Part shown: positions 1 through 64,000 of the stretch, piece by piece
How the letters are laid out: each line of letters opens with the position of its first letter
Numbering within the stretch: position 1 is the first letter of the stretch
Origin: Gammaproteobacteria bacterium
Lineage (GTDB): Bacteria; Pseudomonadota; Gammaproteobacteria; UBA4575
DNA length: 64,000 nucleotides
Assembly (NCBI GenBank): GCA_965221955.1
Contig: CBDCTA010000029.1
Coordinates: forward strand, 495,852-559,851
Direction of reading: 5' to 3'
Translations under genes and position numbers: made by a program
Notes under the pieces: model-generated
Told to the model about the DNA's origin: nothing
Database searches by the model: none
What the model saw: only the letters and a program-made list of their open reading frames with translations

Positions 1-73
1 CGCTTCCTCGATATTTTTTTGCCTCGTCTGAGTCGTAAATTTAGTAATATGTCACTAATAAATCAGAGCTTTC
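1..73 (+). repeat. Intergenic repeat family, copy A (3' part, truncated by window edge), upstream of panB
   Basis: Aligns with the 3' half of the 100-140 bp repeat (tcgatatttttttgcctcgtct...aaatcagagctttc). It ends about 13 bp before the panB ATG. Confidence 0.6.
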
Positions 74-86
74 TAATTTAAATAAG

Positions 87-884
87 ATGAGCATTCATAA
101 ACCACATAAAAATATAACGCTTAGTCGTTTGCAAGAGATGAAGGCGAATAATGAAAAGATTGCTTGCTTGACGGCTTACGATGCAAGTTTTGCAGCTATT
201 CTTGATCAAGTTGGAATGGATGTCATCCTTGTGGGAGATTCACTCGGCATGGTTGTGCAGGGACAAGACAGTACTGTATCTGTGACGATGGAAGATATGA
301 TTTATCACAGCCAATGTGTAAGTGCTGCTGTAAAGCAGGCCTTTGTGATTGCGGATATGCCGTTTATGTCTTATACCAATGTTGAACAAGCGTTAGCGAA
401 TGCCACGGATTTAATTCAGTTAGGTGGTGCGCAAATGGTGAAGCTTGAAGCTTCTAGTAGACAGGTAAGTATTGTGCAAGAGCTAAGCGAATGCGGAATT
501 CCTATTTGTGCGCATTTGGGTTTGCGCCCACAATACATTCATAAGCTTGGTGGCTATGCCATGCAAGGCAAAGATGAAGCCAGTGCTAAAGAACTAACTC
601 AAAGTGCACAAAGTCTGCAAGCAGCAGGTGCTGATATGTTGTTACTGGAATGTGTGCCGGATGCGTTAGCGAAAAAGATTACACAAAAATCAGCTATACC
701 TGTGATAGGGATAGGTGCAGGTAAAGAATGTGACGGACAAATTCTTGTATTGCATGATGTTATTGGAATTACCCATGGCGTAACACCAAAGTTTGCAAAA
801 AACTTTCTTGTTGAGGCTGATGATATTCCATCTGCTATTGGTCAATACGTTAAAGATGTGAAAAATCTTACCTTCCCATCTTAA
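87..884 (+). CDS. panB: 3-methyl-2-oxobutanoate hydroxymethyltransferase
   Basis: 265 aa ORF with a PanB-like sequence throughout (TAYDASFA, VGDSLGMV motifs). It is followed by panC. Confidence 0.9.
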   Translation: MSIHKPHKNITLSRLQEMKANNEKIACLTAYDASFAAILDQVGMDVILVGDSLGMVVQGQDSTVSVTMEDMIYHSQCVSAAVKQAFVIADMPFMSYTNVEQALANATDLIQLGGAQMVKLEASSRQVSIVQELSECGIPICAHLGLRPQYIHKLGGYAMQGKDEASAKELTQSAQSLQAAGADMLLLECVPDALAKKITQKSAIPVIGIGAGKECDGQILVLHDVIGITHGVTPKFAKNFLVEADDIPSAIGQYVKDVKNLTFPS

Positions 885-885
885 A

Positions 886-1007
886 GAAGCTCTGATTGAA
901 CTTAATACTTCGTTAAAAAAATAATCTCAAATTCGCTCATGTATATATCAATACACTTCGCTCTTTTCGATATTTTTTGCCTCGTCTTAAAGTAAATCAA
1001 AACTTCC
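886..1007 (+). repeat. Intergenic repeat family, copy B, between panB and panC
   Basis: Full-length copy: gaagctctgattgaacttaata-cttcgttaaaaaaataatctcaaattcgctcatgtatatatcaatacacttcgctcttttcgatattttttgcctcgtcttaaagtaaatcaaaacttcc. Confidence 0.7.
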
Positions 1008-1017
1008 TACACTCCGC

Positions 1018-1869
1018 ATGTTTACGGTAAATACTGTTGCAGAACTACGCAAGAAAATAAGCGCTTGGAAATCTCAAGGTAAAAAAATCGTATTCGTTCC
1101 CACGATGGGAAACTTACATATTGGGCATATGGCATTGGTTAAACATGCGCATCGCTGTGGAGATAAAGTTGTTTGTAGTATTTTCGTCAACGCACTGCAG
1201 TTTGATCGCAATGAAGATTTAAATGCTTACCCACGCACGCCAGATCAAGATCTTGCTGCATTAGAAAATGAAAATGTAGACTTAGTTTTTATGCCTACGC
1301 ATGAAGAAGTATATGCAGAAGAAAACAAGCCGAAAAAAGTAATTCCAAAGCATCCGCTCAACCAAGAGCTATGTGGCGAATATCGTCCAGGTTTTTTTGA
1401 TGGCATCGTTGAAGTGGTTGCAAGATTATTTAATATGGTTACACCTGATGTGGCGGTGTTTGGTGAGAAGGATTATCAACAGTTAATCATTATTAAATTA
1501 TTAGTTGCGAATTTAGGCTTGCCTATAAAAATTGAATCCGTTGCAACTCAAAGAGAAGAAGATGGATTGGCATATAGCTCACGGAATTCATATTTGAGTG
1601 CAGAAGAAAGAGCAAAAGCTAAGCATTTGCATGCAGCATTAATGAGTGTAAAGACTCAAATTAAATCCGGTTTTAAAAACTTTGAGGCATTGGAAGATCA
1701 AGCGATGGGACAGCTTTCTTTGGCCGGATTTCGGCCTGATTATGTAGCTATTCGGGATGCTGAAGATCTTGCTAATCCTGCATATGCTACTGATTCTATT
1801 GTAATTTTAGCAGCTGCGTGGCTAGGGAAAGCGCGCTTGATCGACAACCTACTGTTACAAATGCGCTAA
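1018..1869 (+). CDS. panC: Pantoate--beta-alanine ligase
   Basis: 283 aa with the PanC HIGH-type motif (PTMGNLHIGH). It immediately follows panB. Confidence 0.9.
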   Translation: MFTVNTVAELRKKISAWKSQGKKIVFVPTMGNLHIGHMALVKHAHRCGDKVVCSIFVNALQFDRNEDLNAYPRTPDQDLAALENENVDLVFMPTHEEVYAEENKPKKVIPKHPLNQELCGEYRPGFFDGIVEVVARLFNMVTPDVAVFGEKDYQQLIIIKLLVANLGLPIKIESVATQREEDGLAYSSRNSYLSAEERAKAKHLHAALMSVKTQIKSGFKNFEALEDQAMGQLSLAGFRPDYVAIRDAEDLANPAYATDSIVILAAAWLGKARLIDNLLLQMR

Positions 1870-1923
1870 ATCAGTATACTTTACTTATACAGATTCTATG
1901 CGATTTTAAATTAGGAGTTAATT

Positions 1924-2022
1924 ATGTGGATGTTGGTTGTTTTATGTGTTGTATTAACAGTAGCAATAAACCTTGCAGCACAATTGAATTTATTCAGTCA
2001 TCTTAAGAATGGTACTTATTAA
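1924..2022 (+). CDS. Putative small hydrophobic peptide (32 aa, MWMLVVLCVVLTVAINLAAQLNLFSHLKNGTY)
   Basis: ATG preceded by a strong SD (ttAGGAGttaattATG, 5 nt spacing). A single predicted TM helix. A terminator follows directly. The ORF is too short for the ORF track. Confidence 0.35.
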   Translation: MWMLVVLCVVLTVAINLAAQLNLFSHLKNGTY

Positions 2023-2058
2023 TAGTTGCTAATTCTTTTAAGGAAATTGAGAATTCTA

Positions 2059-2087
2059 GGGGCGCATGTTGCGCCCTTATTTTTTTG
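2059..2087 (+). terminator. Rho-independent terminator after panC/small ORF
   Basis: Stem gggcgca-tgt-tgcgccc followed by ttatttttttg. Confidence 0.6.
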
Positions 2088-2090
2088 TCC

Positions 2091-2215
2091 TGAAGAAGCA
2101 TTGATTTGTTCTGGCTACTTCGTTAAAAATCATTTCTATTTCATTAATGTATAGATCAATACACATCACTCATTTCAATGATTTTTGTCTCGTCTCAAAA
2201 TAAATCAATGTTTCT
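2091..2215 (+). repeat. Intergenic repeat family, copy C, upstream of pgi
   Basis: gaagaagcattgatttgttctggcta-cttcgttaaaaatcatttctatttcattaatgtatagatcaatacacatcactcatttcaatgatttttgtctcgtctcaaaataaatcaatgtttcttt. It ends 8 bp before the pgi ATG. Confidence 0.7.
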
Positions 2216-2222
2216 TTGAGAT

Positions 2223-3785
2223 ATGGGTAGATCATTAACAAAGTTATCTTCTTACCAAGCGCTCGCTTCACACTTTGACGAAATAAAATCGCAAACTTTG
2301 CGCCAAATGTTTGCGCAAGATGTAAATCGTTTTTCTAATTTTTCTGTGCAGCTCAATGGCTTGCTGTTTGACTACTCAAAAAATCGCATTACACAAGATA
2401 CCATCAAAGAGCTCGTTACTTTGTTTGATGAATGTGATGTTTCTATGTGGCGAGACAAAATGTTTGCTGGTGAAAAGATTAATTCAACAGAAAATCGAGC
2501 AGTACAGCATGTGGCTTTGCGTGATTTGGAGAATAAAGATTCTGATATTGCAAGTAAGCAACTAGATGTATTAGAAAAAATTGAATCTTTTGTTTCTAAT
2601 TTGTATGCATCAAATATAACAGATGTCGTGAATATTGGTATTGGCGGCTCACATCTTGGCCCACAGTTTGTGTGTGATGCATTGCAAGAGTTTTCAAAGC
2701 CAAATATTAATATTCATTTTGTATCAAACGTGGACGCGGAAGAAAGTAAACGCGTGTTACAAAAGCTTAAACCAGAAACTACCATATTTATTGTTACTTC
2801 CAAGAGTTTTACCACGCAAGAAACGCTTACTAATGCTTTGGCTGCAAGAATTTGGTTAGCAGATGGCCAGAACTTAAAAAACCAAGATCATTTTGTTGCG
2901 GTCACTGCAAATGTAGACAAAGCCATTGAGTTCGGCATTACAAAAGATAATATTTTCCCGATGTGGGATGAAATTGGAGGGCGTTATTCGCTTTGGTCGG
3001 CTGTAGGCTTATCGATTGTAATAGCGATAGGTATGGATGCGTTTAAAGAATTACTTGAAGGCGCGCATACGATGGATGAGCATTTTGTTTCTACGCCCGC
3101 GAATAAAAACATTCCTGTGTTAATGGCATTGTTAGATATTTGGAATCAACATTTTATCGGTGCTACTGCACACGCTATTTTGCCTTACGATGTACGCTTA
3201 ACGTATTTGCCTGCTTATTTACAGCAATTAGTAATGGAGAGTAATGGTAAATCGGTTGATCGTGAAGGGCAGCTGTTAGCAGTACCAAGTTCTGCAGTTT
3301 TATTTGGTGATGTAGGTACAAATGCGCAACATAGTTTTTTCCAATTACTGCATCAAGGTACACAAGAAGTTTGTTGTGATTTCATTGGAGTAGTAAAACC
3401 TGCTCACAAAAATAAAGAGCAGCATGATATTTTATTAGCTAATATGATTGGTCAAACTCAAGCTTTGATGATGGGGCAAACACTTGAAGAGGTTGGGGCT
3501 AATGAATTTGCAGAGCATAAAGTGTTTTCCGGCAATCGAGTCAGCAATACAATTTTTTTAAACGAACTAACGCCTCACTCGTTAGGGATGCTACTTGCCA
3601 TGTATGAACATAAAACGTTTGCACACGGTGTATTGCTCAATATTAATTCCTTTGATCAGATGGGGGTTGAGTTAGGTAAAAAACTAGCTAATAACTTACT
3701 CGACAAAATTAAAAGCACGAATGCTGTGGAGGATGAAGACTCATCAACTAATGCATTGATAAATTTTTATAAGAAATTTAAATAA
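2223..3785 (+). CDS. pgi: Glucose-6-phosphate isomerase
   Basis: 520 aa with PGI family motifs (GIGGSHLGP, the SKSFTTQET region, C-terminal GVLLNINSFDQMGVELGK). Confidence 0.9.
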   Translation: MGRSLTKLSSYQALASHFDEIKSQTLRQMFAQDVNRFSNFSVQLNGLLFDYSKNRITQDTIKELVTLFDECDVSMWRDKMFAGEKINSTENRAVQHVALRDLENKDSDIASKQLDVLEKIESFVSNLYASNITDVVNIGIGGSHLGPQFVCDALQEFSKPNINIHFVSNVDAEESKRVLQKLKPETTIFIVTSKSFTTQETLTNALAARIWLADGQNLKNQDHFVAVTANVDKAIEFGITKDNIFPMWDEIGGRYSLWSAVGLSIVIAIGMDAFKELLEGAHTMDEHFVSTPANKNIPVLMALLDIWNQHFIGATAHAILPYDVRLTYLPAYLQQLVMESNGKSVDREGQLLAVPSSAVLFGDVGTNAQHSFFQLLHQGTQEVCCDFIGVVKPAHKNKEQHDILLANMIGQTQALMMGQTLEEVGANEFAEHKVFSGNRVSNTIFLNELTPHSLGMLLAMYEHKTFAHGVLLNINSFDQMGVELGKKLANNLLDKIKSTNAVEDEDSSTNALINFYKKFK

Positions 3786-4859
3786 CTAGTTTAGTGTATG
3801 TTGTTGTAATGCCCATGCAACATGTTCTCTGACTAATTCGCTTGCATGGTTTCGTTTTTCTTGTAATGCGCGAAGTATTTTCGGTGAGCTGGATGCATTG
3901 CCTAGTGCTACCGCAATATTCCTCAGCCAGCATTCGTAGCCAACTCGCCTTATGGCAGAGCCTTCAGTATTTTTTAGGAAATCCTCTTCGCTCCAATTAA
4001 ATAAATCAATTAACTGCGGTGCATCTAAATTATTACGCACAGCAAAATCTGCCAGCTCACTTTTTTGTTCAAAGCGATTCCAGGGGCAATATAGTTGGCA
4101 GTCATCACAGCCATAGATGCGGTTACCCATCGCTTTTCTAAATTCAACAGGAATGGAGGTTTTTAATTCAATCGTGTGGTAAGAAATGCAACGTCGTGCA
4201 TCAAGTTTATACGGTGCAATGATTGCCTGAGTTGGACAAACTTCTATGCAGGTTTGACAGGTTCCGCAATGATTTTCGACACGCGAATCTATAGGTAATG
4301 GTAAATCGGTATATAGCTCACCAAGAAAAAACCATGAACCACATTCTTTGTTAATTAAATTGGTGTGTTTGCCTATCCAACCGAGACCGGCTTTTTCTGC
4401 TAAGGCTTTCTCAAGCACGGGGGCGCTATCGGTAAATGCTCGATAACCAAATGGCCCTACTGTATTCGCTATTTTATCTGCAAGTTTTTGTAAGCGTTTG
4501 CGAATCACTTTGTGATAGTCGCGCCCTAATGCATAGCGAGAAATATAAGCTTGTTCATAATTAGCTAATACTTCTTCTTCGCTTACTGCGTCTGGAGTTT
4601 GATAGTTAATACGTGTGGAGATGATACGAATAGTTCCAGGCACGAGTTTTTCTGGACGTGTGCGCTTCGTACCATGCTCACCCATGTAATACATTTCTCC
4701 GTGATAACCTGCATCTAGCCAATTCATTAAATGCGTTTCATGATCATTTAATTCAGTATTGCTGATACCGATTTCATCAAAGCCTAATTCTTTTCCCCAG
4801 TCTTTTATATCTTGAGCAAGCTTTGAAAAATCTATAGTTGGGTTATTCATTGCTAACAT
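3786..4859 (-). CDS. queG: tRNA epoxyqueuosine(34) reductase
   Basis: 357 aa with 4Fe-4S ferredoxin-type Cys motifs (CGTCQTCIEVCP, CDDCQLYCP) and a QueG-like C-terminus. It is divergent from nnr, as queG(yjeS)/nnr(yjeF) are in E. coli. Confidence 0.85.
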   Translation of the reverse strand: MLAMNNPTIDFSKLAQDIKDWGKELGFDEIGISNTELNDHETHLMNWLDAGYHGEMYYMGEHGTKRTRPEKLVPGTIRIISTRINYQTPDAVSEEEVLANYEQAYISRYALGRDYHKVIRKRLQKLADKIANTVGPFGYRAFTDSAPVLEKALAEKAGLGWIGKHTNLINKECGSWFFLGELYTDLPLPIDSRVENHCGTCQTCIEVCPTQAIIAPYKLDARRCISYHTIELKTSIPVEFRKAMGNRIYGCDDCQLYCPWNRFEQKSELADFAVRNNLDAPQLIDLFNWSEEDFLKNTEGSAIRRVGYECWLRNIAVALGNASSSPKILRALQEKRNHASELVREHVAWALQQHTLN

Positions 4860-4867
4860 ATAATAAA

Positions 4868-5010
4868 GGAAACTTTGATTTATACTGTCATGTTAATTTT
4901 TATGGTCGTTAAATTGATTACTTAAAATGCTCATGTATAGTTAATACACTCCGCTTTCTCGTAATCAATTTGCCTCATCTCAATCATTTCATTAGTAAAT
5001 CAAAGCTTCC
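4868..5010 (+). repeat. Intergenic repeat family, copy D (variant subfamily with tatggtcgttaaa start), upstream of nnr
   Basis: aggaaactttgatttatactgtc...tatggtcgttaaattgattacttaaaatgctcatgtatagttaatacactccgctttctcgtaatcaatttgcctcatctcaatcatttcattagtaaatcaaagcttcc. It ends 8 bp before the nnr ATG. Confidence 0.65.
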
Positions 5011-5018
5011 TTTAAGTT

Positions 5019-6494
5019 ATGAGTGAATTAGCGAATCAAATTTACTTAGCACATCAAGTACGCGAGCTTGATCGTATTGCCATAGAAGAATTTAACATAC
5101 CCAGTTTTACTTTAATGCAACGTGCTGCAGAAGCAGCATTTAAAGAAATACAGCAATCATGGCCGAATGTTAGTCGTATTATCGTATTGGTGGGTACGGG
5201 CAACAATGGTGGAGATGGCTATGTGATTGCAAGTCTTGCTTTGACTGCAAATATTGCGACCCAAGTCATTCAGGTGGGTGATCATACGAAATTGCAAGGT
5301 GATGCGAAAAAAGCCCACGACTTATTTGTTGAGAAGGGTGGAAAATGTGAGGTTTTTGACGACCTTGCATATTCAGATTGTGATGTGATTGTAGATGCTT
5401 TATTGGGTACTGGTTTGACACGAATGGTTGAAGGCAATTATGCAAAAGCAATTGGTAGAGCCAATCAGCATTCAGCGCCAATATTAAGTGTTGATATTCC
5501 ATCAGGCCTTAATGCCGACAATGGTCTTGCAATGGGTATTGCAGCGGTTGCTCAGGTGACAGTGACCTTTGTAGGTATGAAGCTTGGTTTATTAACTGCA
5601 GCGGGGCGTGAGTATTCAGGTAAAATCATTTTTAATCATTTGGAAATTTCAGAAAAAGTTTATCAATCCATGCCAGCTACTTGTCAATCGATTCAATTAA
5701 GTGATTTTCAAACCTTGCTTGGTGCACGTAAAGCAGATGCGCATAAAGGTGATTTTGGTCATGTGTTGATTATTGGTGGCAATGCAGGCATGGCAGGTTC
5801 CGTGATGTTAAGTGCTGAAGCTGCGGCTAGAACGGGTGCAGGTTTGGTTTCTGTTGCTACCATTCCGCAACATGCAACAGCTGCATTGTCTTCATGTAGA
5901 GAAATCATGGTGCATGGAATAGAAGGAGTTTCACAATTAAATACCTTACTGCAACAATGTAGCGTCGTAGCAGTGGGCCCTGGGCTTGGGAAAGATGATT
6001 GGGCGAAAACTTTATTTGCTCGGGTGATGGAGTTTGAAATTCCCATGGTTGTGGATGCGGATGGGTTAAATCTTTTAGCTGGTGAGCCAATGCAAAAACC
6101 ATCGTGGGTGATTACACCGCATCCTGGTGAAGCAGCACGCTTGTTAGATTGCTCAACAAAACAAGTACAAGAAGATCGTTTGCAATCCGTGCAGGCATTA
6201 CAAAAAAAATTTGGTGGAGTAAGTGTATTGAAAGGAAGTGGAACTTTAGTAGCATCTGAAACCGATGTTTCAATTTGCACTGCAGGTAATCCGGGAATGG
6301 CAAGTGGTGGTATGGGGGATGTACTAACCGGAATTATTGCTGGTTTGTTAGCACAAGGCTTGAATATCTATGATGCTGCTCGTTTTGGTGTGCAGTTGCA
6401 TGCACAAAGTGCAGATCTTGCTGCGAAAGAGGGTATGCGTGGCATGATTGCCAGTGATTTATTTATACCACTGCGAAATTTAGTCAACGCTTAA
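5019..6494 (+). CDS. nnr: Bifunctional NAD(P)H-hydrate repair enzyme (epimerase/dehydratase, YjeF family)
   Basis: 491 aa. N-terminal YjeF_N (GTGNNGGDG) and C-terminal carbohydrate-kinase-like domain (GPGLG, GDVLTG). Confidence 0.85.
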   Translation: MSELANQIYLAHQVRELDRIAIEEFNIPSFTLMQRAAEAAFKEIQQSWPNVSRIIVLVGTGNNGGDGYVIASLALTANIATQVIQVGDHTKLQGDAKKAHDLFVEKGGKCEVFDDLAYSDCDVIVDALLGTGLTRMVEGNYAKAIGRANQHSAPILSVDIPSGLNADNGLAMGIAAVAQVTVTFVGMKLGLLTAAGREYSGKIIFNHLEISEKVYQSMPATCQSIQLSDFQTLLGARKADAHKGDFGHVLIIGGNAGMAGSVMLSAEAAARTGAGLVSVATIPQHATAALSSCREIMVHGIEGVSQLNTLLQQCSVVAVGPGLGKDDWAKTLFARVMEFEIPMVVDADGLNLLAGEPMQKPSWVITPHPGEAARLLDCSTKQVQEDRLQSVQALQKKFGGVSVLKGSGTLVASETDVSICTAGNPGMASGGMGDVLTGIIAGLLAQGLNIYDAARFGVQLHAQSADLAAKEGMRGMIASDLFIPLRNLVNA

Positions 6495-6503
6495 AGATTC
6501 CCT

Positions 6504-6950
6504 ATGACGACACTCGTAGGCGAATCTGCCACATTAGAGTTTTCTGCAAAATTTGCATCCTTATGTAAGCCACCATTAGTGATTTATTTGCAAGGTGATT
6601 TGGGTAGCGGCAAAACGACTTTTGCACGTGGATTGATCGGAGCCTTAGGGTATTGCGGCAATGTGAAGAGTCCAACATTCTCTCTAGTAGAAATCTATGA
6701 TTTTGAAGGGATGCGCCTTTACCATTTCGACCTATATCGTTTAAAAGATCCGCTTGAATTGGAGTACACCGGTATACGAGATTTGGTAGGAGAAGATGAA
6801 GTAGTGTGTCTAATCGAGTGGCCAGAGCGAGGTGGAGAAGAGTTACCGCCAGCAGATTTAGTCATAAAACTGGAATATCAAGGCGATGCTCGCAAAGTAG
6901 CTTGGCAGGCTGAATCAACAAAAGGTCAAGCGATTATCGATAAATTATGA
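6504..6950 (+). CDS. tsaE: tRNA threonylcarbamoyladenosine biosynthesis ATPase TsaE
   Basis: 148 aa with a Walker A motif GDLGSGKTTF. The position after nnr is conserved (yjeF-yjeE). Confidence 0.85.
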   Translation: MTTLVGESATLEFSAKFASLCKPPLVIYLQGDLGSGKTTFARGLIGALGYCGNVKSPTFSLVEIYDFEGMRLYHFDLYRLKDPLELEYTGIRDLVGEDEVVCLIEWPERGGEELPPADLVIKLEYQGDARKVAWQAESTKGQAIIDKL

Positions 6951-7068
6951 GATCAGGCTCTAATAAATTGGCATAGGCCATTAGTTTTAATAGAGTTTTT
7001 GCTTGCAATTTCGTTTATATTTGTCACACTTTAAGTCCGGTTTCATGTTGTAAGGACTACAGCCCCAC

Positions 7069-8508
7069 GTGCAGCAGCATTTTCATACTGGTAATCCGTT
7101 AAAAATACAGGCATCAAGATTAGCTCAAATTCTAATCTATTCCATTTCTGTGTTAGTAGGTTCAGTGTTTTTCATGCTGAGCACTTCCAGTTTTGCTGCC
7201 AACAATATTGCTCAAATCAGTGATCTTCGAATTGCCGATCGCAAGACAGAAACACGAATAGTTTTCGATTTAAACGCACCTGTAAAGCACAGTATTTTTG
7301 TACTAAAAAATCCAGACCGTGTAGTGTTGGATATCGGGCAATGCGATGCGAATGGCAAGCTCAAAGTGGGTCGCGTGGGTGGCACACTGGTTAAAGATTT
7401 GCGTTATGCACAAAAGACGAATGAAAAATTACGCGTCGTATTTGATTTAAATTCACCGGTATCCCCAAAAAGCTTTTTGTTGCCACCACAAAGTGGCAAG
7501 GCCTATCGATTAGTCATCGATCTGACTGCGACAACTGCGCTTACAACGGCTCCAAGTGAAACAAAAAAGCCGCACGCTGAACCTGTAGTAGCTATGAAAG
7601 ATGCACCTGTAAGCCGTCGTGATGTCGTCATCGCAATTGATGCAGGTCATGGAGGTAAAGACCCGGGTGCAATTGGTCGTGGAGGCACGCGTGAAAAAGA
7701 TATTGTGCTTTCTATTTCTAAAAGACTTAAAAATCTAATTGATAAAGAACCTGGAATGAAAGCAGTGTTAATTCGAGATCGTGATACTTTTGTTCCGTTA
7801 AGAGGAAGAATTAAAAAAGCCAGCAAGTTAAATGCTGATATTTTTCTTTCTATTCATGCGGATGCTGCAGTAAATCGTCGTGCTAAGGGTTCTTCGGTAT
7901 ATGTGCTATCGCAACATGGTGCAACCAGTGAGGCCGCGCGTATCTTAGCGCAACGCGAAAATGCGTCAGATAAAATTGGTGGGGTTAGCCTAGAAGACAA
8001 AGATGATGTGTTGAAATCGGTATTGGTCGATTTATCACAAACCGCGACCATTGATGCCAGTATCGACTTAGCAGAAGACATTCTTAACGAGCTCGCTAAA
8101 GTTGGAAATATATTACGAGACGAAGTAGAACAAGCGGGTTTTGCAGTGTTGAAATCGCCCGACATTCCATCTGTTTTAGTTGAGACTGCATTTATTTCAA
8201 ACCCTGCAGAAGAAAAGCGTTTAAAAACAACAACGCATCAACAAAAACTTGCTACCGCAATTCTTAAGGGTTTACGTCGTTATGCAAAAGATCATGCTCC
8301 TGCAAATGCAATTTTGGCGAGTGCTCCGACTCCTACACCACTGACTAGATACACCATAAAACGTGGCGATACCTTGTCTGGCATTGCGGTACGTTACAAA
8401 GTCAGCATTAGAGATTTACGCAAAGCGAATGGATTGCGTTCAGATGTACTTAAAGTAGGGCAAGTATTAACCATTCCAACATCACCTATGGTTACTGCTG
8501 GCGCGTAA
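7069..8508 (+). CDS. amiB: N-acetylmuramoyl-L-alanine amidase (AMIN domain + Amidase_3 + C-terminal LysM)
   Basis: 479 aa with a signal/TM N-terminus and an amidase_3 core (AIDAGHGGKDPGA, SIHADA). The C-terminal LysM reads YTIKRGDTLSGIAVRY. The name amiB is assigned by synteny (nnr-tsaE-amiB-mutL); it could equally be called amiC. Confidence 0.85.
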   Translation: MQQHFHTGNPLKIQASRLAQILIYSISVLVGSVFFMLSTSSFAANNIAQISDLRIADRKTETRIVFDLNAPVKHSIFVLKNPDRVVLDIGQCDANGKLKVGRVGGTLVKDLRYAQKTNEKLRVVFDLNSPVSPKSFLLPPQSGKAYRLVIDLTATTALTTAPSETKKPHAEPVVAMKDAPVSRRDVVIAIDAGHGGKDPGAIGRGGTREKDIVLSISKRLKNLIDKEPGMKAVLIRDRDTFVPLRGRIKKASKLNADIFLSIHADAAVNRRAKGSSVYVLSQHGATSEAARILAQRENASDKIGGVSLEDKDDVLKSVLVDLSQTATIDASIDLAEDILNELAKVGNILRDEVEQAGFAVLKSPDIPSVLVETAFISNPAEEKRLKTTTHQQKLATAILKGLRRYAKDHAPANAILASAPTPTPLTRYTIKRGDTLSGIAVRYKVSIRDLRKANGLRSDVLKVGQVLTIPTSPMVTAGA

Positions 8509-8538
8509 TTTAAAAAGTTTGATTTGAAGGGAGAGCTG

Positions 8539-8561
8539 CGCACGGATGCGCAATTATATTG
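8539..8561 (+). terminator. Possible weak terminator after amiB
   Basis: gcgca-cgga-tgcgc hairpin followed by aattatatt. The stem is only 5 bp. Confidence 0.3.
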
Positions 8562-8719
8562 TGAGTCTAGGGGTATGCGAATATGATTCGCAGAGAGGGC
8601 GACCTACAGAGATGTTGGAAGTGCTAGAAAGCAGGATGCAGTTTCTAGTGAGACGCAACTGATTAAAGTCCAGTGATTTTAATTAAGCGCAGGTTGGGGA
8701 GCTCAAAGCATATTTTCAA

Positions 8720-8749
8720 AAAGTCAGCTTTCGGTCAATAGCAGACATT
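8720..8749. promoter_or_regulatory. 30-bp imperfect palindrome motif, copy 1 (aaagtcagc-tttcggtcaata-gcagacatt), 3' of the ECF sigma gene
   Basis: Shares arms (AATGTC/GACATT) and a central core with the copies at 9820 and 10779. In minus orientation it is followed by TTTTT, so it may act as the terminator of the sigma gene. Confidence 0.45.
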
Positions 8750-8763
8750 CAATGTATCACTTA

Positions 8764-9330
8764 CTAGCAACATTGATCCTTATTTAAGCTGTTTTTTTGC
8801 TTATACTCGATCACCTTTCCAAAACGATCCTTTTCAATTTCACAACAAGCTAGAAGTTCTTCTTTTAATTTAATGCGTCCTCGCTGTATACGTGACTTCA
8901 TTCCTGAAACCGAAATACCTATTCGCTCTGCGGCATCAGCTTGCTTAATTTCATTGAAGTCTGCTAATAGCAGAGCTTCCTTGTATTTCGGTTCCAGCTT
9001 GTTTGTAAGTGGTCTCAAACATTTGGCAAATTCACTATCTACGTTGTCAGGCATACTTTCATAATCAGCTATTGTAGTTTCAAGGTCATTAACATCATTT
9101 GATGCATTTATATTCGAGTGTTTTCGGTAATAGTCTGTAATTCTATTTTTGGCAACGATGTAAATCCATGCAAGTGGATTTTCAGCATCAGTTAACGCGC
9201 CCTCATTTTGTAGTACGCTTAAGAGAATGTCGTGTACTAAATCCTCAGATACATCGACATCCACTTTGGTACGAATATACTTGGTTAATAAGGATCGCAA
9301 CTCATCCCAAGTTGTATTTAATTCGGACAT
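8764..9330 (-). CDS. ECF (sigma-70 family, group 4) RNA polymerase sigma factor with a short Cys-pair C-terminal extension
   Basis: 188 aa. Region 2 reads DLVHDILLSV...WIYIVAKNRITDYYRK and the region 4 HTH reads ADFNEIKQADAAERIGISVSGMKSRIQRGR. The roughly 35 aa tail contains two CC pairs (LLACCEI...KDQCC). Confidence 0.8.
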   Translation of the reverse strand: MSELNTTWDELRSLLTKYIRTKVDVDVSEDLVHDILLSVLQNEGALTDAENPLAWIYIVAKNRITDYYRKHSNINASNDVNDLETTIADYESMPDNVDSEFAKCLRPLTNKLEPKYKEALLLADFNEIKQADAAERIGISVSGMKSRIQRGRIKLKEELLACCEIEKDRFGKVIEYKQKNSLNKDQCC

Positions 9331-9735
9331 TTATGCACAACACGCACTTGATTTTGAGGCATTGGCTTCATCGGGATTATCGTTGGTTATGGTGTACCAC
9401 TCCCAATTTAGTCCTTGCGGCTCGGTTGACCACACTTTGTCTTGTGTCGCAAAGCAGCATGTTGTTTGATCTTCAATTTTGTTTGCGATGTCATCACGTT
9501 CGAGTCGCTTTATTACCTCACCCAAATCATCATTTTGATCTACTTCCACTCCAAGATGATTGATTCTGTCATTCGCATTGGGATCTTCAATCAGAACCAG
9601 CTTCAATGGTGGATTATCAATCACAAAGTTTGCGTATCCCTTTCTTCGTTTATGTGGCTTAGTATCGAAGAGTTTTGTGTAATAGCTTACAGCTTCGTCA
9701 ATATTCCTTACGTTTAAGGCTAATTGTAGTCTCAT
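9331..9735 (-). CDS. VOC-family metalloenzyme, ArsI/CadI-like (candidate C-As lyase / metal-induced dioxygenase)
   Basis: 134 aa. The N-terminus MRLQLALNV..LFDTKP.KRRKGYANFVIDNPPLKLVLIE...NHLGVEV matches the ArsI/CadI signature. It has a vicinal Cys pair TTCCFATQDKVW and a C-terminal SACCA. Its stop abuts the sigma start codon (TAA-ATG). Confidence 0.6.
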   Translation of the reverse strand: MRLQLALNVRNIDEAVSYYTKLFDTKPHKRRKGYANFVIDNPPLKLVLIEDPNANDRINHLGVEVDQNDDLGEVIKRLERDDIANKIEDQTTCCFATQDKVWSTEPQGLNWEWYTITNDNPDEANASKSSACCA

Positions 9736-9819
9736 AGTACTTGCTCCAAATTCATTAATTGAGTTAGTAGTAAAAGACGTTTCAAAAAGGAAAAGGACGC
9801 AAAAATTAGTTAACTGGGG

Positions 9820-9849
9820 AATGCCCGCTTTGGGTCGTTAGCGGACATT
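9820..9849. promoter_or_regulatory. 30-bp imperfect palindrome motif, copy 2 (aatgcccgc-tttgggtcgtta-gcggacatt), upstream of the VOC-sigma operon
   Basis: It lies 85 bp upstream of the VOC gene start on the minus strand. Loop/core tttgggtcgtta is identical to copy 3. Confidence 0.5.
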
Positions 9850-9991
9850 TTAAGATTGTAAATTACTGATTCCAACACATTGCGTCCCATAATTTGTCTG
9901 CATTCGGCTCAGAAGTGTCCATTTGCTCGTATCTTGATTGAGTGCTTGTTAGCGACTGTATAACTTATTCAATAATACAATGAGCAATTTC

Positions 9992-10183
9992 TTAGCGTTC
10001 GATTCGAACCTCATCCATCTTGGACATCCTTCTTTTAAGTTCTTTCTCAAGGATATTTCTTGCATACGGTTTCATTCTCTTCCATTTCTCACATTCCTGT
10101 TCAGTTCGACCGCAACCCAGGCACCAGCCTTTGGGTCCTTTGAACTGACACACATCGATACAAGGACTTTTTTGCCGTTTCAC
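9992..10183 (-). CDS. DUF1289 family Cys-rich small protein (putative Fe-S/metal-binding)
   Basis: 63 aa. SPCIDVCQFKG..GWCLGCGRTEQECEKWKRM matches the DUF1289 (YdhL-like) pattern. It has a GTG start. Confidence 0.6.
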   Translation of the reverse strand: MKRQKSPCIDVCQFKGPKGWCLGCGRTEQECEKWKRMKPYARNILEKELKRRMSKMDEVRIER

Positions 10184-10229
10184 TGTTTATTGCACCATTT
10201 AAACGCTTGTGCTTTTTTATCAACTCAAG

Positions 10230-10706
10230 CTAGGTTTGCACTAGACTCAGTGCTTGTTCTATACCTTTTTCCAGCTGTCGAAGTCTGTTGAACTCTTCGA
10301 GTAGCCGTTGTTCCAAATTCTTAAAATTGAGAGGGAGCGTTCTTTTACAAATGCTGTATCCTTCACCGATCTGATAACCCTTCCAATTTTTTATACGATC
10401 GCTTTCTAGGGCTAGAAATTCTTGAATGAATTCCTGCTGTGAAGGGCAATCTTCTTCTGCATGCATACAGATTGGGAAGGCTTTTTGTTTAATTTCTCTG
10501 GCTTCTATGAAAGTTTCAAAATGTATTCCTCCTTGATTATGATTGTGCCAGTTATATTTGTAGAGTTGCAGATAAACACCGCGGTTGTAAATTTCCCAAC
10601 CACTATCAAACCAACTTGATTGATTAATTTTTCTTTCAAGGTTTCGAAAAACTTTTTTTATATCTTTCATGTTTAGGATATTTCTTAATTTAAAGTCGGT
10701 AGACAA
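10230..10706 (-). CDS. Hypothetical protein (158 aa), no recognisable domain
   Basis: Long ORF immediately upstream of the DUF1289 gene on the same strand (46 bp gap). No domain recognised by eye. Confidence 0.45.
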   Translation of the reverse strand: MSTDFKLRNILNMKDIKKVFRNLERKINQSSWFDSGWEIYNRGVYLQLYKYNWHNHNQGGIHFETFIEAREIKQKAFPICMHAEEDCPSQQEFIQEFLALESDRIKNWKGYQIGEGYSICKRTLPLNFKNLEQRLLEEFNRLRQLEKGIEQALSLVQT

Positions 10707-10778
10707 AAGCTAATAGTTACGAAACTTTGATGAAATATGGAAAAGTGCAAATACGAATCTTATTATCATAAATTAATT

Positions 10779-10808
10779 AATGTCTGCTTTGGGTCGTTAG
10801 CGGCCATT
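10779..10808. promoter_or_regulatory. 30-bp imperfect palindrome motif, copy 3 (aatgtctgc-tttgggtcgtta-gcggccatt), between sohB 3' end and the orphan ORF start
   Basis: Same core as copy 2. It overlaps the sohB stop region and lies about 70 bp upstream of the 10706 start. Confidence 0.5.
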
Positions 10809-11833
10809 CAATTAAACAATTTCGAGTCTTGTTCTTTTTGCCACCAAGAAAAAAATAATTTATCTATGGTCATCTGCATGGAGGTTGCAAAACGTTCGCT
10901 GATGGTTTTAGGCACTTCATATTTAATTTCATAAATGTCTGCCTCGTTGCTCGCGTTTAATAAGTAATCGTCACTGGTAATCAGTTCATCTACGAGTTTG
11001 AGCTCAAGTCCGCGTGTGGCAAGCCAATGTTCACCTGTAGCGACTTTATCGATTTCAAGAATAGGACGATTCTCTTTTACAAACTCTTTGAATAAGTCGT
11101 GAGTGTCTTCTAATTGCTCGTTAAAATGCGCACGATCTTCATCGGTGTTTTTACCAAACATGGTGACTGTGCGCTTGAGCTCACCTGCCTTCATCAATTC
11201 AAAGTCCACACCATGCTTATCTAGAAAGCGATTGAAGTTTGGTAATTGTGCTAGTACGCCAATGGAGCCAACGATGGCAAAAGGAGCAGCAATAATTTTG
11301 TCGGCTACGCATGCCATCATATAGCCACCGCTTGCGGCTACCTTGTCGACTGCAACAGTGAGTGGAATACCTTTTTGTTTTATGCGTAAAAGTTGCGAAG
11401 AAGCGAAACCATGTTCATGTACTAATCCGCCAGCATTTTCTAAACAAACCACCACCTCATCTGAGCTATCCGCTACTGATAAAATTGCTGTGATCTCTTT
11501 TCTGAGATGGCGTACAGCAGAAGCTTTTATGTTGCCTAAGAAATTAAGTACAAAAATACGTTTTTTATCTGTATCAGGATGTTTCTTTTCTTTTTTACGT
11601 TCTTTCTTATTTTCTTTTTTTACCTTTTTTAAATCTTTTTTAGATAACAAAGCAAAACGTAGTCGATCAGACATATTCTTATACTTTTTATTTAGATGAG
11701 TGATCTCAAAATGATCATGGCTACGTGCTTTTTTCGAAAAGGAAAATGCCAGCATCATAAGTACCCAAATAAAAATCAGGGCGGTGATTGCCTTGGCAAA
11801 AAATAATCCGTATTCGGTTAAAAATTCGATCAT
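10808..11833 (-). CDS. sohB: Inner-membrane protease SohB (peptidase S49 family)
   Basis: 341 aa. N-terminal TM segment, then a Lys-rich linker and an S49/ClpP-fold region (GGLVHEHG, ASGGYMMAC). Confidence 0.8.
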   Translation of the reverse strand: MIEFLTEYGLFFAKAITALIFIWVLMMLAFSFSKKARSHDHFEITHLNKKYKNMSDRLRFALLSKKDLKKVKKENKKERKKEKKHPDTDKKRIFVLNFLGNIKASAVRHLRKEITAILSVADSSDEVVVCLENAGGLVHEHGFASSQLLRIKQKGIPLTVAVDKVAASGGYMMACVADKIIAAPFAIVGSIGVLAQLPNFNRFLDKHGVDFELMKAGELKRTVTMFGKNTDEDRAHFNEQLEDTHDLFKEFVKENRPILEIDKVATGEHWLATRGLELKLVDELITSDDYLLNASNEADIYEIKYEVPKTISERFATSMQMTIDKLFFSWWQKEQDSKLFN

Positions 11834-11857
11834 GGGCTGATTTCCTAGTTTATTTTG

Positions 11858-12694
11858 TTATTCCTGATATAGGCATTCGTAGCTGCTGAAGAATTGTCCA
11901 TGTGCATTCTCTGAGGAATCATCGTAGAACAACGACTTCAATTGTAATCGGGGTGTGTTTAGAATAGATCCGTCAATAATGGTTCTGAAGATTTCGCTGC
12001 CTAACAATTGATGTGAAGTACTTAAGTAAATTTTGCTGAGTTGTTGATCTTCAACCATGGTATGCAGCATTTTAGGTCCAGCGATTAAATAAAAATGTTT
12101 ATAGTTTTTACGAATAAGTGCATCTATTAAAGGTTTGCCTTCTACCAAACTAGATTCTCCCGTGATGAGCACTTCAAATCCTTCTTCTTGCCACTGCTTA
12201 ATTTTATTTTCATCGGCGTTTTGTCCAGTAGCAATATAAACTTGTTGAGTATTTTCTTTCAGTGATGGATGCATGGGAAAATCGAGGCTAGCGCTTGCAA
12301 TAACCAAGGCTGGATGTGGCGACAATCCTTGTAGCGTTCGCCAGTTATATAAATCTTCACAGTCTCTTTCATCAGGTAGTTGTAGGATATTACCTAGTTT
12401 TTTTTCAGCTAAAGCGCGCATATAACCACCGTGGGTGATTAAACAATCTGCTTGCGCGTGGAGTTCTAAAAATAATCGAAAATCTTCATCACTCGTAAGT
12501 GATTTGGGGAGTTCAGCAGCTTGGATGTTGCTTGAGCTTATGGCGATGCGCCCATCAAGACTGCTTAGAAAATTAGCAACTACAGTAGCTTGTTCTGAGT
12601 TGGATGAATACCAGCCATGTTTGTATAGATATAGATTTTTTAATTCAATTGTTTCAGAGGACTGAGGATAAAGTTGTAAAAGCTTCTTAGCCAT
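11858..12694 (-). CDS. RibD C-terminal-domain-like reductase family protein (dihydrofolate-reductase-like fold)
   Basis: 278 aa. The N-terminal ...VVANFLSSLDGRIA... is typical of RibD_C/YwjB-like reductases. The assignment is moderate. Confidence 0.55.
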   Translation of the reverse strand: MAKKLLQLYPQSSETIELKNLYLYKHGWYSSNSEQATVVANFLSSLDGRIAISSSNIQAAELPKSLTSDEDFRLFLELHAQADCLITHGGYMRALAEKKLGNILQLPDERDCEDLYNWRTLQGLSPHPALVIASASLDFPMHPSLKENTQQVYIATGQNADENKIKQWQEEGFEVLITGESSLVEGKPLIDALIRKNYKHFYLIAGPKMLHTMVEDQQLSKIYLSTSHQLLGSEIFRTIIDGSILNTPRLQLKSLFYDDSSENAHGQFFSSYECLYQE

Positions 12695-12773
12695 AACAGC
12701 TGGATTAAAAATTCTGGGTTATAGGATTGTTATGATTATCATTGGATAATTTTGCATTATCCTAGCACGACCT

Positions 12774-13154
12774 TTGTATAAATTTATGCAAAAACCAAAC
12801 ATTTCCATCGCAATTCCAAAGCAGCGCTATAAGTTTGGCGCATATACGATTGTTGTACTTGAAGAAATTGAATCTAAGGGTGAAATTGAATTCCTCTATT
12901 TGCTTGCAGGTATTAAAGACGGGCACAATGAGCCTGAAATTTACATCACATGTGAAAAAGCACAGCCAGATTCAATTGAAAAAGGCTCTCACATTATTAG
13001 AGTATTTGCCCAACAATTAGACTCCGAGCAATCGGGTAGTGTTATCGATCAATCCAATTCATGGAGCGATCGAGACGCTTTTGTTTCCTATGGTCTTTCG
13101 GGTTTTAAACAGATGTTGGGTTTAGAAGATGAAGAGCCTTATTTATTAGTGTAG
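12774..13154 (+). CDS. Hypothetical protein (126 aa)
   Basis: ORF with no clear SD and no recognisable domain. It is divergent from the reductase gene. Confidence 0.35.
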   Translation: MYKFMQKPNISIAIPKQRYKFGAYTIVVLEEIESKGEIEFLYLLAGIKDGHNEPEIYITCEKAQPDSIEKGSHIIRVFAQQLDSEQSGSVIDQSNSWSDRDAFVSYGLSGFKQMLGLEDEEPYLLV

Positions 13155-13163
13155 CCAACTATT

Positions 13164-14975
13164 ATGAATTCTATTCAACAGCTTCCTCCACAGTTAGTAA
13201 ATCAAATTGCAGCCGGTGAAGTGATCGAACGGCCTGCTTCAGTTTTAAAAGAGTTACTGGAAAATGCTTTGGATGCAGGTGCGACAAAAATTATTATTGA
13301 ATTGGAACAAGGGGGTATGCAATCTATTCGAGTAAGTGATAACGGTCTAGGTATCCCTAAAGATGAAATTCATATGGCGGTACAACGCCATGCGACCAGC
13401 AAAATTGCTTCCATGGATGATCTTGAGCACATCGCTACCTTGGGATTTCGAGGTGAAGCCTTACCAAGCATCGCATCGGTTTCAAAGTTTAGTTTAGCTT
13501 CTAATAATAGTGAAGAAGGCAATGCAGGTTGGGTAATCAGTTCAGACGGTAGAGAATTCAACGAAGAAGTTATGCCGGTGCGACAAACACGTGGCACGAC
13601 AGTTGAGGTAAAAGATTTATTTTTTAACGTGCCCGCGAGAAAAAAATTCTTACGCACTGAGAAAACTGAGCTTAAGCACTGTGACAATGTATTACGTAAA
13701 ATCGCATTAAGTCGCTTTGATGTAACCGTGATCGCGAAACACAATGGGCGCAATGTGTTTGAGGTAAGTGCATGCGACTTTTTTGAAAAGGGCTCGGATC
13801 GAGTAGGTCAAATCAGTGGTAAGCAATTTGCCGAGCAAAGCATTTACTTAGAAAACGCTGCTCAAGATATTCAAATACAAGGTTGGATTAGCTTACCTAC
13901 TTTTTCTCGTAGCCAAGCTGACTTGCAATATTTTTATGTAAACGGACGTGTGATTCGAGACAAAGTGATTTCGCATGCTATCAAACAAGCGTATCAAGAT
14001 GTGTTGTATCACGGTCGTTTCCCCGCGTTTGTATTGTTTTTAGAAATGGATCCGGTACAGGTAGATGTAAATGCGCACCCAACCAAGCACGAGGTTCGGT
14101 TTCGCCAAAGTCGTTATGTACACGACTTTATTCGACACACGGTGGGTAAAGCGATTGCAGAAACAATGCCCAAGCAAGAACAACAAGGGGCAGAACAATA
14201 CCGAGAAATTGTTGATGATTATATTCGTGCGGCACAAAGCCAAAGTGCAGTAAAAGATCATTCTTATTCACATGCGAGCTCAACCTCGCAGCATGTGCGT
14301 GAACCTGTGCATAGTTATGCTACGCAAACCGCTAATGAATATGATTTGTTGTTAAGAATGCCCCCTGAAGAAGCGCATACTACAGAAGAAGCGCCACCTC
14401 TAGGTTATGCCATTGAACAATTACACGGTATTTATATCTTGGCTCAAAACGCAAAGGGATTGGTGATTGTAGACATGCACGCAGCACATGAACGCATTGT
14501 GTATGAAAAGCTAAAAACTTCTTATCAACAAGGTGAGCTTGCTACACAACCATTACTGATGCCGTTAACCATCAATGTAAGTCCGCAAGAAGCAGTATTG
14601 GCCGAACAACATAGTGAAGCGTTTTTAAAATTTGGTTTTCATATAGAGCGTTTTGGTGAAGATAGTATTGTGGTGCGAGAAATTCCTTCTTTGCTGCAGC
14701 AAGCAGATGTCAATACATTGGTGCTAGATGTGCTAGCCGATTTAAATATGTTTGGTAGTTCAGAAAAATTAGAGCAAGCGAATAATGAATTATTGTCAAC
14801 GATGGCATGCTACGGTTCGGTACGTGCACACAGAAAACTTACGCTTGCAGAAATGAATGCCTTGTTACGTGAAATGGAAGCCACAGAAAGAAGTTCGCAA
14901 TGCAATCATGGAAGGCCAACTTGGGTGCAATTGAGTATTGATCAGCTCGATAAACTCTTCAAGCGCGGCCAATAG
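13164..14975 (+). CDS. mutL: DNA mismatch repair protein MutL
   Basis: 603 aa. N-terminal GHKL ATPase (NQIAAGEVIERPASVLKELLENALDAGAT) and a C-terminal dimerisation domain. Confidence 0.9.
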   Translation: MNSIQQLPPQLVNQIAAGEVIERPASVLKELLENALDAGATKIIIELEQGGMQSIRVSDNGLGIPKDEIHMAVQRHATSKIASMDDLEHIATLGFRGEALPSIASVSKFSLASNNSEEGNAGWVISSDGREFNEEVMPVRQTRGTTVEVKDLFFNVPARKKFLRTEKTELKHCDNVLRKIALSRFDVTVIAKHNGRNVFEVSACDFFEKGSDRVGQISGKQFAEQSIYLENAAQDIQIQGWISLPTFSRSQADLQYFYVNGRVIRDKVISHAIKQAYQDVLYHGRFPAFVLFLEMDPVQVDVNAHPTKHEVRFRQSRYVHDFIRHTVGKAIAETMPKQEQQGAEQYREIVDDYIRAAQSQSAVKDHSYSHASSTSQHVREPVHSYATQTANEYDLLLRMPPEEAHTTEEAPPLGYAIEQLHGIYILAQNAKGLVIVDMHAAHERIVYEKLKTSYQQGELATQPLLMPLTINVSPQEAVLAEQHSEAFLKFGFHIERFGEDSIVVREIPSLLQQADVNTLVLDVLADLNMFGSSEKLEQANNELLSTMACYGSVRAHRKLTLAEMNALLREMEATERSSQCNHGRPTWVQLSIDQLDKLFKRGQ

Positions 14976-15099
14976 AAGCCCCTGAATTTGTTTTCTGCTT
15001 CGTTAAAAAAATGATCTCAATAGTGCTCATGTATTAGCATATACACTTCGCTTATTTCGACATTTTTTTGCCTCACATAAAATCAAATCAGAGCCTTCT
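14976..15099 (+). repeat. Intergenic repeat family, copy E, between mutL and miaA
   Basis: aagcccctgaatttgttttctg-cttcgttaaaaaaatgatctcaatagtgctcatgtattagcatatacacttcgcttatttcgacatttttttgcctcacataaaatcaaatcagagccttc. It ends 10 bp before the miaA GTG. Confidence 0.7.
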
Positions 15100-15109
15100 A
15101 TAAATTGAA

Positions 15110-16039
15110 GTGAATACCTCTCCTGTTATTTGTGTGATGGGTCCTACCGCTAGTGGTAAGACAGATCTTGCGCTTGCCATTGCAGATGAATTTCCGTGTG
15201 AAATTATTAGTGTAGATTCGGTGATGGTGTACCGGGATTTGAATATCGGATCTGCTAAACCAAATCAAAAAGTTTTACAACGATATCCGCATCAATTGGT
15301 GGATATTATAAATCCCGAAGAAAGTTATTCGGTTGCCAATTTTTGTAGTGATGCTTTGCGATGCATTGAGCAGGCACATAGTAATCATAAAGTTCCATTG
15401 TTAGTGGGTGGCACCATGCTGTATTTCAATGCCTTGCTACATGGATTGTCCGATATGCCAAGTGCGGATGAAGGGGTAAGAAAAAAGATTACCGAACTTG
15501 CAGAAGAAAAGAGCTGGGAGTTTGTGCATGCGCAACTCGCAAAAGTAGATCCACAAGCCGCAAAGCGTATCCACCCAAATGATCCGCAGCGCATTCAGCG
15601 CGCTTTGGAAGTTTATGAGCTAACCGGAACACCTCTTAGCGAATGGCATGCAGATACGGAACCTACTCAGTTTCCTTTTAAAGTTTTAAAGCTAGCATTA
15701 ATTCCTGAAGATCGTGGGCTTTTGCATAAGCGAATCGAAAATAGATTCGATCAAATGCTGCAAACAGGTTTCATGGATGAGATGCGGCAACTTTATCAAC
15801 GTGATTCTCTACACGAAAATCTACCTTCGATGCGTTCGGTTGGTTACCGGCAGGCTTGGAAATTTTTAGCGGGTGAATATGATGAAATCATGATGCGCGA
15901 AAAAGCAATTATCGCCACTAGGCAGTTCGCAAAACGCCAGCTTACCTGGCTGCGCAGTGAGTCATCTTTATGCGTTATTCCTGCTGAAAAGCATGATATT
16001 CATGATGTTCGTCAACAAATTCACAGTCATTTGGCATAG
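15110..16039 (+). CDS. miaA: tRNA dimethylallyltransferase
   Basis: 309 aa with a P-loop GPTASGKT, a MiaA-like sequence and a GTG start. Confidence 0.9.
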   Translation: MNTSPVICVMGPTASGKTDLALAIADEFPCEIISVDSVMVYRDLNIGSAKPNQKVLQRYPHQLVDIINPEESYSVANFCSDALRCIEQAHSNHKVPLLVGGTMLYFNALLHGLSDMPSADEGVRKKITELAEEKSWEFVHAQLAKVDPQAAKRIHPNDPQRIQRALEVYELTGTPLSEWHADTEPTQFPFKVLKLALIPEDRGLLHKRIENRFDQMLQTGFMDEMRQLYQRDSLHENLPSMRSVGYRQAWKFLAGEYDEIMMREKAIIATRQFAKRQLTWLRSESSLCVIPAEKHDIHDVRQQIHSHLA

Positions 16040-16143
16040 CTGAAAGGGTGTTGAAACTGCTACACTATAGATATGGTGGGAGTCAAGCTTTCTTGAATGC
16101 CCACTAGATAATAACAATAACAAAAACTAGAGGTGTTATAGCA

Positions 16144-16380
16144 ATGTCAAAAGGTCAAACTTTACAAGAACCCTTTCTAAATGCTTTGCGAAAAGAAAAA
16201 GTCCCCGTATCAATTTATTTAGTTAATGGAATCAAATTACAAGGCCAAGTTGATTCATTTGATCAATTCGTTGTGCTACTAAAAAATAGTGTCAATCAGA
16301 TGGTGTACAAACATGCCATTTCTACTATTGTACCTTCACGTATGGTGAAGATGCCGATGAGTGATGAGCAGCCTGAATAA
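16144..16380 (+). CDS. hfq: RNA chaperone Hfq
   Basis: 78 aa with the Sm motif [25 protein letters not shown] and [10 protein letters not shown]. Confidence 0.95.
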
Positions 16381-16418
16381 TTTGCAGTATCCTATAACCA
16401 TTCATTTAGGATTTTCTT

Positions 16419-17705
16419 TTGTTTGAGCGTCCAGACATAGGTCAACGCGCTATACTTGTGCATGTAAAGTTTAATGGGGCAGCAAATAATCAAGACTTAG
16501 GTGAATTTAAAGATCTGGTACGATCGACTGGTGCAGAAATTGCCACAGTTGTAACCGTGCAACGTAGTACACCTGATGCAAAACTATTAATTGGCAGTGG
16601 CAAGGTTGAAGAGATTGGTGTGCTTGCTTATTCGCTTGAAGCCGATATTGTAATTTTTAATTATTCTTTATCTCCGAGTCAGGAGCGCAACTTAGAAAAG
16701 ATTTGTAAAAAACGTGTTCTGGATCGAACTGGTTTAATCTTAGACATTTTTGCGCAACGCGCGCGCTCCTACGAAGGTAAGTTACAAGTAGAGCTTGCGC
16801 AATTAAAGTATTTATCCACACGCTTGGTGCGTGGTTGGAGTCATTTGGAGCGTCAGAAAGGTGGTATTGGTTTACGCGGTCCGGGTGAGAAACAATTAGA
16901 ATCTGATAGACGCTTGTTACGTGCACGAATTAAACAAATTTCTAAGCGTTTAGATAAATTACGCCAACAGCGAGATCAAGGCAGAGCAGCACGCAGAAAA
17001 ACGACTACACCTACGGTTGCATTAGTGGGTTATACCAACGCAGGTAAGTCGACCTTATTTAATCGTTTAACGGATGCTACGGTATATTCTGCAGATAAGT
17101 TATTTGCAACGTTAGACCCAACGCTACGGCGTATGCAGATTTCTAAGGGTCAGCATATTGTGTTGGCGGATACAGTTGGGTTCATTCAAGATTTGCCGCA
17201 CGATCTAATCGAAGCATTTCATGCCACATTACAAGAAACGCAAGAGGCAGATCTACTTTTACACATTGTTGATGCGAGTGATCCAAACCGCGACAACAAT
17301 ATTGAACAGGTTCAGCTTGTTCTGGAGCAAATCGATGCTTTGGAAGTTCCGCAGATCATGGTGTTTAACAAAATAGATCAAATTGACATGTTGCCGAATG
17401 TTGATCTAGATGCACATGGGAGAATTCAACATGTTTGGATGTCTGCTCAGAGTGGAGAAGGTAAAGAGCTTTTGGTTCAAGCGCTGAAACAGTATTTTGA
17501 ACAACAAGTTGAGCGTATGTGGCTGCATTTACCTCCGGCCAAAGGTGGGTTGCGTAGTGAGCTATATAAGCATAGTGAAGTGTTGCAAGAGTCTGTTGAT
17601 GATCAAGGATTCTGGTTGATCGAGGCTGAAATTCCTTTGAATATACTCAAAAAGTTTGCGGAATATAAAATTCCTGAAGAATCTGTACAGCAGGCAAGCT
17701 TATAA
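16419..17705 (+). CDS. hflX: GTPase HflX
   Basis: 428 aa. G-domain motifs GYTNAGKST and DTVGF. It sits in the hfq-hflX-hflK-hflC order. Confidence 0.9.
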   Translation: MFERPDIGQRAILVHVKFNGAANNQDLGEFKDLVRSTGAEIATVVTVQRSTPDAKLLIGSGKVEEIGVLAYSLEADIVIFNYSLSPSQERNLEKICKKRVLDRTGLILDIFAQRARSYEGKLQVELAQLKYLSTRLVRGWSHLERQKGGIGLRGPGEKQLESDRRLLRARIKQISKRLDKLRQQRDQGRAARRKTTTPTVALVGYTNAGKSTLFNRLTDATVYSADKLFATLDPTLRRMQISKGQHIVLADTVGFIQDLPHDLIEAFHATLQETQEADLLLHIVDASDPNRDNNIEQVQLVLEQIDALEVPQIMVFNKIDQIDMLPNVDLDAHGRIQHVWMSAQSGEGKELLVQALKQYFEQQVERMWLHLPPAKGGLRSELYKHSEVLQESVDDQGFWLIEAEIPLNILKKFAEYKIPEESVQQASL

Positions 17706-17786
17706 GCTGACTTTTTCTATTGTCTTGATAGAATGTGTCATTCGTGTCGAATAAAAATTAACCCATAACCATTTCTGGAGTGAACT

Positions 17787-18929
17787 ATGCCTTGGAACAG
17801 CCCAGGCGACGATAATAAAGATAAAGACCCTTGGGGTCGGAACTCGGGCAATCAAGGCCCCCCTGATCTTGACGAAGTATTTCGCAACTTAACCAAAAAA
17901 TTCGGTGGAATTTTTGGCGGTAGTTCGTCTGGTGGTTCTGGAGGAGATGGTAAACCTTTCGTTTTGTTCGCACTGATAGCGGCGTTGGCGTTATGGGGCA
18001 TCTACGATAGATTTGGTTTCTATGTAGTCAAGCAAGCTGAAAGAGGGGTGGAGTTACGTTTTGGTGAGTTTCAGGAAATGACCAGCGCTGGTTTGAATTG
18101 GCATTTACCCTTCCCAATTGAAACGGTTGAGATTGTAAACGTGGATGAAGTTCGTGAGGTTACAAATAAAACCTCCATGTTGACCCAGGATGAAAACATT
18201 GTAGAAGTCTCTCTCGAAGCTCAATATAAAATTGGCGATGCGAAGGAGTATGTTTTTAATGTAAGAGACCCCGATCAAACGGTTAAAGATGCAATGGAAA
18301 GTGCAGTACGCGAAATCGTTGGTAAGAGCACTATTGATTTTGTACTCTTTGAAGGTCGTGCGCAAATCTCAAGTGTTACCCGAGAATTATTGCAAGAGAT
18401 TCTTGATAGTTACAAGTCAGGCATTTTTATTCAAAAAGTAAACCTTGAGCGATCGGTTCCTCCGAACGAAGTAAAGGCAGCATTCGATGACGCGATAAAA
18501 TCACGTGAGGACTATAACCGTTATATAAAAGAGGCTGAGGCCTATGCAAATAGCATTCTTCCACAAGCGCGCGGTGAAGCTGCAAGGCAGTTACAAGAAG
18601 CGGATGCATATCGAGATCGTGTCATTGCCAATTCTGAAGGTGAAGCAAAGCGATTTTTAAAGCTTTTAGCAGAATACGAAAAAGCACCAGAAGTTACGCG
18701 TGAACGTTTATACATTGAAGCTGTAGAGTCGGTTTATACTCATAGCAATAAAGTTATGATGGATGTTGAGGGCGGTAACAACCTTTTATACTTGCCTCTT
18801 GATCAAATTATGAAACAACGGTCGATGATAGGTAATCAGAACGTAACGAGTGAAAGGTTTAATAGTGAAAATTTTGGCTTAAATAATCAGCCGATTACAT
18901 CCGATAACACTGGTCGCGAGGGACGTTAA
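17787..18929 (+). CDS. hflK: FtsH protease modulator HflK (SPFH/band 7)
   Basis: 380 aa. Gly-rich N-terminal region, a TM segment, then an SPFH domain. hflC follows. Confidence 0.85.
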   Translation: MPWNSPGDDNKDKDPWGRNSGNQGPPDLDEVFRNLTKKFGGIFGGSSSGGSGGDGKPFVLFALIAALALWGIYDRFGFYVVKQAERGVELRFGEFQEMTSAGLNWHLPFPIETVEIVNVDEVREVTNKTSMLTQDENIVEVSLEAQYKIGDAKEYVFNVRDPDQTVKDAMESAVREIVGKSTIDFVLFEGRAQISSVTRELLQEILDSYKSGIFIQKVNLERSVPPNEVKAAFDDAIKSREDYNRYIKEAEAYANSILPQARGEAARQLQEADAYRDRVIANSEGEAKRFLKLLAEYEKAPEVTRERLYIEAVESVYTHSNKVMMDVEGGNNLLYLPLDQIMKQRSMIGNQNVTSERFNSENFGLNNQPITSDNTGREGR

Positions 18930-18931
18930 TC

Positions 18932-19795
18932 ATGAATAGTAAAATCGTACTTGCAATCATAGCTTTGTTAATTGTTGGTTTTTTTAGTTTTACTTTTCAG
19001 GTAGATCAGCGCCAAACAGCGATTAAATTAAAATTTGGAAAAGTAGATCAAGCCAACATAGAGCCTGGCTTGCATTTTAAGATCCCCATTATGAACACGA
19101 TTGAAAAATACGATAACCGTATTTTGACATTGGATGCTCCGCCAACGGAGTTCCCTACTAATGAAAAGAAATATGTAATTGTAGATTTCTTTGCCAAGTG
19201 GCGAATATCCGATGTGGAAAAGTATTACTTGGCTACTAGCGGTGTCGAGTCAAGGGCGAATCAACGTCTAGAGCTTATTTTGGTTGATGGTTTAAAAAAT
19301 GAGTTTGGCACACGTACTATTCAGGAAGTGGTTTCAGGGGAGCGTGCTGAGATAATGGATGTAATTCAGGTGCAATCCAATAATGAAGCAAAAAATTTCG
19401 GAATTACAGTTGTTGATGTTCGCGTAAGTAAGATCGATTTACCAGAATCTGTGAGTGACTCTGTATTTAAAAATATGCGTGCTGAGCGTGACCGCGTTGC
19501 TAAAGATTTTCGTGCACGCGGTAGAGAACAAGCAGAAGTGATTCGAGCTACTGCAGATAAAGAGCGCACTGTGATTTTGGCGAATGCGTATAAAGAAGCC
19601 GAACAAATTCGTGGTGATGGTGATGCGAAGTCTGCTGAAATCTATGCAAATGCGTTTTCAAAAAACGAAGAATTTTATAGTTTTACGCGTAGTTTAAAGG
19701 CTTATACCAATACCTTTAATAGTAATAATGATGTTTTGATTATGGAGCCAGATTCTGAGTTTTTCCGCTACTTCAAAAAATCTGAACAAAATTAA
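18932..19795 (+). CDS. hflC: FtsH protease modulator HflC
   Basis: 287 aa with an N-terminal TM segment and an SPFH domain. Confidence 0.9.
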   Translation: MNSKIVLAIIALLIVGFFSFTFQVDQRQTAIKLKFGKVDQANIEPGLHFKIPIMNTIEKYDNRILTLDAPPTEFPTNEKKYVIVDFFAKWRISDVEKYYLATSGVESRANQRLELILVDGLKNEFGTRTIQEVVSGERAEIMDVIQVQSNNEAKNFGITVVDVRVSKIDLPESVSDSVFKNMRAERDRVAKDFRARGREQAEVIRATADKERTVILANAYKEAEQIRGDGDAKSAEIYANAFSKNEEFYSFTRSLKAYTNTFNSNNDVLIMEPDSEFFRYFKKSEQN

Positions 19796-19828
19796 TTAGT
19801 TCTAGTTTCCCTTAATTAAGCTAAATAT

Positions 19829-20023
19829 ATGTGGAATGAGTTACTGGTTGCGATTGCGCTGGTTTTGGTTTTCGAGGGCATTATTCCATTTTTAGCACCA
19901 GAAAAATTTCGCCAAGCACTTATTCAGCTTGTGAATATGCCGGACCAAATGTTACGCATGATAGGTCTGGCGAGTATGACGCTAGGAATTATTTTTCTAT
20001 ATATCTTAAAGTTAATTGATTAA
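19829..20023 (+). CDS. DUF2065 small membrane protein (YjeT-like)
   Basis: 64 aa with two TM segments. The position after hflC is conserved (E. coli yjeT). Confidence 0.6.
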   Translation: MWNELLVAIALVLVFEGIIPFLAPEKFRQALIQLVNMPDQMLRMIGLASMTLGIIFLYILKLID

Positions 20024-20034
20024 TTAAACCCATA

Positions 20035-21216
20035 ATGAGTCAAGATCGCTGGTTGTTACCTGAAGGTATTGAAGAGTCGTTGCCGGATGAATCGGAATGG
20101 CTGGAAAAAAATCGTCGTGAGTTAGTCGATATGTTTTCAACGTGGGGCTATGAATTAGTCATGCCGCCACTGATTGAGTATCTGGACTCACTGCTGATTG
20201 GCCCAAGTGATGATTTGGATTTGCAAACCTTTAAGTTAACCGATCAATTAACCGGGAAAATGATGGGTGTACGTGCAGATATGACTTCTCAAGTTGCACG
20301 GATTGATGCACGTATGTTGAAACGTGATGCGCCTACACGATTTTGTTATTTAGGTTCAGTGTTGCACACTCGGCCAGGGGGGCGTGATTTAACGCGCAGC
20401 CCATTGCAAGTAGGCGCAGAGTTATACGGCCATAAAGGGTTGGATAGTGATGTAGAAGTCATTTGTTTAATGCTTCAAGCATTAAGTTTAGTTGGGATTG
20501 AAGATATTCTGCTTGATCTAAGTCACGTTGGAATTTTATCTAAACTCGTAGAGCAAGCGGGATTCACTGAGGTCCAACAGAAACAACTGCAAACATTACT
20601 ACAACAAAAAGCACTGCCTGAATATGAGCAATTTCTTATTACTTGTTCGCTAGAAGATAAATGGCAAACAGTATTTACTTCTTTAATTGATTTAAATGGT
20701 GAGGAAGAAATCATTGCTACAACTAAAGAGTTATTAAAAGATTGTGGCGCTGAAGTGATTGAATATATTCGATATGTAGAAGAACTTGCAGCGCGAGTGA
20801 CAAAATATTATCCAAATATTCAGTTGCATTATGACTTTGCTGCGTTGAGTGGATATCGGTATCAAAATGGAGCTGTATTTGCTGCATATGTTTCAGGTCA
20901 AGGAGGGGAGATTGCGCGTGGGGGTCGTTATGACATGATAGGTGAGGTGTTTGGTCGTTCACGCCCTGCCACGGGATTTAGTATGGATCTAAAAGCCTTG
21001 GCAAAAATTTCACTGAAGTCGAGCCAATCCGTGCTTGGTATTTACGCGCCAAATGATGATGATTCGGAGTTGCAGAAAAAAATAAAACAATTACGTGCTC
21101 AAGGTGAACGAGTTATTTGTGAATTAGCAGGTCAAAAAGGCGACGCTCAAGATTTAAATTGTAATCGTGTAATCGTTAAACAAAACCAACAGTGGATAGT
21201 TAAGGATATCCAATAA
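20035..21216 (+). CDS. hisZ: ATP phosphoribosyltransferase regulatory subunit (HisRS paralogue)
   Basis: 393 aa with a class II aaRS-like core and no anticodon-binding domain. Its position directly upstream of purA is typical of hisZ. Confidence 0.75.
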   Translation: MSQDRWLLPEGIEESLPDESEWLEKNRRELVDMFSTWGYELVMPPLIEYLDSLLIGPSDDLDLQTFKLTDQLTGKMMGVRADMTSQVARIDARMLKRDAPTRFCYLGSVLHTRPGGRDLTRSPLQVGAELYGHKGLDSDVEVICLMLQALSLVGIEDILLDLSHVGILSKLVEQAGFTEVQQKQLQTLLQQKALPEYEQFLITCSLEDKWQTVFTSLIDLNGEEEIIATTKELLKDCGAEVIEYIRYVEELAARVTKYYPNIQLHYDFAALSGYRYQNGAVFAAYVSGQGGEIARGGRYDMIGEVFGRSRPATGFSMDLKALAKISLKSSQSVLGIYAPNDDDSELQKKIKQLRAQGERVICELAGQKGDAQDLNCNRVIVKQNQQWIVKDIQ

Positions 21217-21228
21217 AAATTAATCTAA

Positions 21229-22530
<1,302 letters not shown>

Positions 22531-22601
22531 TTAGTATTTAATTATTAGCGTTTAGCTAACCAGTTCACTCATAAATTGCATAGTTGTTTGATTATTAAGC
22601 T

Positions 22602-23594
22602 ATGAGTCTTAATGGTAAAACGTTCTTAATCGTTGGTGGAGCAGGTTACATCGGGTCACACATGACTTTGATGCTATTTGAGCTGGGATATCAAGTTTTA
22701 GTTCTAGATAATTTATCTACTGGCTTTGAAGATGCTGTGATCGGAGCACAGCTTATACAAGGCGATATTCATGATTCGGCAAAACTCGACGAAGTATTTA
22801 AGCGAAATAAAGTCGATGTAGTAATGCACTTTGCAGCACATCTTGATGTAGGTGAATCTGTGCGTGATCCATTTAAGTATTACCAAAATAATGTAGTCGG
22901 TACTCAAACACTACTAGAAAAAATGGTCTCGCATAGGGTAAACAATTTTATATTCTCATCGACAGCAGCCATTTTTGGCGAACCCGAATATGTGCCAATT
23001 GATGAAGTACATGATAAAAAACCTATTAATCCGTATGGTCACAGTAAGCTGATGGTAGAACAGATGCTGGAAAATTATGATCAAGCCTACGGGTTAAAAT
23101 CCATTTGTTTGCGCTACTTCAATGCAGCTGGTGCGGATCCACAAGCCAGAATAGGTGAAAGGCATGATCCTGAAACGCATCTTATTCCGTTGGTATTGCA
23201 AGCTGCAACAGGACGTCGCGAGAGCATTAATGTTTTTGGTGACGATTACGACACTGAGGATGGAACTTGTATACGCGATTACATCCATATTGTAGATTTG
23301 TGTACGGCACACCTGATTTCAACAGAGTATTTGTTATCCGAAGCACAAAGCAGGCAATTTAATCTTGGTAATGGAAATGGCTACACGGTTCAACAAGTAA
23401 TTGATAGTGCTAAGAAGATCACCAATAAACCAATCAAAATAAATCAAGCGGAGCGGAGGGCAGGGGATCCTGCAAGATTGGTCGCGGATGCAACGTTGGC
23501 AAAAAAAATACTAAATTGGGTACCGAAATATACGGATTTAAATGAAATCATAGAACATGCCTGGAAATGGGAAGTTCGGCAGAATAATAAATAA
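22602..23594 (+). CDS. galE: UDP-glucose 4-epimerase
   Basis: 330 aa. NAD Rossmann motif GGAGYIGSH, the YFNAAGAD stretch, and the GDPA..VAD signature. Confidence 0.85.
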   Translation: MSLNGKTFLIVGGAGYIGSHMTLMLFELGYQVLVLDNLSTGFEDAVIGAQLIQGDIHDSAKLDEVFKRNKVDVVMHFAAHLDVGESVRDPFKYYQNNVVGTQTLLEKMVSHRVNNFIFSSTAAIFGEPEYVPIDEVHDKKPINPYGHSKLMVEQMLENYDQAYGLKSICLRYFNAAGADPQARIGERHDPETHLIPLVLQAATGRRESINVFGDDYDTEDGTCIRDYIHIVDLCTAHLISTEYLLSEAQSRQFNLGNGNGYTVQQVIDSAKKITNKPIKINQAERRAGDPARLVADATLAKKILNWVPKYTDLNEIIEHAWKWEVRQNNK

Positions 23595-23809
23595 GCAGTT
23601 TTAACTACGTATTTTTAAAATTCTTTATAGCTAACAAGTACTTAGTATAGCTATTATTGAATAAAGTCCTCTGTCCCCGCTCATCGTTCATGAACCTTTT
23701 TGTCTCTACCCGTGTCTTACACGCATATATGTGGGTTGCGCGTGTCAACCAAAATCTTGGTGAAACGTTGTAGTCAATACGAAGTACTCAAAAACAAAAG
23801 AGGTTAACC

Positions 23810-24292
23810 ATGTATAAGCATTTCATACTTTCGATGATTCTAGTGTTAAGTTTTTCTTTAAGCGCCTGCGCTACTAATCCTTATGGAGGATACAGCGCGC
23901 CCAGTAAACAAACTCAAGGCGCAGTAGCTGGCGGTGTTATTGGCGGGCTTTTGGGTTCTACCGTGGGAGATGGAAGGGGCACAGTATGGGCAGCAGCAGC
24001 AGGAACATTAATAGGTGCTTTGGCAGGAGCGCATGTAGGTCGTCAGCTGGATGAACTAGATCGTTATCGTACGGGACAAACTTTAGAGACAGCGCCTACT
24101 GGAGCTACTAAAGAGTGGGTGAACCCAGACTCAGGTACGGCTTATTCCGTTACGCCGACACGCACTTATGATTCTGGATATGGAACACCTTGCCGTGAAT
24201 TTACTATGGATGCAGAAATTGGTGGTCAAACTGAACAAGTATATGGCACTGCATGTAGACAAGCGGACGGAAGTTGGAAGATGTCTGCTTAA
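23810..24292 (+). CDS. Lipoprotein, glycine-zipper / 17 kDa surface antigen family
   Basis: 160 aa. Lipobox LSAC. Gly-zipper GGVIGGLLGSTVGDG...AGTLIGALAGAHVG. C-terminal surface-antigen-like Cys-containing domain. Confidence 0.7.
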   Translation: MYKHFILSMILVLSFSLSACATNPYGGYSAPSKQTQGAVAGGVIGGLLGSTVGDGRGTVWAAAAGTLIGALAGAHVGRQLDELDRYRTGQTLETAPTGATKEWVNPDSGTAYSVTPTRTYDSGYGTPCREFTMDAEIGGQTEQVYGTACRQADGSWKMSA

Positions 24293-24356
24293 TAATTTAT
24301 TAAATTTAAGGAAGAACTAGAACTGAAAAGTAACAAGGAATGTTAAAAAAATAAAA

Positions 24357-24382
24357 AGCCCTGCATTAGCGGGGCTTTTTTA
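24357..24382. terminator. Bidirectional rho-independent terminator between convergent genes
   Basis: agccctgc-atta-gcggggct hairpin flanked by aaaaa on the left and ttttttat on the right. Confidence 0.6.
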
Positions 24383-24411
24383 TATCTTGATGGATTAAGT
24401 GCTGGTATGGA

Positions 24412-24972
24412 TTATCGAGACTTAATCGTATCTTGTTTCATGTTTTGGGCGAGCCATGCTTTGATTGTCCAAGGAAAAACGTTTTCTGATTCTGATATGT
24501 CTTCCCATCCTTGTTGAACGTAACATTGATATGCATCTGCGCCAAAAATATTTTGTACGCGCATGGGTTTGCTTTCATTGGCAGAATCACCATTAATTTC
24601 TTCATCTCTAAATGCATATAGAGTAGGTTCGTCTTCAAACTGCTCATCCATTTTTAAAATGGTGATATATGCGCATTCAACACCCTCTCGATACAACACT
24701 TGGTAATCCACAATACCTAAATTTTCGTTGGCTTTTACTTTTTCAGTAACCTCTTCAGGTTCATCTTTTTGAAACTGCTTAAAAACTTCATCAAACTCAT
24801 CGTCATCGATATCGGCAGTAGAAATTTCTAAACCTTGCGTTCTTCGACGATCGCCGAATACACGTCGATTCTCTTCAACAATTTCATTGTTATTGTCGCG
24901 CATTGGGAACGATTCCTTATTTTTATTTGTTCTACGATCCTTGCCAGATCTACGATCGTATATAGTTTTCAT
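24412..24972 (-). CDS. Hypothetical acidic protein with N-terminal Arg-rich DRR repeats
   Basis: 186 aa. N-terminal YDRRSGKDRRTNK...RRVFGDRRRTQG, then a highly acidic region. It has an SD-like sequence and its own terminator. Confidence 0.5.
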   Translation of the reverse strand: MKTIYDRRSGKDRRTNKNKESFPMRDNNNEIVEENRRVFGDRRRTQGLEISTADIDDDEFDEVFKQFQKDEPEEVTEKVKANENLGIVDYQVLYREGVECAYITILKMDEQFEDEPTLYAFRDEEINGDSANESKPMRVQNIFGADAYQCYVQQGWEDISESENVFPWTIKAWLAQNMKQDTIKSR

Positions 24973-25210
24973 ATGCTTTCCCTTTGCGTATTCCCCGAAA
25001 TATAAAGGTATGCAAAATTGTGTAAAACGATACCAGGCGTGTGATCTTCAGGTGTGATGCAGTTCACAGCAAGTCTTCCACTTAGCAAGGTAATTCACCC
25101 ATCTAGCGTAATTTCATGAATGCAGCATATGATTGGGTTGCTGGTAGAAATTAATCGTTATTTTTCAAAGATTTCGCATTTGACGACTAAGGTAGTAGAG
25201 TGCGTCACAC

Positions 25211-27475
25211 ATGGCGCGTAAAAAGAAAAAAAAGTTAGTGGATCCCTATGCTAAGCGTGAGGCATCTAAATATGAGCGACCAATTGCTAGCCGTGAACTT
25301 ATTCTGCAAGTTCTAGAAGAAAGTGACGGGCCACTTGCACTAGGTGCGCTGCATGAAGCGCTTGACGTAGATTCCGAGAAAGTGGTGGATGCATTAGCGA
25401 GACGTTTAGGCGCGATGGAGCGTGATGGTCAACTTATCCGCAATCGTCAAAATCACTATTTACCGATTTCTAAAGTTGATTTAATGCGCGGTCGCGTAAT
25501 GGGGCATCCGGATGGCTTCGGCTTCTTAATTCCTGATGAAGGTGGAGAGGACTTATTTCTTTCTCCATTTGAGATGCGTACCTTAATGCACGGGGATCGT
25601 GCCATTGTGCGTCCCGCTGGGAAATCCAAACGCGGTAAATTGCAAGGCAAGCTTGTTGAAATCATTGAGCGCAATAATAAACAGATTGTAGGTCGTTACT
25701 ATAAAGAATCAGGCATTGGGTTTGTGGTGCCAGATAACAAACGTCTCAATCAAGACATCATGATTCCCGCAGAAAATGCGATGCAAACTAAAAACGGCCA
25801 GTTTGTTGTCGCTACCATACTTGAACAACCAAATAAGTTCCGCCAGCCAATTGGAAAAATAATTGAAGTCATTGGTGATCATTTAGCACCAGGGATGGAA
25901 ATAGATGTTGCCATTCGTTCTTACGATTTGCCTTATAAATGGTCTGATCAAGTGCTACAGCAAGTTGAGCAATTTAGTGAAAAAGATATTCAACAACAGC
26001 TAAAGCACCGTAAAGATTTACGCGAATTTAATTTCGTCACCATAGATGGTAGTGATGCCAAAGATTTTGACGATGCAGTATATTGTGAGCCGCGTGAAAA
26101 CGGTTGGCGTTTATGGGTAGCGATTGCCGATGTTTCACACTATGTTGAAACTGATACGGCGTTAGATTATGAAGCTCGAAATCGTGGCACGTCGGTGTAC
26201 TTTCCCGAGCGTGTTATTCCGATGTTGCCGGAAAATCTTTCCAATGAATTGTGTTCATTAAAACCAGAAGTCGATCGCCTTTGTATGGTTTGCGAAATGT
26301 TCATCTCACATGGCGGTGAATTAAAGAGCCATAAGTTTTATGACGCGGTAATGTGCTCCTCAGCACGACTGACGTACGATGAGGTGCAAAAGATTCTTTA
26401 TGATAAAAACAAACAAGTACGCGAACAGTGCGAACATTTGCTAAGTGATTTAGAAAATTTACAAGGTGTATACAATGCACTACGCAAACAGCGTAAAAAA
26501 CGTGGTGCAATTGATTTTGATACCAAAGAGACTATTTTTGAGTTTGATGAAGATAAAAAAATAAAAGCCATTCTTCCGCGCGAACGGTTTCAAGCGCATA
26601 TGATCATCGAAGAATGCATGATTAGCGCCAATGTAGCTGCTGCAAAATTCATCACGAGTAAAAAATTACCAACTTTATATCGTGTGCATGAAGAGCCTAC
26701 ATTTGAAAAATTACGCGACATGCGTGAATTTCTTGAATCACTAGGTGTTGGTTTTCGTAAGGCAGAAAAGCCTAAACCGAGTGATTACATGGCGGTGATT
26801 AAAAAGATCGCGCATCGTAAAGATAAACAAATTATTGAAATGGTATTACTCAGGTCCATGGCGCAAGCGGTTTACAGTCCAGATAGTACCGGTCATTTTG
26901 GTTTAGCCTTACCTTTGTACGCTCACTTTACTTCTCCGATTCGACGTTATCCTGATCTAGTTGTACACCGTACGATTCGACATTTGCTGGCTAAGGAAAA
27001 TAAAGCGTCTTTCCCTTTGTCGCAAAATGATTTACTACTCCTAGGTGAACATTGCTCTATGTGCGAACGGCGTGCAGATGATGCAACGCGAGATGTGGAT
27101 GCATGGCTTAAGTGTGAGTTTATGCAAGATAAGTTAGGCCAGGAATTTGCTGGTGTGATTACTTCAGTCACTGCATTTGGTTTTTTTGTCATGCTGAATG
27201 ATTTCTTCGTTGAAGGTTTAGTGCATGTAACTACTTTGAAGAGTGATTACTACCATTTTGATGAACAATCACATTGCTTGTTTGGTGAGCGCAGCAAGAA
27301 ACGTTACGCCTTAGGAGACGAAGTAAAAATTATCGTCGCAAGAGTAAGTTTGGATGAACGCAAAATGGACTTTTCGCTAGCTCAGGTTGATAAGGAACAT
27401 AAGACGAAAAGACCAAAGCCAAGTAATAAATATAAGGCTAAAAAATCAAAAAAGAAAAGAAAAAAGTTTAAGTAG
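25211..27475 (+). CDS. rnr: Ribonuclease R
   Basis: 754 aa. Cold-shock/OB folds, the RNB catalytic domain, a C-terminal S1 domain and a Lys-rich tail. It is followed by rlmB, as in E. coli. Confidence 0.9.
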   Translation: MARKKKKKLVDPYAKREASKYERPIASRELILQVLEESDGPLALGALHEALDVDSEKVVDALARRLGAMERDGQLIRNRQNHYLPISKVDLMRGRVMGHPDGFGFLIPDEGGEDLFLSPFEMRTLMHGDRAIVRPAGKSKRGKLQGKLVEIIERNNKQIVGRYYKESGIGFVVPDNKRLNQDIMIPAENAMQTKNGQFVVATILEQPNKFRQPIGKIIEVIGDHLAPGMEIDVAIRSYDLPYKWSDQVLQQVEQFSEKDIQQQLKHRKDLREFNFVTIDGSDAKDFDDAVYCEPRENGWRLWVAIADVSHYVETDTALDYEARNRGTSVYFPERVIPMLPENLSNELCSLKPEVDRLCMVCEMFISHGGELKSHKFYDAVMCSSARLTYDEVQKILYDKNKQVREQCEHLLSDLENLQGVYNALRKQRKKRGAIDFDTKETIFEFDEDKKIKAILPRERFQAHMIIEECMISANVAAAKFITSKKLPTLYRVHEEPTFEKLRDMREFLESLGVGFRKAEKPKPSDYMAVIKKIAHRKDKQIIEMVLLRSMAQAVYSPDSTGHFGLALPLYAHFTSPIRRYPDLVVHRTIRHLLAKENKASFPLSQNDLLLLGEHCSMCERRADDATRDVDAWLKCEFMQDKLGQEFAGVITSVTAFGFFVMLNDFFVEGLVHVTTLKSDYYHFDEQSHCLFGERSKKRYALGDEVKIIVARVSLDERKMDFSLAQVDKEHKTKRPKPSNKYKAKKSKKKRKKFK

Positions 27476-27477
27476 TT

Positions 27478-28224
27478 TTGGGTGTGAAAAATATTTCGTT
27501 TGGTTTATACAGTTGTATGGCTGCAATACAGCAACGATCATTTCATATACAAGAAGTATGTTTGCTAGATAGCAGAAACGATAAGCGTATGCAGGAAATT
27601 AAAGATGCGCTAGTTGCAAATAATATTTCGCATCGTTCTGTGAATAAAAAAGAACTAGAACAGCTATGCGGTGAAGTGAATCACCAAGGTGTGGTGGTAG
27701 TATATAAAGAGCAACAAACCAATAATGAAGCCACTTTGCTAGAGTATTGTGCGCAAGCCACTGAGCCATTGCTGTTGTTGGTGCTGGATCAAATTGTCGA
27801 TCCACATAACTTAGGTGCTTGTTTGCGTACTGCAGAAGCAGCAGGGGCAAATGCGGTGATCAGTTCAACGCGTAACTCTGCGCCTTTGACACCCACAGTG
27901 CGTAAAGTTGCGTGTGGAGCTGCCGAACGGGTTCCCCTTATTTTTGCTAAAAATCTTGCGCGTTTTTTAGATGAGCTTAAACAACTCGGCGTTTGGGTGT
28001 ATGGCACACAACCCACAGCGACAAAATTAATCTATGAAGCGGATTTTAGTCGTTCAACTGCACTCGTGATTGGTGCCGAAGGCTCAGGGATGCGTAGATT
28101 AGTCAGTGAGAAATGTGACGAATTATTACGCTTGCCCATGTCAGGAGAAATGGCCAGCCTTAATGCTTCTGTCGCCACGGGTATTGGATTATTTGAAGCG
28201 GTGAGACAACGGTTAGAGGCCTGA
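27478..28224 (+). CDS. rlmB: 23S rRNA (guanosine2251-2'-O)-methyltransferase
   Basis: 248 aa SpoU/TrmH methyltransferase. Its position after rnr is conserved. Confidence 0.85.
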   Translation: MGVKNISFGLYSCMAAIQQRSFHIQEVCLLDSRNDKRMQEIKDALVANNISHRSVNKKELEQLCGEVNHQGVVVVYKEQQTNNEATLLEYCAQATEPLLLLVLDQIVDPHNLGACLRTAEAAGANAVISSTRNSAPLTPTVRKVACGAAERVPLIFAKNLARFLDELKQLGVWVYGTQPTATKLIYEADFSRSTALVIGAEGSGMRRLVSEKCDELLRLPMSGEMASLNASVATGIGLFEAVRQRLEA

Positions 28225-28383
28225 GCCGTGCGATATCCACTCATCTGTTTAGGGTAATTTTCAAGTGTCTTGCCTACTAAGAGGGCATCACGTACACTTC
28301 GCGGCTCAAAATTCAGTAACTCCTTGCTTCACCGGGCCATACCTATGGTTACTGGGAGGCTTTAACCCATAGGGAGCATATAT

Positions 28384-28866
28384 ATGCGTCACTACGAAAT
28401 AGTGTTTCTGGTGCATCCTGACCAGAGCGACCAAGTCCCTGCGATGACAGAGCGTTATCGTTCTATTATCGATCAGGGTAATGGCAAAGTTCACCGCCTA
28501 GAAGATTGGGGACGTTTGCAACTTGCCTATCCGATTCAAAAGATTCATAAAGCACATTATGTGTTAATGAATATCGAGTGTAATCAAGAAGTCTTAGATG
28601 AGCTCACCAGTTCGTTTCGTTTTAACGATGCAGTGATTCGTAACATGGTGATTTCTGCGAAAAGAGCAGAGACTGAAAAGTCTGCAATGCTAAAAATGAT
28701 TGAGCAAGAAGAAGCGGATAGTGGCAAAAAAACTGCCACTCAATCTAGCTCTGACTACTCGCAAGAACGCTCAACTGATGAGCCTGCTATAGAAGAAAGT
28801 CAGGCAGAAGCCCCGGCTGAAGCTGAACAAACTGAAGAAGCCGTTGCAGAGACATCTGAAAGTTAA
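28384..28866 (+). CDS. rpsF: 30S ribosomal protein S6 (with acidic C-terminal tail)
   Basis: 160 aa. [14 protein letters not shown] is the canonical S6 N-terminus. Confidence 0.9.
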
Positions 28867-28890
28867 CGAATAGAATTAAAGGAAAATATC

Positions 28891-29115
28891 ATGGCACATT
28901 ATTTTCGTAGAAGAAGGTATTGCCGCTTCACAGAAGAAGGCATTGAAGAAGTTGATTACAAAGACATTGCAATCTTAAAAGATTTCATTACGGAAACCGG
29001 TAAGATTGTGCCCAGTCGAGTAACCGGTACTAAGGCTAAATACCAACGCCAGTTATCTACCGCGATTAAACGGGCAAGATACATAGCGCTATTACCTTAC
29101 AGCGATCGCCACTAA
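28891..29115 (+). CDS. rpsR: 30S ribosomal protein S18
   Basis: 74 aa with a canonical S18 sequence (RRRYCRFT...DYKD..LK.FI...GKI). Confidence 0.95.
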
Positions 29116-29234
29116 GTATCTCCAGTAAGATCTAAGTAAATCTGCTATCTGGGTTAATTCTACAAAAAGTGGTTAATTTATAAGCGATTACGCTACTCAA
29201 TTTTTATTATAATGGTTTATACAAAGAGAACGTT

Positions 29235-29684
29235 ATGGAAGTCATTTTACTAACTAAAGTCGATAATCTTGGTGACTTAGGTGACAAGGTTAAAGTGCGC
29301 CCTGGTTATGCGCGCAATTTTTTAATTCCCAGTGGTAAAGCAAAATTTGCAACGGCTGAGAATTTAGCGGAGTTTGAAGCGCGTCGTGTGGAGTTAGAAA
29401 AACTTGCTGCTGAAGCATTGGCAAGTGCTGAAGCGCGTAAAGCTGAATTAGATGGCGCTAAGATTAGTATCACTGCAAAAGAAGTTGGCGAAGGCAAGTT
29501 GTTTGGTTCGGTTGGAATGGTCGATATCGTTAATGCTTTAAATGAAGCAGGTAAGAAGGTAGAAAAGAAAGAAGTACGCTTACCCGATGGTTCTTTCCAT
29601 CATGTCGGGGAGTATCAAGTGGATATTCATTTACACTCTGATGTGAATGCAACGATTAACTTAGAGATTATTGGCGAAGAATAG
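29235..29684 (+). CDS. rplI: 50S ribosomal protein L9
   Basis: 149 aa. MEVILL..V..LG..G..V.V..GYARNFL.P is the L9 N-terminus. Confidence 0.9.
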   Translation: MEVILLTKVDNLGDLGDKVKVRPGYARNFLIPSGKAKFATAENLAEFEARRVELEKLAAEALASAEARKAELDGAKISITAKEVGEGKLFGSVGMVDIVNALNEAGKKVEKKEVRLPDGSFHHVGEYQVDIHLHSDVNATINLEIIGEE

Positions 29685-29720
29685 TCGTTACGCCATGCGT
29701 CACCATGTTAATATAATATT

Positions 29721-31262
29721 GTGGCTGAATTAACTACGATTGGCACGGAGTTTGGGGCCACAAATACTGAAAGCCTACGCACGCTTCCTTATTCATTGGA
29801 GGCAGAACAAGCCGTAATCGGCGGACTCATTCTAGATAACTCCACTTGGGACCAGGTGGCGGATCGCATTAATGAAAACGATTTTCATTTATTTGATCAT
29901 CGACTGATCTTTAGAACCATTGATGAGTTAGTAGAAAAGCAACAGCCGTTTGATGTGCTTACGCTTTCTGACTTATTGCGTCAGAAAGCTGAAATTTCCG
30001 ATACTAATATTCTTGCCTACCTTGGTACACTTGCGAATGACACCCCCAGTGCAGCCAATATTCGTGCTTATGCGGATATTGTTCGTGAAAAATCAATTCT
30101 TAGACAGCTAGTAACTACCGGCAATGAAATTGCTTCGAGTGGGTTATCTCCTGAGGGGCGGGATGTAAATGAATTATTAGATGAAGCTGAACAAAAAGTT
30201 TTTCAGATTTCTGATCACAGCGTACATACCAGCCAAGGTTTTCAAAATATAAAATCGCTACTCAAAACTACAGTTGAACAAATTGATGAATTGTTTGAAC
30301 GCGGTGATCACATTACAGGTTTGCCGAGTGGCTATGATGAATTCGATGAGAAAACCGCAGGTTTGCAGAACGGCGAACTCATTATTGTCGCGGGTCGCCC
30401 GTCAATGGGTAAAACTAGTTTTGCAATGAACATTGTTGAATATGCTGCCTTGCGTAGTAATGCATCCGTTGCGATTTTTAGTATGGAAATGCCGGGGCGT
30501 TCGTTAACCATGAGAATGTTATCTTCTATGGGACGGATTGATGCGCAACGCATACGTACAGGTAAGTTAACCGATGATGATTGGCCGCGTCTTACTAGTG
30601 CGGTTTCGATGTTGTCCGAGTCTAATTTATTTATTGATGATACGGCAGCGCTTTCACCAACTGAATTACGCGCGCGTGCTAGACGTTTGAAACGTGAGCA
30701 TGGCTTATCTTTAATCATAGTGGATTATTTGCAGTTGATGCAGGTTAGCGGTACTACAGAAAATCGTGCAACTGAAATATCTGAAATCTCGCGTTCTTTA
30801 AAAGCCTTAGCAAAAGAATTAGATCTGCCTATTATTGCTTTGTCGCAATTAAATCGTAGTTTAGAACAACGCACAGATAAGCGCCCTGTGATGTCTGATT
30901 TACGTGAATCAGGAGCGATAGAGCAAGATGCAGATTTGATTGTATTTATCTATCGAGATGAAGTGTATAACGAAGACTCTCCTGATCAAGGTACCGCGGA
31001 AATCATTGTGGCAAAACAACGTAATGGTCCTATTTTTAAAACGAGACTGACGTTCTTAGGTCAATACACGCGTTTTGAAAACTATGTGCCAGAGATTTAT
31101 GTAGGAGGTCCGATGACTGGAGAAAGCTTTTCCAGTTCGAATATGACTAATCCAAGCAGTCCTTCACCGGACCCTGGTTTTACAGAACAAAAGTTTTCTG
31201 ATAAAAGTTTTCCTGCTAATGATTTTCCTAATGATATCCCTGATGACATTGATGATGATTAA
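29721..31262 (+). CDS. dnaB: Replicative DNA helicase DnaB
   Basis: 513 aa. The N-terminal domain reads AEQAVIGGLILDN. The RecA-like domain has GRPSMGKT and the IIVDYLQLM stretch. Confidence 0.9.
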   Translation: MAELTTIGTEFGATNTESLRTLPYSLEAEQAVIGGLILDNSTWDQVADRINENDFHLFDHRLIFRTIDELVEKQQPFDVLTLSDLLRQKAEISDTNILAYLGTLANDTPSAANIRAYADIVREKSILRQLVTTGNEIASSGLSPEGRDVNELLDEAEQKVFQISDHSVHTSQGFQNIKSLLKTTVEQIDELFERGDHITGLPSGYDEFDEKTAGLQNGELIIVAGRPSMGKTSFAMNIVEYAALRSNASVAIFSMEMPGRSLTMRMLSSMGRIDAQRIRTGKLTDDDWPRLTSAVSMLSESNLFIDDTAALSPTELRARARRLKREHGLSLIIVDYLQLMQVSGTTENRATEISEISRSLKALAKELDLPIIALSQLNRSLEQRTDKRPVMSDLRESGAIEQDADLIVFIYRDEVYNEDSPDQGTAEIIVAKQRNGPIFKTRLTFLGQYTRFENYVPEIYVGGPMTGESFSSSNMTNPSSPSPDPGFTEQKFSDKSFPANDFPNDIPDDIDDD

Positions 31263-31301
31263 TGAAATGCTATGTCGAAAAACTCACCATGAGTTGTCTG
31301 C

Positions 31302-32381
31302 ATGAAGCGGGCTGCATTTGCGCGCATTAATTTAGCCCACCTAAAACATAATCTTGCTGCCGTACGAAAAGTAGCAAATCAATCAAAAATCATGGCGGTG
31401 GTCAAGGCAGATGCTTATGGTCATGGCATGCTAAAAGTGTGTAACAGTTTACAAGATGTAGATGCCTTTTCAGTCGCTTATGTAAATGAAGCGCTAGAAT
31501 TACGCGAAAGTGGTATTCAACAACCCATCGTGGCTTTACAAGGATTTAGTAGTGTTGAGGATTTGCAAAATGCAGTTAAGCAAAACATTCAAGTAGTGAT
31601 TCATCATCAAGAACAATTAAATATTCTACAAAGATTTCCCGCTCCTACTAAATTGGATGTGTTCGTAAAGCTTGATACCGGTATGCATCGTTTGGGTTTT
31701 GTGCCCAGTGAATTTTCAACAGTATTGGGTCAAGTGCAATTACTGTTATCCAATGAATCAAAAATAAGTTTTATGACACATTTAGCGTGTGCGGATGAGG
31801 TTGATAATCCCGCGACTCGAGCACAACTTCAACAATTTGATCTCGCGGTTGAAGATAAAAGTGGAGAGCAAACGATTGCGAATTCAGCGGGTATCATAGC
31901 TTGGCCGGAGTGTCATCGAGACTGGGTGCGCCCAGGTCTTGTCCTATACGGTGTTAACCCCATCGAACAACAAGCAGCATCAACATCTATAGATTTACGA
32001 GCAGTGATGAGCCTGTATGCACCGCTTATCTCGGTTAAAAACTGTAAAAAAGGTGAAAAAATTGGCTATGGTGGCGATTTTAGTTGCCCTAGTGATATGG
32101 TCATAGGCATCATAGCAATAGGTTATGCGGATGGTTATCCACGTCATTTGAAACACGCACCTGATGTGTCAGTTGGTGGAAGACGAGTAACGGTAGTGGG
32201 TCGAGTTTCGATGGATATGATCGCGGTAGATCTAACCAGTACTGAGGCGCGAATAGGAGAAATCGTGGAGCTATGGGGTGAAACTGTTTCCGTAGCAGAA
32301 GTAGCAAAGCATGCTGAGACCATAAGTTATGAGCTGTTGTGTGCTGCAGGTAATGCAGTAGAAAAAAAATACATTCAATGA
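31302..32381 (+). CDS. alr: Alanine racemase
   Basis: 359 aa with the PLP site VVKADAYGHG. The dnaB-alr adjacency is conserved. Confidence 0.85.
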   Translation: MKRAAFARINLAHLKHNLAAVRKVANQSKIMAVVKADAYGHGMLKVCNSLQDVDAFSVAYVNEALELRESGIQQPIVALQGFSSVEDLQNAVKQNIQVVIHHQEQLNILQRFPAPTKLDVFVKLDTGMHRLGFVPSEFSTVLGQVQLLLSNESKISFMTHLACADEVDNPATRAQLQQFDLAVEDKSGEQTIANSAGIIAWPECHRDWVRPGLVLYGVNPIEQQAASTSIDLRAVMSLYAPLISVKNCKKGEKIGYGGDFSCPSDMVIGIIAIGYADGYPRHLKHAPDVSVGGRRVTVVGRVSMDMIAVDLTSTEARIGEIVELWGETVSVAEVAKHAETISYELLCAAGNAVEKKYIQ

Positions 32382-32393
32382 TGGCGGTGTAAT

Positions 32394-34058
32394 ATGGAAA
32401 AAGTTTGGTTAAAAAGCTATCCAGAAGGTGTTCCTGAATTTGCAGAGTTGGGTAAGTATAAATCGTTGGCACATATGTTTGACGAATGTGCAGAGCGGCA
32501 TAGTCATCTGCCAGCATTCTCCAACATGGGTGCGTCGATTAGTTTTTCTGAACTTAATATCGAGAGCTACAATTTTGCAGCTTATCTACAAACTGAACTA
32601 GGTTGTAAAAAAGGTGATCGTGTCGCGATCATGCTACCTAATTTATTGCAATTCCCTGTCGCTTTGTATGGTGTGTTACGTTCGGGTTGTGTTGCGGTTG
32701 ACGTTAACCCACTTTATACCTCGCGCGAACTTGGTCACTACTTAAAAGACTCTGGTGCAAAAGTAATTGTAATATTGGAAAACTTTGCAGATGTACTTGC
32801 TGAAATTATTCATGACACAGATGTTGAGCATGTAATTCTCACAAGAGTGGGCGATATGCTTGGTTTTCCAAAGTCGTTGCTGGTTAATTTTGTCCTTAAA
32901 TATGTACAGAAAAAAATTCCTAAATACTCTATTGATAAAATTATTCCTTTCAATGAAGTCCTCGCAGTTGGGCAACAAAGGCAACTTGTAAAGCCAGAGC
33001 TGACTCAAGATGATTTAGCTTTTTTGCAATTTACTGGTGGAACAACAGGTTTAGCCAAGGGTGCAATGTTGTCGCACGGCAATTTGCTTGCCAATGTGGC
33101 GCAAGCCGGAGCTTTTTTTGGCCCAATTTTAGAAGAAGGTAAAGAAATCGTAATTACGGCCTTACCGCTGTACCACATATTTTCTTTAACTGCGAATTGT
33201 TTCTTGTTCACCAAAATTGGTGGGTTAAATTATTTAATTACTAACCCACGCGATATGAAAGGCTTTGTAAAAGAGTTAGGCAAAGTGAAGTTTTCAGTGA
33301 TCACTGGTGTAAATACTTTATTTAATGGTTTATTAAATACAGATGGCTTTTCCGATTTGGATTTCTCTCACCTTAAAGTTACTCTGGGTGGTGGTATGGC
33401 AGTGCAAGAATCTGTAGCAACAGAATGGCACGAAACCACGGGTTGTGTGTTAGCTGAGGCTTATGGTTTAACCGAAGCTTCTCCTGCGGTAACAATGAAT
33501 CCTTATGATCTAAAAGAATATAACGGCACGATAGGTTTACCCATTCCGAATACGGAAATCTCAATTCAAGATGATGAAGGGAATCATCTTGGAATAGAAG
33601 AAGCTGGAGAGCTATGTGTACGCGGGCCGCAAGTGATGCAAGGTTATTGGAACCGTCCTGAAGAAACTAAAAATACAATCGATGAAGAGGGTTGGTTGAA
33701 AACCGGTGATATTGCAATGGTGTCAGAGGATGGCTTTGTGCGTATTGTCGATCGTAAAAAAGATATGATTCTTGTTTCAGGTTTTAATGTCTATCCAAAT
33801 GAAATTGAAAATGTAGTGCAGTCTCATGCTGGAGTATTAGAAGTGGCAGCCGTTGGTGTGGGTGATGAAGAGTCTGGCGAGGTAGTAAAGCTTTTCATTG
33901 TTAAGAAAGACCCTGCGTTGACTAAAGAAGATGTGTTAGAGCATTGCAAAGACCGGCTAACGCGTTATAAATGGCCTAAACATATTGAGTTTAGAGATGA
34001 GCTGCCTAAGACCAATGTTGGCAAAATCTTGCGTCGCGCACTTAGGGATGAGGAATAG
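32394..34058 (+). CDS. fadD: Long-chain-fatty-acid--CoA ligase (AMP-binding family)
   Basis: 554 aa with the AMP-binding motif TGGTTGLAKG and the FadD-like C-terminal KWPK...LP.T.VGKILRR. Confidence 0.8.
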   Translation: MEKVWLKSYPEGVPEFAELGKYKSLAHMFDECAERHSHLPAFSNMGASISFSELNIESYNFAAYLQTELGCKKGDRVAIMLPNLLQFPVALYGVLRSGCVAVDVNPLYTSRELGHYLKDSGAKVIVILENFADVLAEIIHDTDVEHVILTRVGDMLGFPKSLLVNFVLKYVQKKIPKYSIDKIIPFNEVLAVGQQRQLVKPELTQDDLAFLQFTGGTTGLAKGAMLSHGNLLANVAQAGAFFGPILEEGKEIVITALPLYHIFSLTANCFLFTKIGGLNYLITNPRDMKGFVKELGKVKFSVITGVNTLFNGLLNTDGFSDLDFSHLKVTLGGGMAVQESVATEWHETTGCVLAEAYGLTEASPAVTMNPYDLKEYNGTIGLPIPNTEISIQDDEGNHLGIEEAGELCVRGPQVMQGYWNRPEETKNTIDEEGWLKTGDIAMVSEDGFVRIVDRKKDMILVSGFNVYPNEIENVVQSHAGVLEVAAVGVGDEESGEVVKLFIVKKDPALTKEDVLEHCKDRLTRYKWPKHIEFRDELPKTNVGKILRRALRDEE

Positions 34059-34276
34059 AAAATTAATGTAATCGTGTTCAATAAGCTTCTGCTTGGAGGT
34101 GGTATTTTCTTAAAATAGGATGTATTTCAAAGAGTTAAAATCCCATAAAAAAATATGGAATTTGTAGAAAATGTGACGTAATTCCGTTGATCAAATGACG
34201 AAATTTCGTGACTATAGGTACTCTTAATCTTGTTTATAAGTCGTGCTAGAAGGCGTGACTCCGGAGTTGGTAATCA

Positions 34277-34774
34277 GTGAAGTCATACGAACAATCTGAA
34301 GATGCGATAAGTGATGCTCAGTTAGCGCTAGAGCGTCGTGATCGTCGTGATCGTCGCACACCTTCCTTGAAGGGATTTGTCTATGGCTTGTTTTTGGCCA
34401 GGCGTCGTGGCCCTCGACGTGCAGAAAATTTATATCAATATAGTGATTGGTACGATGTTAAGTTATTAGTGCTATCGCTTAGCTTATTATTGTTGTCGTG
34501 CTTAGATGCTGCGATGACAATGAAGTTGTTATCTTTGGGTGCGGTGGAACTAAACCCAATCATGAACGAGTTGATCAATCAGGGCACACGTTATTTTATT
34601 TGGATTAAAATTGCTATTACTGCGTTGTGTGTCATCGTGCTCGTTGCTCACAATCGTTTTAAGCTGTTTAATTTTTTACGTGTCGACGTAATTCTCATTA
34701 CCGCAGTATTTATTTATCTAGGTTTGGTGACTTACGAGTTTTATCTGTATACCTTGGGTATACCTGCAGTTTAA
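34277..34774 (+). CDS. Membrane protein (DUF5658-like, 4 TM) with N-terminal Arg-rich DRR repeats
   Basis: 165 aa with a GTG start. N-terminal RRDRRDRRTPSLKG...RRRGPRR, followed by four hydrophobic helices. Confidence 0.5.
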   Translation: MKSYEQSEDAISDAQLALERRDRRDRRTPSLKGFVYGLFLARRRGPRRAENLYQYSDWYDVKLLVLSLSLLLLSCLDAAMTMKLLSLGAVELNPIMNELINQGTRYFIWIKIAITALCVIVLVAHNRFKLFNFLRVDVILITAVFIYLGLVTYEFYLYTLGIPAV

Positions 34775-35127
34775 TTAAGCGATCCAATTAAGCTTTCATT
34801 TGGGTCTTGACGGATCTTTTTTAATTCTCTTTTCCAGAGTTTTATATTTTTAGGGCTTACGCCTTTTTCTACACTGTCTAGCCATTGGTCATGGCAGTTC
34901 ATGACGAGTTCTAATCCTTCGTCAGTGAAATCTGAAACCTTTATTTCTAGTGAATGCCAGTCTTCGACTGCTTTGGGTAGTTTGTTTTTATATAAGCTAC
35001 TTTCAAGTAAAAAACCTAATAATGGCTCATATCTTGATTTGAACTTTTCAATCGCATCCAGCTTGGAAGCGTCATCCATTTCTTCGTATATGTACCATTT
35101 GCACGCATCAATCGTGAATTCTTTCAT
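34771..35127 (-). CDS. Hypothetical protein (118 aa)
   Basis: ATG start with aagga SD about 7 nt upstream. No recognisable domain. Lies in the very AT-rich block. Confidence 0.4.
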   Translation of the reverse strand: MKEFTIDACKWYIYEEMDDASKLDAIEKFKSRYEPLLGFLLESSLYKNKLPKAVEDWHSLEIKVSDFTDEGLELVMNCHDQWLDSVEKGVSPKNIKLWKRELKKIRQDPNESLIGSLN

Positions 35128-35283
35128 TGAGCATCCTTTGGTTTAGAGTTCCATTATTATATTTCTAAAAAACGTATTGTTATTTAATATATCTTTTGCA
35201 TACAAATGTTATGTAAGCATGTCATCTGGATTTATTTACCATTTATCCTAATTGTTAATATTATTTGGTTTGTATTTAATTTT

Positions 35284-35982
35284 TTACACTTTAACGATCA
35301 CAGCATTAAAGTATTGTGCATATACCTCAAGCGCACGATCTTTTGCTAAACCTAAATGATCGGCGAGTGCTAAATCCATGCCGCGAAAGTTAATGTCATA
35401 ATCTTTTGTATTAGATTCACTTTTGACAAATAAGGGCGACTCTTTGTTATGCAGCAAAAATATTTTCGCAATAGATTGTTCGATAGGTATATCTAGTGAT
35501 ATGTGTCGTAAATCTGAATAATGCTGTTTCGTATGTTCTCTTGCAGCAATAGAGATATCATCAAAACGCGCAGCCAATGCATAAGCTTGTTTGCTATCTA
35601 ACCAAGTTTCTATGTGTTTGCTTTGGAGTTCTAAAATTCTTTCTGCATGCACACTACCTAATTCGCTGATGGCGTAGACGAAAAAAATGTAAAGCTGATA
35701 AAGCTTTATTGCATTTGTGAAAGCAGGAACAAAAGATTTAGGTGTTTCGTGATCTTCTTGTACGGAGTAATTAAATGGGGTGATGTTTTTAAGTAATAAA
35801 TCGAGTGGGTAAAATGCTACGCTTTCAATCGTTCTTACTTCGCTATCAACATCAACGTTTTGATCAATGTGATATTCCTGTAGGCACAGGCGTGCACTAG
35901 ATTTCCGATTCGCGACCTCATTAGCGGTGAGCCCCCAGAGGTCTGGAAAATCGGTTGAATCGATGGGTAGTGATTGCCCCAA
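35284..35982 (-). CDS. Hypothetical protein (232 aa), TTG start
   Basis: There is no in-frame Met in the first 200 aa. The TTG at 35980 is preceded by AGGAG at 6 nt spacing. No recognisable domain. Confidence 0.45.
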   Translation of the reverse strand: MGQSLPIDSTDFPDLWGLTANEVANRKSSARLCLQEYHIDQNVDVDSEVRTIESVAFYPLDLLLKNITPFNYSVQEDHETPKSFVPAFTNAIKLYQLYIFFVYAISELGSVHAERILELQSKHIETWLDSKQAYALAARFDDISIAAREHTKQHYSDLRHISLDIPIEQSIAKIFLLHNKESPLFVKSESNTKDYDINFRGMDLALADHLGLAKDRALEVYAQYFNAVIVKV

Positions 35983-36269
35983 TGGGTGCTCCTAGCGTAA
36001 AGATTAGATACAAATACCTATCTTAAGGGGGCTTTCTAAAGGGGCTCTACAAACTTGAGATCGCCCGTTGTAAAGCAACGATAGAAGGATATTTGCCTAA
36101 TCTAAACCACTGACTTTTTAGTGATAATCCAATATTTTTAGTTAATATCGATTCAAATTGCTAGTAATAAAAATGTGATCTGGTTCGCAATTCGCTTTTG
36201 TGTGTACAATAGCCATAATATTTAGCACGAGTAGTGCTGAACGACTAAGCCACAATAAGTAAAATAAAG

Positions 36270-36818
36270 ATGGGCGAATCAAAACAAATCATTTCTGCAG
36301 CGTTGCAAACTAATGCTAGTCAAGCATCAATGGCAAAAATAAAAAATGGCAAAAATGCTGATGAGCAATTAGCGGATGAAGTTAAAAAGCTAGACCAAAT
36401 CCGTGACATGCTTTTTGGCGAACACGTCGCAGCTTTGCAAGACAAATATCAAACACTAGATAAAAATCTTGATCAAAGCATATCTGTTTTGCGCGAAGAG
36501 CTTAATACCTCAATTGCAGACTTAAAAAAGCAGGTTGATAAGAGATTTGATCAATTGCAAAAGAATTTTCAGGCTGAACAAGTCGATCGTGAGTCACAAC
36601 ATGAAGAGCTAAGCTCTAATCTCGCGTCAATTAATTCAGATATCCTCACAAAGATCGATTTGGAAGCAAAAAGAATCGATCAAGCATTCGATGAACAGCA
36701 GCAGGAATCCACTCGACAAATGAATGAGATGGTTGATTCATTACAAAATGCAAAAGTGGATCGTAAGTCTTTAGCTGCAATATTTAGCCAATTTGCTAAG
36801 GAGCTTGAAGGCTCGTAA
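36270..36818 (+). CDS. Coiled-coil protein (182 aa)
   Basis: Heptad-rich, hydrophilic sequence. It is the first gene of a tightly spaced three-gene + strand cluster. Confidence 0.5.
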   Translation: MGESKQIISAALQTNASQASMAKIKNGKNADEQLADEVKKLDQIRDMLFGEHVAALQDKYQTLDKNLDQSISVLREELNTSIADLKKQVDKRFDQLQKNFQAEQVDRESQHEELSSNLASINSDILTKIDLEAKRIDQAFDEQQQESTRQMNEMVDSLQNAKVDRKSLAAIFSQFAKELEGS

Positions 36819-36830
36819 GCGAGGTTGTAA

Positions 36831-38636
36831 ATGCCTTCGCATATGGCGAAAGTCATGTTGCATCAAAACGAAATTGACGGTGAAGTGAGTCTTGGATCAA
36901 GTATTGGTTCTGCAGATGATCCCAGTGATCTTGAGCAATTACGCAAATTATTATTAGGAAGCGAATATCAAGATCTCTTGAAGCTACAACGTGAATTTTC
37001 TGATCATTCACATGCCAGTGAAAAAATCTCGCAAGTTATTTCAGAAGCGATAGCAATTCGCTCAAAACAAGATGATTCAATATCAAATGCATTGGTTCCA
37101 TCATTAGAAACAGCGATACGTGTTTCTGCAAAGCGTAACCCTAAGCGTTTAGCGAATGCACTGTTCCCTGTGATGGGTCCAGCCATACGTGAATCCGTTG
37201 CAGAAACGGTTGGTGCGATGATGCAGCAAGTGAATCAATTGTTAGAAAATAGTCTAAGCGCACGTTCGATTAAGTGGCGTATTAACGCATTGCGCACCAA
37301 TCGCTCTTTTGCGGAGGTGATGCTTTCTGAAACAGTGCTCTACCAAGTAGAGCAGGTGTTTTTAATTCACCGCGAAACAAGTTTACTCATCAATCACCTT
37401 ACTTCTGCCAATGCAATTGTCAAAGATCCGGATATGGTGTCAAGTATGCTTACTGCTGTAACGGATTTTGTGAAAGATTCATTTGTAGTGGATAAGCAAC
37501 AAAGTGTTAAGTCGATAAAATTTGGACAGCTGAATTTGCTATTCGAGGCTGGACCACACGCAATCATAGTTGCTGCAGTTCGAGGTTTGATTCCATCTGA
37601 CTTGCAAATCACTTTGCGCGAGCAGGTGGAAGAGTTGCATCGTTTATATGGTAGTCAATTAGAAGATTATGATGGGAATACTGAGCAGTTTCCTGATACG
37701 CATGAACAATTAGATAAATGTTTACTAAGTAAGAAAAAAGATGATGCGATCAGATCGGTGAGTGAGAATAAAATACCATGGGCAGCCATAATAGCCTTGA
37801 CTCTGTTAATTCTTTTGCCATTTGTTTGGTGGATATTGAATAAAATTGAACAAAATAAATGGAATGAAATTGTTAATCAGTTACAGGCAGAATCTGGAAT
37901 CGTCATACTGAGTCACCATAAACAGGATGGAGAGTACATTGTTAATGGTTTGCTTGACCCCTTAGCAAAAGACCCAATGGAGATTATTGCTGCTAAAGAA
38001 GATTTTACCAAGGCAGTGCAGCTACAAATGCAATCTTATTATTCTAATGAGGTGAAGATTGTAAATAAGCGTTTGCATAAAGTATTGAATCCACCCAGCA
38101 CGGTAAGAACAATTTTTGCCAATGGCCTATTAACAATAGAAGGTGAAGCCAATCCATCTTGGGTTGCAAGTTTGCCCAATAAACTACCGTTTATCTGGGG
38201 AGTAGATCGTGTAGATACGAGCAAATTACGTAAAATTGAGGATATTCAGCAGAAAATACTGCAACTCATCGGTTCAATTGAGGGCGTTGTAATAGAATAT
38301 TCCTCAAACTCCACAGCCTTGGCTACGAATGATTTAATATCTATCTCAAATATGTTGGATGATATTAATGCGCTTCAGGTGTATACCGCTCAAGCAGGGC
38401 ATGCGTTCAAACTTGGTATATTAGGATTTGCTGATAAATCAGGATCTGATGCAGTAAACAATGAAATTAGTGAGCAGCGTGCAAGAGTAGTGCATGCCGA
38501 ACTCGTAAAGCGAGGAGTAGCGGAAGATAGCTTGTTGGCTAAAGGTCTAGGGCGTTATATCAAGCAGGCTGATCAAAATAGAACGCACAACTGTATTACA
38601 CAACGATGTGTCATATTTGAGGTCTATATAAATTAA
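36831..38636 (+). CDS. Membrane protein with cytoplasmic N-terminal domain, single TM and C-terminal OmpA-like peptidoglycan-binding domain
   Basis: 601 aa. TM segment IPWAAIIALTLLILLPFVWWIL near residue 315. C-terminal LGFADKSGSDAVNNEISEQRARVVHAELVKRG fits the OmpA_C motif. It starts 13 bp after the coiled-coil gene and ends 21 bp before the GGDEF-EAL gene. Confidence 0.55.
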   Translation: MPSHMAKVMLHQNEIDGEVSLGSSIGSADDPSDLEQLRKLLLGSEYQDLLKLQREFSDHSHASEKISQVISEAIAIRSKQDDSISNALVPSLETAIRVSAKRNPKRLANALFPVMGPAIRESVAETVGAMMQQVNQLLENSLSARSIKWRINALRTNRSFAEVMLSETVLYQVEQVFLIHRETSLLINHLTSANAIVKDPDMVSSMLTAVTDFVKDSFVVDKQQSVKSIKFGQLNLLFEAGPHAIIVAAVRGLIPSDLQITLREQVEELHRLYGSQLEDYDGNTEQFPDTHEQLDKCLLSKKKDDAIRSVSENKIPWAAIIALTLLILLPFVWWILNKIEQNKWNEIVNQLQAESGIVILSHHKQDGEYIVNGLLDPLAKDPMEIIAAKEDFTKAVQLQMQSYYSNEVKIVNKRLHKVLNPPSTVRTIFANGLLTIEGEANPSWVASLPNKLPFIWGVDRVDTSKLRKIEDIQQKILQLIGSIEGVVIEYSSNSTALATNDLISISNMLDDINALQVYTAQAGHAFKLGILGFADKSGSDAVNNEISEQRARVVHAELVKRGVAEDSLLAKGLGRYIKQADQNRTHNCITQRCVIFEVYIN

Positions 38637-38656
38637 GTTTTATCAAATTACTTTGT

Positions 38657-40510
38657 ATGAGCAATTCTAATTTCGAAACATTAGTCTCTTTATACCGAAG
38701 ACTTGGGATCGTTGTGTTCGAGCAACGACAAGATAAAAGTTTTTGGTTGATCTCATCGAAACCCGAATGGTTTTCCATGTTAGCTGATTTGAGTAAAGAT
38801 TCTAATCAGGGTCAAGTAAGTGCAATTAAATCTAATGCTCTGAATTCTTTTATTGAAGAAGATGTTCAAAAGATGTGGTCAACTGGGAAAGAGCGAAAAG
38901 TTTCTTCCATTTGGATTGAGGCAGATTCGAGCGAAAATAGTATGCCATTTCAAGCTACGGCTTTGCGCCAAGTAGATAGCATGTTGGTTATTGTTGAACA
39001 TGTACCTAATGCATATGAGGCGAAACAGTCTCAAGCAAAGCAAATGCGTGAAAATGATATATTGAAAGGCTTATTAGAAGATAAAAAAGCAGAACAAGCA
39101 CAAAAAATTGCATCCAGAGAGACCGAGCTTGAACAAGAAATTAGTGAACGTCGCGCCTTAGAGAAACAGTTAACTCATTTAGCCTTTCACGATTCCTTGA
39201 CGGGCTTGCCGAATAGATCCTTGTTTACTGATCGATTGCAAAGAGCGATCGCAGAAGCAGAACGAAAAAAAGAATCAGTGGTGGTAATGTTCGTTGACCT
39301 GGATGATTTCAAAAAAGTGAATGATTCCTTCGGGCATCATGTGGGTGACAAAGTGATTCAGGGTGCTGCTTTGCGTTTAAAGAAATGTTTGCGTGATATT
39401 GACTCCATTGCGCGCTTGGGTGGTGATGAATTTACGTTGTTAGTTCCACATATTGGTGAGCGTGAAGATATTGAAGTAATTGCGAGAAGGTTGATTGAAT
39501 CTTTAGATGAGCCTATTGTTGCCGAGGGCAATGAGTTTCGTATGTCGATCAGTATCGGTATTTCGGTATACCCCAATGACGCGAATAATGAAGACAGCTT
39601 GCTACGTAATGCTGATACTGCAATGTATTTTGCTAAACACACACGTGGGCCTAGTTTTAAATTTTATGAACAGGATATGGGCACATCGCCTTCAAAACGT
39701 TTGGCGTTGGTGTCTGATATTGAGCTCGCTTTACAGCAAAAAGAATTCTTCTTGGTATATCAGCCAATTATTGATGTTAGAAAAATGGAAGTTACAGGTG
39801 CGGAAGCCTTATTGCGTTGGCGCCGTTCTGATGGAGAAATTTTTGAGCCGGATAGATTTATACCCCTTGCATGTGAGTCCGATTTAATTATTAAAATTGG
39901 ATTATGGGTGATTGAACAAAGTTGTACTCAACTTAGAAACTGGCGTGGCATCTATGGTGATAAATTTAGAATGAATATTAATTTATCTGTGCGTGAACTA
40001 GAGTCTAATATATGTAAAGAAAAGTTGCATACGACCATGGATGCATTGAATTTACCTCCAGGGTCTTTAGAGGTTGAAATTACAGACACAGTACCCATCG
40101 AAAATTCGAATATTATGCAAACCAATGTAGAGTTTCTAAAGAGCTTGCATGTTTCTGCTGCAATTGATCGATTTGGAGAACGTCAAACTTCCTTAAAATC
40201 AATTAAAATACTTGGATTGAATGCTATAAAAATTGATCGCTACTTTGTAAATGGCATTGAGTCTGATCAAGATAGCCATGATGTTTTTAATGGTATTGTT
40301 CAATTAAGTTTGAGTTTATCTAAAAATGTTTTAGTTGAAGGCATAGAAACAAAAGAGCAGTTAGATGTCATCCAAAGTATGGATGTAGATGAAGCGCAAG
40401 GCTTTTTCTTTACTCAACCTTTAGAGTCACACTTTTTTGATCAGTGGATGAAAGAGTTTGATAAGAAACAGAAGACCCAGTTAAAAATCGTCAAGCAGAA
40501 GAAAGCTTAA
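38657..40510 (+). CDS. GGDEF-EAL domain protein (diguanylate cyclase/phosphodiesterase) with unknown N-terminal domain
   Basis: 617 aa. Intact GGDEF motif (RLGGDEF). EAL motif reads EALLRW, with downstream DRF and QGF residues. Confidence 0.85.
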   Translation: MSNSNFETLVSLYRRLGIVVFEQRQDKSFWLISSKPEWFSMLADLSKDSNQGQVSAIKSNALNSFIEEDVQKMWSTGKERKVSSIWIEADSSENSMPFQATALRQVDSMLVIVEHVPNAYEAKQSQAKQMRENDILKGLLEDKKAEQAQKIASRETELEQEISERRALEKQLTHLAFHDSLTGLPNRSLFTDRLQRAIAEAERKKESVVVMFVDLDDFKKVNDSFGHHVGDKVIQGAALRLKKCLRDIDSIARLGGDEFTLLVPHIGEREDIEVIARRLIESLDEPIVAEGNEFRMSISIGISVYPNDANNEDSLLRNADTAMYFAKHTRGPSFKFYEQDMGTSPSKRLALVSDIELALQQKEFFLVYQPIIDVRKMEVTGAEALLRWRRSDGEIFEPDRFIPLACESDLIIKIGLWVIEQSCTQLRNWRGIYGDKFRMNINLSVRELESNICKEKLHTTMDALNLPPGSLEVEITDTVPIENSNIMQTNVEFLKSLHVSAAIDRFGERQTSLKSIKILGLNAIKIDRYFVNGIESDQDSHDVFNGIVQLSLSLSKNVLVEGIETKEQLDVIQSMDVDEAQGFFFTQPLESHFFDQWMKEFDKKQKTQLKIVKQKKA

Positions 40511-40521
40511 GTAATAATGAA

Positions 40522-41745
40522 TTATGCCGTTGTGTAACGTTCGGCAACGTATTCTTGAAGGATTGATTTAAATTCTTCTGCAATTTTTTCGCCTTTTAAA
40601 GTAGTAAATTTACTACCATCCACATATACAGGTGCAATAGGCGATTCTCCAGTTCCGGGTAAGCTTATGCCGATATTGGCATGTTTGCTTTCGCCAGGAC
40701 CATTGACTACACAGCCCATCACCGCTACTTTCATTTCTTCAACACCACTATATTGTTGTTTCCAAATTGGCATTTGGTTCTTTAAAAAATTTTCGATATC
40801 AGCAGCTAAGTGTTGGAAATATTCGCTGGTAGTCCGGCCACAACCTGGACATGAGGTGACTTGAGGAGTAAACGAACGTAGCTCCATCATTTGTAATATT
40901 TGCTGTGCGACGATTACTTCTTGGGTGCGGTTGCCGCCCGGTTCTGGTGTGAGTGAAATGCGAATCGTATCGCCGATGCCTTCTTGTAATAAAATTGAAA
41001 GTGCGGCAGTAGAGGCGACAATACCTTTGCTACCCATGCCTGCTTCGGTAAGACCAAGGTGTAGCGCATAATCACATCTTTTGGCTAAATCACGATAGAC
41101 ACGTATCAGCGCTTGTACTTCACTTAACTTGCAAGAAAGAATTATTTTATTGTGGTCTAGACCAATTTTTTCAGCTAAAGCAGCACTTTCTAGTGCTGAG
41201 GCAATAATCGCATCATGCATCACTTCCTGTAGTGTTTTGGGTTGTGTGGATGTAGAGTTTTCATCTAGCATTCTGGCTAATAAGTCTTGATCAAGACTTC
41301 CCCAGTTCACACCTATGCGAACCGGCTTATCATAGTTGCAAGCAATTTCAATAATTTCAGAAAATTGTTTGTCATGTAACTCGCCACGGCCAACATTGCC
41401 AGGGTTAATGCGATATTTGTCTAAAGCTGTTGCGCACTCGGTATATTTAGAAAGTAAACGTCCACCGTTAAAGTGAAAATCACCAACGATAGGTATATCT
41501 ATATTTGCCTTATCAAGTTGTTCGCAAATTTTAGGCAGTGCTTGTGCGGAATCTTTGTTATTCACTGTAACGCGAACGATTTCTGAACCAGCATTTGCCA
41601 AGGCAGTAATTTGTTCTACCGTTTTGTTAACATCAGCTGTATCGGTATTAGTCATGGATTGCACTACAATGGGCGCATGTCCACCTACCATTACATTGCC
41701 CACCTGAACAGCAGTGCTATTACGACGAAAATTCATTGAACTCAT
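40522..41745 (-). CDS. ispG: 4-hydroxy-3-methylbut-2-en-1-yl diphosphate synthase
   Basis: 407 aa with a GcpE sequence (IVVQSMTNT, the C-terminal [15 protein letters not shown] cluster). Confidence 0.9.
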
Positions 41746-41868
41746 AGTTCAGTACTACATTAAAGTAGTAATTTATTAAAATGATGCAGAATAGTAACTC
41801 ATTCAGATCCGGTTGCGGGTAGAATCAGATCAATAAGCGTTAAATAACCATATATTTTTTATTAGTAC

Positions 41869-42285
41869 ATGTATTGGCAAGACAAGCTCACTGTGCGGTC
41901 CTCAGGTCGAGGTGCATATGAAGTCACACAGAACATTGAACGGATGATTCGTGACTCAGGAGTGCAACAGGGTTTGTGCCATTTGTTTATTCAGCATACC
42001 AGTGCTTCACTAATTATTAGTGAAAATGCTGATCCCGCTGTGCATAAAGATCTGGAAACATTTATGTCCAAGCTCAGCCCAGATGGAGATCCTATGTTCA
42101 CACATCGTGCAGAGGGTGATGATGATATGCCCGCGCATGTTCGTTCAGTACTGACGCAAACAGAATTAAATGTACCTATTGCTAAAGGTTCTTCTGGTTT
42201 AGGCACTTGGCAGGGGATTTATTTATGGGAGCACCGAACTTCACCTCATCAAAGGCAAATTATTGTTACTATTCACGGACAATAA
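41869..42285 (+). CDS. yjbQ: YjbQ family protein (secondary thiamine-phosphate synthase-like)
   Basis: 138 aa. The HTSASL...DMPAH...GTWQGIYL.E.R motifs are typical of UPF0047/YjbQ. Confidence 0.8.
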   Translation: MYWQDKLTVRSSGRGAYEVTQNIERMIRDSGVQQGLCHLFIQHTSASLIISENADPAVHKDLETFMSKLSPDGDPMFTHRAEGDDDMPAHVRSVLTQTELNVPIAKGSSGLGTWQGIYLWEHRTSPHQRQIIVTIHGQ

Positions 42286-42330
42286 GTTTGGTCGAAACTT
42301 GATCTAAATTTACTAGCTTAAAATTTTATT

Positions 42331-43038
42331 ATGAGTGTATTCGCGGATATACGTTGCGTGACTTTCGATTTGGATGACACCTTGTGGCCATGCAAGCCGA
42401 CTATGATCAATGCAGAGATAGCATTGTATGAATGGTTATCTGAAAATTATTCCAAAATCACTGACCAGTATTCACTGGATGATTTGAGAGAACATCGAAA
42501 AGACTTTGCGCAAAAAAATTTACATTTAGCGCATGATGTAACCTCTCTACGTAGAGAATCATTAGCTGAACTTGCAAATCAATTTCAATATCCACTGCAC
42601 ATGGCAGATAAGGGTTTAGCTCTGTTTAGAAAACATAGAAATCAGATCAATTTTTTTGACGATGCATTGCCCACCATTCGTATTCTTGCAAAACATTTTA
42701 AAATTGGTGCGATTACAAATGGCAATGCAGATTTAGAAGCAATTGGTGTCAGAGAACATTTTGATTATGTAGTGACAGCACAAGAAGCTGGTGTTGCCAA
42801 GCCAGATAAAAAAATATTTGAATATGCGCAAGAAAAAATTAGTTTTTCGAGCCATGAATTAGTGTATGTGGGCGATCACCCGACCATTGATATGTTGGGC
42901 TCAATTCATAGTGGTTGGAGATCACTTTGGTTTAACCCTGATAAGCAATCATGGCCAGAAAGTGAATTACACAAAGATGTTCGACCTGATGCAGAGATAC
43001 AGGCGCTGAGTCAATTGCCAGAATTATTATGTAATTAA
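42331..43038 (+). CDS. HAD-superfamily hydrolase (YigB-like phosphatase)
   Basis: 235 aa. HAD motif I reads VTFDLDDTLW and motif IV reads VGD. Confidence 0.7.
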   Translation: MSVFADIRCVTFDLDDTLWPCKPTMINAEIALYEWLSENYSKITDQYSLDDLREHRKDFAQKNLHLAHDVTSLRRESLAELANQFQYPLHMADKGLALFRKHRNQINFFDDALPTIRILAKHFKIGAITNGNADLEAIGVREHFDYVVTAQEAGVAKPDKKIFEYAQEKISFSSHELVYVGDHPTIDMLGSIHSGWRSLWFNPDKQSWPESELHKDVRPDAEIQALSQLPELLCN

Positions 43039-43063
43039 GAATTTTAAACATAAGGAGAAGGAA

Positions 43064-43399
43064 ATGTCAGAACATGCTCTAGATCTTGAGGAAAGAGTAA
43101 GAAAATTGGAACGGATTATGTTTACTGTGCGTATCGCAATTATCGTACTAGTTGGATTCATGATGTATGACGCATTAGCCCCAGATACCGGTTCAGACAT
43201 CATTTTTGCGGATAAAATCAAATCCAGGCAGTTTGTGTTGCTAGGGTCTGGTGATAAACCAGTTGGTTACTGGGATGTTAAAGATAACCATGGTTTTAAG
43301 ATGTACTCAAAACAGGGCGACCACGTCTTATTAGCGCCAGAGGCACTGACTTTTTATCAAGACAAACTGAATCCAGAAGTAAAATCTAAGTACGACTAG
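43064..43399 (+). CDS. Hypothetical membrane-anchored protein (111 aa)
   Basis: Strong SD (aAGGAGaaggaaATG). One TM helix followed by a soluble domain. Confidence 0.5.
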   Translation: MSEHALDLEERVRKLERIMFTVRIAIIVLVGFMMYDALAPDTGSDIIFADKIKSRQFVLLGSGDKPVGYWDVKDNHGFKMYSKQGDHVLLAPEALTFYQDKLNPEVKSKYD

Positions 43400-43437
43400 T
43401 TCGCCAAATAGTTCAAGTATCGGTTACTTAGATCTTT

Positions 43438-44925
43438 TCAGATCTTTTCGCCGTACTTCTGTTTATGTAATTTTTTAGATTGACTTACCCACTTATCTCG
43501 GTTGATACGATCAGGGAAGCTGCCCAGTGTTTCCGCTAACGCTGTGATGTCATCTTTTGTTAGGCGGCCTAACTGTTCATAGGAGTACACACCAAAGTCA
43601 TTTAGTTTGCCTTCCATTACAGGGCCGATACCTTTTACAACCTGTAAATCATCTTTTACTTTTGCAGCCGCAATTTTTAAGCCTTTTGCGGGTGCCTTTA
43701 ATCCTGCTGCAGGTTTGTTAACTGTTTTTGGTTTAGCTTTTTTTGCAACGGGTTTGGGTCGAGGAGACACCAGCTGAGTTTTAATTTTGTTTTTAAATGC
43801 CTCGATTGTATGTTCATGCTCACGCAACATTGATAAATCAAGCTTGGATGACTGAAGCTCGCTTTCTAAAGTAGACATTTTAGTTTTATATTCCTGTACT
43901 ACTGCAGCGCTTGAAGCTTGCGCGCGACTTTCAGCAGTGCGTAGTTGTTCACGTAAATCATCAATCACTGCGTCTTTTTCTTCACAAGTATCTACAAATA
44001 CACGTTCTTTTTCGCTGGCCTCAAGTTTTACTTCATTGATCTGTTTGTAAGTACGGCCTAAAACTGTATTTTTAGATGTGCCAATTAACCGTACTTTATC
44101 CATGAAACGGTTAAATTTAGTGTCTTGGCCTGGCTGGTCACCTTCTAATGGAGTTAGTTCATGCAAACGGTTACGAAGCTTGCCTAATTCATCCTGATTA
44201 CGTGAATTCTGCTCTGCTAAATCTTTGTTGCGTAACCTCTGCAATTCGTCAATTTCTGCTTGAGATTTATTTTGTAATGCATATAAATCAGCTTTTGCCG
44301 CGCCAAGTTGTTTTTCTAACTCAGGGTTCAAATGCATGCGGTCTTGTTTCCATTTGCTTTGGATTTGGCTGATCATGGCATATAGACTTTTTGTATCATT
44401 CTCTGATGTGGTGACCTTGTCATTTAGGCTTTGTACTTTTTCGATCATCTCATCGAGTCGATATTTATAAGACTCTTGATCCGTTACGTGCTTATTAAGA
44501 CGTTTAATTTTCAGGTTCGCATCAGCATGTAAATCTGAATAATGGCTAGCAAGATTTTCAAAATCATTACGTTCACTTAGTGTTTGTTGATACATGCTTT
44601 GAACTTTTTTAAGCCAAGTTTGATGCGCGGGTAATTGTTTAGCTTTTTCAAGTGAGGTTTGCCAGCGCGATGTCATCAACATTAGATCGCTACTTTGGCG
44701 GTCATATTTGGCTTGTATATCTCCACACTGAGTTTTGTAGGCAACGGTTTGTTCTTTGGAATCTTCTAATTCACGTGTCTGGAGATTAATTTTGTTTTCT
44801 AAATCTTCACGCAATGCATTCATATTACGATTACATGTCCAGCGGCTGACAAGCCATCCAACCAATATTCCTAGTGCTGCGGCACCTAATAGGTAAACGA
44901 GTAACTCATTTAATAAATAGCTCAT
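43438..44925 (-). CDS. Membrane-anchored long coiled-coil protein with C-terminal helix-hairpin-helix-like (DUF4332-like) domain
   Basis: 495 aa. N-terminal TM segment LLVYLLGAAALGILVGWLV. About 380 aa of coiled coil. C-terminal VVKGIGPVMEGKLNDFGVYSYEQL is an HhH-like motif. Confidence 0.5.
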   Translation of the reverse strand: MSYLLNELLVYLLGAAALGILVGWLVSRWTCNRNMNALREDLENKINLQTRELEDSKEQTVAYKTQCGDIQAKYDRQSSDLMLMTSRWQTSLEKAKQLPAHQTWLKKVQSMYQQTLSERNDFENLASHYSDLHADANLKIKRLNKHVTDQESYKYRLDEMIEKVQSLNDKVTTSENDTKSLYAMISQIQSKWKQDRMHLNPELEKQLGAAKADLYALQNKSQAEIDELQRLRNKDLAEQNSRNQDELGKLRNRLHELTPLEGDQPGQDTKFNRFMDKVRLIGTSKNTVLGRTYKQINEVKLEASEKERVFVDTCEEKDAVIDDLREQLRTAESRAQASSAAVVQEYKTKMSTLESELQSSKLDLSMLREHEHTIEAFKNKIKTQLVSPRPKPVAKKAKPKTVNKPAAGLKAPAKGLKIAAAKVKDDLQVVKGIGPVMEGKLNDFGVYSYEQLGRLTKDDITALAETLGSFPDRINRDKWVSQSKKLHKQKYGEKI

Positions 44926-44980
44926 AGTTATGGTCTCTTGTTGCTTGGGTTTAATTCCCGATCTTTATTAACGTTAAAAA

Positions 44981-45763
44981 TTAATTCTTTCGTGATACCG
45001 TGAACTCAATACGTCGGTTCAGGGCTCGCCCTTCGGCTGAATCATTAGCAGCAATCGGTGAAGATTCGCCAAATCCTGTGGCAGTGAGCCGTTCACTTTG
45101 AATGCCATTACTACTTAAGTAATTTAATACTGATTGTGCTCGCTGCTGACTTAGCAGCAGGTTTAACTCATCATCACCAACACTGTCCGTGTGTCCTTCT
45201 ATCGCGACATTAAATTCAAGATGCTTACTTAGCACGCTGACCACATCATCGAGAACTTGTTGACCTTTTGGAGTGATCTCATTGCTATCAAATAAAAAAG
45301 TAATGCCCGAGAGATCTAAGGTTTGTAGTAATTCTTCTACAACTTCTTCTTTCACTGTTTCAATTTCTGGTTCTGATTCTGGTTCAAATTCAGGAAGCGG
45401 TTCTACTTTGGGCGTCATAATAATTTTCGGTTCTGCTGGTACTTGTTCAACCTTAGTCACCACAAGTTGATTGGACACTACTCGAATGCCCGACATGCTT
45501 GCAATAATTTGTTCAATTTCATCGGAACGATTCTGGCTAGTAACCATGCCGGTTAACGTGGCATCACGTCCATCCATATTAACGATTACATTTCCAATTT
45601 GTTTGTCTTTTAATAGCTGATTACTTTTTAAGCTTAGATCGTTTTGAATATATTCAGCTTTGCTGTCTTTAGTAAACCAATACAAAGTGGGGAAGCCAAC
45701 CAAGACAAGAATGAGAGAAAGTAATATGCAAAGGGTACAATTATTTGTACGTTGATCAGTCAT
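44981..45763 (-). CDS. OmpA-family protein with N-terminal TM and BON domain (MotB/OsmY-like)
   Basis: 260 aa. C-terminal OmpA_C reads NVAIEGHTDSVGDDELNLLLSQQRAQSV...NRRIEF. A BON-like segment reads DATLTGMV...SGIRVVSNQLVV. Confidence 0.75.
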   Translation of the reverse strand: MTDQRTNNCTLCILLSLILVLVGFPTLYWFTKDSKAEYIQNDLSLKSNQLLKDKQIGNVIVNMDGRDATLTGMVTSQNRSDEIEQIIASMSGIRVVSNQLVVTKVEQVPAEPKIIMTPKVEPLPEFEPESEPEIETVKEEVVEELLQTLDLSGITFLFDSNEITPKGQQVLDDVVSVLSKHLEFNVAIEGHTDSVGDDELNLLLSQQRAQSVLNYLSSNGIQSERLTATGFGESSPIAANDSAEGRALNRRIEFTVSRKN

Positions 45764-45962
45764 GGTTACTATCTGTTTTTTATCGTTTTATAGACAGAGA
45801 AACTGGCATTTCTCGACTCAAGGTAAGTATTGCTTGAACATCAAAAATTCGCAAACAAATTTGCCAGAATTAAACGAATATTTTTAATAGAAATATAAGC
45901 ACATAAAGCATTATCCCTATAAAACTAAGGGGAATATTCTTGATATGTAAAGGTGAGTGCCT

Positions 45963-46418
45963 TTATCTAAATTCTTCAGGAATACTTTCGTTAAGTTTTT
46001 TAATCAAGCTAACAAACTGCTTGTTTTCAGAACCAGTAAAGTCTGAAAACATTTTTTTATATGCTTGGTCCATCATCTCTATGCCGTGTTGAGCAACTTT
46101 TTCACCCATTGAAGTGAGTTTGATATCTACGACTCTACGGTCCAATTGGTTGTGTGAACGTTCAATACAGCCGCGATCTTCTAGCTGATCCAAGTAACGA
46201 CTCACCGTAGCACGTTCAATCATTAGCTCATCAGCAAGTTTGGCCGGTGTGTAAATGGATTTGGAGGAAATTGCATGAATGAGACGCCATTGATTAAATT
46301 TTAAGCCATAATTGTTGAGCTCTTTGTTGAGAATTTTGCGCGCGAATGAATTCAGCTTATCGGCAAATGAGATCATCATTGGCAAAGCGGAATTATGATG
46401 ACTAGTATCTTCACTCAT
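45963..46418 (-). CDS. MarR family transcriptional regulator
   Basis: 151 aa with a winged-helix MarR pattern (LKFNQWRLIHAI...TPAKLADEL...ATVSRYLDQLEDRGCIER). Confidence 0.75.
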   Translation of the reverse strand: MSEDTSHHNSALPMMISFADKLNSFARKILNKELNNYGLKFNQWRLIHAISSKSIYTPAKLADELMIERATVSRYLDQLEDRGCIERSHNQLDRRVVDIKLTSMGEKVAQHGIEMMDQAYKKMFSDFTGSENKQFVSLIKKLNESIPEEFR

Positions 46419-46617
46419 GGCTGCGTGTATTAATGAATTTGAATCAGTAACTTATTATTAGCTTATTCTCGGTTCTAAGGCACTTATTTAACGGTTAAAA
46501 TTACGATTGTTCACAGTTTTAGTTCTCTACAATTTACGTTTGTTAACTATCAGTTAGAAATTTGTTGATGAATTAGATGTCGACAAAGTTTAATGATAGG
46601 GGGTCGTAGTTTAAAGA

Positions 46618-46694
46618 TGGCGCCCCGAGTAGGAGTCGAACCTACGACCTCTCCCTTAGGAGGGGAGCGCTCTATCCAGCTGAGCTATCGGGGC
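46618..46694 (-). tRNA. tRNA-Arg (anticodon CCT)
   Basis: 77 nt cloverleaf read by hand: GCCCCGA acceptor, anticodon loop CTCCTAA, T-arm GTAGGTTCGACTCCTAC, encoded CCA. Confidence 0.85.
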
Positions 46695-46924
46695 AAGTCA
46701 CATCCGCCGATCTTAGAGGAATGAAATAGTAACATGTGACCGACTATTTGTAGTTTGGTAAGAAATTAAGAAGAGTCGCTTCGCGACGATTAAATTTGTG
46801 TGGAATACCCTCACGCAAGAGATCATTTAAAGCTACAGATTTATGCTATTCACAGATAGTATGTATTTTTATTTGTGTGCCTAGCGGGACAGCTTGATTT
46901 GCGAGTAATACCCACTCGCAAGTG

Positions 46925-47011
46925 TGGTGCCGAGGGAGAGAATCGAACTCTCACTATGTTTCCATAACCGGATTTTGAATCCGGCGCGTCTACCAGTTCC
47001 GCCACCCCGGC
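46925..47011 (-). tRNA. tRNA-Leu (anticodon CAA)
   Basis: 87 nt class II tRNA: GCCGGGG acceptor, anticodon loop TTCAAAA, long variable arm, GTTCGATTC T-loop, encoded CCA. Confidence 0.85.
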
Positions 47012-47098
47012 AAAGTCTGTGCGAAATCGATGTCTAGTGTAGCGCAAATTGCTAAGCTAGCAACAACCTGCCAATAAAAATAAAACAATACTAAATAC

Positions 47099-49260
<2,162 letters not shown>

Positions 49261-49293
49261 TACGCCGCTTCTTATTGAGTCAGTATAAGTAAT

Positions 49294-49620
49294 ATGTTTT
49301 TGATATCAGATGCAATGGCTGAAGGCGGATCAGGGCCTGCAGGTGGTGGAATTGAATTATTTGTCATGATCGGCATTTTCTTTGCCATTATGTATTTCAT
49401 GATTATTCGTCCACAATCTAAGCGCCAAAAAGAACACCAAAAGCTTATTGGCTCACTTTCGAAAGGAGACGAAGTGGAAACAACAGGCGGTATGTTAGGG
49501 AAAATTACCAAAGTGGGAGACAATTCCCTGCAAATTGAAATCTCAGAAGGTGTAACAATCAAGTTACAAAAAAATTCAATCTCGAAAGTGTTGCCAAAAG
49601 GTTCGCTCAAACAAGATTGA
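49294..49620 (+). CDS. yajC: Preprotein translocase subunit YajC
   Basis: 108 aa with a YajC motif (FAIMYFMIIRPQ.KR.KEH..L...L.KGDEV.T.GG..G.I). Confidence 0.85.
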   Translation: MFLISDAMAEGGSGPAGGGIELFVMIGIFFAIMYFMIIRPQSKRQKEHQKLIGSLSKGDEVETTGGMLGKITKVGDNSLQIEISEGVTIKLQKNSISKVLPKGSLKQD

Positions 49621-49671
49621 ATATTTCATCACACAAGTAATTAATCATTTAGTAAGACAAAGTAAATAATT

Positions 49672-51540
49672 ATGGTTCCAATGAATCATTATCCGCTGTG
49701 GAAGTATCTGCTTATCATTATTATTGTAGCGGTAGCAGCTTTGTATGCCTTACCCAATTTGTATCCAAATGTCCCCGCAGTTCAAATTTCTCATGAGTCG
49801 GGAGAGCTAGCAGATACAACACTAGATGCCGTAAAAGAAGCACTCGCAAAAGATAACATTCAAATTCAAGGTGAAGACCAACAAGATGATCGTATTTTGT
49901 TGCGTTTTGAAAACACTGAACAACAACTTCAAGCTTCAGAGGCGATAAAAGATGCTTTGGATGGACAGCATGTCGTGGCATTAAATTTGGCGCCTGCCAC
50001 ACCAGCTTGGTTGAGGGCTTTAGGTGCTACCCCCATGAATCTTGGTTTAGATCTTCGTGGTGGCGTGCATTTTCTTTTGCAAGTCGACATGAAAGCCGCA
50101 AAAGAAAAAGCGATAAATAACTATGTTTCCTCATTCCGTACTACTTTGCGTGAAGCAGAACTGAGACGTTTTTCAGTATCGCAGAATAAAGGCGAGCTTA
50201 CAGTTAAGTTTAGAGATATTGAAAGTAGGGATGCAGGCTTAAAAGCATTGCAAAAAGAATATACAGATGAGTTAGTGTTTGATGAAAGTGATCAAGGTGG
50301 AGACTATTTTGTCACAGCGAAAGTCAGTGAAGATGCATTAAGAGAATTACAACGCTTAGCCATACAACAAAACATTCAAACCTTGCGTAATCGTGTGAAT
50401 GAATTGGGTGTAGCGGAACCGGTTATTCAACAACAAGGTGCCGAGCGGATAGTTGTGCAGTTGCCAGGTGTGCAAGATACTGCTCAAGCAAAAGAAATTT
50501 TAGGTGCTACGGCTACTATCGAATTTCGTTTAGTAGATGAGCAAAATGATCCATTTGCTGCGGCTGAAACCGGTCGGGTTCCTGTAGGCTCAGTACTTTA
50601 TTACGAGCGTGACAATAAAAACCCAATCCTCTTAAAACGCGAAGTCATGCTAACTGGTGATTCAATAATTGATGCCGTTTCTGGGTTTGATGAAACAGGA
50701 AGGCCTGCAGCCATTATCACTTTGGATGGCAAAGGAGCAAGTCGCTTTGCTGATGTTACAGGTGAAAACATCAAGAAGTTGATGGCGGTCGTGTTTATTG
50801 ATAATAAAGTAGTTACTGTTGAAAAAGATGGTGAAAAAGTAAGAAAAACCATTAAGACAGAAGAAGTAATTAATGTTGCCCGAATTCAAGAGCAGCTGAG
50901 TAAGCGTTTTCAAATTGAAGGTTTAGATTCAACCCATGAAGCATTAAAGCTTTCCTTGCTTTTGCGGGCAGGCGCGCTTGCGGCTCCAGTAGAAATAGTT
51001 GAAGAGCGAACAGTAGGTCCGAGTTTAGGTAAGCAGAATATTGAACTCGGTAAAAAATCAATTTTAATTGGTTTAGCTTTAGTGATGATTTTTATGCTGT
51101 TCTACTACCGCATGTTCGGGATTGCAGCAAACCTCGCGCTAGCCGCAAATCTAGTTTTGATTATTGGCATTATGTCGTTAATACCCGGTGCAACGTTAAC
51201 GCTTCCTGGTATTGCAGGGATTGTCCTCACGGTAGGTATGGCAGTGGATGCCAACGTACTGATCTTTGAGCGTATACGCGAAGAGTTAAAAAATGGTAAT
51301 TCCCCACAAGCGAGTATTCATGCCGGTTATGCTAAAGCACTTTCAACGATTGCAGACGCGAACATTACCACCTTGATTGCTGCTGTGGTGTTATTTGTTT
51401 TTGGTACCGGACCAATCAAAGGTTTTGCGGTAACGCTATCAATTGGAATTGTGTGTTCCATGTTCACTGCGATCATGGGAACACGCGCATTGGTAAATTG
51501 GTATTACGGTAGTAAAAAAACTCCATCATTGGCGATCTAA
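49672..51540 (+). CDS. secD: Protein translocase subunit SecD
   Basis: 622 aa. Large periplasmic domain plus a C-terminal six-TM RND-like bundle. secF follows. Confidence 0.9.
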   Translation: MVPMNHYPLWKYLLIIIIVAVAALYALPNLYPNVPAVQISHESGELADTTLDAVKEALAKDNIQIQGEDQQDDRILLRFENTEQQLQASEAIKDALDGQHVVALNLAPATPAWLRALGATPMNLGLDLRGGVHFLLQVDMKAAKEKAINNYVSSFRTTLREAELRRFSVSQNKGELTVKFRDIESRDAGLKALQKEYTDELVFDESDQGGDYFVTAKVSEDALRELQRLAIQQNIQTLRNRVNELGVAEPVIQQQGAERIVVQLPGVQDTAQAKEILGATATIEFRLVDEQNDPFAAAETGRVPVGSVLYYERDNKNPILLKREVMLTGDSIIDAVSGFDETGRPAAIITLDGKGASRFADVTGENIKKLMAVVFIDNKVVTVEKDGEKVRKTIKTEEVINVARIQEQLSKRFQIEGLDSTHEALKLSLLLRAGALAAPVEIVEERTVGPSLGKQNIELGKKSILIGLALVMIFMLFYYRMFGIAANLALAANLVLIIGIMSLIPGATLTLPGIAGIVLTVGMAVDANVLIFERIREELKNGNSPQASIHAGYAKALSTIADANITTLIAAVVLFVFGTGPIKGFAVTLSIGIVCSMFTAIMGTRALVNWYYGSKKTPSLAI

Positions 51541-51556
51541 GTGAATTAAGAAATCT

Positions 51557-52495
51557 ATGCAACTTTTAAAGGACAACTTAAATATTGACTTCATGGGCAA
51601 GCGAAAGCTGGCCTTGGTTTTGTCTCTAATTTTAATTGTTGTTTCAATTACTGCGATAGCAATGCGCGGGTTGAACTTAGGCATTGATTTTACTGGTGGA
51701 ACACTGGTGGAAGTAGGTTATAAAGACTCTGTTGAGCTTGAGCCGGTTAGAAAAGCGTTAGCTAGCAGTGGTTTTGATGATGTGATCGTGCAACATTTTG
51801 GTACCGCTAAAGATGTACTAATTCGTTTGCCGGTTGCTGAAAAGGATGAAGACAAATCGGCTTTGAGTAATCGAGTGTTGGATGCTTTAGCGACTACCGG
51901 TTCGCCCGAGATGCGCCGTGTAGAATTTGTAGGACCGCAAGTGGGTGATGAATTGCGGGATAAGGGTGGTTTAGCAATGTTATATGCATTAATAGGCATT
52001 CTTATTTACGTTGCATTGCGATTTGAGTGGCGTTTCTCACTAGGATCTGTGGCAGCCTTGGTCCATGATGTCATTTTAGTAGTTGGTTTCTTTGCGCTTA
52101 CTCAAGTTGAATTTGATTTAACCGTGCTAGCAGCGTTATTAGCTGTAATTGGTTATTCATTGAATGACACGATTGTGGTGTTTGATCGTATCCGTGAAAA
52201 CTTTCGGCGTTTACGTAAAGCAACGTCTGAAGGTGTAATCAATACTTCTATTAATCAGACTCTGTCCCGTACTTTGATGACATCGGTGACTACATTGTTA
52301 GTGCTTATCGCGCTATTTTTGTTTGGTGGCGAAGTCATTCATGCATTTTCCATTGCATTAATTGTAGGTGTAATTGTAGGTACCTATTCTTCTATTTATG
52401 TTGCAAGCTCATCACTGCTTGTATTAAATGTAAGTAAAGAAGATTTAATGCAGCCGGAGGTGGAGAATGCCAACGAAGACGGCAGCCAGGTATAA
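51557..52495 (+). CDS. secF: Protein translocase subunit SecF
   Basis: 312 aa with a SecF sequence (DFTGGTLVEV...). Confidence 0.9.
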   Translation: MQLLKDNLNIDFMGKRKLALVLSLILIVVSITAIAMRGLNLGIDFTGGTLVEVGYKDSVELEPVRKALASSGFDDVIVQHFGTAKDVLIRLPVAEKDEDKSALSNRVLDALATTGSPEMRRVEFVGPQVGDELRDKGGLAMLYALIGILIYVALRFEWRFSLGSVAALVHDVILVVGFFALTQVEFDLTVLAALLAVIGYSLNDTIVVFDRIRENFRRLRKATSEGVINTSINQTLSRTLMTSVTTLLVLIALFLFGGEVIHAFSIALIVGVIVGTYSSIYVASSSLLVLNVSKEDLMQPEVENANEDGSQV

Positions 52496-52497
52496 CA

Positions 52498-52626
52498 AAG
52501 AAGTCCTGATTTAAATTGATACTTCGTTAAAAATTATTCTCAATATCGTTCGTGTATGTATTAATACACGTCACTCATTTCGAAAATTTTTGTCTCGTCT
52601 CAAACTAAATCAAAACTTCTTTAGGT
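52498..52626 (+). repeat. Intergenic repeat family, copy F, between secF and suhB 3' ends
   Basis: aagaagtcctgatttaaattgata-cttcgttaaaaattattctcaatatcgttcgtgtatgtattaatacacgtcactcatttcgaaaatttttgtctcgtctcaaactaaatcaaaacttcttt. It contains a perfect 7-bp inverted repeat, cgtgtat/atacacg. Confidence 0.7.
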
Positions 52627-53481
52627 TTTGTTATTTAAGGTTTGTAAAATCAAACGAAACAATTTCGTATTTGCTGCCACTATATTTCCTGTTTCTAGGT
52701 GTGAATGACCGCCTTGCGTGTCCCCCACTAATCCACCCGCTTCTTGCACAATTAAACAGCCTGCCGCAACGTCCCAAGTGTTAAGGCCGTATTCCCAAAA
52801 TCCATCAACACGTCCTGCAGCCACATAAGCAAGATCAAGTGCTGCGGACCCGGCACGGCGTATTCCTGAAGTGTGCAACATCAATTCTTTGAGTGATGCT
52901 AAGTAACGGTCAATATTTTGATTTTCTCGAAATGGAAATCCAGTGGCGAGTAATGCGCCCTCAAAACTCGTTAATTTTGAAACTCTGATTTTACGATCAT
53001 TTAATGAAGCGCCGTTACCGCGCCCTGCACAAAATAATTCATCTTTGAAGGGGTCATAAATTACTGCAACTTCTAGTCGATCTTTATGTTTCAGAGCAAT
53101 TGAAACAGAATAGTGTGGAAAACCACGTAAAAAATTAGTTGTGCCATCAAGTGGGTCGATAATCCATTGGAATTCATCATTATTGCCACTGCAACGATTA
53201 CCACTTTCCTCGGCGAGAATGCTGTGTTGTGGGTATGCGCGGTGAATAACATTAATAATTTCTTGTTCCGCTTTGAAATCGACTTCGCTGACAAAGTCAT
53301 TTTTTTCTTTCGTTTGAATAGATAAAGAATGCACGCGTGACATATTGCGGAAAATAATTTTTCCCGCTTCACGAGCGGCTTCAATTGCAATGTTCAGAGT
53401 AGCTTGCATATAAACAGATATTATGAAATTGATCGCGCAGCATAGCATTGGCAAGTAAATTGCGTATACACTTATGTACAT
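52621..53481 (-). CDS. suhB: Inositol-1-monophosphatase
   Basis: 286 aa. IMPase motifs DPLDGT and WDVAAG. It is divergent from trmJ, as in E. coli. Confidence 0.85.
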   Translation of the reverse strand: MYISVYAIYLPMLCCAINFIISVYMQATLNIAIEAAREAGKIIFRNMSRVHSLSIQTKEKNDFVSEVDFKAEQEIINVIHRAYPQHSILAEESGNRCSGNNDEFQWIIDPLDGTTNFLRGFPHYSVSIALKHKDRLEVAVIYDPFKDELFCAGRGNGASLNDRKIRVSKLTSFEGALLATGFPFRENQNIDRYLASLKELMLHTSGIRRAGSAALDLAYVAAGRVDGFWEYGLNTWDVAAGCLIVQEAGGLVGDTQGGHSHLETGNIVAANTKLFRLILQTLNNKT

Positions 53482-53617
53482 GGAAGTACTGTATGCCGGT
53501 TTTGCACGACTGCATGGATGCAGGAGATAGAACGAAGCAGGATGCTAGAGTCGAGGAGCAAAAACCGGCGTTTTAAAAAAAGTATCTCTTCTAGCTAATT
53601 AGTAGCTACCCATAGTC

Positions 53618-54364
53618 GTGAATAAACCATATAAAATTAAAATCGTCTTGGTCGAACCATCACACCCTGGAAATATTGGGGCAGCTGCACGTGCAGCTAA
53701 GACAATGTGCATTGAAAATTTGGTGTTAGTGAAGCCAGCAGAATTTCCTAGTGGCCAAGCGCGAGCGAGAGCAACAGGTGCTTTAGATGTGCTAGAGCGT
53801 GCTGAGATATGTGATACGTTAAGTGCAGCAATTGCAGATTGCACTTTTGTGGTAGGTGCGAGTGCACGTGTTCGTGGATTACAATGTCCTGACATTGCTC
53901 CTGATGCATTGGGTGATAAAGTATGGAAAGAAGTAGAGCAGGGGAATGTAGCAATTGTGTTTGGACGAGAGAGCAGTGGGTTATCAAATGAAGAATTAGA
54001 TCAATGTCATTTCTTAACAACGATACCTGCAAACTGGGAGTTTAGTTCGCTCAATATTGCATCCGCTGTGCAAGTGATTTGTTATGAAATCTATAAGGCC
54101 TATCTAAATAAAAGTAATACTAAAAATGTTTCCGATATATCTGGTGATACGGATGAATTAGCAACCGCTGAAGAAGTTGAACACCTATTGGTACACATGC
54201 AGCAAGTATTGCAAGAGATCGAGTTTTTTGATCCTAAACAACCTAAATTGTTAATGCGCCGCTTACGACAACTTTACTGTCGTGCACGATTGTCGCGTGT
54301 AGAAACAAATATCTTGCGCGGCATTCTCAGTGCAACTCAAAAATACAAGCGTAATGCAGACTAA
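53618..54364 (+). CDS. trmJ: tRNA (cytidine/uridine-2'-O)-methyltransferase TrmJ
   Basis: 248 aa SpoU-class methyltransferase. Its position upstream of iscR is conserved. Confidence 0.8.
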   Translation: MNKPYKIKIVLVEPSHPGNIGAAARAAKTMCIENLVLVKPAEFPSGQARARATGALDVLERAEICDTLSAAIADCTFVVGASARVRGLQCPDIAPDALGDKVWKEVEQGNVAIVFGRESSGLSNEELDQCHFLTTIPANWEFSSLNIASAVQVICYEIYKAYLNKSNTKNVSDISGDTDELATAEEVEHLLVHMQQVLQEIEFFDPKQPKLLMRRLRQLYCRARLSRVETNILRGILSATQKYKRNAD

Positions 54365-54451
54365 TTTCCATATTTTTATAAAGGTTATCAATCCTGGTTT
54401 TTAAGCTCCCTACCCATGGGGATAGTGAAGCGAACAAACCGCCTATCTATA

Positions 54452-54476
54452 ATACCTGAGTAACTTACTGGGTTAT
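54452..54476 (+). promoter_or_regulatory. Putative type-1 IscR binding site upstream of iscR
   Basis: atacctgagtaacttactgggttat resembles the ATASYYGACTRwwwYAGTCRRSTAT type-1 IscR box. A second, related sequence lies at about 54481-54510. Confidence 0.4.
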
Positions 54477-54529
54477 TTGTTATACTTACAGTCTCGTAAC
54501 TGAGCGGATTTTGATAAAGGCGGTACTGT

Positions 54530-55000
54530 ATGAAACTGAGCACAAAAGGGCGTTATGCTGTGACAGCGATGTTTGATATTGCATTGCACAATCAAACGGG
54601 TCCGGTTTCCTTGTCAGATATAGCTGATCGACAAGGTATTTCATTGTCGTATTTAGAGCAATTGTTTACACGTTTACGACAGCAAGGACTGGTGAAAAGT
54701 ACACGAGGACCTGGTGGCGGCTATTCACTTGCCATCGATTCTGAACAAATTGCGATTTCAGATGTAATTGATGCCGTTGATGAAAACGTCGATGCGACAC
54801 GTTGCGGTGGTAAAGCCGATTGTCAAAACCATCAACGTTGTTTAACTCATGATTTATGGGAAAACTTGAGTGGTGAAATCAGAAGCTATCTCTCAAACAT
54901 TAGTCTAGCTCAAGCAGTGAGCGATTTAAGTGTTCGTAAAGTAGCGAGTCGTCAGGATCTGAGTAATAACCAACAAGTTCATCCTGTTGAGTTTAGTTAA
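54530..55000 (+). CDS. iscR: Fe-S cluster assembly transcriptional regulator IscR
   Basis: 156 aa. [19 protein letters not shown]... is the Rrf2 HTH. Cluster Cys residues are at about 92/98/104. Confidence 0.9.
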
Positions 55001-55039
55001 GGCGAGTTTAGTTAAAAAATTTATTGAAGGTAAAGCAAA

Positions 55040-56264
55040 GTGACAGATGTAAAACTACCCATCTATTTAGATTACAGTGCGACTACGCCAGTTGATGAGC
55101 GAGTGGCACAAGCGATGATGGATTGTTTAACCAAAGAAGGTAACTTCGGTAACCCCGCATCACGCAGTCATAGCTTTGGTTGGGATGCAGACAAGGCCGT
55201 TGAAGAAGCGCGAGCTAATGTTGCGGCACTCATTAATGCTAATCCTAAAGAAATTATTTGGACCAGTGGTGCAACAGAGTCTGATAATTTAGCCATTAAA
55301 GGTGCGGCGCATTTTTATCAAAAAAATGGTAAGCATTTAATCACCTGCAAAACCGAACATAAGGCAGTTTTAGATACTTGTCGTCAGCTTGAGCGAGAAG
55401 GATTTGAGGTTACCTATTTAGAGCCGCGTAATAATGGTTTGATTGATTTAGAAGATTTAAAAGCTGCAATTCGTGATGACACCATTTTGATTTCGATTAT
55501 GCATGTGAATAATGAAATCGGAGTGATTCAGGATATTAAAGGCATTGGTGAAATCACACGCGAACGCAAAATTATTTTTCATGTGGATGCGGCGCAAAGT
55601 CCCTGGGAAAGTACCAGTTGATGTGGAAGAAATGAATGTAGATTTAATGAGCCTATCTGCACATAAAGTATATGGCCCTAAAGGTATTGGAGCTTTATAT
55701 GTTCGCAGAAAACCACGTGTACGTATTGAAGCGCAGATTCATGGTGGTGGCCATGAGCGTGGTATGCGTTCTGGTACGTTGGCTACACATCAAATTGTAG
55801 GCATGGGCGAAGCATTTCGGATCGCTAAAGAAGAAATGGCTGCAGATAACGAACGAATTTTAATGTTGCGCAATCGTTTATTAAATGGCCTTAAAGATAT
55901 GGAAGAAATCTATATTAATGGTGACCTTGAACAGCGTATTCCGGGTAACCTAAATGTTAGTTTTAACTTCGTCGAAGGTGAAAGTTTAATTATGGCGCTG
56001 AAAGATATTGCAGTGTCTTCCGGGTCTGCATGTACAAGTGCATCACTTGAGCCAAGTTATGTATTGCGCGCATTAGGACGAGATGACGAACTTGCACATA
56101 GCTCAATTCGCTTCACTATTGGTCGTTTTACAACGGTCGAAGAAGTGGATTATGCGATTGAGTTAATTAGAAAAGCGGTGATTAAATTGCGCGATCTTTC
56201 ACCTCTGTGGGATATGTATAAAGAAGGGATCGATCTTAAATCGATCGAGTGGGCCGCGCATTAA
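55040..56264 (+). pseudogene. iscS: Cysteine desulfurase IscS, split by an apparent +1 frameshift near 55601-55604
   Basis: Two overlapping ORFs (55040-55621 and 55545-56264) in different frames together span full-length IscS. The join falls at ...FHVDAAQS|(P)[21 protein letters not shown]. The frame changes in the CCC run of agtccctggg. Confidence 0.8.
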
Positions 56265-56319
56265 TTATTTTGATTTTTGATTAGGAATAATAAGTAGGAA
56301 ATATTAGGAGACGATAACC

Positions 56320-56739
56320 ATGGCATATAGTGACAAAGTACTAGATCACTACGAAAATCCACGCAACGTAGGATCTTTTGAAAAAGATGATCCCAATGTG
56401 GGCACCGGTATGGTAGGTGCACCTGCATGTGGTGATGTGATGAAATTACAAATTAAAGTAGGTAATGACGGCATAATTGAAGACGCTAAATTTAAAACCT
56501 ACGGTTGTGGCTCTGCGATTGCTTCATCTAGCTTACTTACCGAATGGGTAAAAGGTAAAACGCTAGAACAAGCGAGTGAAATTAAAAATACCGATATCGC
56601 TGAAGAACTAGCACTTCCACCAGTTAAAATTCATTGTTCAGTTTTAGCAGAAGATGCAATCAAAGCTGCTATTACTGATCTTAAATCTAAAGCTGATGGC
56701 TCAGCAGAAGATAATCAACAACAGAAGAAAATTGCTTAA
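56320..56739 (+). CDS. iscU: Fe-S cluster scaffold IscU
   Basis: 139 aa. MAYSDKVLDHYENPRNVGSF...GAPACGDVMKLQIKV is canonical IscU. Confidence 0.95.
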   Translation: MAYSDKVLDHYENPRNVGSFEKDDPNVGTGMVGAPACGDVMKLQIKVGNDGIIEDAKFKTYGCGSAIASSSLLTEWVKGKTLEQASEIKNTDIAEELALPPVKIHCSVLAEDAIKAAITDLKSKADGSAEDNQQQKKIA

Positions 56740-56748
56740 TCATTAGTT

Positions 56749-57072
56749 ATGTCTATCTCGCTAACTGAAAGTGCAGCTACACACGTAAAAAGTTATCTTG
56801 AAAAAAGAGGTAAAGGTGTTGGTGTGCGGTTAGGAGTGAAAACCACGGGCTGTTCTGGTATGGCATACACCATAGAATTTGCAGACCAAATTGAAGATGA
56901 AGATCAAGTTTTTGAAGACAAAGGCGTTAAGGTTATCGTTGACCCTAAAAGCATGGTCTATCTTGGCGGCACAGAACTCGATTTTACTCGTGAAGGATTG
57001 AATGAGGGCTTTAAGTTTACAAATCCAAACGAGAAAGAGAGATGCGGGTGTGGAGAAAGCTTCAGTGTGTGA
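56749..57072 (+). CDS. iscA: Fe-S cluster insertion protein IscA
   Basis: 107 aa with C-terminal CGCGESF. Confidence 0.9.
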
Positions 57073-57210
57073 GGAAACTTTGAATTATTCTGCCTTAGTT
57101 TAATTGTTATGGTCGTTAAAAAATAATCACAAATCGTTCATGTATATTTAATACACATCACTCATTTCGATATTTTTTGCCTCGTCTCAACCGCTTCACT
57201 AATAAATCAA
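57072..57210 (+). repeat. Intergenic repeat family, copy G (variant subfamily, like copy D), between iscA and hscB
   Basis: aggaaactttgaattattctgcc...tatggtcgttaaaaaataatcacaaatcgttcatgtatatttaatacacatcactcatttcgatattttttgcctcgtctcaaccgcttcactaataaatcaaagttccttc. Confidence 0.7.
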
Positions 57211-57272
57211 AGTTCCTTCAGCAAAACTAAATTTTTTAGATAAGTTAGAAACTTCTTTAAGACCCTAAATAA

Positions 57273-57815
57273 ATGAATATTGATCTTACTCGAAGCTATT
57301 TCGAGCTATTCGGTTTTGATGAAGATTATTCAATTGATCAAGAACAGTTAGCAGAGAAATATCGAGCCTTGCAAAGCGAATTGCATCCTGATCGCTTTGC
57401 AAACGCAAGCGATCAAGAGCGTCGTGTTTCGGTACAAAATACAGCATATGTAAACGAGGCTTATGCAACATTAAAAAGTGATTTAAAACGTGCGCATTAT
57501 TTACTGCAATTGAGTGATATTGAATTCAACGCGGATGCTGAAACATCAAGTGATGCAGAATTTTTAATGCAAACAATGGAATTGCATGAAAAAGTAGATG
57601 AAGCAAGTAGTGCAGAACAACCATTACAGGTGCTCGATAAATTGTCTATACAGTTGAAGCAAGATCAACAAAATCTTATAGAGCAATTTGCTAGTCAATT
57701 TAAGGTGGATGATATGCCTGCTGCAAAAGATACTGCTCTTAAACTACAGTTCTATGAACGCTTGACTAATCAAGTGCGTAAGCTACAAGAAAAAATAGAA
57801 GAAGAGTTGTTGTAA
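57273..57815 (+). CDS. hscB: Co-chaperone HscB
   Basis: 180 aa. J-domain with HPD (LHPDRF) and a C-terminal helical domain. Confidence 0.85.
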   Translation: MNIDLTRSYFELFGFDEDYSIDQEQLAEKYRALQSELHPDRFANASDQERRVSVQNTAYVNEAYATLKSDLKRAHYLLQLSDIEFNADAETSSDAEFLMQTMELHEKVDEASSAEQPLQVLDKLSIQLKQDQQNLIEQFASQFKVDDMPAAKDTALKLQFYERLTNQVRKLQEKIEEELL

Positions 57816-59687
57816 ATGGCGCTTTTGCAAATATCAGAACCTGGTCAATCAACAGCCCCACATGAGCATCGATTGGCAGCTGGAATTGATCTTGGTACGA
57901 CAAATTCCTTGGTTGCAACGGTGCGCAGTGGTGTAGCCGAAACACTCGCAGATGAAAACGGCGAACACCTTTTGCCTTCAGTGGTGCGCTATATAAGTAA
58001 CGATGAAATCGAGGTTGGAAAAGCCGCAATCTCACAGGCTGCGGTAGACCCATTGAATACCTTGGCATCGGTTAAACGTATCATGGGGAGGTCGGTCAAA
58101 GATCTAGCTACATTAGAAGGCTATCTTCCCTATAAATTTAGTGATGATGTCAGCAATGTACCACGTATTGAAACGATTGCAGGGCCAGTTACACCAATTG
58201 AAGTTTCAGCTGAAATCTTAAAGACTTTGCGAGAACGTGCCGAAGCGAGCTTGGGCGGCGAGTTGAAAGGCATAGTGATTACCGTACCTGCCTATTTTGA
58301 TGATGCGCAGCGCCAAGCCACTAAAGATGCAGCAACGCTAGCCGGTTTAAATGTATTTCGTTTGTTAAATGAGCCTACTGCCGCTGCGGTTGCATATGGG
58401 CTCGATCAAAAAGCAGAAGGCATCACTGCTATTTATGATTTGGGTGGTGGCACTTTTGATATTTCCATTTTAAAGCTCACCAAAGGTGTGTTTGAAGTAC
58501 TTTCCACGGGTGGTGATACCGCTCTAGGTGGTGATGATTTTGACCGCGAGATTGCTGCTTGGGTTTTAACGCAAGCCAATCTTGATGCCAGTGATGATCA
58601 TCAAATGATGCGGCGCTTGATGAAAGAGGCACGTCGCGTTAAAGAAGAGTTAAGTAATGAAGAAGAAGTGCTTATCAGTGTGAAGTTAAATTTAGAGGAT
58701 AATTTCGAAACTATATTAACTCGCCAACAATTTGAAGAACTAATTGAAGCACATATTAATAAAACTATTGCTTGGTGTCGTAAAACTATTCGCGAAGCAG
58801 GTGTTGATGCTAGTGAAGTTCAGCATGTAGTGATGGTGGGTGGTTCAACGCGTACACCTTTTGTGCGCGAAAAAGTTGCTGAGTTTTTTGGTAATCCACC
58901 GTTAATTGATATTGATCCTGATAAAGTCGTCGCGATTGGTGCAGCACTGCAGGCTGATAAACTTGCAGGTAATAATCCTGATGAAGATATGCTGTTGTTA
59001 GATGTTCTACCTTTGTCATTAGGCATTGAAACAATGGGAGAATTGGTTGAAAAAATTATCGAGCGTAATACTGTTATTCCAGTTACCCGGGCACAAAAAT
59101 TTACGACTTTTAAAGATGGGCAAACGGCAATGCGTATACACGTATTGCAGGGTGAGCGCGAAAAAGTTTCAGACTGTCGCTCGCTTGCGACGTTTGATTT
59201 AACCGGTATTCCACCTATGGTAGCAGGTGCAGCTCATATTCAAGTTACTTTCCAAGTGGATGCCGACGGCCTTCTTAGTGTTAGCGCAGAGGAACTAAGC
59301 AGTGGAGTGCGCGCAAGTGTTGAAGTGAAACCTTCGTATGGTCTTAGTGATACCGAAATTGAGACAATGTTAAAAGCTTCTTTTGAGCATGCAGAAGAGG
59401 ATATGCGAATAAGAATGCTTGCTGAGCAACAAGTAGAGGCAGATCGAGTTTTAGAAGCATTACGATCCGCTTTAGCGAAAGATGGCTCATTATTAACCGA
59501 AGAAGAGTCCGCTAAAATACAGCGAGCTAAAAGTGTTTTATTGCAAGCACGTAATGGTAATGACGAAGAGAAAATTAAACAAGCGATTAAAGCGCTTGAA
59601 AGTGACAGCGAAGAATTTATTGCACGACGTATGAATCGTAGTGTGCAGCAAGTGATGAAAGGTCACAAGCTCGAAGAATTTGAATAA
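57816..59687 (+). CDS. hscA: Fe-S protein assembly chaperone HscA (Hsp70 family)
   Basis: 623 aa with Hsp70 motifs ([17 protein letters not shown]). Confidence 0.9.
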
Positions 59688-59714
59688 CAAGCATTGGTAC
59701 AAAGGAATTAAGCG

Positions 59715-60053
59715 GTGCCTAAAATTACATTTAAACCTCATGAAGAAATTTGCCCAGAAGGCAAAGTGATCGAGGTAGAATCTGGTATCAGTATTTGTGA
59801 TGCGGCTTTAAGTAATAAGATTGAAATAGAACATGCATGTGAGAAGTCGTGTGCGTGTACAACCTGTCATGTCTATGTGCGTGAAGGGTTAGATTCCTTA
59901 GCTGAGGCTGAAGAAAATGAGGAGGATTATCTTGATAAGGCTTGGGGTTTGGAGCCCGATTCTCGTTTGAGTTGTCAGGCGATTGTGGGTGAAGAAGATT
60001 TGGTGATTGAAATTCCAAAGTACACTATCAATATGGTTTCCGAAAACCACTGA
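59715..60053 (+). CDS. fdx: [2Fe-2S] ferredoxin (ISC system Fdx)
   Basis: 112 aa. The C....C..C...C pattern fits adrenodoxin-type Fdx. Confidence 0.9.
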   Translation: MPKITFKPHEEICPEGKVIEVESGISICDAALSNKIEIEHACEKSCACTTCHVYVREGLDSLAEAEENEEDYLDKAWGLEPDSRLSCQAIVGEEDLVIEIPKYTINMVSENH

Positions 60054-60221
60054 AAATGCGTATTTATGTCTCAATATGTCGTTGTTACAGTTTTTTCCAA
60101 TGCTCATTTACAATCTAGTAAACTGCGCTTCTCAAAAACTGTGCGCCTAATTTCGAGACAAAATCCACTATTTTCAGCGCCCTTGTTGTAACAAAGTCTC
60201 ATCATAGTCGAGGATGTAAAT

Positions 60222-60422
60222 ATGCAATTAAAATGGACGGATTCGTTGGATATAGCCATCGCTTTAGATGAAGCACACCCTGATGTGGACCCTCAATATG
60301 TGAGGTATACGGACTTACATGCCTGGATTTGTGCCCTTGAGGAATTTGATGATGAGCCTGAAGCTTCCAATGAAAAAATTCTCGAGGCGATTCAGATGGC
60401 CTGGTTGGATGAACGTGACTGA
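60222..60422 (+). CDS. iscX: Fe-S assembly protein IscX
   Basis: 66 aa. [30 protein letters not shown] is the canonical IscX/YfhJ sequence. Confidence 0.85.
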
Positions 60423-60612
60423 TTGGCTATTTAGCCCCTCAGATAACTGGCATTTTTGCCTTCCTTTGCGAACCGCTAAAACATTGCTTCCTGCTGCTTG
60501 CTGGGAGTAGAATTCACTGAAAAATATAAGGAAAATTACGGATAAATCAATCTGTAAGCCTTATAAGTTAGATTTCATATTAATTACAACAATTATCTAG
60601 GAACATATATTT

Positions 60613-61071
60613 ATGGCAATGGAACGCACACTGTCTATCATCAAACCAGATGCAGTACTTAATAATGTGATTGGAGATGTTCAAGCACGAATAGAAAGTG
60701 CAGGGTTATCCATCATCGCCGTAAAGATGACGCGCTTAAGTAAAAAACAAGCAGCCTCATTTTATGAAATACATGAAGGAAAAGATTTTTACGAATACTT
60801 AATTAAATTTATGACCTCAGGTCCTGTAATTGTACAAGTGCTCGAAGGTGAAAATGCAATTAAGAACTATCGCAAAGTAATGGGTGCGACGATGTTTGGA
60901 AATGCAGAAAAAGGAACAATTAGAGAAAAGTATGCTACTTCAAATGCGCACAATGCGGTACATGGTTCTGATTCACCTGAAAATGCCATACGTGAAATTG
61001 CTTTCTTTTTTCCTGAACGACAAATTTATCCAAGAAAAAATTATAAGTTAACTACAGACCCAAACGCATGA
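60613..61071 (+). CDS. ndk: Nucleoside-diphosphate kinase
   Basis: 152 aa. [12 protein letters not shown]...NAVHGSDS contains the active-site His. Confidence 0.9.
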
Positions 61072-62216
61072 ACTCTGTTGAAAAGAAATTTGTTAATCAA
61101 AACTTGATGGGTATGCCGCATCAAGATTTGGCACAATATTTTTCTGATCTGGGTGAAAAGTCATTTCGTGCCACGCAAATTATGAAGTGGACACATCAAC
61201 ACGGTATTACTGATTACGTGCAAATGACGAATCTTAGTAAGTCATTGCGTGATTGGTTAAGTGAAAATGCAATCATTCAACTACCTGAAATGTTGAATGA
61301 AGAAATTTCTACTGATGGTACGCGAAAATGGCTGCTACGTGTAAACGAAAAAAATGCTGTGGAGACGGTATACATTCCTGAAGAGGATAGAGCGACATTA
61401 TGTGTTTCCTCACAGGCGGGTTGCACGTTGGATTGCACATTTTGTGCTACCGCAAGACAGGGTTTTGCGGGAAATCTTACCTCAGCACAAATTATTGCCC
61501 AGCTTTGGTTTGCAGAGCATCGCTTACGTAAGCAACTGAATAAGCCAAGAGTCATCAGCAATATAGTATTTATGGGCATGGGCGAACCGTTGGCGAATTT
61601 TGATAATGTGGTGAAAGCCATAGATATCATGATGGATGACAACGCTTACGGGTTAGGAAAACGCAAAGTCACAGTGAGCACATCTGGTATCGTGCCTAAA
61701 ATGGATAAATTGCGTGAAGTGCTGGATGTTAGTTTAGCAGTATCATTACATGCGCCGAATGATGAAATTCGTAATCAGCTTGTGCCTTTAAACCGGCGTT
61801 ATCCAATAAAAGAATTAATTGCAGCTTGTCATCGTTTTCTAGAAGACAAAAACCGCAAACACAGCATTACTTTTGAATATGTCATGTTGGATCAAGTCAA
61901 TGATCAGCCTGAACATGCCAAGCAATTAATCAAAGTGATTAAGGGCTTATCGTCAAAAGTGAACTTAATTCCTTTTAATGCATTTGAAAATTCTGGTTAT
62001 CAACGTTCATCTGATCAAGCGATCGATACATTTAAAGAAATTTTACAAGCTGCAGATATAACTACGATTACACGTCGTCCCCGTGGCGAAGATATTGCAG
62101 CTGCTTGTGGGCAGTTAGCAGGAGATATTAAGGACCAAGTTAAACGCCAGCGTCATTATGAAAAACTATATGAAGCGGATCTTTTGAAACATAAGATCGA
62201 GGTCCAATACGTATGA
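61068..62216 (+). CDS. rlmN: Dual-specificity 23S rRNA/tRNA m2A methyltransferase RlmN (radical SAM)
   Basis: 382 aa with the CxxxCxxC radical-SAM motif ([10 protein letters not shown]). It follows ndk, as in E. coli. Confidence 0.9.
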
Positions 62217-62989
62217 CGCTGCATAAGTTAATTTTGTTGAGCGTAATAGTGCTGATTTTATCTGCATGTGCGACCACTTCTAGCACAGATGAACCTCTGG
62301 GACAAAACCAAAAAGCTGCAGCAATTAATGTGCAGTTAGGCGTGAATTATCTCGGCCAGGGCGAATTTGAGTTAGCAGATAAAAAATTACGTCGTGCTTT
62401 GAAACAAGATCCAAGTTCAGCAACTGCTCATTGGGTGTTTGCTTTGTTGCAGGAAAGACTGGGAGAAGAAGCTGTTGCAGAAAAACATTTTCGTAAAGCG
62501 ATCTCTTTAGACCCTAAAGATTCTAAGGCGCATAACAATTATGGCACGTTCTTATGTAAGCAAGATCGGGTTGAAGAAGCAGAAAAAGAATTTCTTCGCG
62601 CGATTGAAAATCCTTTATACGCTGATGCAGCTTCTGCCTACGCAAATGCGGGTATTTGTGTTTTGAAAGTTCCGGATAAGGTAAAAGCGGAAGAATATTT
62701 TCAAAAGTCATTAGGCTTAAATGCTTCGCATCGTTCTGCTTTGTACCAAATGGCATTGTTAACCTTTGAGCGTCAGGAGTTTGTGCAGACTTCATATTAT
62801 ATGCAGCGTTACGAGAGCGTAGCGAAACATAATTCCCAATCTCTGTGGGTCGCATATCAAACAGAGGCCAGTCTTGGTAACCAAGGTAAAGCAGACGACT
62901 ATGCGCATCAGTTGAAAAGATTATATCCAGCTTCTCAGGAAGCGAGATTGTTAGCAGAAAGTTATTGGAATGCAGGAAGAAAAAATTAA
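62213..62989 (+). CDS. pilF: Type IV pilus biogenesis/stability lipoprotein PilF/PilW (TPR repeats)
   Basis: 258 aa. Lipobox LSAC followed by TPR repeats. Confidence 0.7.
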   Translation: MTLHKLILLSVIVLILSACATTSSTDEPLGQNQKAAAINVQLGVNYLGQGEFELADKKLRRALKQDPSSATAHWVFALLQERLGEEAVAEKHFRKAISLDPKDSKAHNNYGTFLCKQDRVEEAEKEFLRAIENPLYADAASAYANAGICVLKVPDKVKAEEYFQKSLGLNASHRSALYQMALLTFERQEFVQTSYYMQRYESVAKHNSQSLWVAYQTEASLGNQGKADDYAHQLKRLYPASQEARLLAESYWNAGRKN

Positions 62990-63908
62990 TTTCGAGACAC
63001 AAGAGTCGGCTAAAAAGTCGATTGAAAAAAGCGTAAGTATCGGCGCTTTGCTCGTGAACGCGCGTAAAGCTGCTTCATTAAGTCAAGTCGATGTTGCTGA
63101 ACAAATAAATTTACCTTTGCGTATTGTAAAGGCGCTTGAAGCGGATGATTTTGATAACTTACCAGAAGCTACTTATATCCGTGGTTATTTGCGCAACTAT
63201 GCACGTATTGTTGGAATCAATGCAGATCTATTAATTAACACTTTTAAAGAACAGCATCATCAAGAGCCTGAGGTGATTACTCCAATACGCTCTAAACAAA
63301 GTTATGATCCTGCAATACTATGGAGCACGGCCGCAGTATTTACTATTCTTGTTGGTTTAGTGGTTACATGGTGGTTTGAATCTAATCCTGTAACTACACC
63401 GAGTGTTGAACTTGTTAGTAATGAAAGTACTGCGAAAACGAATACTGAGATGAAGCAGGATTTTAAGCACCCTCTCGGTAGTAAAGATGAGTCGGCAGTA
63501 GCTGAAGTCCATGATGAACTCCCAGTGCCGATGATTGATCACCAAACATCAGAAATGAATAATCCCAGCGTTGTTGATGTCATCACTGAAGATCAGCAAC
63601 AAGCGATGGAAGATGAATCACGTAACCCTAATCTGGTGAGTCTAAATGATGGTGCGCAGATGCTTACTGTCACCTATGTAGAAAAAAGTTGGACAGAAAT
63701 CAGAGATGCCGATGCAAATACCCTTATGCAAGGTTTGATTGAGCCCGGAGTCGTGAGAAACTTAAGAGGAAAGCCGCCTTTTGAGGTTTTTCTTGGTAAT
63801 GCACCCGGCGTAGTAATAGAAGTTAATGGGCTCTATTTTGATCATTCGCAATATAATAGAAGTAATCGCACAGCACGATTTCAGGTATCGAGCAGCTCAC
63901 CCAATTAA
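62970..63908 (+). CDS. rodZ: Cytoskeleton protein RodZ (XRE HTH + TM + periplasmic domain)
   Basis: 312 aa. HTH reads LSQVDVAEQINLPLRIVKALE. TM segment is near residue 115. The true start may be downstream of the ORF-track start, which overlaps pilF by 20 bp. Confidence 0.7.
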   Translation: MQEEKINFETQESAKKSIEKSVSIGALLVNARKAASLSQVDVAEQINLPLRIVKALEADDFDNLPEATYIRGYLRNYARIVGINADLLINTFKEQHHQEPEVITPIRSKQSYDPAILWSTAAVFTILVGLVVTWWFESNPVTTPSVELVSNESTAKTNTEMKQDFKHPLGSKDESAVAEVHDELPVPMIDHQTSEMNNPSVVDVITEDQQQAMEDESRNPNLVSLNDGAQMLTVTYVEKSWTEIRDADANTLMQGLIEPGVVRNLRGKPPFEVFLGNAPGVVIEVNGLYFDHSQYNRSNRTARFQVSSSSPN

Positions 63909-63919
63909 ATTATTCTTTG

Positions 63920-63950
63920 CAGAGCCACTCAAAGAGGCTCTGATTTATTA
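63920..63950 (+). terminator. Possible rho-independent terminator after rodZ
   Basis: cagagcc-actcaaaga-ggctctg hairpin followed by atttatta. Confidence 0.4.
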
Positions 63951-64000
63951 ATGCAATGGCTGATATTAGGCAAAAAATGTCGACAAATCTGCCAGGAGCA

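Follow-up and report, generated by a model that had tools for sequence, protein, structure and literature searches.

The 64,000-nt stretch of DNA analyzed here (the window) carries a dispersed repeat in the spacers between its housekeeping genes, raising the question of whether this sequence is a regulatory leader, a structured RNA or a mobile element. The first-pass annotation had listed seven copies, all co-oriented with the flanking genes, and all seven were found within a few bases of where they had been placed using an nhmmer profile (886-1007, 2095-2214, 4868-5010, 14977-15097, 52500-52619 and 57073-57214 at E values of 1e-22 to 1e-29, with the truncated copy A as listed below). Two further copies bring the total to nine, one at 60049-60178 on the plus strand and one running from 63931 to the window end on the minus strand, so that co-orientation holds for the seven listed copies and not for all copies in the window. 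The family was also recovered independently by a de novo repeat search of the window, and its core 15-mer occurs eight times with up to two mismatches against 1.4 expected, a count reached in none of 100 shuffles; two of the eight, at 33362 and 36092, are not family copies. Pfam upheld the identities of the flanking genes (panB, panC, pgi, queG/nnr, mutL/miaA, secF and iscA/hscB), and the gaps to the next start codon, measured at 8 to 58 bp, agreed with the earlier description. The family features of the window are the following:

Copy A, positions 1 to 75, plus strand: dNK-panB spacer; 3' part only, of the long 3'-module variant, with the 5' part cut by the window edge (nhmmer 8-72, E 7.5e-4).
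Copy B, positions 882 to 1010, plus strand: panB-panC spacer, beginning at the TA in the stop codon of panB (covariance model 122.7 bits, E 1e-22).
Copy C, positions 2091 to 2218, plus strand: between the start codon of pgi and an intrinsic terminator located after a small conserved ORF (covariance model 111.3 bits).
Copy D, positions 4865 to 5013, plus strand: divergent queG/nnr spacer, with a conserved TATAAT box on one side and the start codon of nnr on the other (covariance model 91.8 bits).
Copy E, positions 14972 to 15101, plus strand: mutL-miaA spacer, adjoining the mutL stop codon, with TA on both flanks (covariance model 109.5 bits).
Copy F, positions 52496 to 52623, plus strand: between the convergent secF and suhB-like genes (covariance model 127.7 bits).
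Copy G, positions 57070 to 57220, plus strand: iscA-hscB spacer, starting inside the iscA stop codon; long subfamily (covariance model 96.8 bits).
Orphan second 3' end, ATAAGTTAGAAACTTCTTT, positions 57240 to 57258, plus strand: downstream of copy G, matching the 3'-TIR consensus.
Decayed copy, positions 60049 to 60178, plus strand: fdx-iscX spacer, overlapping the fdx stop codon (covariance model 42.3 bits, E 2e-6).
Minus-strand copy, positions 63931 to 64000, minus strand: downstream of rodZ; a long variant that carries an internal module and is truncated at the end of the window (nhmmer minus-strand match).

The family consensus is about 124 bp long, too short to code for a transposase, and copies span 120 to 151 bp. 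Terminal inverted repeats (TIRs) of 17 to 26 nt (AAGGAAGCYCTGATTTAT / ATAAATCAGRGCTTCCTT) are present; arms of 19 to 26 nt are 81 to 89% complementary and can be extended to 37 nt at 73%, and, in an alignment of 24 copies, 88% of the cells in the terminal helix are paired. The full-length consensus folds into a single continuous imperfect hairpin (-33 kcal/mol, z -7.9; z -1.6 to -5.5 for single copies) around a GTATA/TATAC central stem, in which the central inverted repeat noticed earlier can be recognized. In the fdx-iscX copy, this stem appears as the compensated variant CATTTAC/GTAAAC and the hairpin is kept (z -4.5). The copies are A+T-rich, with a GC content of 0.28 to 0.35 against about 0.40 for the genome and window. 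Longer variants of 130 to 205 bp carry extra internal modules, including nested modules of 50 to 70 bp; indel modules also define the subfamily formed by copies D and G, which was correctly recognized at first pass, copy D having both 5' and 3' modules and a TIR of 26 nt that is 85% complementary. The arms covary, without an RNA-specific signature: wobble shows no asymmetry relative to the transcribed strand, with 22 G.U-type versus 26 A.C-type mismatches (p = 0.67).

TA, or one of its single-transition variants TG and CA, borders most termini. The register of the target duplication is ambiguous by 2 nt because TA is self-complementary, the outermost pair flipping between T-A and A-T, and old junctions are mutated. 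In two relatives (L055 and L057) the site of copy F is empty, with TA exactly at the insertion point (AAC-TA-TTTTT). Insertion appears to occur at TA dinucleotides, very often at the TA of a TAA or TAG stop codon or a few bases beyond. The first base of the element, A or G, then restores the stop codon, and the short original spacer and the next start codon are left intact 5 to 13 nt beyond the 3' end of the element. The closeness of most window copies to the next start codon (5 to 13 nt, up to 58) is what insertion at the stop codon upstream produces when the genome is compact.

The syntenic loci of ten related uncultured genomes or contigs (numbered with the prefix L) were compared with the window, and seven spacers proved polymorphic, filled in some and empty in others. 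Empty and filled lengths are 6-26 versus 133 bp for panB-panC, 20-58 versus 159 bp for queG/nnr, 27 versus 168 bp for fdx-iscX and 0 versus 125 bp for secF/suhB; the rodZ-hisS spacer measures 24 bp when empty and is filled in other genomes, and the dNK-panB and panC-pgi spacers are each occupied in some genomes and empty in others. The spacer of copy A is empty in L028, L029, L049 and L052, and L030 holds only a 17-nt 3'-TIR remnant. L028 and L030 carry an element at the site of copy B, which is empty in L029, L049, L051, L052 and L054, and the junction of copy C is occupied in L029 and L015 (85% identical to C) and unoccupied in L028 and L030. At the site of copy D, which is empty in L029, L030, L051, L052 and L054, L049 shows an identical junction with the interior inverted, suggesting that the interior may flip between its TIRs. 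The site of copy E holds a 68% identical copy in L011. At the site of copy G, the L057 copy is 83% identical, while those of L055 and L056 have decayed to 45-52%; the fdx-iscX site holds copies in L056 (90% identical) and L055 (78%) and is empty in L057 (27 bp). Downstream of rodZ, L055 has a minus-strand copy, L056 a collapsed remnant and L057 an empty site.

Taken together, the TIRs, the hairpin, the filled and empty sites, the remnants, the inverted copy and the unoccupied TA identify the family as a classical bacterial MITE (miniature inverted-repeat transposable element). Of the features by which bacterial MITEs are defined in the literature (Delihas 2008, PMC2229807), non-coding sequence below 200 bp, TIRs, an A+T-rich single stem-loop and filled and empty sites are found here; for a further one, 5'-TA-3' termini with target duplication, most termini show TA or TG/CA in an ambiguous register. 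The earlier statement that TIRs were not evident, and that the repeat was not a classical MITE, is contradicted by the 17-26-nt TIRs, the TA-flanked termini, the full-length hairpin and the presence or absence of the element at orthologous sites.

Solo-TIR and collapsed remnants, nested modules, the inverted interior and the orphan TIR are further signs of turnover. The orphan 3' end is followed by a flank that can be aligned to the 3' junction of the copy in L057, and the orphan is probably the leftover of an older resident copy. Over the divergence of this clade, copies were gained, lost or deleted in part, spacers were invaded again, and one copy was inverted in situ. It occurs in at least five separate species-level metagenome-assembled genomes (MAGs) as well as metagenome contigs, and it is absent from the 20-kb syntenic regions of relatives with a PanC identity of 75% or less. 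Related genomes hold far fewer copies in the same regions than the window does; four copies lie within a 7-kb stretch of the window genome versus none to two in relatives, pointing to a recent expansion in the window lineage.

A different proposal, made in the first-pass annotation, was a role as an internal promoter or 5'-leader module, shared by the copies, by which the downstream gene would be driven or tuned. Such a function would fit the position of most copies just before a start codon, the conserved TATAAT box directly upstream of copy D and weak promoter-like matches (9/12) in two copies. However, these two matches lie at differing positions in the element, the regional count of promoter-like matches (8) is below the shuffle mean (17.1), and no conserved sigma-70 consensus was found. 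Relatives also express the same operons with spacers of 6-26 bp that lack the element, and the proximity to start codons is already accounted for by the choice of target. Finally, copy F and several copies in other genomes have convergent genes on either side or run opposite to both neighbors; outside the window about seven sites are co-oriented with the genes versus about five that are anti-oriented, and one orthologous site holds the element in both orientations. We thus regard a promoter or leader module as very improbable.

A further proposal is a hairpin that transposes in single-stranded form under an HUH (Y1) transposase. This would make the element an IS200/IS605-derived palindrome or a giant REP/RAYT-type unit, with structure as its recognition signal and a bias in replication strand at insertion. 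The covarying arms agree with this, as structure appears to outweigh sequence at the outer positions, and the strand with positive GC skew carries eight of the nine window copies. This bias nevertheless weakens to about 15 to 6 when all independent sites are scored against local GC skew, and to about 7 to 5 outside the window, and both orientations occur at one junction. Symmetric TIRs with TA on both sides also argue against such a mechanism, given that IS200/IS605 elements have neither TIRs nor target site duplications and that REPs are 20-40 bp long and G+C-rich (Delihas 2011, PMC3184786). REP/BIME or IS200/IS605-derived palindromes were ruled out as the identity of the family by the 124-bp A+T-rich single hairpin, the TIRs, the two-sided TA and the mixed orientation, and we give single-strand mobilization little credence. 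Integron attC/VCR-type sites (R''/R' RYYYAAC ... GTTRRRY) were likewise rejected: the termini read AAGGAAGC...GCTTCCTT, the flanks are syntenic housekeeping genes and not mobile cassettes, and both orientations occur.

Among known systems, the closest likenesses are to three families of small palindromic elements. ERIC (IRU/RU-1, 127 bp) is of nearly equal size and shares the imperfect palindrome, TIRs, intergenic location inside transcription units in both orientations and longer, internally inserted variants; ERIC termini carry 5'-TA-3', as most termini here do if TG and CA are counted (PMC2229807, PMC3184786). The present family is nevertheless not ERIC itself, as its 124-nt consensus had no match in 5,426 complete E. 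coli genomes (blastn, word 11); its host clade consists of uncultured gammaproteobacteria with a GC content of about 40%, and its contiguous TIRs are 17-26 nt in length versus 7 bp in ERIC. The Correia/NEMIS elements of Neisseria (about 107 and 155 bp) share long TIRs (24-26 bp), short and long forms distinguished by a module of about 50 bp in the interior, and a location beside genes, and they too were defined by filled and empty sites; they have TA termini with target duplication, to which the TA at most termini here would correspond, and are co-transcribed with the neighboring genes, as the present family probably is (PMC2229807). They differ in host and apparently in sequence; neither an IHF-site consensus nor an outward promoter was recognized in the present family by promoter scan and inspection. 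RNase III processing is a further trait of the Neisseria elements. RUP of Streptococcus pneumoniae (107 bp) is a TA-target MITE of similar size with TIRs and is thought to be mobilized by IS630-Spn1, offering a model for mobilization in trans by an IS630-family transposase (PMC2229807). Unlike RUP, which has a known cognate IS with matching TIRs and prefers IS elements as target, the present family lies in the spacers of housekeeping operons, and a scan of roughly 0.5 Mb revealed neither an autonomous parent nor a transposase that has matching ends.

Rfam searches at the gathering threshold returned only two tRNAs for the whole window and no match to the family, and permissive filters gave nothing at E<=1 on two loci holding near-consensus copies. 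The consensus was also unmatched in plasmids or phages, and the core sequence was not found in the literature searched. The view of the repeat as undescribed stands, and its proposed kinship with ERIC or RUP, or with mobile elements, pointed in the right direction, although the leader module and the exclusion of a classical MITE did not hold up. The repeat is a real, previously unnamed family of small hairpin-shaped mobile DNA of the ERIC/Correia/RUP type, inserted between the housekeeping genes of an uncultured gammaproteobacterium.

These elements were probably mobilized in trans by a TA-targeting DDE transposase of the IS630/Tc1-mariner type that duplicates the TA. Within an operon, the element would be co-transcribed and pair with itself in the mRNA, a property that would account for its tolerance among densely packed housekeeping genes. 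Some of the copies may later have come under purifying selection at the level of the host, most likely as cis-acting hairpins affecting mRNA processing or stability, as in ERIC and Correia elements, for which such hairpin effects have been shown; in Yersinia, ERIC has an orientation-dependent RNase E effect. ERIC copies were also reportedly found by Wilson & Sharp in 2006 to be unusually conserved between species. Considered as a whole, a new palindromic MITE family that inserts at TA, is mobilized in trans and has in part been selected by the host is the reading that we consider likely.

Selection by the host is suggested by the conservation of particular copies. Those shared by C, L029 and L015 at one site are 84-91% identical, and the fdx-iscX trio 78-90%, whereas 4-fold degenerate sites between the same genomes are saturated (35-44% identical versus 28% by chance) and non-functional spacers are 48-57% identical. 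Judging from these comparisons, a small number of copies have stayed almost the same over a very long period and others have decayed. Such coding-level conservation at shared sites calls for something beyond a selfish element. Moreover, conservation is lowest at the outermost positions of the TIRs and equally high in the interior and the inner TIR, a pattern that is not predicted by transposase recognition alone.

These observations might also be read as a primarily host-selected cis-regulatory module of housekeeping operons, acting as an RNA hairpin or as a protein's DNA site, whose MITE-like spread is ancient; this proposal, which overlaps the last step of the MITE reading, seems to us possible but unlikely. 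In its favor, shared-site copies remain 78-91% identical despite saturated 4-fold sites and unpaired columns are nearly as conserved as paired ones. The conservation is also site-specific, the decayed L055 and L056 copies at the site of copy G arguing against family-wide gene conversion, and copies do not cluster by genome, copy B being closest to a copy of another species. However, the wobble asymmetry is absent, no compensatory change has arisen in situ in the fdx-iscX trio, and both orientations are found, at one orthologous site among others. Close relatives lack the element at many sites, indicating that no copy is indispensable, and the orphan TIR at the site of copy G shows that spacers can be re-invaded, such that some seemingly orthologous copies may be younger replacements. 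Nor do the copies match an Rfam family or any promoter or terminator consensus. Within the MITE reading, domestication of a subset, with the fdx-iscX (isc operon), panC-pgi and iscA-hscB copies as candidates, is possible but not probable; here about 125 nt of MITE-derived sequence within housekeeping operons would be held at coding-level conservation (78-91%) between species with saturated synonymous sites, as sister copies of the same genomes decay.

The family provides an annotation key for puzzling 120-200-bp spacers inside conserved operons of this uncultured gammaproteobacterial clade. Its lineage-specific insertions can help to resolve relationships among MAGs, with the caution that its palindromes may break assemblies. 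Host recruitment of MITE insertions has been argued for ERIC and Correia elements and is rarely datable; here, some copies are conserved like their flanking genes and copies at neighboring sites have decayed, the pattern expected from occasional host recruitment. If domestication is true, the clade would offer a naturally occurring series, open to dating, of MITEs exapted as cis-elements inside operons, and should transcript data confirm an effect, the filled, empty and inverted alleles would serve as ready natural controls.

The dispersed intergenic repeat described in the first-pass annotation proved to be a real family. A profile built from six copies re-found copies B to G, in order, at 886-1007, 2095-2214, 4868-5010, 14977-15097, 52500-52619 and 57073-57214, all on the + strand (E 1e-22 to 1e-29), and matched copy A, truncated by the window edge, at 8-72. 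The family was also recovered by an independent repeat search of the window, and the core 15-mer occurs eight times at ≤2 mismatches against 1.4 expected, two of the eight not being copies. The flanking genes are those originally named (panB, panC, pgi, queG/nnr, mutL/miaA, secF and iscA/hscB), with a convergent inositol-monophosphatase gene beside secF. While all seven listed copies stood, the list itself was incomplete, two further copies having been overlooked.

60049-60178, + strand: divergent copy directly 3' of an fdx-like ORF (covariance model 42 bits, E 2e-6)
from 63931 past the window end, - strand: rodZ copy, downstream of rodZ
57240-57258: orphan second 3' end, downstream of copy G

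Of the window's 28 intergenic gaps that reach 100 bp, 7 contain a full copy, amounting to ~13% of intergenic bases. Two weak matches were rejected as copies, one at 33331-33379, inside a coding ORF, and one at 36092-36106.

Terminal inverted repeats (TIRs) had been described as not evident, which is wrong: the element begins with AAGGAAGCYCTGATTTAT and ends with ATAAATCAGRGCTTCCTT. The TIR arms span 19-26 nt at 81-89% complementarity, or up to 37 nt at 73% in the repeat search, and in the fold of each copy the two termini close one long hairpin. The majority consensus (124 nt, AAGGAAGCTCTGATTTATTCTGATACTTCGTTAAAAAATAATCTCAAATTGCTCATGTATAATTTATACACTTCGCTCTTTTCGATATTTTTTGCCTCGTCTCAAAATAAATCAGAACTTCCTT) folds as a single continuous imperfect hairpin (-33 kcal/mol, z -7.9), and the complementary strand gives -49 kcal/mol (z -11.3). 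With a GC content of 0.28-0.35 versus ~0.40 for the window, the element is A+T-rich. Copies, including those at loci from other genomes (L numbers; a and b denote separate copies), differ by indel modules.

5' module, 13-15 nt: copies D and G
3' module, 10-12 nt: D, G, the rodZ copy and many copies elsewhere
central module, ~50 bp: L020a, L032 and L035
nested palindromic module, ~70 bp: L028 (~5882-5949), L049 (~5707-5790), L055 (~16680-16760) and the rodZ copy (window 63985-64000 onward)

The ~70-bp module has ends of the type TTGACAAAT...ATTTGTCAA and occupies an identical internal position in several copies at differing sites and in differing genomes; either it marks a long subfamily that transposes in one piece, or it is a smaller MITE in its own right, lodged inside the larger one.

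Syntenic contigs of relatives, reached through PanC and HscB homologues (66-84% protein identity), revealed orthologous sites both with and without the element.

Spacer lengths at orthologous sites without (empty) and with (filled) the element
panB-panC: empty 6-26 bp; filled 129-215 bp
queG/nnr (divergent): empty 20-58 bp; filled 155-159 bp
secF/suhB (convergent): empty 0 bp; filled 125 bp
fdx-iscX: empty 27 bp; filled 166-168 bp
rodZ-hisS: empty 24 bp; otherwise filled or collapsed to a remnant of ~50 bp
dNK-panB: empty 17-36 bp; filled in the window; L030 with a 17-nt solo 3' TIR
panC-pgi: without element 236-263 bp (L028, L030, L051, L052, L054); with element 351-437 bp (window, L029, L049), a copy being present in L015 too

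The pattern of presence across genomes varies by site, indicating several gains and losses. TA or a single-transition variant flanks most well-preserved termini, and both empty F sites carry TA exactly at the position of the window's copy F. The register of the target-site duplication (TSD) can be set only to within 2 nt, since TA is its own complement and the outermost pair is itself T-A in some cases and A-T in others. Insertion is typically at the upstream stop codon or just after it, the element's first base (A or G) completing TAA, TAG or TGA; on the 3' side the original short spacer is intact and the next start codon lies 5-13 nt away.

Individual sites also record later rearrangement. 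At queG/nnr, the L049 copy (9222-9357) and copy D (4865-5013) have identical junctions and reverse-complemented interiors, and the two share a compensated stem, AAATTRATTA/TAATCAATTT, that is absent from every other copy. The simplest reading is an in-situ inversion of the interior between the TIRs. Between iscA and hscB, the orphan 3' end that follows copy G can be aligned to the 3' junction of L057's copy, which suggests that this spacer was re-invaded. In more distant relatives, the short "empty" panB-panC spacers of L052 (9975-10000) and L051 (9986-10000) contain strings resembling the element's 3' end (ACATTTCATT..TAAAT..TTCC and TAAGCTTCTTT, respectively). These may be traces left by lost copies, in which case the family would be older, or they could have arisen by chance.

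Other features adjoin two of these sites. All genomes whose queG/nnr site is empty (L029, at ~9822-9836; L030; L051; L052, as TATACT; L054) have a hexamer, recognised by its likeness to the TATAAT consensus, exactly 6 nt 5' of the nnr ATG, a spacing that suggests little or no leader on their nnr mRNA. In the window (hexamer at 4857-4864) and in L049, the element sits between the hexamer and the ATG, and would give nnr a hairpin leader of ~150 nt. Between panC and pgi, a 34-codon ORF (MWMLVVLCVVLTVAINLAAQLNLFSHLKNGTY; 1924-2028, +) is conserved in every relative examined, with a 42-residue gene call at its position in two of them. It is followed 3' by an intrinsic terminator (2057-2086, +; GGGGCGC...GCGCCC plus a T-run), the sole strong one in the scan; copy C lies between this terminator and the pgi start codon, and the terminator forms no part of it.

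Taken together, these observations describe a TIR-bearing, TA-flanked, hairpin-shaped insertion that some genomes carry and others lack at orthologous sites, and of which remnants, nested forms and an inverted form occur. The published operational definition of bacterial MITEs (PMC2229807) covers size, TIRs, A+T richness, a long stem-loop, filled as well as empty sites, and TA termini. The element has the first five of these properties; its termini are mostly flanked by TA or a single-transition variant, with a 2-nt ambiguity in the TSD register. By analogy, it would work like ERIC, Correia and RUP elements, yet none of these families includes it by sequence or host, Correia having been compared by description; the consensus had no blastn match in E. 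coli genomes, which set aside ERIC by sequence. We consider its classification as a MITE probable, as a new family of an already known type. New bacterial MITE families are found regularly.

Several other readings of the element were weighed. The promoter or 5'-leader module proposed in the first-pass annotation found no support, a promoter scan showing no conserved sigma-70 site inside the element: weak 9/12 matches occurred in two of four copies at differing positions, and the regional count was below the shuffle mean. Likewise, a scan for intrinsic terminators found none conserved inside it. Rfam searches of the window at the gathering threshold, and of two loci with near-consensus copies under permissive filters, returned only tRNAs; the window's only Rfam matches are tRNA genes at 46621-46694 (-) and 46928-47011 (-), in a 680-bp gap. 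An IHF-site or LexA-box reading of the conserved boxes was dropped on inspection against the consensus motifs. So was attC, since the ends do not match it and the element lies among syntenic housekeeping genes, in either orientation. A REP/RAYT or IS200/IS605 type was rejected because the element is long and A+T-rich, with symmetric TIRs and TA on both sides. No annotated relative was found among plasmids and phages, a literature string search with the core sequence and the relatives' accessions returned nothing (the core is unprinted in the papers searched), and a TIR-only search for a parent IS in ~0.5 Mb of window and relatives' DNA yielded just a solo remnant and the ninth copy.

The window also contains a second, unrelated repeat of 30 nt with a palindromic stem (AATGYCYGC-N12-GCGGMCATT), in three copies ~1 kb apart (8720-8749, 9820-9849 and 10779-10808) immediately past the 3' ends of minus-strand genes. 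Of the three, the middle one alone has a convincing fold (-13.5 kcal/mol, z -4.1), and the repeat may belong to a hairpin family of REP-like or terminator type.

The matching of the two arms could reflect constraint on RNA or processes acting on DNA. In a 24-copy alignment of the 31-pair hairpin, 90% of cells are paired and 21 of the 31 pairs have changes on both sides, spanning 60 cells; the covariation score of 0.263 compares with 0.114 for shuffles, none of the 500 scoring as high, and with 0.05-0.09 for slid controls. Wobble asymmetry gave no RNA signature, whether in element orientation (18 G.U-type versus 36 A.C-type mismatches) or on each copy's transcribed strand (22 G.U versus 26 A.C, p = 0.67). 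Among the three fdx-iscX copies, which all keep the hairpin (z -2.5 to -4.6), none of 37 pairs shows a compensated change in situ. Since both the wobble signature and compensated fdx-iscX changes are lacking, a DNA-level explanation of arm matching is equally good or better. The matching could stem from the pairing of TIRs within the transposing lineage, or from quasi-palindromes being corrected by template switching, an established process. A role of the hairpin as RNA is possible.

In an exact-pattern scan of one genome per species, only five MAGs had true copies, all from uncultured Gammaproteobacteria or 'Thiotrichales' and each matching the pattern 1-3 times; the remaining 16 hits were due to chance. 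A metagenome scan added a few more contigs, and a single viral-contig match was dismissed as chance by the covariance model. In relatives with PanC identity ≤75%, 20 kb of syntenic DNA was free of copies. The 64-kb window, by comparison, matches the exact pattern five times, and one 7-kb stretch carries four copies versus none to two in relatives, indicating that the family is expanded in the window's genome. The seven originally listed copies are indeed co-oriented on the + strand, but this does not extend to the family. Eight window copies are + and one -, against a background of 48 + ORFs out of 62 and a GC skew that is positive throughout. At loci outside it, the element can run opposite to both of its neighbours (L004b, L005/L019, L013, L032), tandem-gene sites hold ~9 co-oriented versus 4-5 anti-oriented copies, and one orthologous site holds both orientations. 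Relative to local GC skew, the split is ~15 to 6 over all sites, and ~7 to 5 when the window is left out.

Conservation at shared sites is the unusual feature of the family. Four-fold degenerate sites are 35-44% identical between the window genome and relatives (chance 28%), and are essentially saturated.

Identity between copies at shared sites
C/L029/L015: 84-91%
fdx-iscX trio: 78-90%
G/L057: 83%
L005/L019 and L004a/L020a: 87%
B/L028/L030: 69-82%
E/L011: 68%

In the panC-pgi region, conservation of the element (85%) is on a par with that of the panC 3' end (86-89%), and exceeds that of both the pgi 5' end (70-71%) and a neighbouring non-functional spacer (48-57%). Unpaired columns are nearly as conserved as paired ones. 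Conversely, the L055 and L056 copies at iscA-hscB have decayed to 45-52% identity, and solo or collapsed remnants were also found. Copies do not cluster by genome, B being closest to a copy from another species (88%), which argues against concerted evolution within genomes. Our reading of these alignments is that some individual copies may be under purifying selection in situ. Given the re-invasion at the G site, some of the copies that look orthologous could instead be younger ones that replaced the originals.

Two of the compared contigs have peculiarities of their own. L055 is a low-coverage (3x) ENA contig in which tgt, a suhB-like gene and iscS each appear as a series of short gene calls (1141-2135, 5377-6277 and 7807-8954); these are probably assembly frameshift errors and no real pseudogenes, so L055 identities call for some caution. 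L054 (ENA ERZ25069191, a 2.1-Mb contig; PanC 66% identical) keeps the gene order at a GC content of 0.51 versus 0.39-0.40 in the others, a large compositional shift within one syntenic clade.

By analogy with RUP/IS630-Spn1, Correia and ERIC (PMC2229807), the element would be mobilised in trans by a TA-duplicating DDE transposase. Some sites are taken as operon-internal because relatives' spacers there measure 6-26 bp, leaving no room for signals; copies at such sites would, by the same analogy, be co-transcribed and fold back in the mRNA, and this fold-back would keep the flanks adjacent, so that insertion is tolerated. Some copies may later have been kept by selection, perhaps through effects on processing or stability such as those reported for Yersinia ERIC. 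A host-level function of a subset of copies is a tentative proposal that we hold to be rather unlikely. The deep site-specific conservation, the apparent in-situ inversion and the filled, empty and inverted natural alleles in housekeeping operons together provide a handle on MITE exaptation.

Follow-up and report, generated by a model that had tools for sequence, protein, structure and literature searches.

In E. coli K-12, amiB and mutL lie only 9 nt apart in the amiB-mutL-miaA-hfq-hflX superoperon. They are separated by 4.65 kb in the window analyzed here (the whole 64-kb stretch of DNA), which raises the question of how this block came to stand between them, and whether it arrived as a single unit. 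The order of the flanking genes, queG-nnr-tsaE-amiB and mutL-miaA-hfq-hflXKC, is identical to that of E. coli K-12, as a preliminary description of this DNA had stated. In a synteny comparison (80 loci compared for the amiB flank), mutL directly followed amiB in about 75 gammaproteobacterial genomes, confirming that the block breaks a conserved gene order. The genes listed earlier for the block, and their coordinates, were also borne out (Table 1); six of the seven are encoded on the strand opposite to the flanks. Because amiB and mutL are split by 4.65 kb, transcription of mutL would have to start at a promoter upstream of the 122-aa ORF, whose stop codon lies 9 nt before the mutL start.

Table 1. 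Features of the amiB-mutL interval and its flanks (positions in the window)
Feature	Position	Strand	Evidence and remarks
nnr	5019-6494		Upstream of amiB
tsaE	6504-6950		Upstream of amiB
amiB	7069-8508	+	Left backbone flank; Pfam AMIN, Amidase_3, LysM
Structured spacer	8509-8719		211 nt; several mini-hairpins: TGCGCA-CGGA-TGCGCA, TGCGAAT-ATG-ATTCGCA, CTAGAAA...TTTCTAG
Palindrome copy 1, variant h2 type	8720-8749	+	30.4 bits; 3' end of cassette 2
ECF sigma, SigZ/CorE-like (ECF238-type)	8764-9330	-	Sigma70_r2 and r4_2 (Pfam); NCBIfam
ArsI/CadI VOC metalloenzyme	9331-9735	-	NF041414, 178 bits (cut-off 116)
VOC-ECF upstream region, putative promoter	9736-9819	-	Accompanies the gene pair
Palindrome copy 2, h1 type	9820-9849	+	43.6 bits; 5' end of cassette 2
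Inter-cassette spacer box	9868-9878	-	GTGTTGGAATC on the minus strand
Decayed h2-type palindrome	9891-9923	-	3' end of cassette 1; aligned by eye to h2 units of L154 and L218
DUF1289, small Cys-rich protein	9992-10183	-	Second gene of cassette 1; Pfam PF06945
146-aa conserved protein	10230-10670	-	First gene of cassette 1; called as 10230-10706
Palindrome copy 3, h1 type	10779-10808	+	50.9 bits; 5' end of cassette 1
sohB (S49 peptidase)	10808-11833	-	NF008745, 473 bits (cut-off 259); at this site in L001, L003, L223
RibD_C-like reductase	11858-12694	-	Pfam PF01872; synteny
Small ORF, 122 aa	12786-13154	+	Called as 12774-13154; homologues start at ATG 12786
mutL	13164-14975	+	Right backbone flank, then miaA, hfq, hflXKC; Pfam and synteny

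The preliminary description had treated all 4.6 kb as one accessory island. To the right, this did not hold. We compared five members of an uncultured gammaproteobacterial lineage (that is, four to five relatives), among which MutL identity to the window was 86% in L001, 86% in CP046178.1, 84% in L002, and 64% in L003. The genes for SohB and the RibD_C-like reductase, together with the 122-aa ORF, precede mutL in L001, L003, and CP046178.1. The L002 contig reaches only the 122-aa ORF, which is in place beside mutL; the same ORF adjoins mutL in L001, L003, and L223. It has 81 homologues (59-100% identical), all in this clade, and no match in Pfam or NCBIfam. As these genes occupied the same position in every lineage relative seen, the mutL-proximal 2.35 kb (10808-13160) is ancestral to the lineage. 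Presence of the same block at this position in all relatives, with backbone-like composition, had been named earlier as the mark of ancestry, and by that measure the mutL-proximal half is ancestral. This first layer would have entered between amiB and mutL in the lineage ancestor and is now fixed, creating a convergent amiB/sohB junction.

Only 8509-10807 varies among the lineage relatives compared, and for this part the description as accessory stands. L003 and CP046178.1 have an empty slot, of about 190 nt and 76 nt respectively, and in L001 the slot is occupied by a different gene, encoding a GAF-GGDEF protein. At the empty site of CP046178.1, a decayed palindrome of the h1 type described below, matching at 16 of 19 positions, lies 15 nt away from the sohB stop codon, although this remnant could equally be a deletion scar. 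No palindromes were detectable at the GGDEF gene in the L001 slot, indicating that the slot can change by other routes too. Plotting composition across 8.5-13.2 kb against the flanks, as had been proposed, did not discriminate, since the block is backbone-like: its GC content is 0.38 versus 0.40-0.42, GC and tetranucleotide z-scores do not exceed 1.1, and neither measure gave a sign of recent foreign origin. At the amiB end of the slot, the structured spacer has fold z-scores of -3.2 (minus strand) and -2.3 (plus strand). Its first mini-hairpin is terminator-like for amiB (terminator-like site at 8537-8552). The spacer shares the motif TGCGAnTCATATTCGCA with L218, where the motif lies beside a VOC-ECF pair, and BLAST found no match to the spacer elsewhere.

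The palindromes, touched on in passing in the preliminary description, are the structurally informative feature of the block. They conform to ATGTCCGCT-N10-AGCGGACAT, 30 bp with a 10-10-10 geometry. A covariance model search of the 64 kb, run with filters off, returned three significant copies scoring 30-51 bits, all inside 2.1 kb and every one marking a cassette boundary. The next best site scored 11.9 bits (E = 0.12), so that the model detected the family nowhere else in the 64 kb. In 100 shuffles, no match to the palindrome arose by chance. The three copies noted earlier are thus real, but only copies 2 and 3 are of one type (h1): copy 1 is a variant (h2) with the loop TTCGGTCAAT, and a fourth, decayed copy, which the covariance model missed, has to be added. 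Copy 1 lies 14 nt past the ECF stop codon, copy 2 has a DNA fold of -8.1 kcal/mol on the minus strand, and copy 3 shares 1 nt with the sohB stop codon. The h2 variant is also found after the ECF homologue in L217 and beside genes in L081 and L218, and the spacer box GTGTTGGAATC is common to junction elements of AT-rich metagenome arrays. The family has no Rfam match and shows no stem covariation, and a 20-kb stretch of homologous core sequence in CP046178.1 contained no palindromes.

Within these boundaries, the slot holds two tandem, self-contained minus-strand cassettes, each consisting of a 5' h1 palindrome, its own upstream region, two genes, and a 3' h2 palindrome. In cassette 1, the true start of the 146-aa gene is almost certainly the ATG at 10670. 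This gene had been called an orphan, but its product has 609 homologues at 72-91% identity. Elsewhere, the family is found in znuABC/COG0523/FolE2 zinc-starvation (Zur-type) neighborhoods, and the order 146-aa gene followed by DUF1289 recurs in Enterovibrio and Nitronauta. In L081, the gene is 84% identical at the nucleotide level; an h2 palindrome lies 39 nt before it, and a different gene follows. By analogy with the zinc-starvation neighborhoods, cassette 1 may be zinc-regulated in this genome; in the window, the region preceding the 146-aa gene yielded no convincing Zur box.

In cassette 2, the VOC stop codon abuts the ECF start codon. An abutting VOC-ECF pair with about 70 nt of upstream sequence, 80% identical at the nucleotide level, is present in CP046178.1 at another locus, after groESL, among small genes (Glyoxalase, EF-hand) parted by h1 and h2 palindromes. 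Against L218, the 80% nucleotide identity continues past the VOC start for about 70 nt of upstream sequence and ends 14 nt short of the palindrome. In L217 the pair is followed by an h2 palindrome and then by unrelated genes. The ECF sigma factor has 139 homologues, with identity graded from 100% to 53%. It resembles the ECF238 sigma factors CorE, CorE2, and SigZ (PMC7826278, PMC8999054) in having a sigma2 and sigma4 core, a short Cys-containing C-terminal extension (..ACC..QCC), and no anti-sigma partner, no anti-sigma gene adjoining it. It differs in that its best NCBIfam models, those for SigZ, score under their equivalog cut-offs, and the CXC linker motif that marks the CorE/ECF44 subgroup is missing. 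By analogy, its Cys tail would act as a direct sensor of a metal or metalloid, with no anti-sigma factor involved, and the protein would drive its own operon; the metal specificity is likewise presumed. Both variable cassettes probably carry metal-stress genes.

Many unrelated bacteria also carry the palindrome, without annotation, next to variable genes. On metagenome contigs (GC 0.32-0.66), at least 120 exact matches to its 24-nt h1 core were found, often at gene-array junctions, and the core occurs in enterobacterial plasmids and islands as well. L154, L130, and L085 contain arrays with one ORF between successive junction elements; in some metagenome arrays, the single ORFs are co-oriented, with an element every 650-850 bp. 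Composite junction elements are 110-195 nt long, with four units in fixed order in L085. Relative to the genes beside them, the palindromes favor one orientation by about 4:1. On longer contigs, the elements are scattered among ordinary chromosomal genes, and in L217 the loop of one h2 copy is itself split by another small element. Homology between contigs ended near palindromes in 18-20 of 53 cases, versus 9-11% expected; this enrichment is suggestive only, because palindromes are intergenic, where homology tends to end anyway. There is no recombinase or transposase in or beside the block, and none recurs beside the palindromes in metagenome contigs, where a Phage_integrase domain was found in 2 of 150 neighboring proteins.

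Taken together, these findings make a two-layer insertion the probable explanation, though by no means a secure one: the second layer, 8509-10807, would fill the amiB/sohB junction, which behaves as a variable slot, and recombination at the palindromes would account for the gain, loss, and relocation of its cassettes, the landing site being the palindrome that resides just 3' of sohB. Four observations bear on it: the slot is polymorphic for presence and absence, a palindrome stands at every cassette boundary, the same gene pairs recur elsewhere between palindromes of this family, and an empty site retains the remnant of one.

It is rather unlikely that the four genes of the slot were instead ancestral at the site and were deleted or replaced in relatives, the palindromes being ordinary terminators of the host or REP-like stabilizers with no role in mobility. 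The backbone-like composition, the graded ECF identities (as expected for vertical descent within the clade), the possible deletion scar in CP046178.1, and the placement of palindromes 3' of genes are compatible with such a history. However, L003, CP046178.1, and L001 would each have had to lose or replace the genes independently, at least three events in all, and CP046178.1 carries the VOC-ECF pair elsewhere in its genome, there too among palindromes. The palindromes also lack a T-run, occur neither in the remaining 62 kb of the window nor in core regions of relatives, and are shared with unrelated taxa.

We regard it as unlikely that the palindromes are ends or miniature derivatives of a single-strand HUH-type transposon (an IS200/IS605-like PATE or REPIN/RAYT-like element) acting in trans, with the cassettes as cargo between h1 as left-end and h2 as right-end hairpin. 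Two related but distinct hairpin types are co-oriented, h1 5' and h2 3' of each window cassette, and the strand bias, the mosaic clusters, and the split h2 loop in L217 would fit. Against this, neither a Y1 transposase nor TnpB was seen near any copy, no conserved GTAG-type guide tetranucleotide flanks the hairpin, the stems do not covary, and the copy number seen in this lineage is low. Improbable, too, is an attC-like nature of the palindromes, by which the slot would be a small integron-type array or a CALIN, a group of attC sites with no integrase of its own, and would depend on an integron integrase encoded elsewhere. The regular metagenome arrays, the orientation bias, and the composites, in or near the attC size range, resemble such a system, but inspection revealed no RYYYAAC/GTTRRRY inverse-core pair at unit or composite ends, the window cassettes have two genes and their own upstream region, no intI is nearby and Phage_integrase neighbors are as rare as stated, and elements on longer contigs lie among ordinary genes. 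A single recent 4.6-kb island, with all seven genes acquired by joint horizontal transfer, accords with absence of the whole block from E. coli and about 75 more distant gammaproteobacteria and with the opposite strand of six genes, but is very improbable given the contradicting synteny (the two halves are distributed differently among relatives, and sohB, RibD_C, and the 122-aa ORF occupy the site in all lineage members seen, including the one with 64% MutL identity), the restriction of the 122-aa family to the clade, and the backbone-like composition.

The two-layer insertion can be set against known repeat and cassette systems. Like REP, BIME, and REPIN sequences, the palindromes are short, imperfect, and intergenic, often in mosaic clusters with conserved spacers, such as the four units of L085. 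Canonical REPs are species- or genus-specific, number from hundreds to about 1500 per genome, and mark old stable regions while missing from recently acquired DNA (PMC3390384). By contrast, the window palindromes are confined to the variable segment, their 24-nt core is found on contigs ranging from 32 to 66% GC as well as in enterobacterial plasmids and islands, and they have no GTAG flank. As in attC/CALIN arrays, imperfect palindromes punctuate arrays of short co-oriented cassettes that recur in different genomic contexts, but the elements lack R''/R' core sites and a nearby integrase or attI, each window cassette brings its own upstream region, and many elements stand singly among ordinary genes. 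The pdif modules of Acinetobacter plasmids are one- or two-gene modules bounded by partly palindromic XerC/D sites of about 28-30 bp, and are found in different replicons with no dedicated recombinase gene nearby. Whereas dif has an 11-6-11 layout with a TTATGTTAAAT arm, the palindrome is 10-10-10 and unrelated in sequence, and its units are in direct orientation where pdif sites alternate; the window cassettes nevertheless share with pdif modules their one- or two-gene size, their partly palindromic bounds of about 30 bp, and the lack of a dedicated recombinase nearby.

The block between amiB and mutL (8509-13160) is flanked by nnr, tsaE and amiB on one side and by mutL, miaA, hfq and hflXKC on the other, the same order as in E. 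coli K-12, in which the amiB-mutL gap is 9 nt. ORF listing and translation of 8400-13300, together with Pfam and NCBIfam scans, confirmed the genes that the preliminary description had listed for this block. The three palindrome copies that it had reported were also present, against an expectation of zero matches in shuffled sequence.

Features of the amiB-mutL block, listed in minus-strand order from mutL towards amiB
Feature	Position	Strand	Annotation	Distance or next element
122-aa ORF		plus		ends 9 nt before mutL
RibD_C-like protein	11858-12694	minus		
sohB	10808-11833	minus	473 bits (cut-off 259)	stop overlapped 1 nt by h1
h1 (copy 3)	10779-10808			108 nt to 146-aa gene
146-aa protein	ORF 10230-10706, gene 10230-10670	minus	no family match in Pfam/NCBIfam	46 nt to DUF1289
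DUF1289	9992-10183	minus		68 nt to decayed h2
Decayed h2	9923-9891			spacer with GTTGGAA box, then h1
h1 (copy 2)	9820-9849			84 nt to VOC
VOC protein	9331-9735	minus	ArsI/CadI equivalog, 177.9 bits (cut-off 116)	abuts ECF
ECF sigma	8764-9330	minus	Pfam r2 and r4_2	14 nt to h2
h2 (copy 1)	8720-8749			211-nt multi-hairpin spacer, then amiB stop

Relatives were sampled by a MutL-based scan with one genome per species, and 80 loci were mapped with tblastn. amiB lay directly 5' of mutL in about 75 gammaproteobacteria, all with MutL at most 55% identical to that of the window. The nearest three genomes are MAGs labelled only 'Gammaproteobacteria' (L001, L002 and L003; MutL 86%, 84% and 64% identical). 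The 122-aa ORF preceded mutL in all three, and sohB and the RibD_C-like gene were also present in L001 and L003, the MAG contigs that reach far enough. A fourth relative, the complete 2.65-Mb genome CP046178.1 (MutL 86% identical), had the order panBC-pgi-queG-nnr-tsaE-amiB-[76 nt]-sohB-RibD_C-ORF-mutL-miaA-hfq-hflXKC. The family of the 122-aa ORF has only 81 members, with identities of 59-100%, and is therefore confined to this clade. The 2.35 kb next to mutL, with sohB, the RibD_C-like gene and this ORF, is therefore an ancestral part of the lineage. The 122-aa ORF has its start codon within a 20-nt near-perfect palindrome (TTTGTATAAATTTATGCAAA, window 12773-12792), a possible operator or site of translational control for the ORF and mutL as a unit.

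The amiB|sohB junction differed among the same relatives. It was empty in L003 (about 190 nt) and CP046178.1 (76 nt), held a minus-strand gene for a 334-aa GAF-GGDEF diguanylate cyclase in L001 (L001:6238-7242), and contained four genes in the window. Of these relatives L001 is the closest, and no palindromes were detected around its slot gene. When occupied and empty sites were aligned, CP046178.1 alone was informative, the intergenic DNA of L003 and L001 being too diverged to place breakpoints. The insertion that breaks the operon was thus confirmed as an observation, but its interpretation as one acquired island was only half right: 8509-10807 varies, whereas 10808-13160 is kept in the lineage.

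The two layers were inseparable by the GC and k-mer comparison that had been proposed as a check. The block had a GC content of 0.38 (flanks 0.40-0.42) and GC3 values overlapping those of the backbone, and no 2.3-kb window across it exceeded a tetranucleotide distance of z = 1.1. Among the traits of classical genomic islands, variability among close relatives was found for 8509-10807 only; the block was not atypical in composition, no tRNA lay within 30 kb of it, and a Pfam scan detected no integrase in or beside it, the neighbours being identified housekeeping genes. The window's only Rfam matches at gathering threshold were two minus-strand tRNA genes (46621-46694 and 46928-47011). Its strongest tetranucleotide outliers, at about 27750-30050 and 34000-37500 (L1 distance 0.234-0.242; mean 0.195), deviate more than the amiB-mutL block. 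Taken as a gene island, the block is unremarkable, consisting of a rearrangement specific to the lineage and a small variable slot with metal-stress genes. It illustrates that an operon-breaking block can combine DNA of very different ages, which are told apart by comparing relatives, not by composition.

The palindromes of the variable half are of two types with identical arms, and have the loop AACGACCCAA in h1 and ATTGRCCGAA in h2. Their order along the minus strand means that each two-gene unit opens with h1 and closes with h2. In both cassette 1 (the 146-aa gene and DUF1289) and cassette 2 (VOC and ECF sigma), h1 is 5' and h2 is 3', in the same orientation. A covariance model built from 74 members of the palindrome family and run without filters found only the three copies in the 64 kb (51, 44 and 30 bits), all within 2.1 kb, the next site scoring 11.9 bits. 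No match was found in core regions of the relatives, including 20 kb of the CP046178.1 core. In BLAST against the sequences collected for comparison, the 8509-8719 spacer matched only itself.

The same modules were found at other loci. The VOC-ECF pair, with about 70 nt upstream, was present at 80% nucleotide identity in CP046178.1, but after groESL, in the order groEL, h1, Glyoxalase, h2, EF-hand, h2, mini-hairpins, VOC-ECF and Amidase_2. In contig L217, which encodes an ECF protein 84% identical to that of the window, an h2 palindrome comes after the pair, and the genes beyond it are unrelated. In contig L081, the 146-aa gene (84% nucleotide identity) had h2 39 nt upstream, and an EF-hand gene replaced DUF1289 downstream. 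At the empty site of CP046178.1, a decayed h1 (TGGATCGTAAGCAGACATT, 16 of 19 positions) lay 15 nt from the sohB stop. Taken together, the VOC-ECF copies in CP046178.1 and L217, the 146-aa gene in L081 and the remnant in CP046178.1 show two gene pairs that travel as units with palindromes as their ends.

The h2 palindrome that follows the ECF gene in L217 (885-995) had its loop split by an insert of about 95 nt, composed of mini-hairpins with ATCC loops. Mini-hairpins of the same kind occurred in the window spacer 8509-8719 and upstream of VOC at the CP046178.1 locus (L218, 7446-7526), with the shared motif TGCGAnTCATATTCGCA. They look like a second small repeat family, which may target the palindromes.

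The block is best read as an insertion of two layers that includes a cassette slot. The most likely mechanism would be an exchange of cassettes at the palindromes. A main rival is that the four genes are ancestral and were lost in relatives; it would require at least three independent losses or replacements (L003, CP046178.1 and L001), and the VOC-ECF pair lying after groESL in CP046178.1 also speaks against it.

The gene content of the cassettes points to metal stress. The VOC translation contains TTCCFATQDKVW, with the vicinal Cys pair of the TTCC..QDK.W motif present, and on this motif and its profile match the protein is classed as an ArsI/CadI-family enzyme. Its catalytic residues are presumably those of ArsI. 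The conserved 70 nt upstream of the VOC-ECF pair is most simply a putative autoregulated promoter. For the ECF sigma factor, the best NCBIfam models were SigZ, with scores below the cut-offs (148.6 bits versus 212, and 144.7 versus 168.65). Its C-terminal tail, ..LLACCEIE..KDQCC, has 24 aa between ACC and QCC. The gene is flanked by VOC and a palindrome, and no anti-sigma gene is adjacent. It shares with ECF238 the sigma2 and sigma4 domains, a short Cys-containing C-terminal extension and the lack of an anti-sigma neighbour. ECF238 sigma factors have a short Cys-rich tail and no anti-sigma factor, and direct activation by metals is described for CorE (Cu) and CorE2 (Cd and Zn) (PMC7826278; PMC8999054). 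Whereas the CorE/ECF44 subgroup has a CXC linker motif (PMC8999054), the linker of the window ECF has a single Cys and no CXC.

The 146-aa protein, initially described as an orphan, has 609 homologues with 72-91% identity in Bacteroidota, Nitrospinota, Lentisphaerota and many Proteobacteria. Members (the window gene and homologues P0001-P0120) are 145-147 aa long. No Pfam or NCBIfam model matched the family, and the name DUF4304 given by one source was not reproduced by the Pfam scan. The Nitronauta gene is flanked on one side by PRA-CH, a PyrC-like gene, FolE2 and Zip, and on the other by DUF1289, a TonB-dependent receptor and a CDF gene. Another set of contigs has the gene after znuCBA and cobW. 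DUF1289 is also the next gene in Enterovibrio, where a Zur-box-like palindrome (GTTATGTTATAACATTAC) lies upstream of the 146-aa gene. Across unrelated genomes, the family thus recurs alongside znuABC, COG0523, FolE2 and further zinc-sparing paralogues. Upstream of the window gene there is no clear Zur box, only an AT-rich, Fur/Zur-like imperfect repeat (TTTATGATAATAAGATTCGTATTT), and no paper treating DUF1289 together with Zur was found. His, Glu, Asp and Cys residues are invariant across the family, among them H50, E52, H70, E72, D74 and C108. The structure was predicted confidently (pLDDT 91.6), and the folds nearest to the model were YktB/DUF1054, type III secretion chaperones and frataxin. 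We read the 146-aa protein as a putative zinc-starvation protein. Strong conservation across phyla and occurrence in zinc-starvation clusters make the family worth experimental testing, and it is, with the palindrome family, the part of the block that merits follow-up.

The 24-nt h1 core (GYCYGCTTTGGGTCGTTAGCRGVC) had at least 120 exact matches in metagenomes, on contigs of 32-66% GC, where a rough estimate gives fewer than one match by chance. In 128 aligned copies, conservation was confined to aATGTCCGCT-TTGGGTCGTT-AGCGGACat, with no conserved flank outside aATG...CATt. Further units with identical arms usually come after h1. Junctions in AT-rich contigs (L154) consist of h2, a spacer with GGTTGGAA and h1. 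Those in GC-rich contigs (L085:4590-4785 and 5412-5605) are mosaics some 195 nt long that recur at intervals of about 820 bp, and in them four palindromic units with the same arms follow a fixed order with conserved spacers. Some metagenome contigs form arrays in which each interval between elements contains one ORF; the elements of longer contigs are interspersed with ordinary chromosomal genes, including PqiAB, Tgt and MFS transporters. Genes flanking h1 are about four times more often on the strand opposite to it than on its own strand. Stem positions vary independently, and an RNA-structure explanation was rejected, covariation being equal to that of shuffled controls; an intrinsic terminator was ruled out by the lack of a T-run.

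Proteins encoded next to the palindromes in the metagenome contigs were heterogeneous and included no recurrent recombinase, a Phage_integrase domain being found in 2 of 150. The 24-mer had no match in viral contigs, and there is therefore no link to phages. Gene-length homology between contigs broke off near a palindrome (30-45 nt or less) in 34-38% of cases, versus 9-11% expected. This enrichment is only suggestive, because palindromes and homology ends both tend to be intergenic.

BLAST of the 30-mer against plasmids gave seven marginal matches only. The covariance model scored 34-36 bits for copies on a Citrobacter plasmid (L203:3997-4034, after vapBC) and on an E. coli plasmid (L228:2998-3035, adjoining a GNAT/DUF1778 toxin-antitoxin pair), and 21-24 bits for two copies in the Ag43/YeeP island of an E. 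coli chromosome (L227:2997-3034 and 5031-5068); the Halomonas match of the plasmid search was also supported, more weakly than those of Citrobacter and E. coli. No annotated feature was present at the E. coli and Citrobacter sites. The copies at these sites represent a variant, AATGTCCGCTTTGTGCCAGnAGCGGAC, which about half of complete E. coli genomes carry one to five times. It is situated between hypothetical genes without annotation in an integrative island and beside plasmid toxin-antitoxin genes.

The palindrome family has an unusual mix of properties: its sequence is conserved across very different genomes, without stem covariation and with a strand bias. It is concentrated at variable-gene junctions, and it is absent from Rfam (no match at gathering or E-value thresholds for the block or ten palindrome-bearing loci) and from the searchable literature (neither orientation of the sequence was found in any paper). 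A speculative and on balance improbable proposal is that the ATGTCCGCT-N10-AGCGGACAT palindromes, as h1/h2 units and mosaic junctions of 110-195 nt, would be the sites at which an undescribed cassette-shuffling system works. Without a linked recombinase gene, it would move one- and two-gene modules among chromosomal hot spots, genomic islands and plasmids across Proteobacteria, with the amiB|sohB slot as one landing pad.

Known systems resemble this arrangement in part. An integron-like array, a second main rival, would agree with the co-oriented single-ORF arrays in contigs L154, L130 and L085, whereas the window cassettes comprise two genes with a conserved upstream region, and neither an integron integrase nor attI lies beside the window array, where the neighbours are housekeeping genes. 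By inspection, the inverse core sites RYYYAAC (R'') and GTTRRRY (R') are absent at the ends of single units and composite junctions, and the palindromes were rejected as attC sites. HUH-type hairpin transposition acting in trans, the remaining main rival, would account for the related sub-terminal hairpins that both cassettes share with IS200/IS605 elements or PATEs (h1 5' and h2 3', in the same orientation), but neither a Y1 HUH TnpA nor TnpB occurs in the block or among the recurrent or neighbouring proteins.

Like REP/BIME elements, the palindromes are short, imperfect and intergenic, and often form mosaic clusters. They differ in lacking a GTAG/GTGG tetranucleotide 5' of the palindrome in the 128 aligned copies, and in not being species- or genus-specific, given the spread of the exact core over contigs of 0.32-0.66 GC and the plasmid matches. 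REPs are clade-specific and abundant, mark old DNA and are missing from recent acquisitions (PMC3390384). In sharp contrast to canonical REPs, the copies described here appear confined to variable DNA, with a sequence common to very distant hosts. If the palindromes mediate cassette exchange, they would add to integrons and Xer-site modules as another route by which genes are shuffled.

Follow-up and report, generated by a model that had tools for sequence, protein, structure and literature searches.

What do three copies of a 30-bp imperfect palindrome do around a gene pair that encodes a VOC/glyoxalase-family protein and an ECF-type sigma factor: do they control these genes, shape the ends of their transcripts, or mark places where the DNA itself has been joined? 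The question arises from a stretch of DNA of 64,000 nucleotides, referred to below as the window, which is closest to two uncultured Gammaproteobacteria of low GC content (GCA_012263305.1 and GCA_014075255.1). Our analysis leads to an answer to which we give a probability of about one half: the repeats are widespread REP-like DNA joints, at which small accessory modules insert or are exchanged. The spread of small accessory genes (toxin-antitoxin, defence and detoxification genes) outside integrons and transposons is poorly understood, and, if this reading is true, a 28-bp joint common to distant Proteobacteria would offer a testable handle on the movement of modules.

Palindrome copies in the sohB–amiC island

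Read along the minus strand, the order of the elements is sohB, copy m3, a gene for a protein of about 145 aa, a DUF1289 gene, a decayed copy, copy m2, a candidate promoter, the VOC gene, the sigma gene, copy m1, and amiC. The island is flanked by two conserved core genes, sohB (peptidase S49; 10808–11833, minus strand) and an amiC-like gene for an N-acetylmuramoyl-L-alanine amidase (7069–8508, plus strand). Copy m3 (10779–10808, minus strand) has the structure ATGGCCGC-TAACGACCCAAA-GCAGACAT, belongs to the GACCC loop type, and stands directly after the stop codon of sohB. Copy m2 (9820–9849, minus strand; ATGTCCGC-TAACGACCCAAA-GCGGGCAT) precedes the VOC start codon by 85 nt, and m1 (8720–8749, minus strand; ATGTCTGC-TATTGACCGAAA-GCTGACTT) starts 15 nt past the sigma stop codon. 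On the plus strand, m1, m2, and m3 read AAAGTCAGCTTTCGGTCAATAGCAGACATT, AATGCCCGCTTTGGGTCGTTAGCGGACATT, and AATGTCTGCTTTGGGTCGTTAGCGGCCATT, respectively. The arms of m1 and m3 contain two mismatches each. A preliminary description of the window had placed the three copies at these coordinates and at these positions relative to the sigma, VOC, and sohB genes; the sequence, the pattern search, and the profile HMM all confirmed the coordinates, and the gene distances agreed. It had ascribed an AATGTC/GACATT half-site to every copy, but m1 reads AAAGTC.

Within the window, the copies are confined to the island. A degenerate 30-mer pattern gave exactly three matches in the window, where shuffled sequences led us to expect 0.00, and a 16-nt core with ≤ 3 mismatches allowed gave four matches against 0.43 expected. 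A repeat search of the window grouped m1–m3 as a single family. Furthermore, a profile HMM trained on 236 copies, all from other genomes, detected m1 (E = 8e-8), m2 (E = 7e-10), and m3 (E = 3e-8) as the only copies in the 64 kb, with the next match at E = 1.6; that a profile of foreign copies picks only these three supports the reading as joints. Local alignment revealed a decayed fourth copy of the GGCCG loop type at 9894–9922 (minus strand; ATGGACACTTCTGAGCCGAATGCAGACAA), with a score of 13 that was reached in 0 of 500 shuffles (mean, 7.2; maximum, 11). The earlier statement that the motif occurs nowhere else in the window is thus correct for intact copies only. All four copies, the decayed one included, fall within one 2.3-kb island, and none was found in the remaining 61 kb. 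The three intact copies are spaced at 959–1100 nt with genes between them, so a CRISPR-like array was rejected.

The island consists of two small gene modules. The first gene of module 1 (10230–10706, minus strand), which had been described as an orphan, is in fact a member of a family of proteins of about 145 aa that is conserved at 72–91% identity across many taxa; given this family length, translation probably starts some 12 codons into the ORF. The second gene of module 1 is a DUF1289 gene (9992–10183, minus strand; PF06945, E = 2e-14), and the pairing of the two genes recurs in Enterovibrio. Module 2 comprises the VOC/glyoxalase-family gene (9331–9735, minus strand) followed by the ECF-type sigma-70 family gene (8764–9330, minus strand). 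The outer junctions of the island are formed by m3 towards sohB and by m1 towards amiC. The decayed copy, 69 nt past the DUF1289 stop codon and 45 nt short of m2, is probably the distal end of module 1. On the proposed mechanism, the two modules would have been inserted between sohB and amiC, with the copies serving as junction sites.

A proteobacterial superfamily and its possible regulatory roles

The profile HMM identified m1–m3 as members of a superfamily of the form ATGTCCGC-N12/13-GCGGACAT (28–30 bp). A genome scan located it at no fewer than 118 loci in Alpha-, Beta-, and Gammaproteobacteria, and 738 matches were counted in 1.04 Mb of loci that had been picked for carrying the motif. 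Among complete E. coli genomes, 2485 of 5426 contained the variant with the GGCAC loop, which was also found in 1123 plasmid records. Near-identical 28-mers occurred across genomes of 34% to 68% GC, and also in E. coli prophages and in plasmids. The asymmetric cores, 6–7 bp in length, fall into discrete types (GACCC, GGCCG, GGCAC, GAGCGA, and CCCCC), and in Alphaproteobacteria the hairpins form tandem clusters with differing loops. One array (locus L086) is bordered by rpoD and tRNA-Met; an alternation of GACCC and GGCCG loops along it was considered and discarded, the pattern being irregular. Almost all copies (142 of 145) were intergenic, and they tended to follow stop codons, often immediately. 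Outside the motif, only A at −1 and T at +1 were conserved, which extends the palindrome. This breadth across proteobacterial classes, plasmids, and E. coli counts in favour of the reading as joints.

The motif was not found in Rfam 15 or, as a DNA or peptide string, among about 8 million full-text papers, apart from chance primer matches, and a concept search of the literature returned nothing relevant on such a motif. In its gene sense the motif starts with ATG, the alphaproteobacterial consensus being ATG TCC GCT AAT GAC CCA AAG CGG ACA T (MSANDPKRT...), and m2 translates as MSANDPKRA. A real mini-ORF was rejected: the window copies yield only 10–13 residues and have no Shine-Dalgarno sequence, all codon positions are conserved from 34% to 68% GC, and the changes in the arms have no synonymous bias.

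The preliminary description had favoured an operator for the sigma factor or for a local repressor. In the version that we considered, the palindrome would bind the ECF sigma holoenzyme or a regulator of the island. Palindromic arms would suit a dimeric protein, a copy is found 84–85 nt before the VOC start in the window and in two other loci (L130 and L213), and m2 ends about 19 nt before the −35 element of a candidate promoter, a position that an activator could use. This candidate, an ECF-type promoter of the VOC-sigma operon, is located at 9776–9801 (minus strand; TGCGTCCTTTTCCTTTTTGAAACGTC) and is separate from the palindrome. Its pattern, TGCGTC-N15-ACGTC, is conserved in six orthologous loci, has its sole match in the window here against 0.04 expected, and is absent near m1 and m3. 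Judged from its sequence, it is a better candidate for a sigma-dependent promoter than the palindrome, which does not resemble an ECF −35/−10 pair. Moreover, the upstream copy has decayed in two loci (L214 and L215) in which the promoter-like element is intact. The same palindrome stands at hundreds of unrelated loci and taxa, including genomes and elements without this sigma factor, and 150 flanking ORFs matched 132 different Pfam families; given this diversity, nothing ties the motif specifically to the ECF sigma factor. The wide distribution and the separate conserved element led us to reject a sigma operator or promoter, and we regard any local operator as extremely improbable. The preliminary description had named as the opposing case a generic REP-like element at unrelated loci without positional preference. 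The motif is indeed generic across loci and genomes, but its positional preference is strong.

A role in RNA would take the form of a transcribed 3′ hairpin that stabilises mRNA, or that pauses or terminates transcription, as has been proposed for many REPs. The orientation of the motif agrees with this, as it matches that of the upstream gene in 48 cases against 11 between co-directional genes, and in 30 against 6 when copies within 30 nt of a same-strand stop codon were counted in low-GC gammaproteobacterial arrays; the latter bias, which an RNA or 3′-end role also predicts, weighs to that extent against the joint reading. An orientation set by replication, as in IS200/IS605 elements, was excluded, since no GC-skew bias remained after gene direction had been accounted for, and this independence from skew also fits an RNA role. 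G-U-compatible variants were somewhat commoner in the gene sense (47 vs. 30), and m2 folds better in that sense (−13.5 kcal/mol, z = −4.7) than in the opposite one (−11.6 kcal/mol). However, m2 is the only stable copy; the hairpins of m1 (−5.2 kcal/mol, z = −1.6) and m3 (−3.3 kcal/mol, z = −0.08) are weak and no better than those of shuffled sequences. A terminator scan called none of the window copies, and a U tract is lacking as a rule, a run of T following m1 only. The suggestion that m1 doubles as the sigma terminator is weak, given its stem energy and the result of the scan. Copy m2 lies upstream of the candidate VOC-sigma promoter, and the copies that follow groEL and an EF-hand gene in L126 and L130 come downstream of canonical terminators. 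Across copies, the stem had almost no covariation and variation in the arms was almost never compensatory, so that the sequence is kept rather than the pairing. Rfam models gave only tRNAs at the gathering score, and nothing overlapped the window copies at E ≤ 10. The position of m2 and of the copies past terminators, the poor folding of m1 and m3, and the non-compensatory changes argue for a role in DNA rather than in RNA, and we consider the RNA role unlikely.

Motif copies at the edges of variable modules

The comparison of related loci bears on the reading as joints. The VOC-sigma pair was found in seven different neighbourhoods, in all of which the motif, intact or decayed, was present on at least one side. 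It was present on both sides in five of the seven, about 84 nt before the VOC start and 10–20 nt past the sigma stop; L126 had no downstream copy, and the contig of L132 ends before the upstream region. Wherever the flanks could be compared between neighbourhoods, no similarity extended beyond the edges of the motif. Copies orthologous to m2 lie equally far from VOC in L130 and L213, and m1 is orthologous to the copy of the TATTGGCCG type that follows the sigma gene in L132, L213, L214, and L215. The earlier observation that transcription units of the island are framed by copies is right, and in other genomes the VOC-sigma pair is likewise framed by orthologous copies. Presence and absence of modules point the same way. 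In a relative, L133, only 76 nt separate sohB from a convergent amiC; this locus has one degenerate copy and lacks the island. Downstream of groEL, L126 contains two more genes and two more copies than L130. On the other hand, the VOC-sigma neighbourhoods have diverged to 55–85% protein identity, and ordinary long-term rearrangement at operon boundaries could consequently explain their differences.

The lambdoid prophages of E. coli provide a second case. Here, a slot between hokD and DUF977 holds nine different cargos, several of which resemble anti-phage defence genes (with RelA/SpoT domains, FRG domains, and others). Eight of the nine lie between a left and a right motif, and the ninth (QueH) has the right-hand copy only. 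The outer halves of the motifs are constant together with the backbone, and the inner halves are variable. Cargo genes occur in either orientation relative to the fixed orientations of the motifs, which is a further argument against a transcript-bound role. An intact empty site was not recovered for this slot, where the matches inspected proved to be other cargos. Complementarity of the inner arms of one cargo, as expected from a one-site circle, was present in four of five cargos but failed in three more, and was dropped as a general rule; that it held only in some cases counts against the joint reading. On plasmids, whose hosts include Klebsiella, Enterobacter, and Pantoea, the motif brackets vapBC, CsaA-EamA-TetR, and LysE modules on both sides; it also marks the left edge of a DUF1778-GNAT module and is found at, or close to, fosA.

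In these cases, motif copies fall where segments that vary among relatives begin or end. We infer that recombination takes place at the motif itself. Its arms may be the target of a trans-acting enzyme or may provide a brief stretch of homology, and the polarity would come from the asymmetric loop. Several results do not sit easily with this model. No recombinase, RAYT, or other enzyme was found beside the motif among the flanking ORFs, and we saw neither a circular intermediate nor any transposition event that was recent and near-identical. A module usually carries unlike loop types at its ends, which is at odds with integration of a one-site circle in a single crossover if the enzyme requires identical cores. 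Gene calls in the high-GC loci were crude.

If joints are indeed what the repeats are, hot spots and module boundaries could be predicted from sequence alone, and the motif could help in finding the enzyme. It is present in tractable systems such as E. coli prophages and Klebsiella plasmids. It could also be used to flag spurious small ORFs of the MSANDPKRT... type. Should it be merely a passive REP, it would still represent a very widely distributed REP-like family.

Comparison with REPs, integrons, and other joints

IS110-family transposases are known to target REPs, and transposases of this family adjoin motif halves in L017 and L058. This is one of the points in favour of a passive REP-type repeat, that is, a small selfish or decaying hairpin that a transposase spreads, or once spread, into non-essential intergenic DNA, for the most part right behind stop codons, and that is carried along with the neighbouring operon. 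Module edges would then match the motif only because both fall between transcription units. The many decayed copies agree with this explanation, as do the mostly non-compensatory variation expected for copies of a master sequence, the BIME-like tandem clusters of Alphaproteobacteria, and the L132 copy, whose loop has received about 92 nt of extra DNA with a 3-bp duplication. Like REPs and BIMEs, the motif is a short imperfect palindrome (REPs measure 20–40 bp), is extragenic, stands mostly between unidirectional or convergent genes, and is often less than 20 nt from a stop codon or overlaps it (PMC3733652). Discrete loop variants, tandem clusters in some genomes, and a role as an IS target are further likenesses. 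Di Nocera et al. (2013) described REP superfamilies with GTAG and CGTC tags, the latter having stems of 8–9 bp, loops of 4–5 nt, a CCA tail, and the tag variants TGTC and CCTC (PMC3733652). In contrast, our motif lacks an unpaired GTAG or CGTC tag, its TGTC falls inside a paired arm, and its loop is long (12–13 nt) with a conserved asymmetric sequence. REPs are dispersed at high copy number, whereas the copies in the window are few and are clustered in an island that is missing from L133. Near-identity across proteobacterial classes, plasmids, and prophages, at 34% to 68% GC, is unusual for lineage-specific REPs, and a further difference is that copies consistently stand where variable gene modules end. 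A tblastn search of the window and the fetched loci with the E. coli RayT gave no match, though its sensitivity was low; at most one Y1_Tnp match was found among the 150 flanking ORFs, which is no enrichment; and two IS110 transposases and a P4-type integrase had no tblastn matches in the window. Considering also the prophage slot, in which the outer motif halves belong to a fixed backbone while the cargo changes, we regard a passive REP as possible but doubtful.

Typical cargo of the motif (VOC/glyoxalase, GNAT, and HIT proteins, toxin-antitoxin pairs, and DUFs) resembles that of integron cassettes. As with attC sites and cassette arrays, CALINs included, imperfect palindromes follow or overlap the stop codons of small, co-oriented units that are often promoterless or single-gene, and the number of sites equalled that of cassettes plus one in the comparisons made. 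However, the motif is much shorter than attC (28–30 bp vs. 55–141 bp) and has no RYYYAAC/GTTRRRY core sites at its ends, and on these grounds attC and integrons were rejected. Its sequence, not just its structure, is conserved, it is abundant in Alphaproteobacteria, its modules can have a promoter of their own and lie in either direction, and no IntI was seen in 8-kb blocks around the arrays. A tentative reading, which we think rather unlikely, is that the palindromes are the sites of an undescribed cassette-exchange system, integron-like in outcome but unrelated to integrons. The 11-bp arms, which are conserved, would be recognised by a recombinase that acts in trans and is possibly encoded by the host; the five types of core would act as compatibility classes, and a module with unlike cores at its ends would stay in place but could still be swapped. 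The range of this system would span Proteobacteria and take in hot spots on chromosomes, downstream of sohB, groEL, and rpoD-tRNA, as well as the enterobacterial plasmids and the prophage slot described above.

A host-encoded enzyme, as in Xer recombination, would explain the absence of a linked recombinase. Like the pdif sites of Acinetobacter plasmids, the motif spans 28 bp with 11-bp inverted arms around a centre of 6–7 bp (ATGTCCGCTWW-core-WWAGCGGACAT), and it brackets accessory modules on plasmids, toxin-antitoxin pairs among them. Nevertheless, the arms differ in sequence from those of dif and pdif; compared by eye, ATGTCCGCTWW had no resemblance to the dif consensus. The sites are in direct rather than alternating orientation, and the centres at either end of a module usually differ from each other. 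That Xer takes part is no more than conjecture.

The mosaic joints of lambdoid phages contain conserved boundary or "linker" sequences that are used by relaxed homologous recombination (Red or RecT-type). In E. coli prophages, the motif likewise lies as a short conserved patch to the left and right of a variable slot, with the homology between variants ending in or at the patch. It differs from such linkers in that the same patch is also present in the chromosomes and plasmids of distant bacteria, and in being palindromic with a conserved loop, features that simple homology patches do not require.

Copies in the window and the wider family

The three 30-nt palindromes match exactly the coordinates of the preliminary description, and all are best read on the minus strand, which is also that of the genes in the island between sohB and amiC: copy 1 at 8720-8749 (ATGTCTGC-TATTGACCGAAA-GCTGACTT), copy 2 at 9820-9849 (ATGTCCGC-TAACGACCCAAA-GCGGGCAT), and copy 3 at 10779-10808 (ATGGCCGC-TAACGACCCAAA-GCAGACAT). 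The gene assignments also stand, with an amiC-like amidase gene on the plus strand and the ECF sigma, VOC, DUF1289, 158-codon, and sohB ORFs on the minus strand. A degenerate 30-mer matched only these three copies in the window (0.00 expected), and the 16-nt core with ≤ 3 mismatches matched four times (0.43 expected). Because a profile HMM trained on 236 copies, all from outside the window, recovered exactly copies 1-3, we regard them as bona fide members of one family. The motif had been described as occurring nowhere else in the window; the HMM found nothing more in the 64 kb, but a decayed fourth copy was detected at 9894-9922 (minus strand), between the DUF1289 gene and copy 2 (score 13, shuffle maximum 11). 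The palindrome is sparse in this genome and restricted to the island. When the flanks of copies 1-3 were compared, no similarity was shared beyond the 30 nt.

In a scan of one genome per species, the motif occurred at ≥ 118 loci, and the counts per taxon are lower bounds, with some MAG labels doubtful (e.g., a "Mycobacterium" bin of 40% GC). Among the loci listed, most were from Alphaproteobacteria (Pseudolabrys, Xanthobacteraceae, and Hyphomicrobiales; consensus ATGTCCGCTAATGACCCAAAGCGGACAT), and the listed loci from Beta- and Gammaproteobacteria spanned 34% to 68% GC. A search with the arms only defined a superfamily, ATGTCCGC-N12/13-GCGGACAT, with 738 matches in 1.04 Mb of fetched loci, within which the loop families (GACCC, GGCAC, CCCCC, and GGCCG) are discrete. 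Of 5426 complete E. coli genomes, 2485 carry the GGCAC variant, as do 1123 PLSDB plasmids (602 from Klebsiella, 176 from Enterobacter, and 124 from Pantoea). When viral contigs were scanned for the exact pattern, three true copies were found, in DNA of 54-57% GC. Four near-identical phage contigs (L001, L004, L006, and L007) carried the pattern in apparent coding sequence (GACGCTTTCGGTCGATAGCAAGCATT) without palindromic arms; these chance matches were left out of every count. No Rfam family matched the motif, and a full-text literature search found neither its sequence nor its peptide read-outs. Peptides annotated as, for example, MSANDPKRT or MSAFGGKADI may stem from it.

The VOC-sigma module and its neighbourhoods

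Sigma-factor homologues (55-84% identity) always adjoin a VOC gene, yet they lie in seven different neighbourhoods, a comparison that spans deep divergence: between the sohB array and amiC in the window, after groEL in L126 and L130 (L-numbers denote loci fetched from other genomes), before an aspartic protease gene in L132, within an array of small ORFs in L213, after a YkuD gene in L214, and in a further context in L215. Each of the seven has an intact or decayed motif next to the module, and five have one at each end of it. The upstream copy is of the GACCC type in the window, L130, and L213, where 84-85 nt separate its end from the VOC start codon; in L214 and L215 it has decayed, in L126 a GGCCG-type copy with 65 extra nt takes its place, and the L132 contig stops short of this stretch. 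The sigma stop codon is followed 10-20 nt downstream by a TATTGGCCG-type copy in the window, L132, L213, L214, and L215; L130 has a remnant and L126 has none. Where the neighbourhoods were compared, their flanks had no similarity past the motif edges. In the closest relative for which data exist (86% identity in SohB), sohB and amiC are convergent and 76 nt apart, with one degenerate copy and no island, and in a second relative (82%), other content and two copies lie between them. Compared with L130, L126 carries two additional genes behind groEL, encoding a VOC and an EF-hand protein, and two additional copies. Just past the sigma gene of L132 (870-1000), an insertion of ~92 nt with a 3-bp duplication (CGA) splits the loop of the downstream palindrome, and the loop itself is therefore targeted by a small inserted element.

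The palindrome had been proposed as an operator of the sigma factor or of a repressor. It does adjoin this module, but its neighbours elsewhere are unrelated: the 150 ORFs next to copies in various genomes matched 132 different Pfam families, and the only recurrent mobile-element family was an IS110-type transposase, found twice. Furthermore, a separate element, TGCGTC-N15-ACGTC, is common to six orthologous loci upstream of VOC. In the window it is represented by TGCGTCCTTTTCCTTTTTGAAACGTC at 9776-9801 (minus strand), the sole match in 64 kb, with CGTC in both boxes, which is unusual; in L214 and L215 it is intact where the adjoining palindrome has decayed. The motif has no tie to the sigma factor, and a role as a local operator is very improbable. 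The 9776-9801 element is the better candidate for an autoregulated ECF promoter.

Other features of the region were also recorded. The minus-strand ORF at 10230-10706, described as an orphan, has relatives of ~145 amino acids (72-91% identical) in many taxa, including Vibrionaceae, Arenicella, Oceanospirillaceae, and bins labelled Bacteroidota and Nitrospinota; its annotated start is probably too far upstream. In Enterovibrio, the relative is again followed by DUF1289, and the two form a conserved two-gene unit. A second, unrelated repeat family of ~45-110 nt combines a GTGTAT-N6-ATACAC palindrome with the blocks TTCGTTAAAAA, GCCTCGTCTCAA, and AAATCAAAACTTCC. Its six plus-strand copies are at 916-1006, 2124-2214, 4941-4983, 15006-15096, 52529-52619, and 57148-57190, and five lie 10-80 nt upstream of a plus-strand gene; the next ORF called after the 52529-52619 copy is on the minus strand. 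This family looks like a shared promoter or leader, or another intergenic element. A further family of very short hairpins (NNACATCCATGTNN / GCGCACGGATGCGC) recurs in intergenic DNA of the lineage, close to the 28-bp palindromes (window 8537-8552; L126 ~9500; L130 ~1050; L132 ~940).

Cargo, orientation, and the level of action

In two other low-GC Gammaproteobacteria, a copy lies a few nucleotides past the stop codon in almost every gap of an array of small co-oriented genes (HIT, VOC, DUF3293, GNAT, HMA, and SNase families; many others had no Pfam match). In one of these arrays, L086 (1-8000; Gammaproteobacteria MAG CBDEUS010000002.1), more than 12 small, mostly unannotatable genes directly follow rpoD and tRNA-Met, with a palindrome after almost every transcription unit and no integrase within the 8 kb examined. 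A slot flanked by hokD and the DUF977 gene in lambdoid prophages of E. coli holds nine different cargos (L221, L223-L236): two hypothetical genes, an FRG-domain protein, a RelA/SpoT-domain protein, DUF1989 with LysE, DUF4209, HAD and NUDIX hydrolases, another hypothetical gene, a remnant of ~250 nt, and QueH. Several look like anti-phage defence genes; methyltransferase and hydrolase genes also occur in the slot. Two motif copies bracket eight of the nine cargos, QueH having the right-hand copy only. The left copy is TAGTCCGC-tttgagcga-nnn-GCrGAnnT and the right copy AyGTCyGC-tnnt-ggcacaaa-GCGGACAA; their outer halves are constant along with the phage backbone, their inner halves are variable, and the cargo lies in either orientation. 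On plasmids, motif copies bracket vapBC (Citrobacter), CsaA-EamA-TetR (Klebsiella), and LysE (Pantoea), one copy lies near fosA on a Pantoea plasmid, and inter-plasmid homology of a DUF1778-GNAT toxin-antitoxin module starts at the motif.

By crude ORF calling, heuristic in high-GC loci, 142 of 145 copies were intergenic, and where the flanking genes are co-directional, the strand that reads ATGTCCGC-TAAYGACCC was the gene strand in 48 cases and the opposite strand in 11. The low-GC gammaproteobacterial loci had 71 HMM matches in 267 kb; a same-strand ORF ended ≤ 30 nt upstream of 30 copies, compared with 6 in the opposite orientation. Gene direction, not GC skew, predicts the orientation of a copy. 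In the gammaproteobacterial arrays, this coupling to gene direction is the main argument for a hairpin acting at mRNA 3' ends, or for a polar insertion mechanism. A stable hairpin was predicted for copy 2 only (-13.5 kcal/mol, z = -4.7), and copies 1 and 3 showed no advantage in folding over shuffled sequence. Most of the variation in the arms is non-compensatory, so that sequence rather than base pairing is inherited or selected. Copy 2 sits upstream of the promoter-like element, outside the adjoining transcription unit, and the copies after groEL (L126 and L130) and after the EF-hand gene (L126) come behind canonical terminators. Because of these placements, the weak folding, the lack of covariation, and the orientation-independent E. 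coli cargo, a role at the DNA level is favoured, and the mRNA hairpin is unlikely.

Possible mechanism and known systems

We consider, with a probability of about 0.5, that the motif serves as a joint for module insertion or exchange. One possible reading of its geometry is an asymmetric core of 6-7 bp between inverted arms of 11 bp, which is the layout of tyrosine-recombinase core sites, and the E. coli junctions are consistent with a crossover that falls between the A/T triplet and this core. However, module ends usually carry two different cores, no recombination enzyme was found among the 150 flanking ORFs or by tblastn of the window with transposase and integrase queries, no empty site was found for the E. 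coli prophage slot, and the inner arms of one cargo in that slot had no consistent complementarity. For these reasons, recombination through short homology at a conserved patch (RecA, Red, or RecT type) is as likely as a dedicated recombinase.

IS110-family transposase genes adjoin palindrome half-copies in L017 (2400-3850) and L058 (1800-3030; e.g., ...GGGCACTAAAGCGGACAT beside the L058 element), which suggests that such elements insert into the motif loop. IS110/IS1111 relatives insert into REP and attC sites.

Among known systems, we file the motif with REP-like palindromes or recombination joints. It resembles REP elements in size, extragenic position, and nearness to stop codons (PMC3733652), and a passive repeat of this type is a possible but distinctly weaker reading than a joint between modules; unlike REP elements, the motif has no GTAG or CGTC tag, and its loop is long and conserved. 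No link to a RAYT was found among the 150 flanking ORFs or by tblastn with E. coli RayT. The array layout and the cargo are similar to those of integron cassettes, but the motif fails the attC definition. Finally, with pdif modules it shares its size and its place on both sides of plasmid modules, and it differs from them in sequence and orientation.

Follow-up and report, generated by a model that had tools for sequence, protein, structure and literature searches.

The window, by which we mean the whole 64-kb stretch of DNA that was analyzed, contains a gene for an ArsI/CadI-family VOC metalloenzyme directly followed on the same strand by the gene for a SigZ-like ECF sigma factor (Table 1). 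The limits of both open reading frames are exactly those given in a preliminary description of this DNA, in which the stop codon of the enzyme gene was said to run straight into the sigma ATG. A Shine-Dalgarno sequence precedes the enzyme gene, and none is evident for the sigma gene in the sequence at the junction; the TAAATG arrangement fits translational coupling of the two. This junction is identical in all three close relatives examined (L081, L083, and L085), and in other phyla the distance between the two genes is −8 to +64 nt in most loci.

Table 1. Features of the VOC–sigma locus (coordinates of the window).
Feature	Coordinates	Strand	Remarks
ArsI/CadI-family VOC metalloenzyme gene	9331..9735	minus	134 aa; stop TAA 9333-9331
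SigZ-like ECF sigma factor gene	8764..9330	minus	188 aa; ATG 9330-9328, stop TAG 8766-8764
TAAATG junction, VOC stop abutting sigma ATG, in frame	9328..9333	minus	read from sequence
Shine-Dalgarno GGAG, 8 nt before VOC start codon	9744..9747	minus	read from sequence
Candidate ECF-type promoter TGCGTCCTTTTCCTTTTTGAAACGTC	9776..9801	minus	ends 40 nt upstream of VOC ATG
Repeat element copy ATGTCCGCTAACGACCCAAAGC, hairpin −13.5 kcal/mol	9827..9848	minus	25 nt upstream of −35
Second repeat element copy	8727..8748	minus	15 nt after sigma stop, then TTTTTG
Cys-bearing C-terminal sigma extension, residues 156-188, 33 aa	8767..8865	minus	AlphaFold2 and conservation

The VOC protein is matched by Pfam Glyoxalase and scores 177.9 bits over residues 2–133 against the NCBIfam model ArsI_CadI_VOC (NF041414), well above its curated cutoff of 116. 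Alignment to ArsI of T. curvata (TcArsI, PDB 5c4p; E 4e-32), for which residue roles have been established (PMC6138428, PMC12607644), places Gln4, His60, and Glu112 on the Fe(II) triad Gln8/His65/Glu117, Lys100 on the catalytic Lys105, and Cys93-Cys94 (codons 9459–9454, within QTTCCFATQDKVWS) on Cys98-Cys99. A second vicinal pair, Cys131-Cys132, is present at the C-terminus in the sequence SACCA. The preliminary description had assigned the protein to ArsI/CadI, noted two vicinal Cys pairs, and equated the first with the arsenical-binding pair of ArsI; all of this is upheld by the family score and by the retention of the full set of ArsI active-site residues, triad and Cys pair included. Among 32 aligned VOCs, His60 and Lys100 are invariant, while Cys93, Cys94, and Glu112 each occur in 31, the exception being a disrupted copy (L010); the Fe(II) triad is kept in 31–32 of the 32. 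The C-terminal Cys-Cys tail lies outside the catalytic core and is nonetheless kept by nearly all sigma-linked VOCs. Judged by its sequence, the protein is a putative ArsI-type Fe(II)-dependent C–As lyase with a complete active site. The family's second named protein, CadI, is cadmium-inducible and has no known function; the enzyme by itself does not establish arsenic as the ligand of the system.

The sigma factor had been described as a minimal group 4 sigma, and domain searches agree: Sigma70_r2 (PF04542, residues 12–72) and Sigma70_r4_2 (PF08281, residues 106–155) are matched, TIGR02937 is exceeded (63.9 bits, cutoff 42.9), and only sigma2 and sigma4 domains are present. A Foldseek search of the predicted structure against the PDB retrieved generic ECF sigmas only, and no solved relative includes the tail. 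The best NCBIfam matches by far are two SigZ models, which cover the full length including the tail; the scores of 148.6 (cutoff 212) and 144.7 (cutoff 168.65) both fall below the equivalog cutoffs, which relatives in the same search set pass. The protein is best described as a SigZ-like sigma, probably from the former ECF24 part of ECF238, a group whose description includes a short Cys-rich C-terminal extension and often a linker Cys (PMC7826278). Lack of a partner anti-sigma is a further trait of such sigmas. SigZ-type ECF sigmas are numerous; clustering at 50% identity gives at least about 1,500 groups.

Beyond sigma4, the protein carries the two CC pairs attributed to it earlier (ELLACCEI and KDQCC), in an extension that is slightly shorter, at 33 residues, than the roughly 35 first claimed. 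Cys162-Cys163 (8847–8842) end the last sigma4 helix and Cys187-Cys188 (8772–8767) lie in the flexible end; a fifth cysteine, Cys104 (codon 9021–9019, context AKCLRP), is located in the sigma2–sigma4 linker. In an AlphaFold2 model of moderate confidence (mean pLDDT 74.7; 76, 72, and 57 for successive tail blocks; pTM 0.45), residues 163–167 and 173–178 form a β-hairpin, and the tail is thus predicted to be a folded hairpin appended to sigma4. A motif, CCxIExDRxGxxxxY...C(x)C, is conserved in this region among sigma relatives. The first Cys-Cys, just after sigma4, occurs in all 84 loci-derived sigmas and in 127 of 130 independent family representatives. Nearly all close orthologues retain the terminal Cys-Cys, which becomes CxC or Cx2-4C in distant relatives; this distal pair is not universal, being absent from seven VOC-linked sigmas of Gemmatimonadota. 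Loss of the tail cysteines in orthologues would, according to the preliminary description, have spoken against its reading; both pairs are conserved, the second being near-universal in close relatives.

An ArsI/CadI VOC gene adjoins the sigma gene in 27 of the 80 best-scoring SigZ-like genome loci, a set drawn from at least 593 such loci and not a random sample, and this recurrence means that the adjacency is not due to chance. The enzyme gene mostly lies directly upstream on the same strand; it is divergent in one locus (L078) and 0.6–1.2 kb from the sigma gene in three (L071, L077, and L010, the last with the disrupted copy). The arrangement recurs in about ten phyla, the identical pair is found at different chromosomal sites in close relatives, and the flanks of the pair are unrelated between loci. 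The preliminary description saw no adjacent anti-sigma gene, and the wider comparison bears this out. None is fused or adjacent in the window, where the neighbors are the VOC gene, a gene for a DUF1289 protein, and one whose product lacks a family match. Among 126 ORFs flanking 26 VOC–sigma loci, no Pfam family appears more than four times, and neither an anti-sigma nor an ArsR or ars transporter is a repeated neighbor. In the window, the interval from amiB to sohB contains no HTH_5 or HTH_20 gene, and no gene of the ArsR family adjoins the module.

The usual regulator of ArsI/CadI genes had been named as ArsR, and a metagenome sample collected from the VOC side points the same way: an ArsR-like neighbor was found in at least 22 of 80 loci and the SigZ-like sigma in 1 of the 62 with enough downstream sequence, in a scan biased by its seed words (mainly CCFATQDK) such that sigma-linked VOCs of the CCHATQ type are under-sampled. 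VOC genes that lack the sigma frequently have such a neighbor. The nearest sigma-less VOC relatives examined are ArsR-linked, as in locus L090, where a divergent ArsR gene and a gene for an ArsP-like permease accompany the enzyme gene; this pattern is consistent with one regulator having been exchanged for another while the enzyme stayed. At the VOC–sigma loci, the sigma factor seems to replace ArsR. Regulation of this kind was expected to be unusual; it is unusual next to ArsR control, but with representatives in about ten phyla it is not rare. None of the sequence-based checks that could have refuted the preliminary description, all of which were carried out, went against it.

The preliminary description called for a sigma-dependent promoter upstream of the enzyme gene, and a candidate conserved across phyla was located there, with a −35 element TGCGTC (9801–9796) and a −10 core CGTC (9779–9776) separated by a 16 nt spacer. 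The conserved promoter, TTTGCGTCCTTTT-N-CGTCT, fronts the enzyme gene in 28 of 29 VOC–sigma loci from about ten phyla, at 59–106 nt upstream of the VOC ATG. It has a single exact match in the 64-kb window (0.16 expected), and this site reaches a PWM score of 30.9 (training range 14.9–41.6) compared with 7.2 for the next-best site in the window. Across 86 loci, the motif was matched 133 times versus 10.8 times in shuffled sequences, a 12-fold excess, and 106 of the 133 matches share a T-rich extension that was outside the search pattern. In 14 loci where the sigma gene comes first, the motif fronts the sigma gene itself, which is the signature of ECF autoregulation. We infer that the sigma factor reads the promoter in the window, and it probably switches on its own operon. 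The supplement of the ECF classification 2.0 preprint (bioRxiv 10.1101/2019.12.11.873521) describes ECF238 promoters as not conserved, gives no conserved promoter and no such gene context for the group, and states that SigZ is not autoregulated.

The repeat element upstream of the promoter is found in the same position relative to the VOC promoter in four relatives (L081–L084) and is cassette-associated; its 3′ copy, beyond the sigma gene, may act as a weak terminator or mark the edge of a cassette, and a reading of the flanking repeats as an integron cassette was considered. Rfam models identified only two tRNAs in the whole window, with no riboswitch or leader near the module, and a scan of positions 8400–10900 for sigma-70 promoters and terminators gave background levels.

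Across the 80 best SigZ-like loci, the motif fronts genes for ArsI (27 loci), ArsM (20), and DUF2703 thioredoxin-fold proteins (19), and further for Cys-rich peptides, the sigma factor itself, an ArsP_1 permease, a P-type ATPase, gshA, and GST. ArsI or ArsM is encoded at 47 of these loci and one of the four main classes at 69. Cultured bacteria with such loci include Novipirellula rosea JCM 17759 (L072) and Paenibacillus sp. LjRoot153 (L077) for the VOC–sigma pair, Aquimarina sp. Aq78 and Cohnella laeviribosi DSM 21336 for a sigma–ArsM pair, and Photobacterium sp. S4TG1 for sigma–gshA. Three ArsM representatives score 326–369 bits on NF008823 (cutoff 263), and DUF2703 genes are known from ars clusters and are arsenate-induced in Rhodococcus (PMC6514093). 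Cys-rich termini are also found on the ArsM, DUF2703, and small-peptide partners. Some partners are unrelated to arsenic, namely, an aldo/keto reductase (at the SigZ locus of a Priestia plasmid), gshA (in Photobacterium), and a P-type ATPase (L009), and the family-level signal may accordingly be thiol-reactive stress in general. That one kind of sigma and one promoter accompany arsenic-detoxification genes in about ten phyla suggests a way of sensing arsenic-like poisons. A literature search on arsM, ECF sigma factors, and arsenic returned no match, and such sensing was not found described. Two apparent hits on the gene names were discarded: the "ArsI" of a sigma factor paper is an anti-anti-sigma from Streptomyces that shares the name but is unrelated, and "CadI" in a Sinorhizobium ECF paper is a false text match.

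The reading we favor, with a probability of roughly 55%, is that of a self-contained, positively autoregulated two-gene module in which the sigma factor senses trivalent arsenicals or other thiol-reactive agents through its own cysteines. The SigZ-like sigma would guide RNA polymerase to the TGCGTC-N16-CGTC promoter, giving one transcript that encodes the putative C–As lyase first and the sigma factor second. Activity of the sigma would be set, with no anti-sigma, by Cys104, Cys162-Cys163, and Cys187-Cys188, which may bind As(III) or methyl/aryl-As(III) or, more generally, any thiol-reactive soft metal(loid), and ligand binding would shift the protein into a transcription-competent conformation. 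Induction would then yield more enzyme, with removal of the organoarsenical, and more sigma, with amplification of the response, so that the sigma would take the regulatory role that ArsR/SmtB normally has for arsI/cadI. That the sigma cysteines are the sensor and an arsenical the ligand is something we infer in part from precedent. In CorE and CorE2, which also belong to the merged group ECF238, metals activate the sigma directly by way of a C-terminal Cys-rich domain, and there is no anti-sigma (PMC4937300, PMC6851896, PMC7826278); both ArsI and the MAs(III)-selective type of ArsR bind MAs(III) through vicinal Cys pairs (PMC6514093).

The same architecture could instead respond to a soft divalent metal (Cd, Zn, Cu, or Hg), with the VOC protein acting as a CadI-type cadmium-stress protein. 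CorE2, from the same ECF group, senses Cd and Zn through its Cys-rich domain (PMC4937300), the enzyme family bears the NCBIfam name "ArsI/CadI heavy metal resistance metalloenzyme", and the genes driven in some relatives encode a YHS-domain P-type ATPase (L009) or Cys-rich peptides resembling metallothioneins. The commonest partners are nevertheless specific to arsenic, comprising ArsI with a complete active site and ArsM above its curated cutoff, and the window sigma lacks the CxC motif required in CorE2. A change of one Cys in the CorE2 Cys-rich domain is enough to shift metal specificity (PMC4937300), and the different Cys layout of the window sigma thus argues for a different ligand. We regard a divalent metal as an unlikely ligand, though one to be taken seriously.

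The sigma cysteines might also form a redox or electrophile switch, operated by disulfide formation or S-alkylation, in a module that answers general thiol-depleting stress and has the VOC as one of several lineage-specific outputs. Oxidants and electrophiles typically attack vicinal thiols. Family members that drive gshA, GST, DUF2703 thioredoxin-fold proteins, and an aldo/keto reductase fit such a switch. Arsenicals are themselves thiol-depleting, however, so thiol-related partners fit the arsenic model as well, and the substrate-specific arsenic enzymes ArsI and ArsM at 47 of 80 loci, together with the placement of the only strong promoter site of the window in front of ArsI, make a general redox switch rather improbable.

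A different role for the VOC protein itself can also be envisaged, as a regulatory partner (anti-sigma or co-sensor) that holds or releases the sigma factor through Cys–arsenical–Cys bridges linking the sigma tail to the C-terminal Cys-Cys of the enzyme, instead of or besides acting as an effector. The tight 1:1 coupling at TAAATG is typical of sigma/anti-sigma pairs, the C-terminal Cys-Cys is present in nearly all sigma-linked VOCs, the Cys-rich termini extend to the ArsM, DUF2703, and small-peptide partners, and for ECF125 the putative anti-sigma given in the ECF classification is a protein with a glyoxalase domain. Yet the same sigma family, tail, and promoter occur with unrelated proteins or with the sigma gene first in the operon, which means that the sigma cannot depend on any one partner fold as its anti-sigma. 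The ArsR-linked VOC of L090 has the same C-terminal Cys-Cys, and every catalytic residue of the window enzyme is retained; a regulatory VOC is accordingly very doubtful. Least credible, to the point of being negligible, is a chance neighborhood of two genes with functionless cysteines and a functionless upstream motif, given that the pair is found in 27 of the 80 best loci, in about ten phyla and with a conserved promoter, that the motif is 12-fold enriched over shuffles, and that 127 of 130 independent representatives still have the Cys-Cys.

The arsenical-sensing reading can be extended from this locus to the family, tentatively and at somewhat less than even odds: SigZ-type sigmas would be phylum-spanning, anti-sigma-free sensors of arsenicals or thiol toxicants that share a universal TGCGTC-N16-CGTC promoter and serve as one-protein sensor-activators for arsI, arsM, DUF2703 genes, and Cys-rich arsenic-buffering peptides. 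The arsenical might also pass between the sigma tail and the Cys-rich termini of the partners, and negative feedback would then be built in. De-repression of the ArsR type is the textbook mode of control for arsenic resistance genes, and a toxicant-sensing, self-amplifying sigma factor would represent a different control logic for the same enzymes. If true, this would add a further mode of arsenic-resistance regulation beside ArsR/SmtB and give a function to the long-orphan SigZ family; a concrete hypothesis would be supplied for one of the last Bacillus ECF sigmas without a known signal. Among the many environmental phyla in which the module occurs are lineages with an important part in methylating and demethylating arsenic in soils and oceans. 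The module is also compact and apparently orthogonal, consisting of a single sigma, promoter, and output, and might be used as an arsenical biosensor part. The conserved promoter and gene context correct the description of ECF238 in the ECF classification 2.0 preprint supplement.

Among characterized systems, CorE and CorE2 of Myxococcus xanthus are similar in combining a minimal ECF sigma with a short Cys-rich C-terminal extension and a linker Cys and in having no anti-sigma (PMC4937300, PMC6851896, PMC8999054); a further likeness, proposed only for the window sigma, is that the sigma protein would bind a thiophilic ligand directly. The CorE/ECF44 resemblance noted in the preliminary description thus stands for the Cys-rich tail and the missing anti-sigma. 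Strict CorE-like (ECF44) membership was rejected because the CxC linker motif, essential in CorE2 (PMC4937300), is missing from this SigZ-like protein and replaced by the single Cys104, and the tail, of about 27–33 aa, has four cysteines in two vicinal pairs rather than the six found in the 28–38-aa domain of CorE-like sigmas. Moreover, corE genes are described as not fully autoregulated, while the window sigma gene lies behind the strongly conserved promoter of its own operon, and the partners of CorE sigmas are Cu/Cd/Zn efflux genes as opposed to arsenic enzymes.

SigZ of Bacillus subtilis (ECF238 subgroup 9) and the NCBIfam equivalogs are also similar, in that the SigZ models score best for the window sigma over its full length, below their equivalog cutoffs. 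Bacillales sigmas that score above both SigZ cutoffs display the same CC...C tail and TGCGTC-N16-CGTC promoter and adjoin genes for ArsM, ArsI, or Cys-rich peptides. The B. subtilis protein differs in having no known signal or regulon and in being reported as not autoregulated, and the Priestia plasmid SigZ locus differs in that the motif precedes an aldo/keto reductase gene rather than an arsenic gene. Genetic coupling of an ECF sigma to a VOC/glyoxalase-fold protein is known from ECF125 (ECF classification 2.0 preprint supplement), where the glyoxalase protein is long and multidomain, follows the sigma gene (+1), and is proposed to be an anti-sigma; the window VOC is a single-domain ArsI enzyme encoded before a sigma factor of a different group.

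The enzyme family and its active-site residues are shared with the ArsR-controlled arsI genes of Bacillus sp. MD1, T. curvata, and Rhodococcus (arsR-arsI) and with the CmtR/ArsR-linked cadI of mycobacteria, and L090 displays the classical ArsR layout around a VOC 59% identical to that of the window. The logic is also alike, with a thiol-based sensor over one detoxifying enzyme, the sensor role of the window sigma being proposed. In ArsR-controlled systems, a repressor is encoded divergently or upstream and acts by de-repression; in the window, an activating sigma is encoded downstream on the same predicted transcript and would act by positive feedback.

The region from 8764 to 9735 contains exactly two ORFs, both on the minus strand: an ArsI/CadI-family VOC gene and a SigZ-like ECF sigma factor gene, with the sigma ATG beginning at the base right after the VOC TAA (gap 0). 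ORF limits and abutment are therefore as given in the preliminary description, whose quoted peptide strings were all found in the two proteins. GGAG lies 8 nt 5′ of the VOC ATG; the sigma ATG has no evident ribosome-binding site of its own, and the pair thus looks translationally coupled.

Features of the VOC-sigma module, its surroundings, and Cys-rich peptide genes at other loci bearing related sigma genes (L-numbers)
Feature	Position	Strand	Remarks
VOC gene	9735..9331	minus	134 aa, stop TAA 9333-9331
Sigma gene	9330..8764	minus	188 aa, ATG 9330-9328
Promoter motif	9801..9776	minus	40 nt ahead of VOC ATG
~30-nt repeat (core TGTCCGCTAACGACCCAAAGC)	10786-10807, 9827-9848, 8727-8748	minus	three direct copies
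Small DUF1289 protein, four Cys	9992-10183	minus	just 5′ of module
ORF158, 158-aa protein	10230-10706	minus	no Pfam or NCBIfam match; just 5′ of module
Two tRNA genes	46621-46694, 46928-47011	minus	sole Rfam matches in window
Cys-rich peptides	L066 6666, L074 6546, L020 5652, L048 4658, L077 6560		behind promoter
Cys-rich peptides	L017 5605, L026 5501; L166 5697-5873	minus	behind promoter

The VOC protein matches Pfam Glyoxalase and scores 177.9 bits (cutoff 116) on the NCBIfam model NF041414, "ArsI/CadI family heavy metal resistance metalloenzyme". Residues 2–119 align to Thermomonospora curvata ArsI crystal structures (5c4p and others; E 4e-32), which places Gln4/His60/Glu112 on the Fe(II) ligands Gln8/His65/Glu117, Cys93-Cys94 on the organoarsenical-binding Cys98-Cys99, and Lys100 on Lys105 (residue roles: PMC6138428, PMC12607644). 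Both the family assignment and the match of this Cys pair to that of ArsI, as originally proposed, are thereby borne out. Across 32 aligned VOCs, nearly all encoded beside a related sigma gene, His60 and Lys100 never vary, and 31 retain each of Cys93, Cys94, and Glu112, the exception being one probably insertion-broken copy. Nearly all carry an extra C-terminal Cys-Cys, and position 4 is Gln or His, both of which occur as this ligand in characterized ArsI proteins. With the Fe(II) ligands, Cys pair, and Lys all retained, the protein has every feature known as necessary for C–As lyase chemistry, an activity predicted here from sequence.

The sigma factor consists of sigma2 and sigma4 domains only. 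Two SigZ models are its top NCBIfam matches by a wide margin and align end to end, tail included, at scores below their equivalog cutoffs (148.6 vs 212 and 144.7 vs 168.65). SigZ falls within ECF238, a merger of ECF24 and ECF44 whose defining features are a short Cys-rich extension at the C-terminus and the lack of an anti-sigma factor, with Cd/Zn-activated CorE2 and the orphan SigZ as characterized members (PMC7826278). Five Cys are present in the window sigma (104, 162, 163, 187, and 188). The Cys162-Cys163 pair, directly after the last sigma4 helix, is conserved in 84/84 locus-derived sigmas and in 127/130 family representatives from an exhaustive profile search (1,504 clusters at 50% identity, E ≤ 1e-30); about 75 of the 84 also have the linker Cys. 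Almost every orthologue with an identity of about 55% or more retains the terminal Cys-Cys; beyond them it gives way to CxC or Cx2-4C, with the distal pair absent from seven Gemmatimonadota sigmas among the 84. The earlier picture of a minimal group-4 sigma with two tail CC pairs (162-163 and 187-188) therefore stands, with its likeness to CorE/ECF44 corrected: a CorE-like filing was dropped, as the protein has neither the CxC linker motif nor the six-Cys C-terminal domain. It belongs under SigZ-like and might work like CorE at most by analogy. In an AlphaFold2 model of moderate confidence (mean pLDDT 74.7 from a 95-sequence alignment), the tail is predicted to fold into a β-hairpin (163–167, 173–178) with a flexible Cys-bearing end after it. 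Foldseek searches of the PDB returned ordinary ECF sigmas only, and thus no solved structure with such a tail.

The sigma-dependent promoter expected upstream of 9735 has a strong candidate in a motif, TGCGTC(C/T)TTT...CGTC, that occurs 59–106 nt 5′ of the VOC ATG in 28/29 loci, the 29th carrying a one-base variant. The window copy is the sole exact match in the 64 kb, and a weight matrix built from other loci scored it at 30.9 vs 7.2 for the runner-up site. A loose pattern, TGCRTC-N15-17-CGTC, gave 133 matches in 86 loci vs 10.8 in shuffles; the T-rich extension, although outside the search pattern, accompanies 106 of these matches, and the spacer is 16 nt in 89/103 sites. Where the sigma is the first gene (14 loci), the motif fronts the sigma gene itself. 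Across phyla the motif strictly accompanies the sigma, and it lies before the operon that encodes this sigma; together these features usually mark an ECF sigma that autoregulates, from which we infer direct recognition of this promoter.

Scanning one genome per species with a degenerate pattern identified at least 593 confirmed sigma relatives, of which the best-scoring 80 loci, a non-random choice, were retained and their ORFs called by a simple procedure. Among these best 80, an ArsI/CadI VOC gene adjoins the sigma in 27, mostly immediately 5′ on the same strand; it is divergent in L078 and lies 0.6–1.2 kb away in L010, L071, and L077. The L010 copy (Rhodospirillaceae MAG, 4754–5966) is disrupted, probably by an insertion, into two pieces about 840 nt apart with the promoter kept. 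Carriers span Gemmatimonadota, Alpha- and Gammaproteobacteria, Nitrospirota, Planctomycetota, Latescibacterota, Binatia, Actinomycetota, Acidobacteriota, and Bacillota. The stop-to-start gap is 0 in the window clade and elsewhere mostly −8 or −4 (overlap) or 1–64 nt. Three close relatives (sigmas 74–77% and 55% identical) have an identical 134-aa VOC and TAAATG junction at other chromosomal sites, beside groEL/ampD or an ArsR-AHSA1 pair. In a neighbor-joining tree, all 23 members of the window sigma's clade have a VOC partner, and VOC partners turn up in at least four regions elsewhere. Among 126 ORFs flanking 26 VOC-sigma pairs, no Pfam family appears in more than four cases, and there is no recurrent anti-sigma domain, ArsR, or arsenite transporter, which extends the earlier remark that no anti-sigma gene is adjacent. 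The VOC-sigma pair is a conserved unit with no conserved partner regulator.

In the window, the module lies in an about 4.6-kb block (8509–13163) between amiB and mutL that splits the classical nnr-tsaE-amiB/mutL-miaA cluster. Its minus strand encodes the sigma, VOC, DUF1289 protein, ORF158, sohB, and a RibD_C-like gene, and its plus strand a 126-aa ORF without family match. Neither the DUF1289 protein nor ORF158 recurs beside related sigma genes. The repeat copies, with no others in the 64 kb, flank ORF158 plus the DUF1289 gene and the promoter plus VOC and sigma. Only the middle copy folds well, its loop being more conserved than its stem. The same repeat lies 5′ of the VOC promoter in the close relatives L081 (7420–7440) and L083 (7485–7505), where the pair occupies another chromosomal site; it may mark a cassette boundary, belong to the REP-like elements, or bind a protein.

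ArsR had been named as the normal controller of ArsI/CadI genes, and the view from the enzyme side agrees. With the window VOC as seed, a metagenome scan retrieved 80 loci (VOCs 47–81% identical), a sample biased by the seed words. At least 22 of the 80 have an ArsR-like neighbor, whereas the sigma was found in 1/62 loci with at least 450 nt downstream (VOC 81% identical) and the motif in 2/72 with enough upstream sequence. A classical counterpart is L090 (1982–4549), in which the VOC shares 59% identity with the window protein, likewise has a Cys-Cys end, and is accompanied by a divergent ArsR with an N-terminal Cys-Cys and a downstream ArsP-like permease beginning MSSHCCH. Within this seed-biased sample, the enzyme ordinarily comes with ArsR, and linkage to the sigma represents an alternative layout.

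Other genes behind the motif beside SigZ-like sigmas extend the association. Among the best 80 of at least 593 loci, motif-fronted genes encode ArsI/CadI VOCs in 27, the arsenite methyltransferase ArsM in 20 (three representatives: 326–369 bits on NF008823, cutoff 263), and DUF2703 thioredoxin-fold proteins in 19. ArsI or ArsM is present in 47/80; with DUF2703 and Cys-rich peptides counted too, 69/80 have one or more of the four. An ArsP_1 permease and a YHS-domain P-type ATPase also occur. DUF2703 genes are known from actinobacterial ars clusters and are arsenate-induced (PMC6514093). The motif-fronted peptides, of 55–71 aa and up to about 30% Cys (e.g., MENNNSCCNDSNCCNSGQSSTSCCN...), occur in Bacteroidota, Bacillota, Ignavibacteria, and on a Rhodococcus plasmid; two scanned representatives had no Pfam match, and the peptides are candidates for a metallothionein-like role in buffering arsenic or metals. 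On one Verrucomicrobiota contig (L046), four motif copies within 6 kb (1558, 2852, 5122, and 6649) each front their own gene, for an aminotransferase, a secreted DUF2703 protein, a GST-like protein, and ArsM, in what looks like a larger local regulon. In Photobacterium sp. S4TG1 (L073, 6567 onward), gshA (glutamate-cysteine ligase) directly follows the promoter, which hints at a link between the sigma family and glutathione supply. In L081 and L083, gshA lies about 1.5 kb 3′ of the sigma, without the motif.

Bacillales sigmas scoring above both SigZ equivalog cutoffs have the same promoter and partners. Plasmid loci present a mixed picture: a Rhodococcus opacus sigma has the motif before itself and before a 58-aa Cys-rich peptide, arsC-acr3 is found 2 kb from a Hymenobacter sigma, and on a Priestia megaterium plasmid (L167, NZ_CP071475.1) the motif at 4948 (minus strand) points toward an aldo/keto reductase divergent from a sigma annotated as SigZ. 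This reductase may be the long-sought target of Bacillus-type SigZ; in B. subtilis, sigZ likewise neighbors an aldo/keto reductase gene, yrpG. Given this partner range, the family's common theme appears to be toxicants that react with thiols, with arsenic as the leading case.

In the best-supported model, the sigma would be sensor and activator in a single protein. A trivalent arsenical would be bound by the sigma cysteines, the ligand-bound sigma would turn transcription-competent, and RNA polymerase would start from 9801..9776, yielding ArsI and more sigma. The minimal conserved Cys set, the linker Cys plus the vicinal pair, would provide three thiols, and As(III) sites in ArsR proteins use three thiols. 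MAs(III) is likewise bound by vicinal Cys pairs in ArsI and in ArsR proteins selective for it (PMC6514093). Such parallels suggest the cysteines as the sensor and a trivalent arsenical as the ligand.

The literature searched yielded no published account of SigZ-like sigmas coupled to arsI/arsM/DUF2703 genes and no description of their phylum-spanning promoter and implied autoregulation. The promoter result is the opposite of the ECF classification 2.0 preprint supplement, which reported no conserved promoter motif for ECF238, judged the group not autoregulated, and noted conserved context, a permease and a thioredoxin-like protein, in one subgroup only (bioRxiv 10.1101/2019.12.11.873521). Neither protein family is new, and the Cys-rich tails of CorE and CorE2 of Myxococcus xanthus set a precedent for direct sensing of the kind envisaged for the window sigma.
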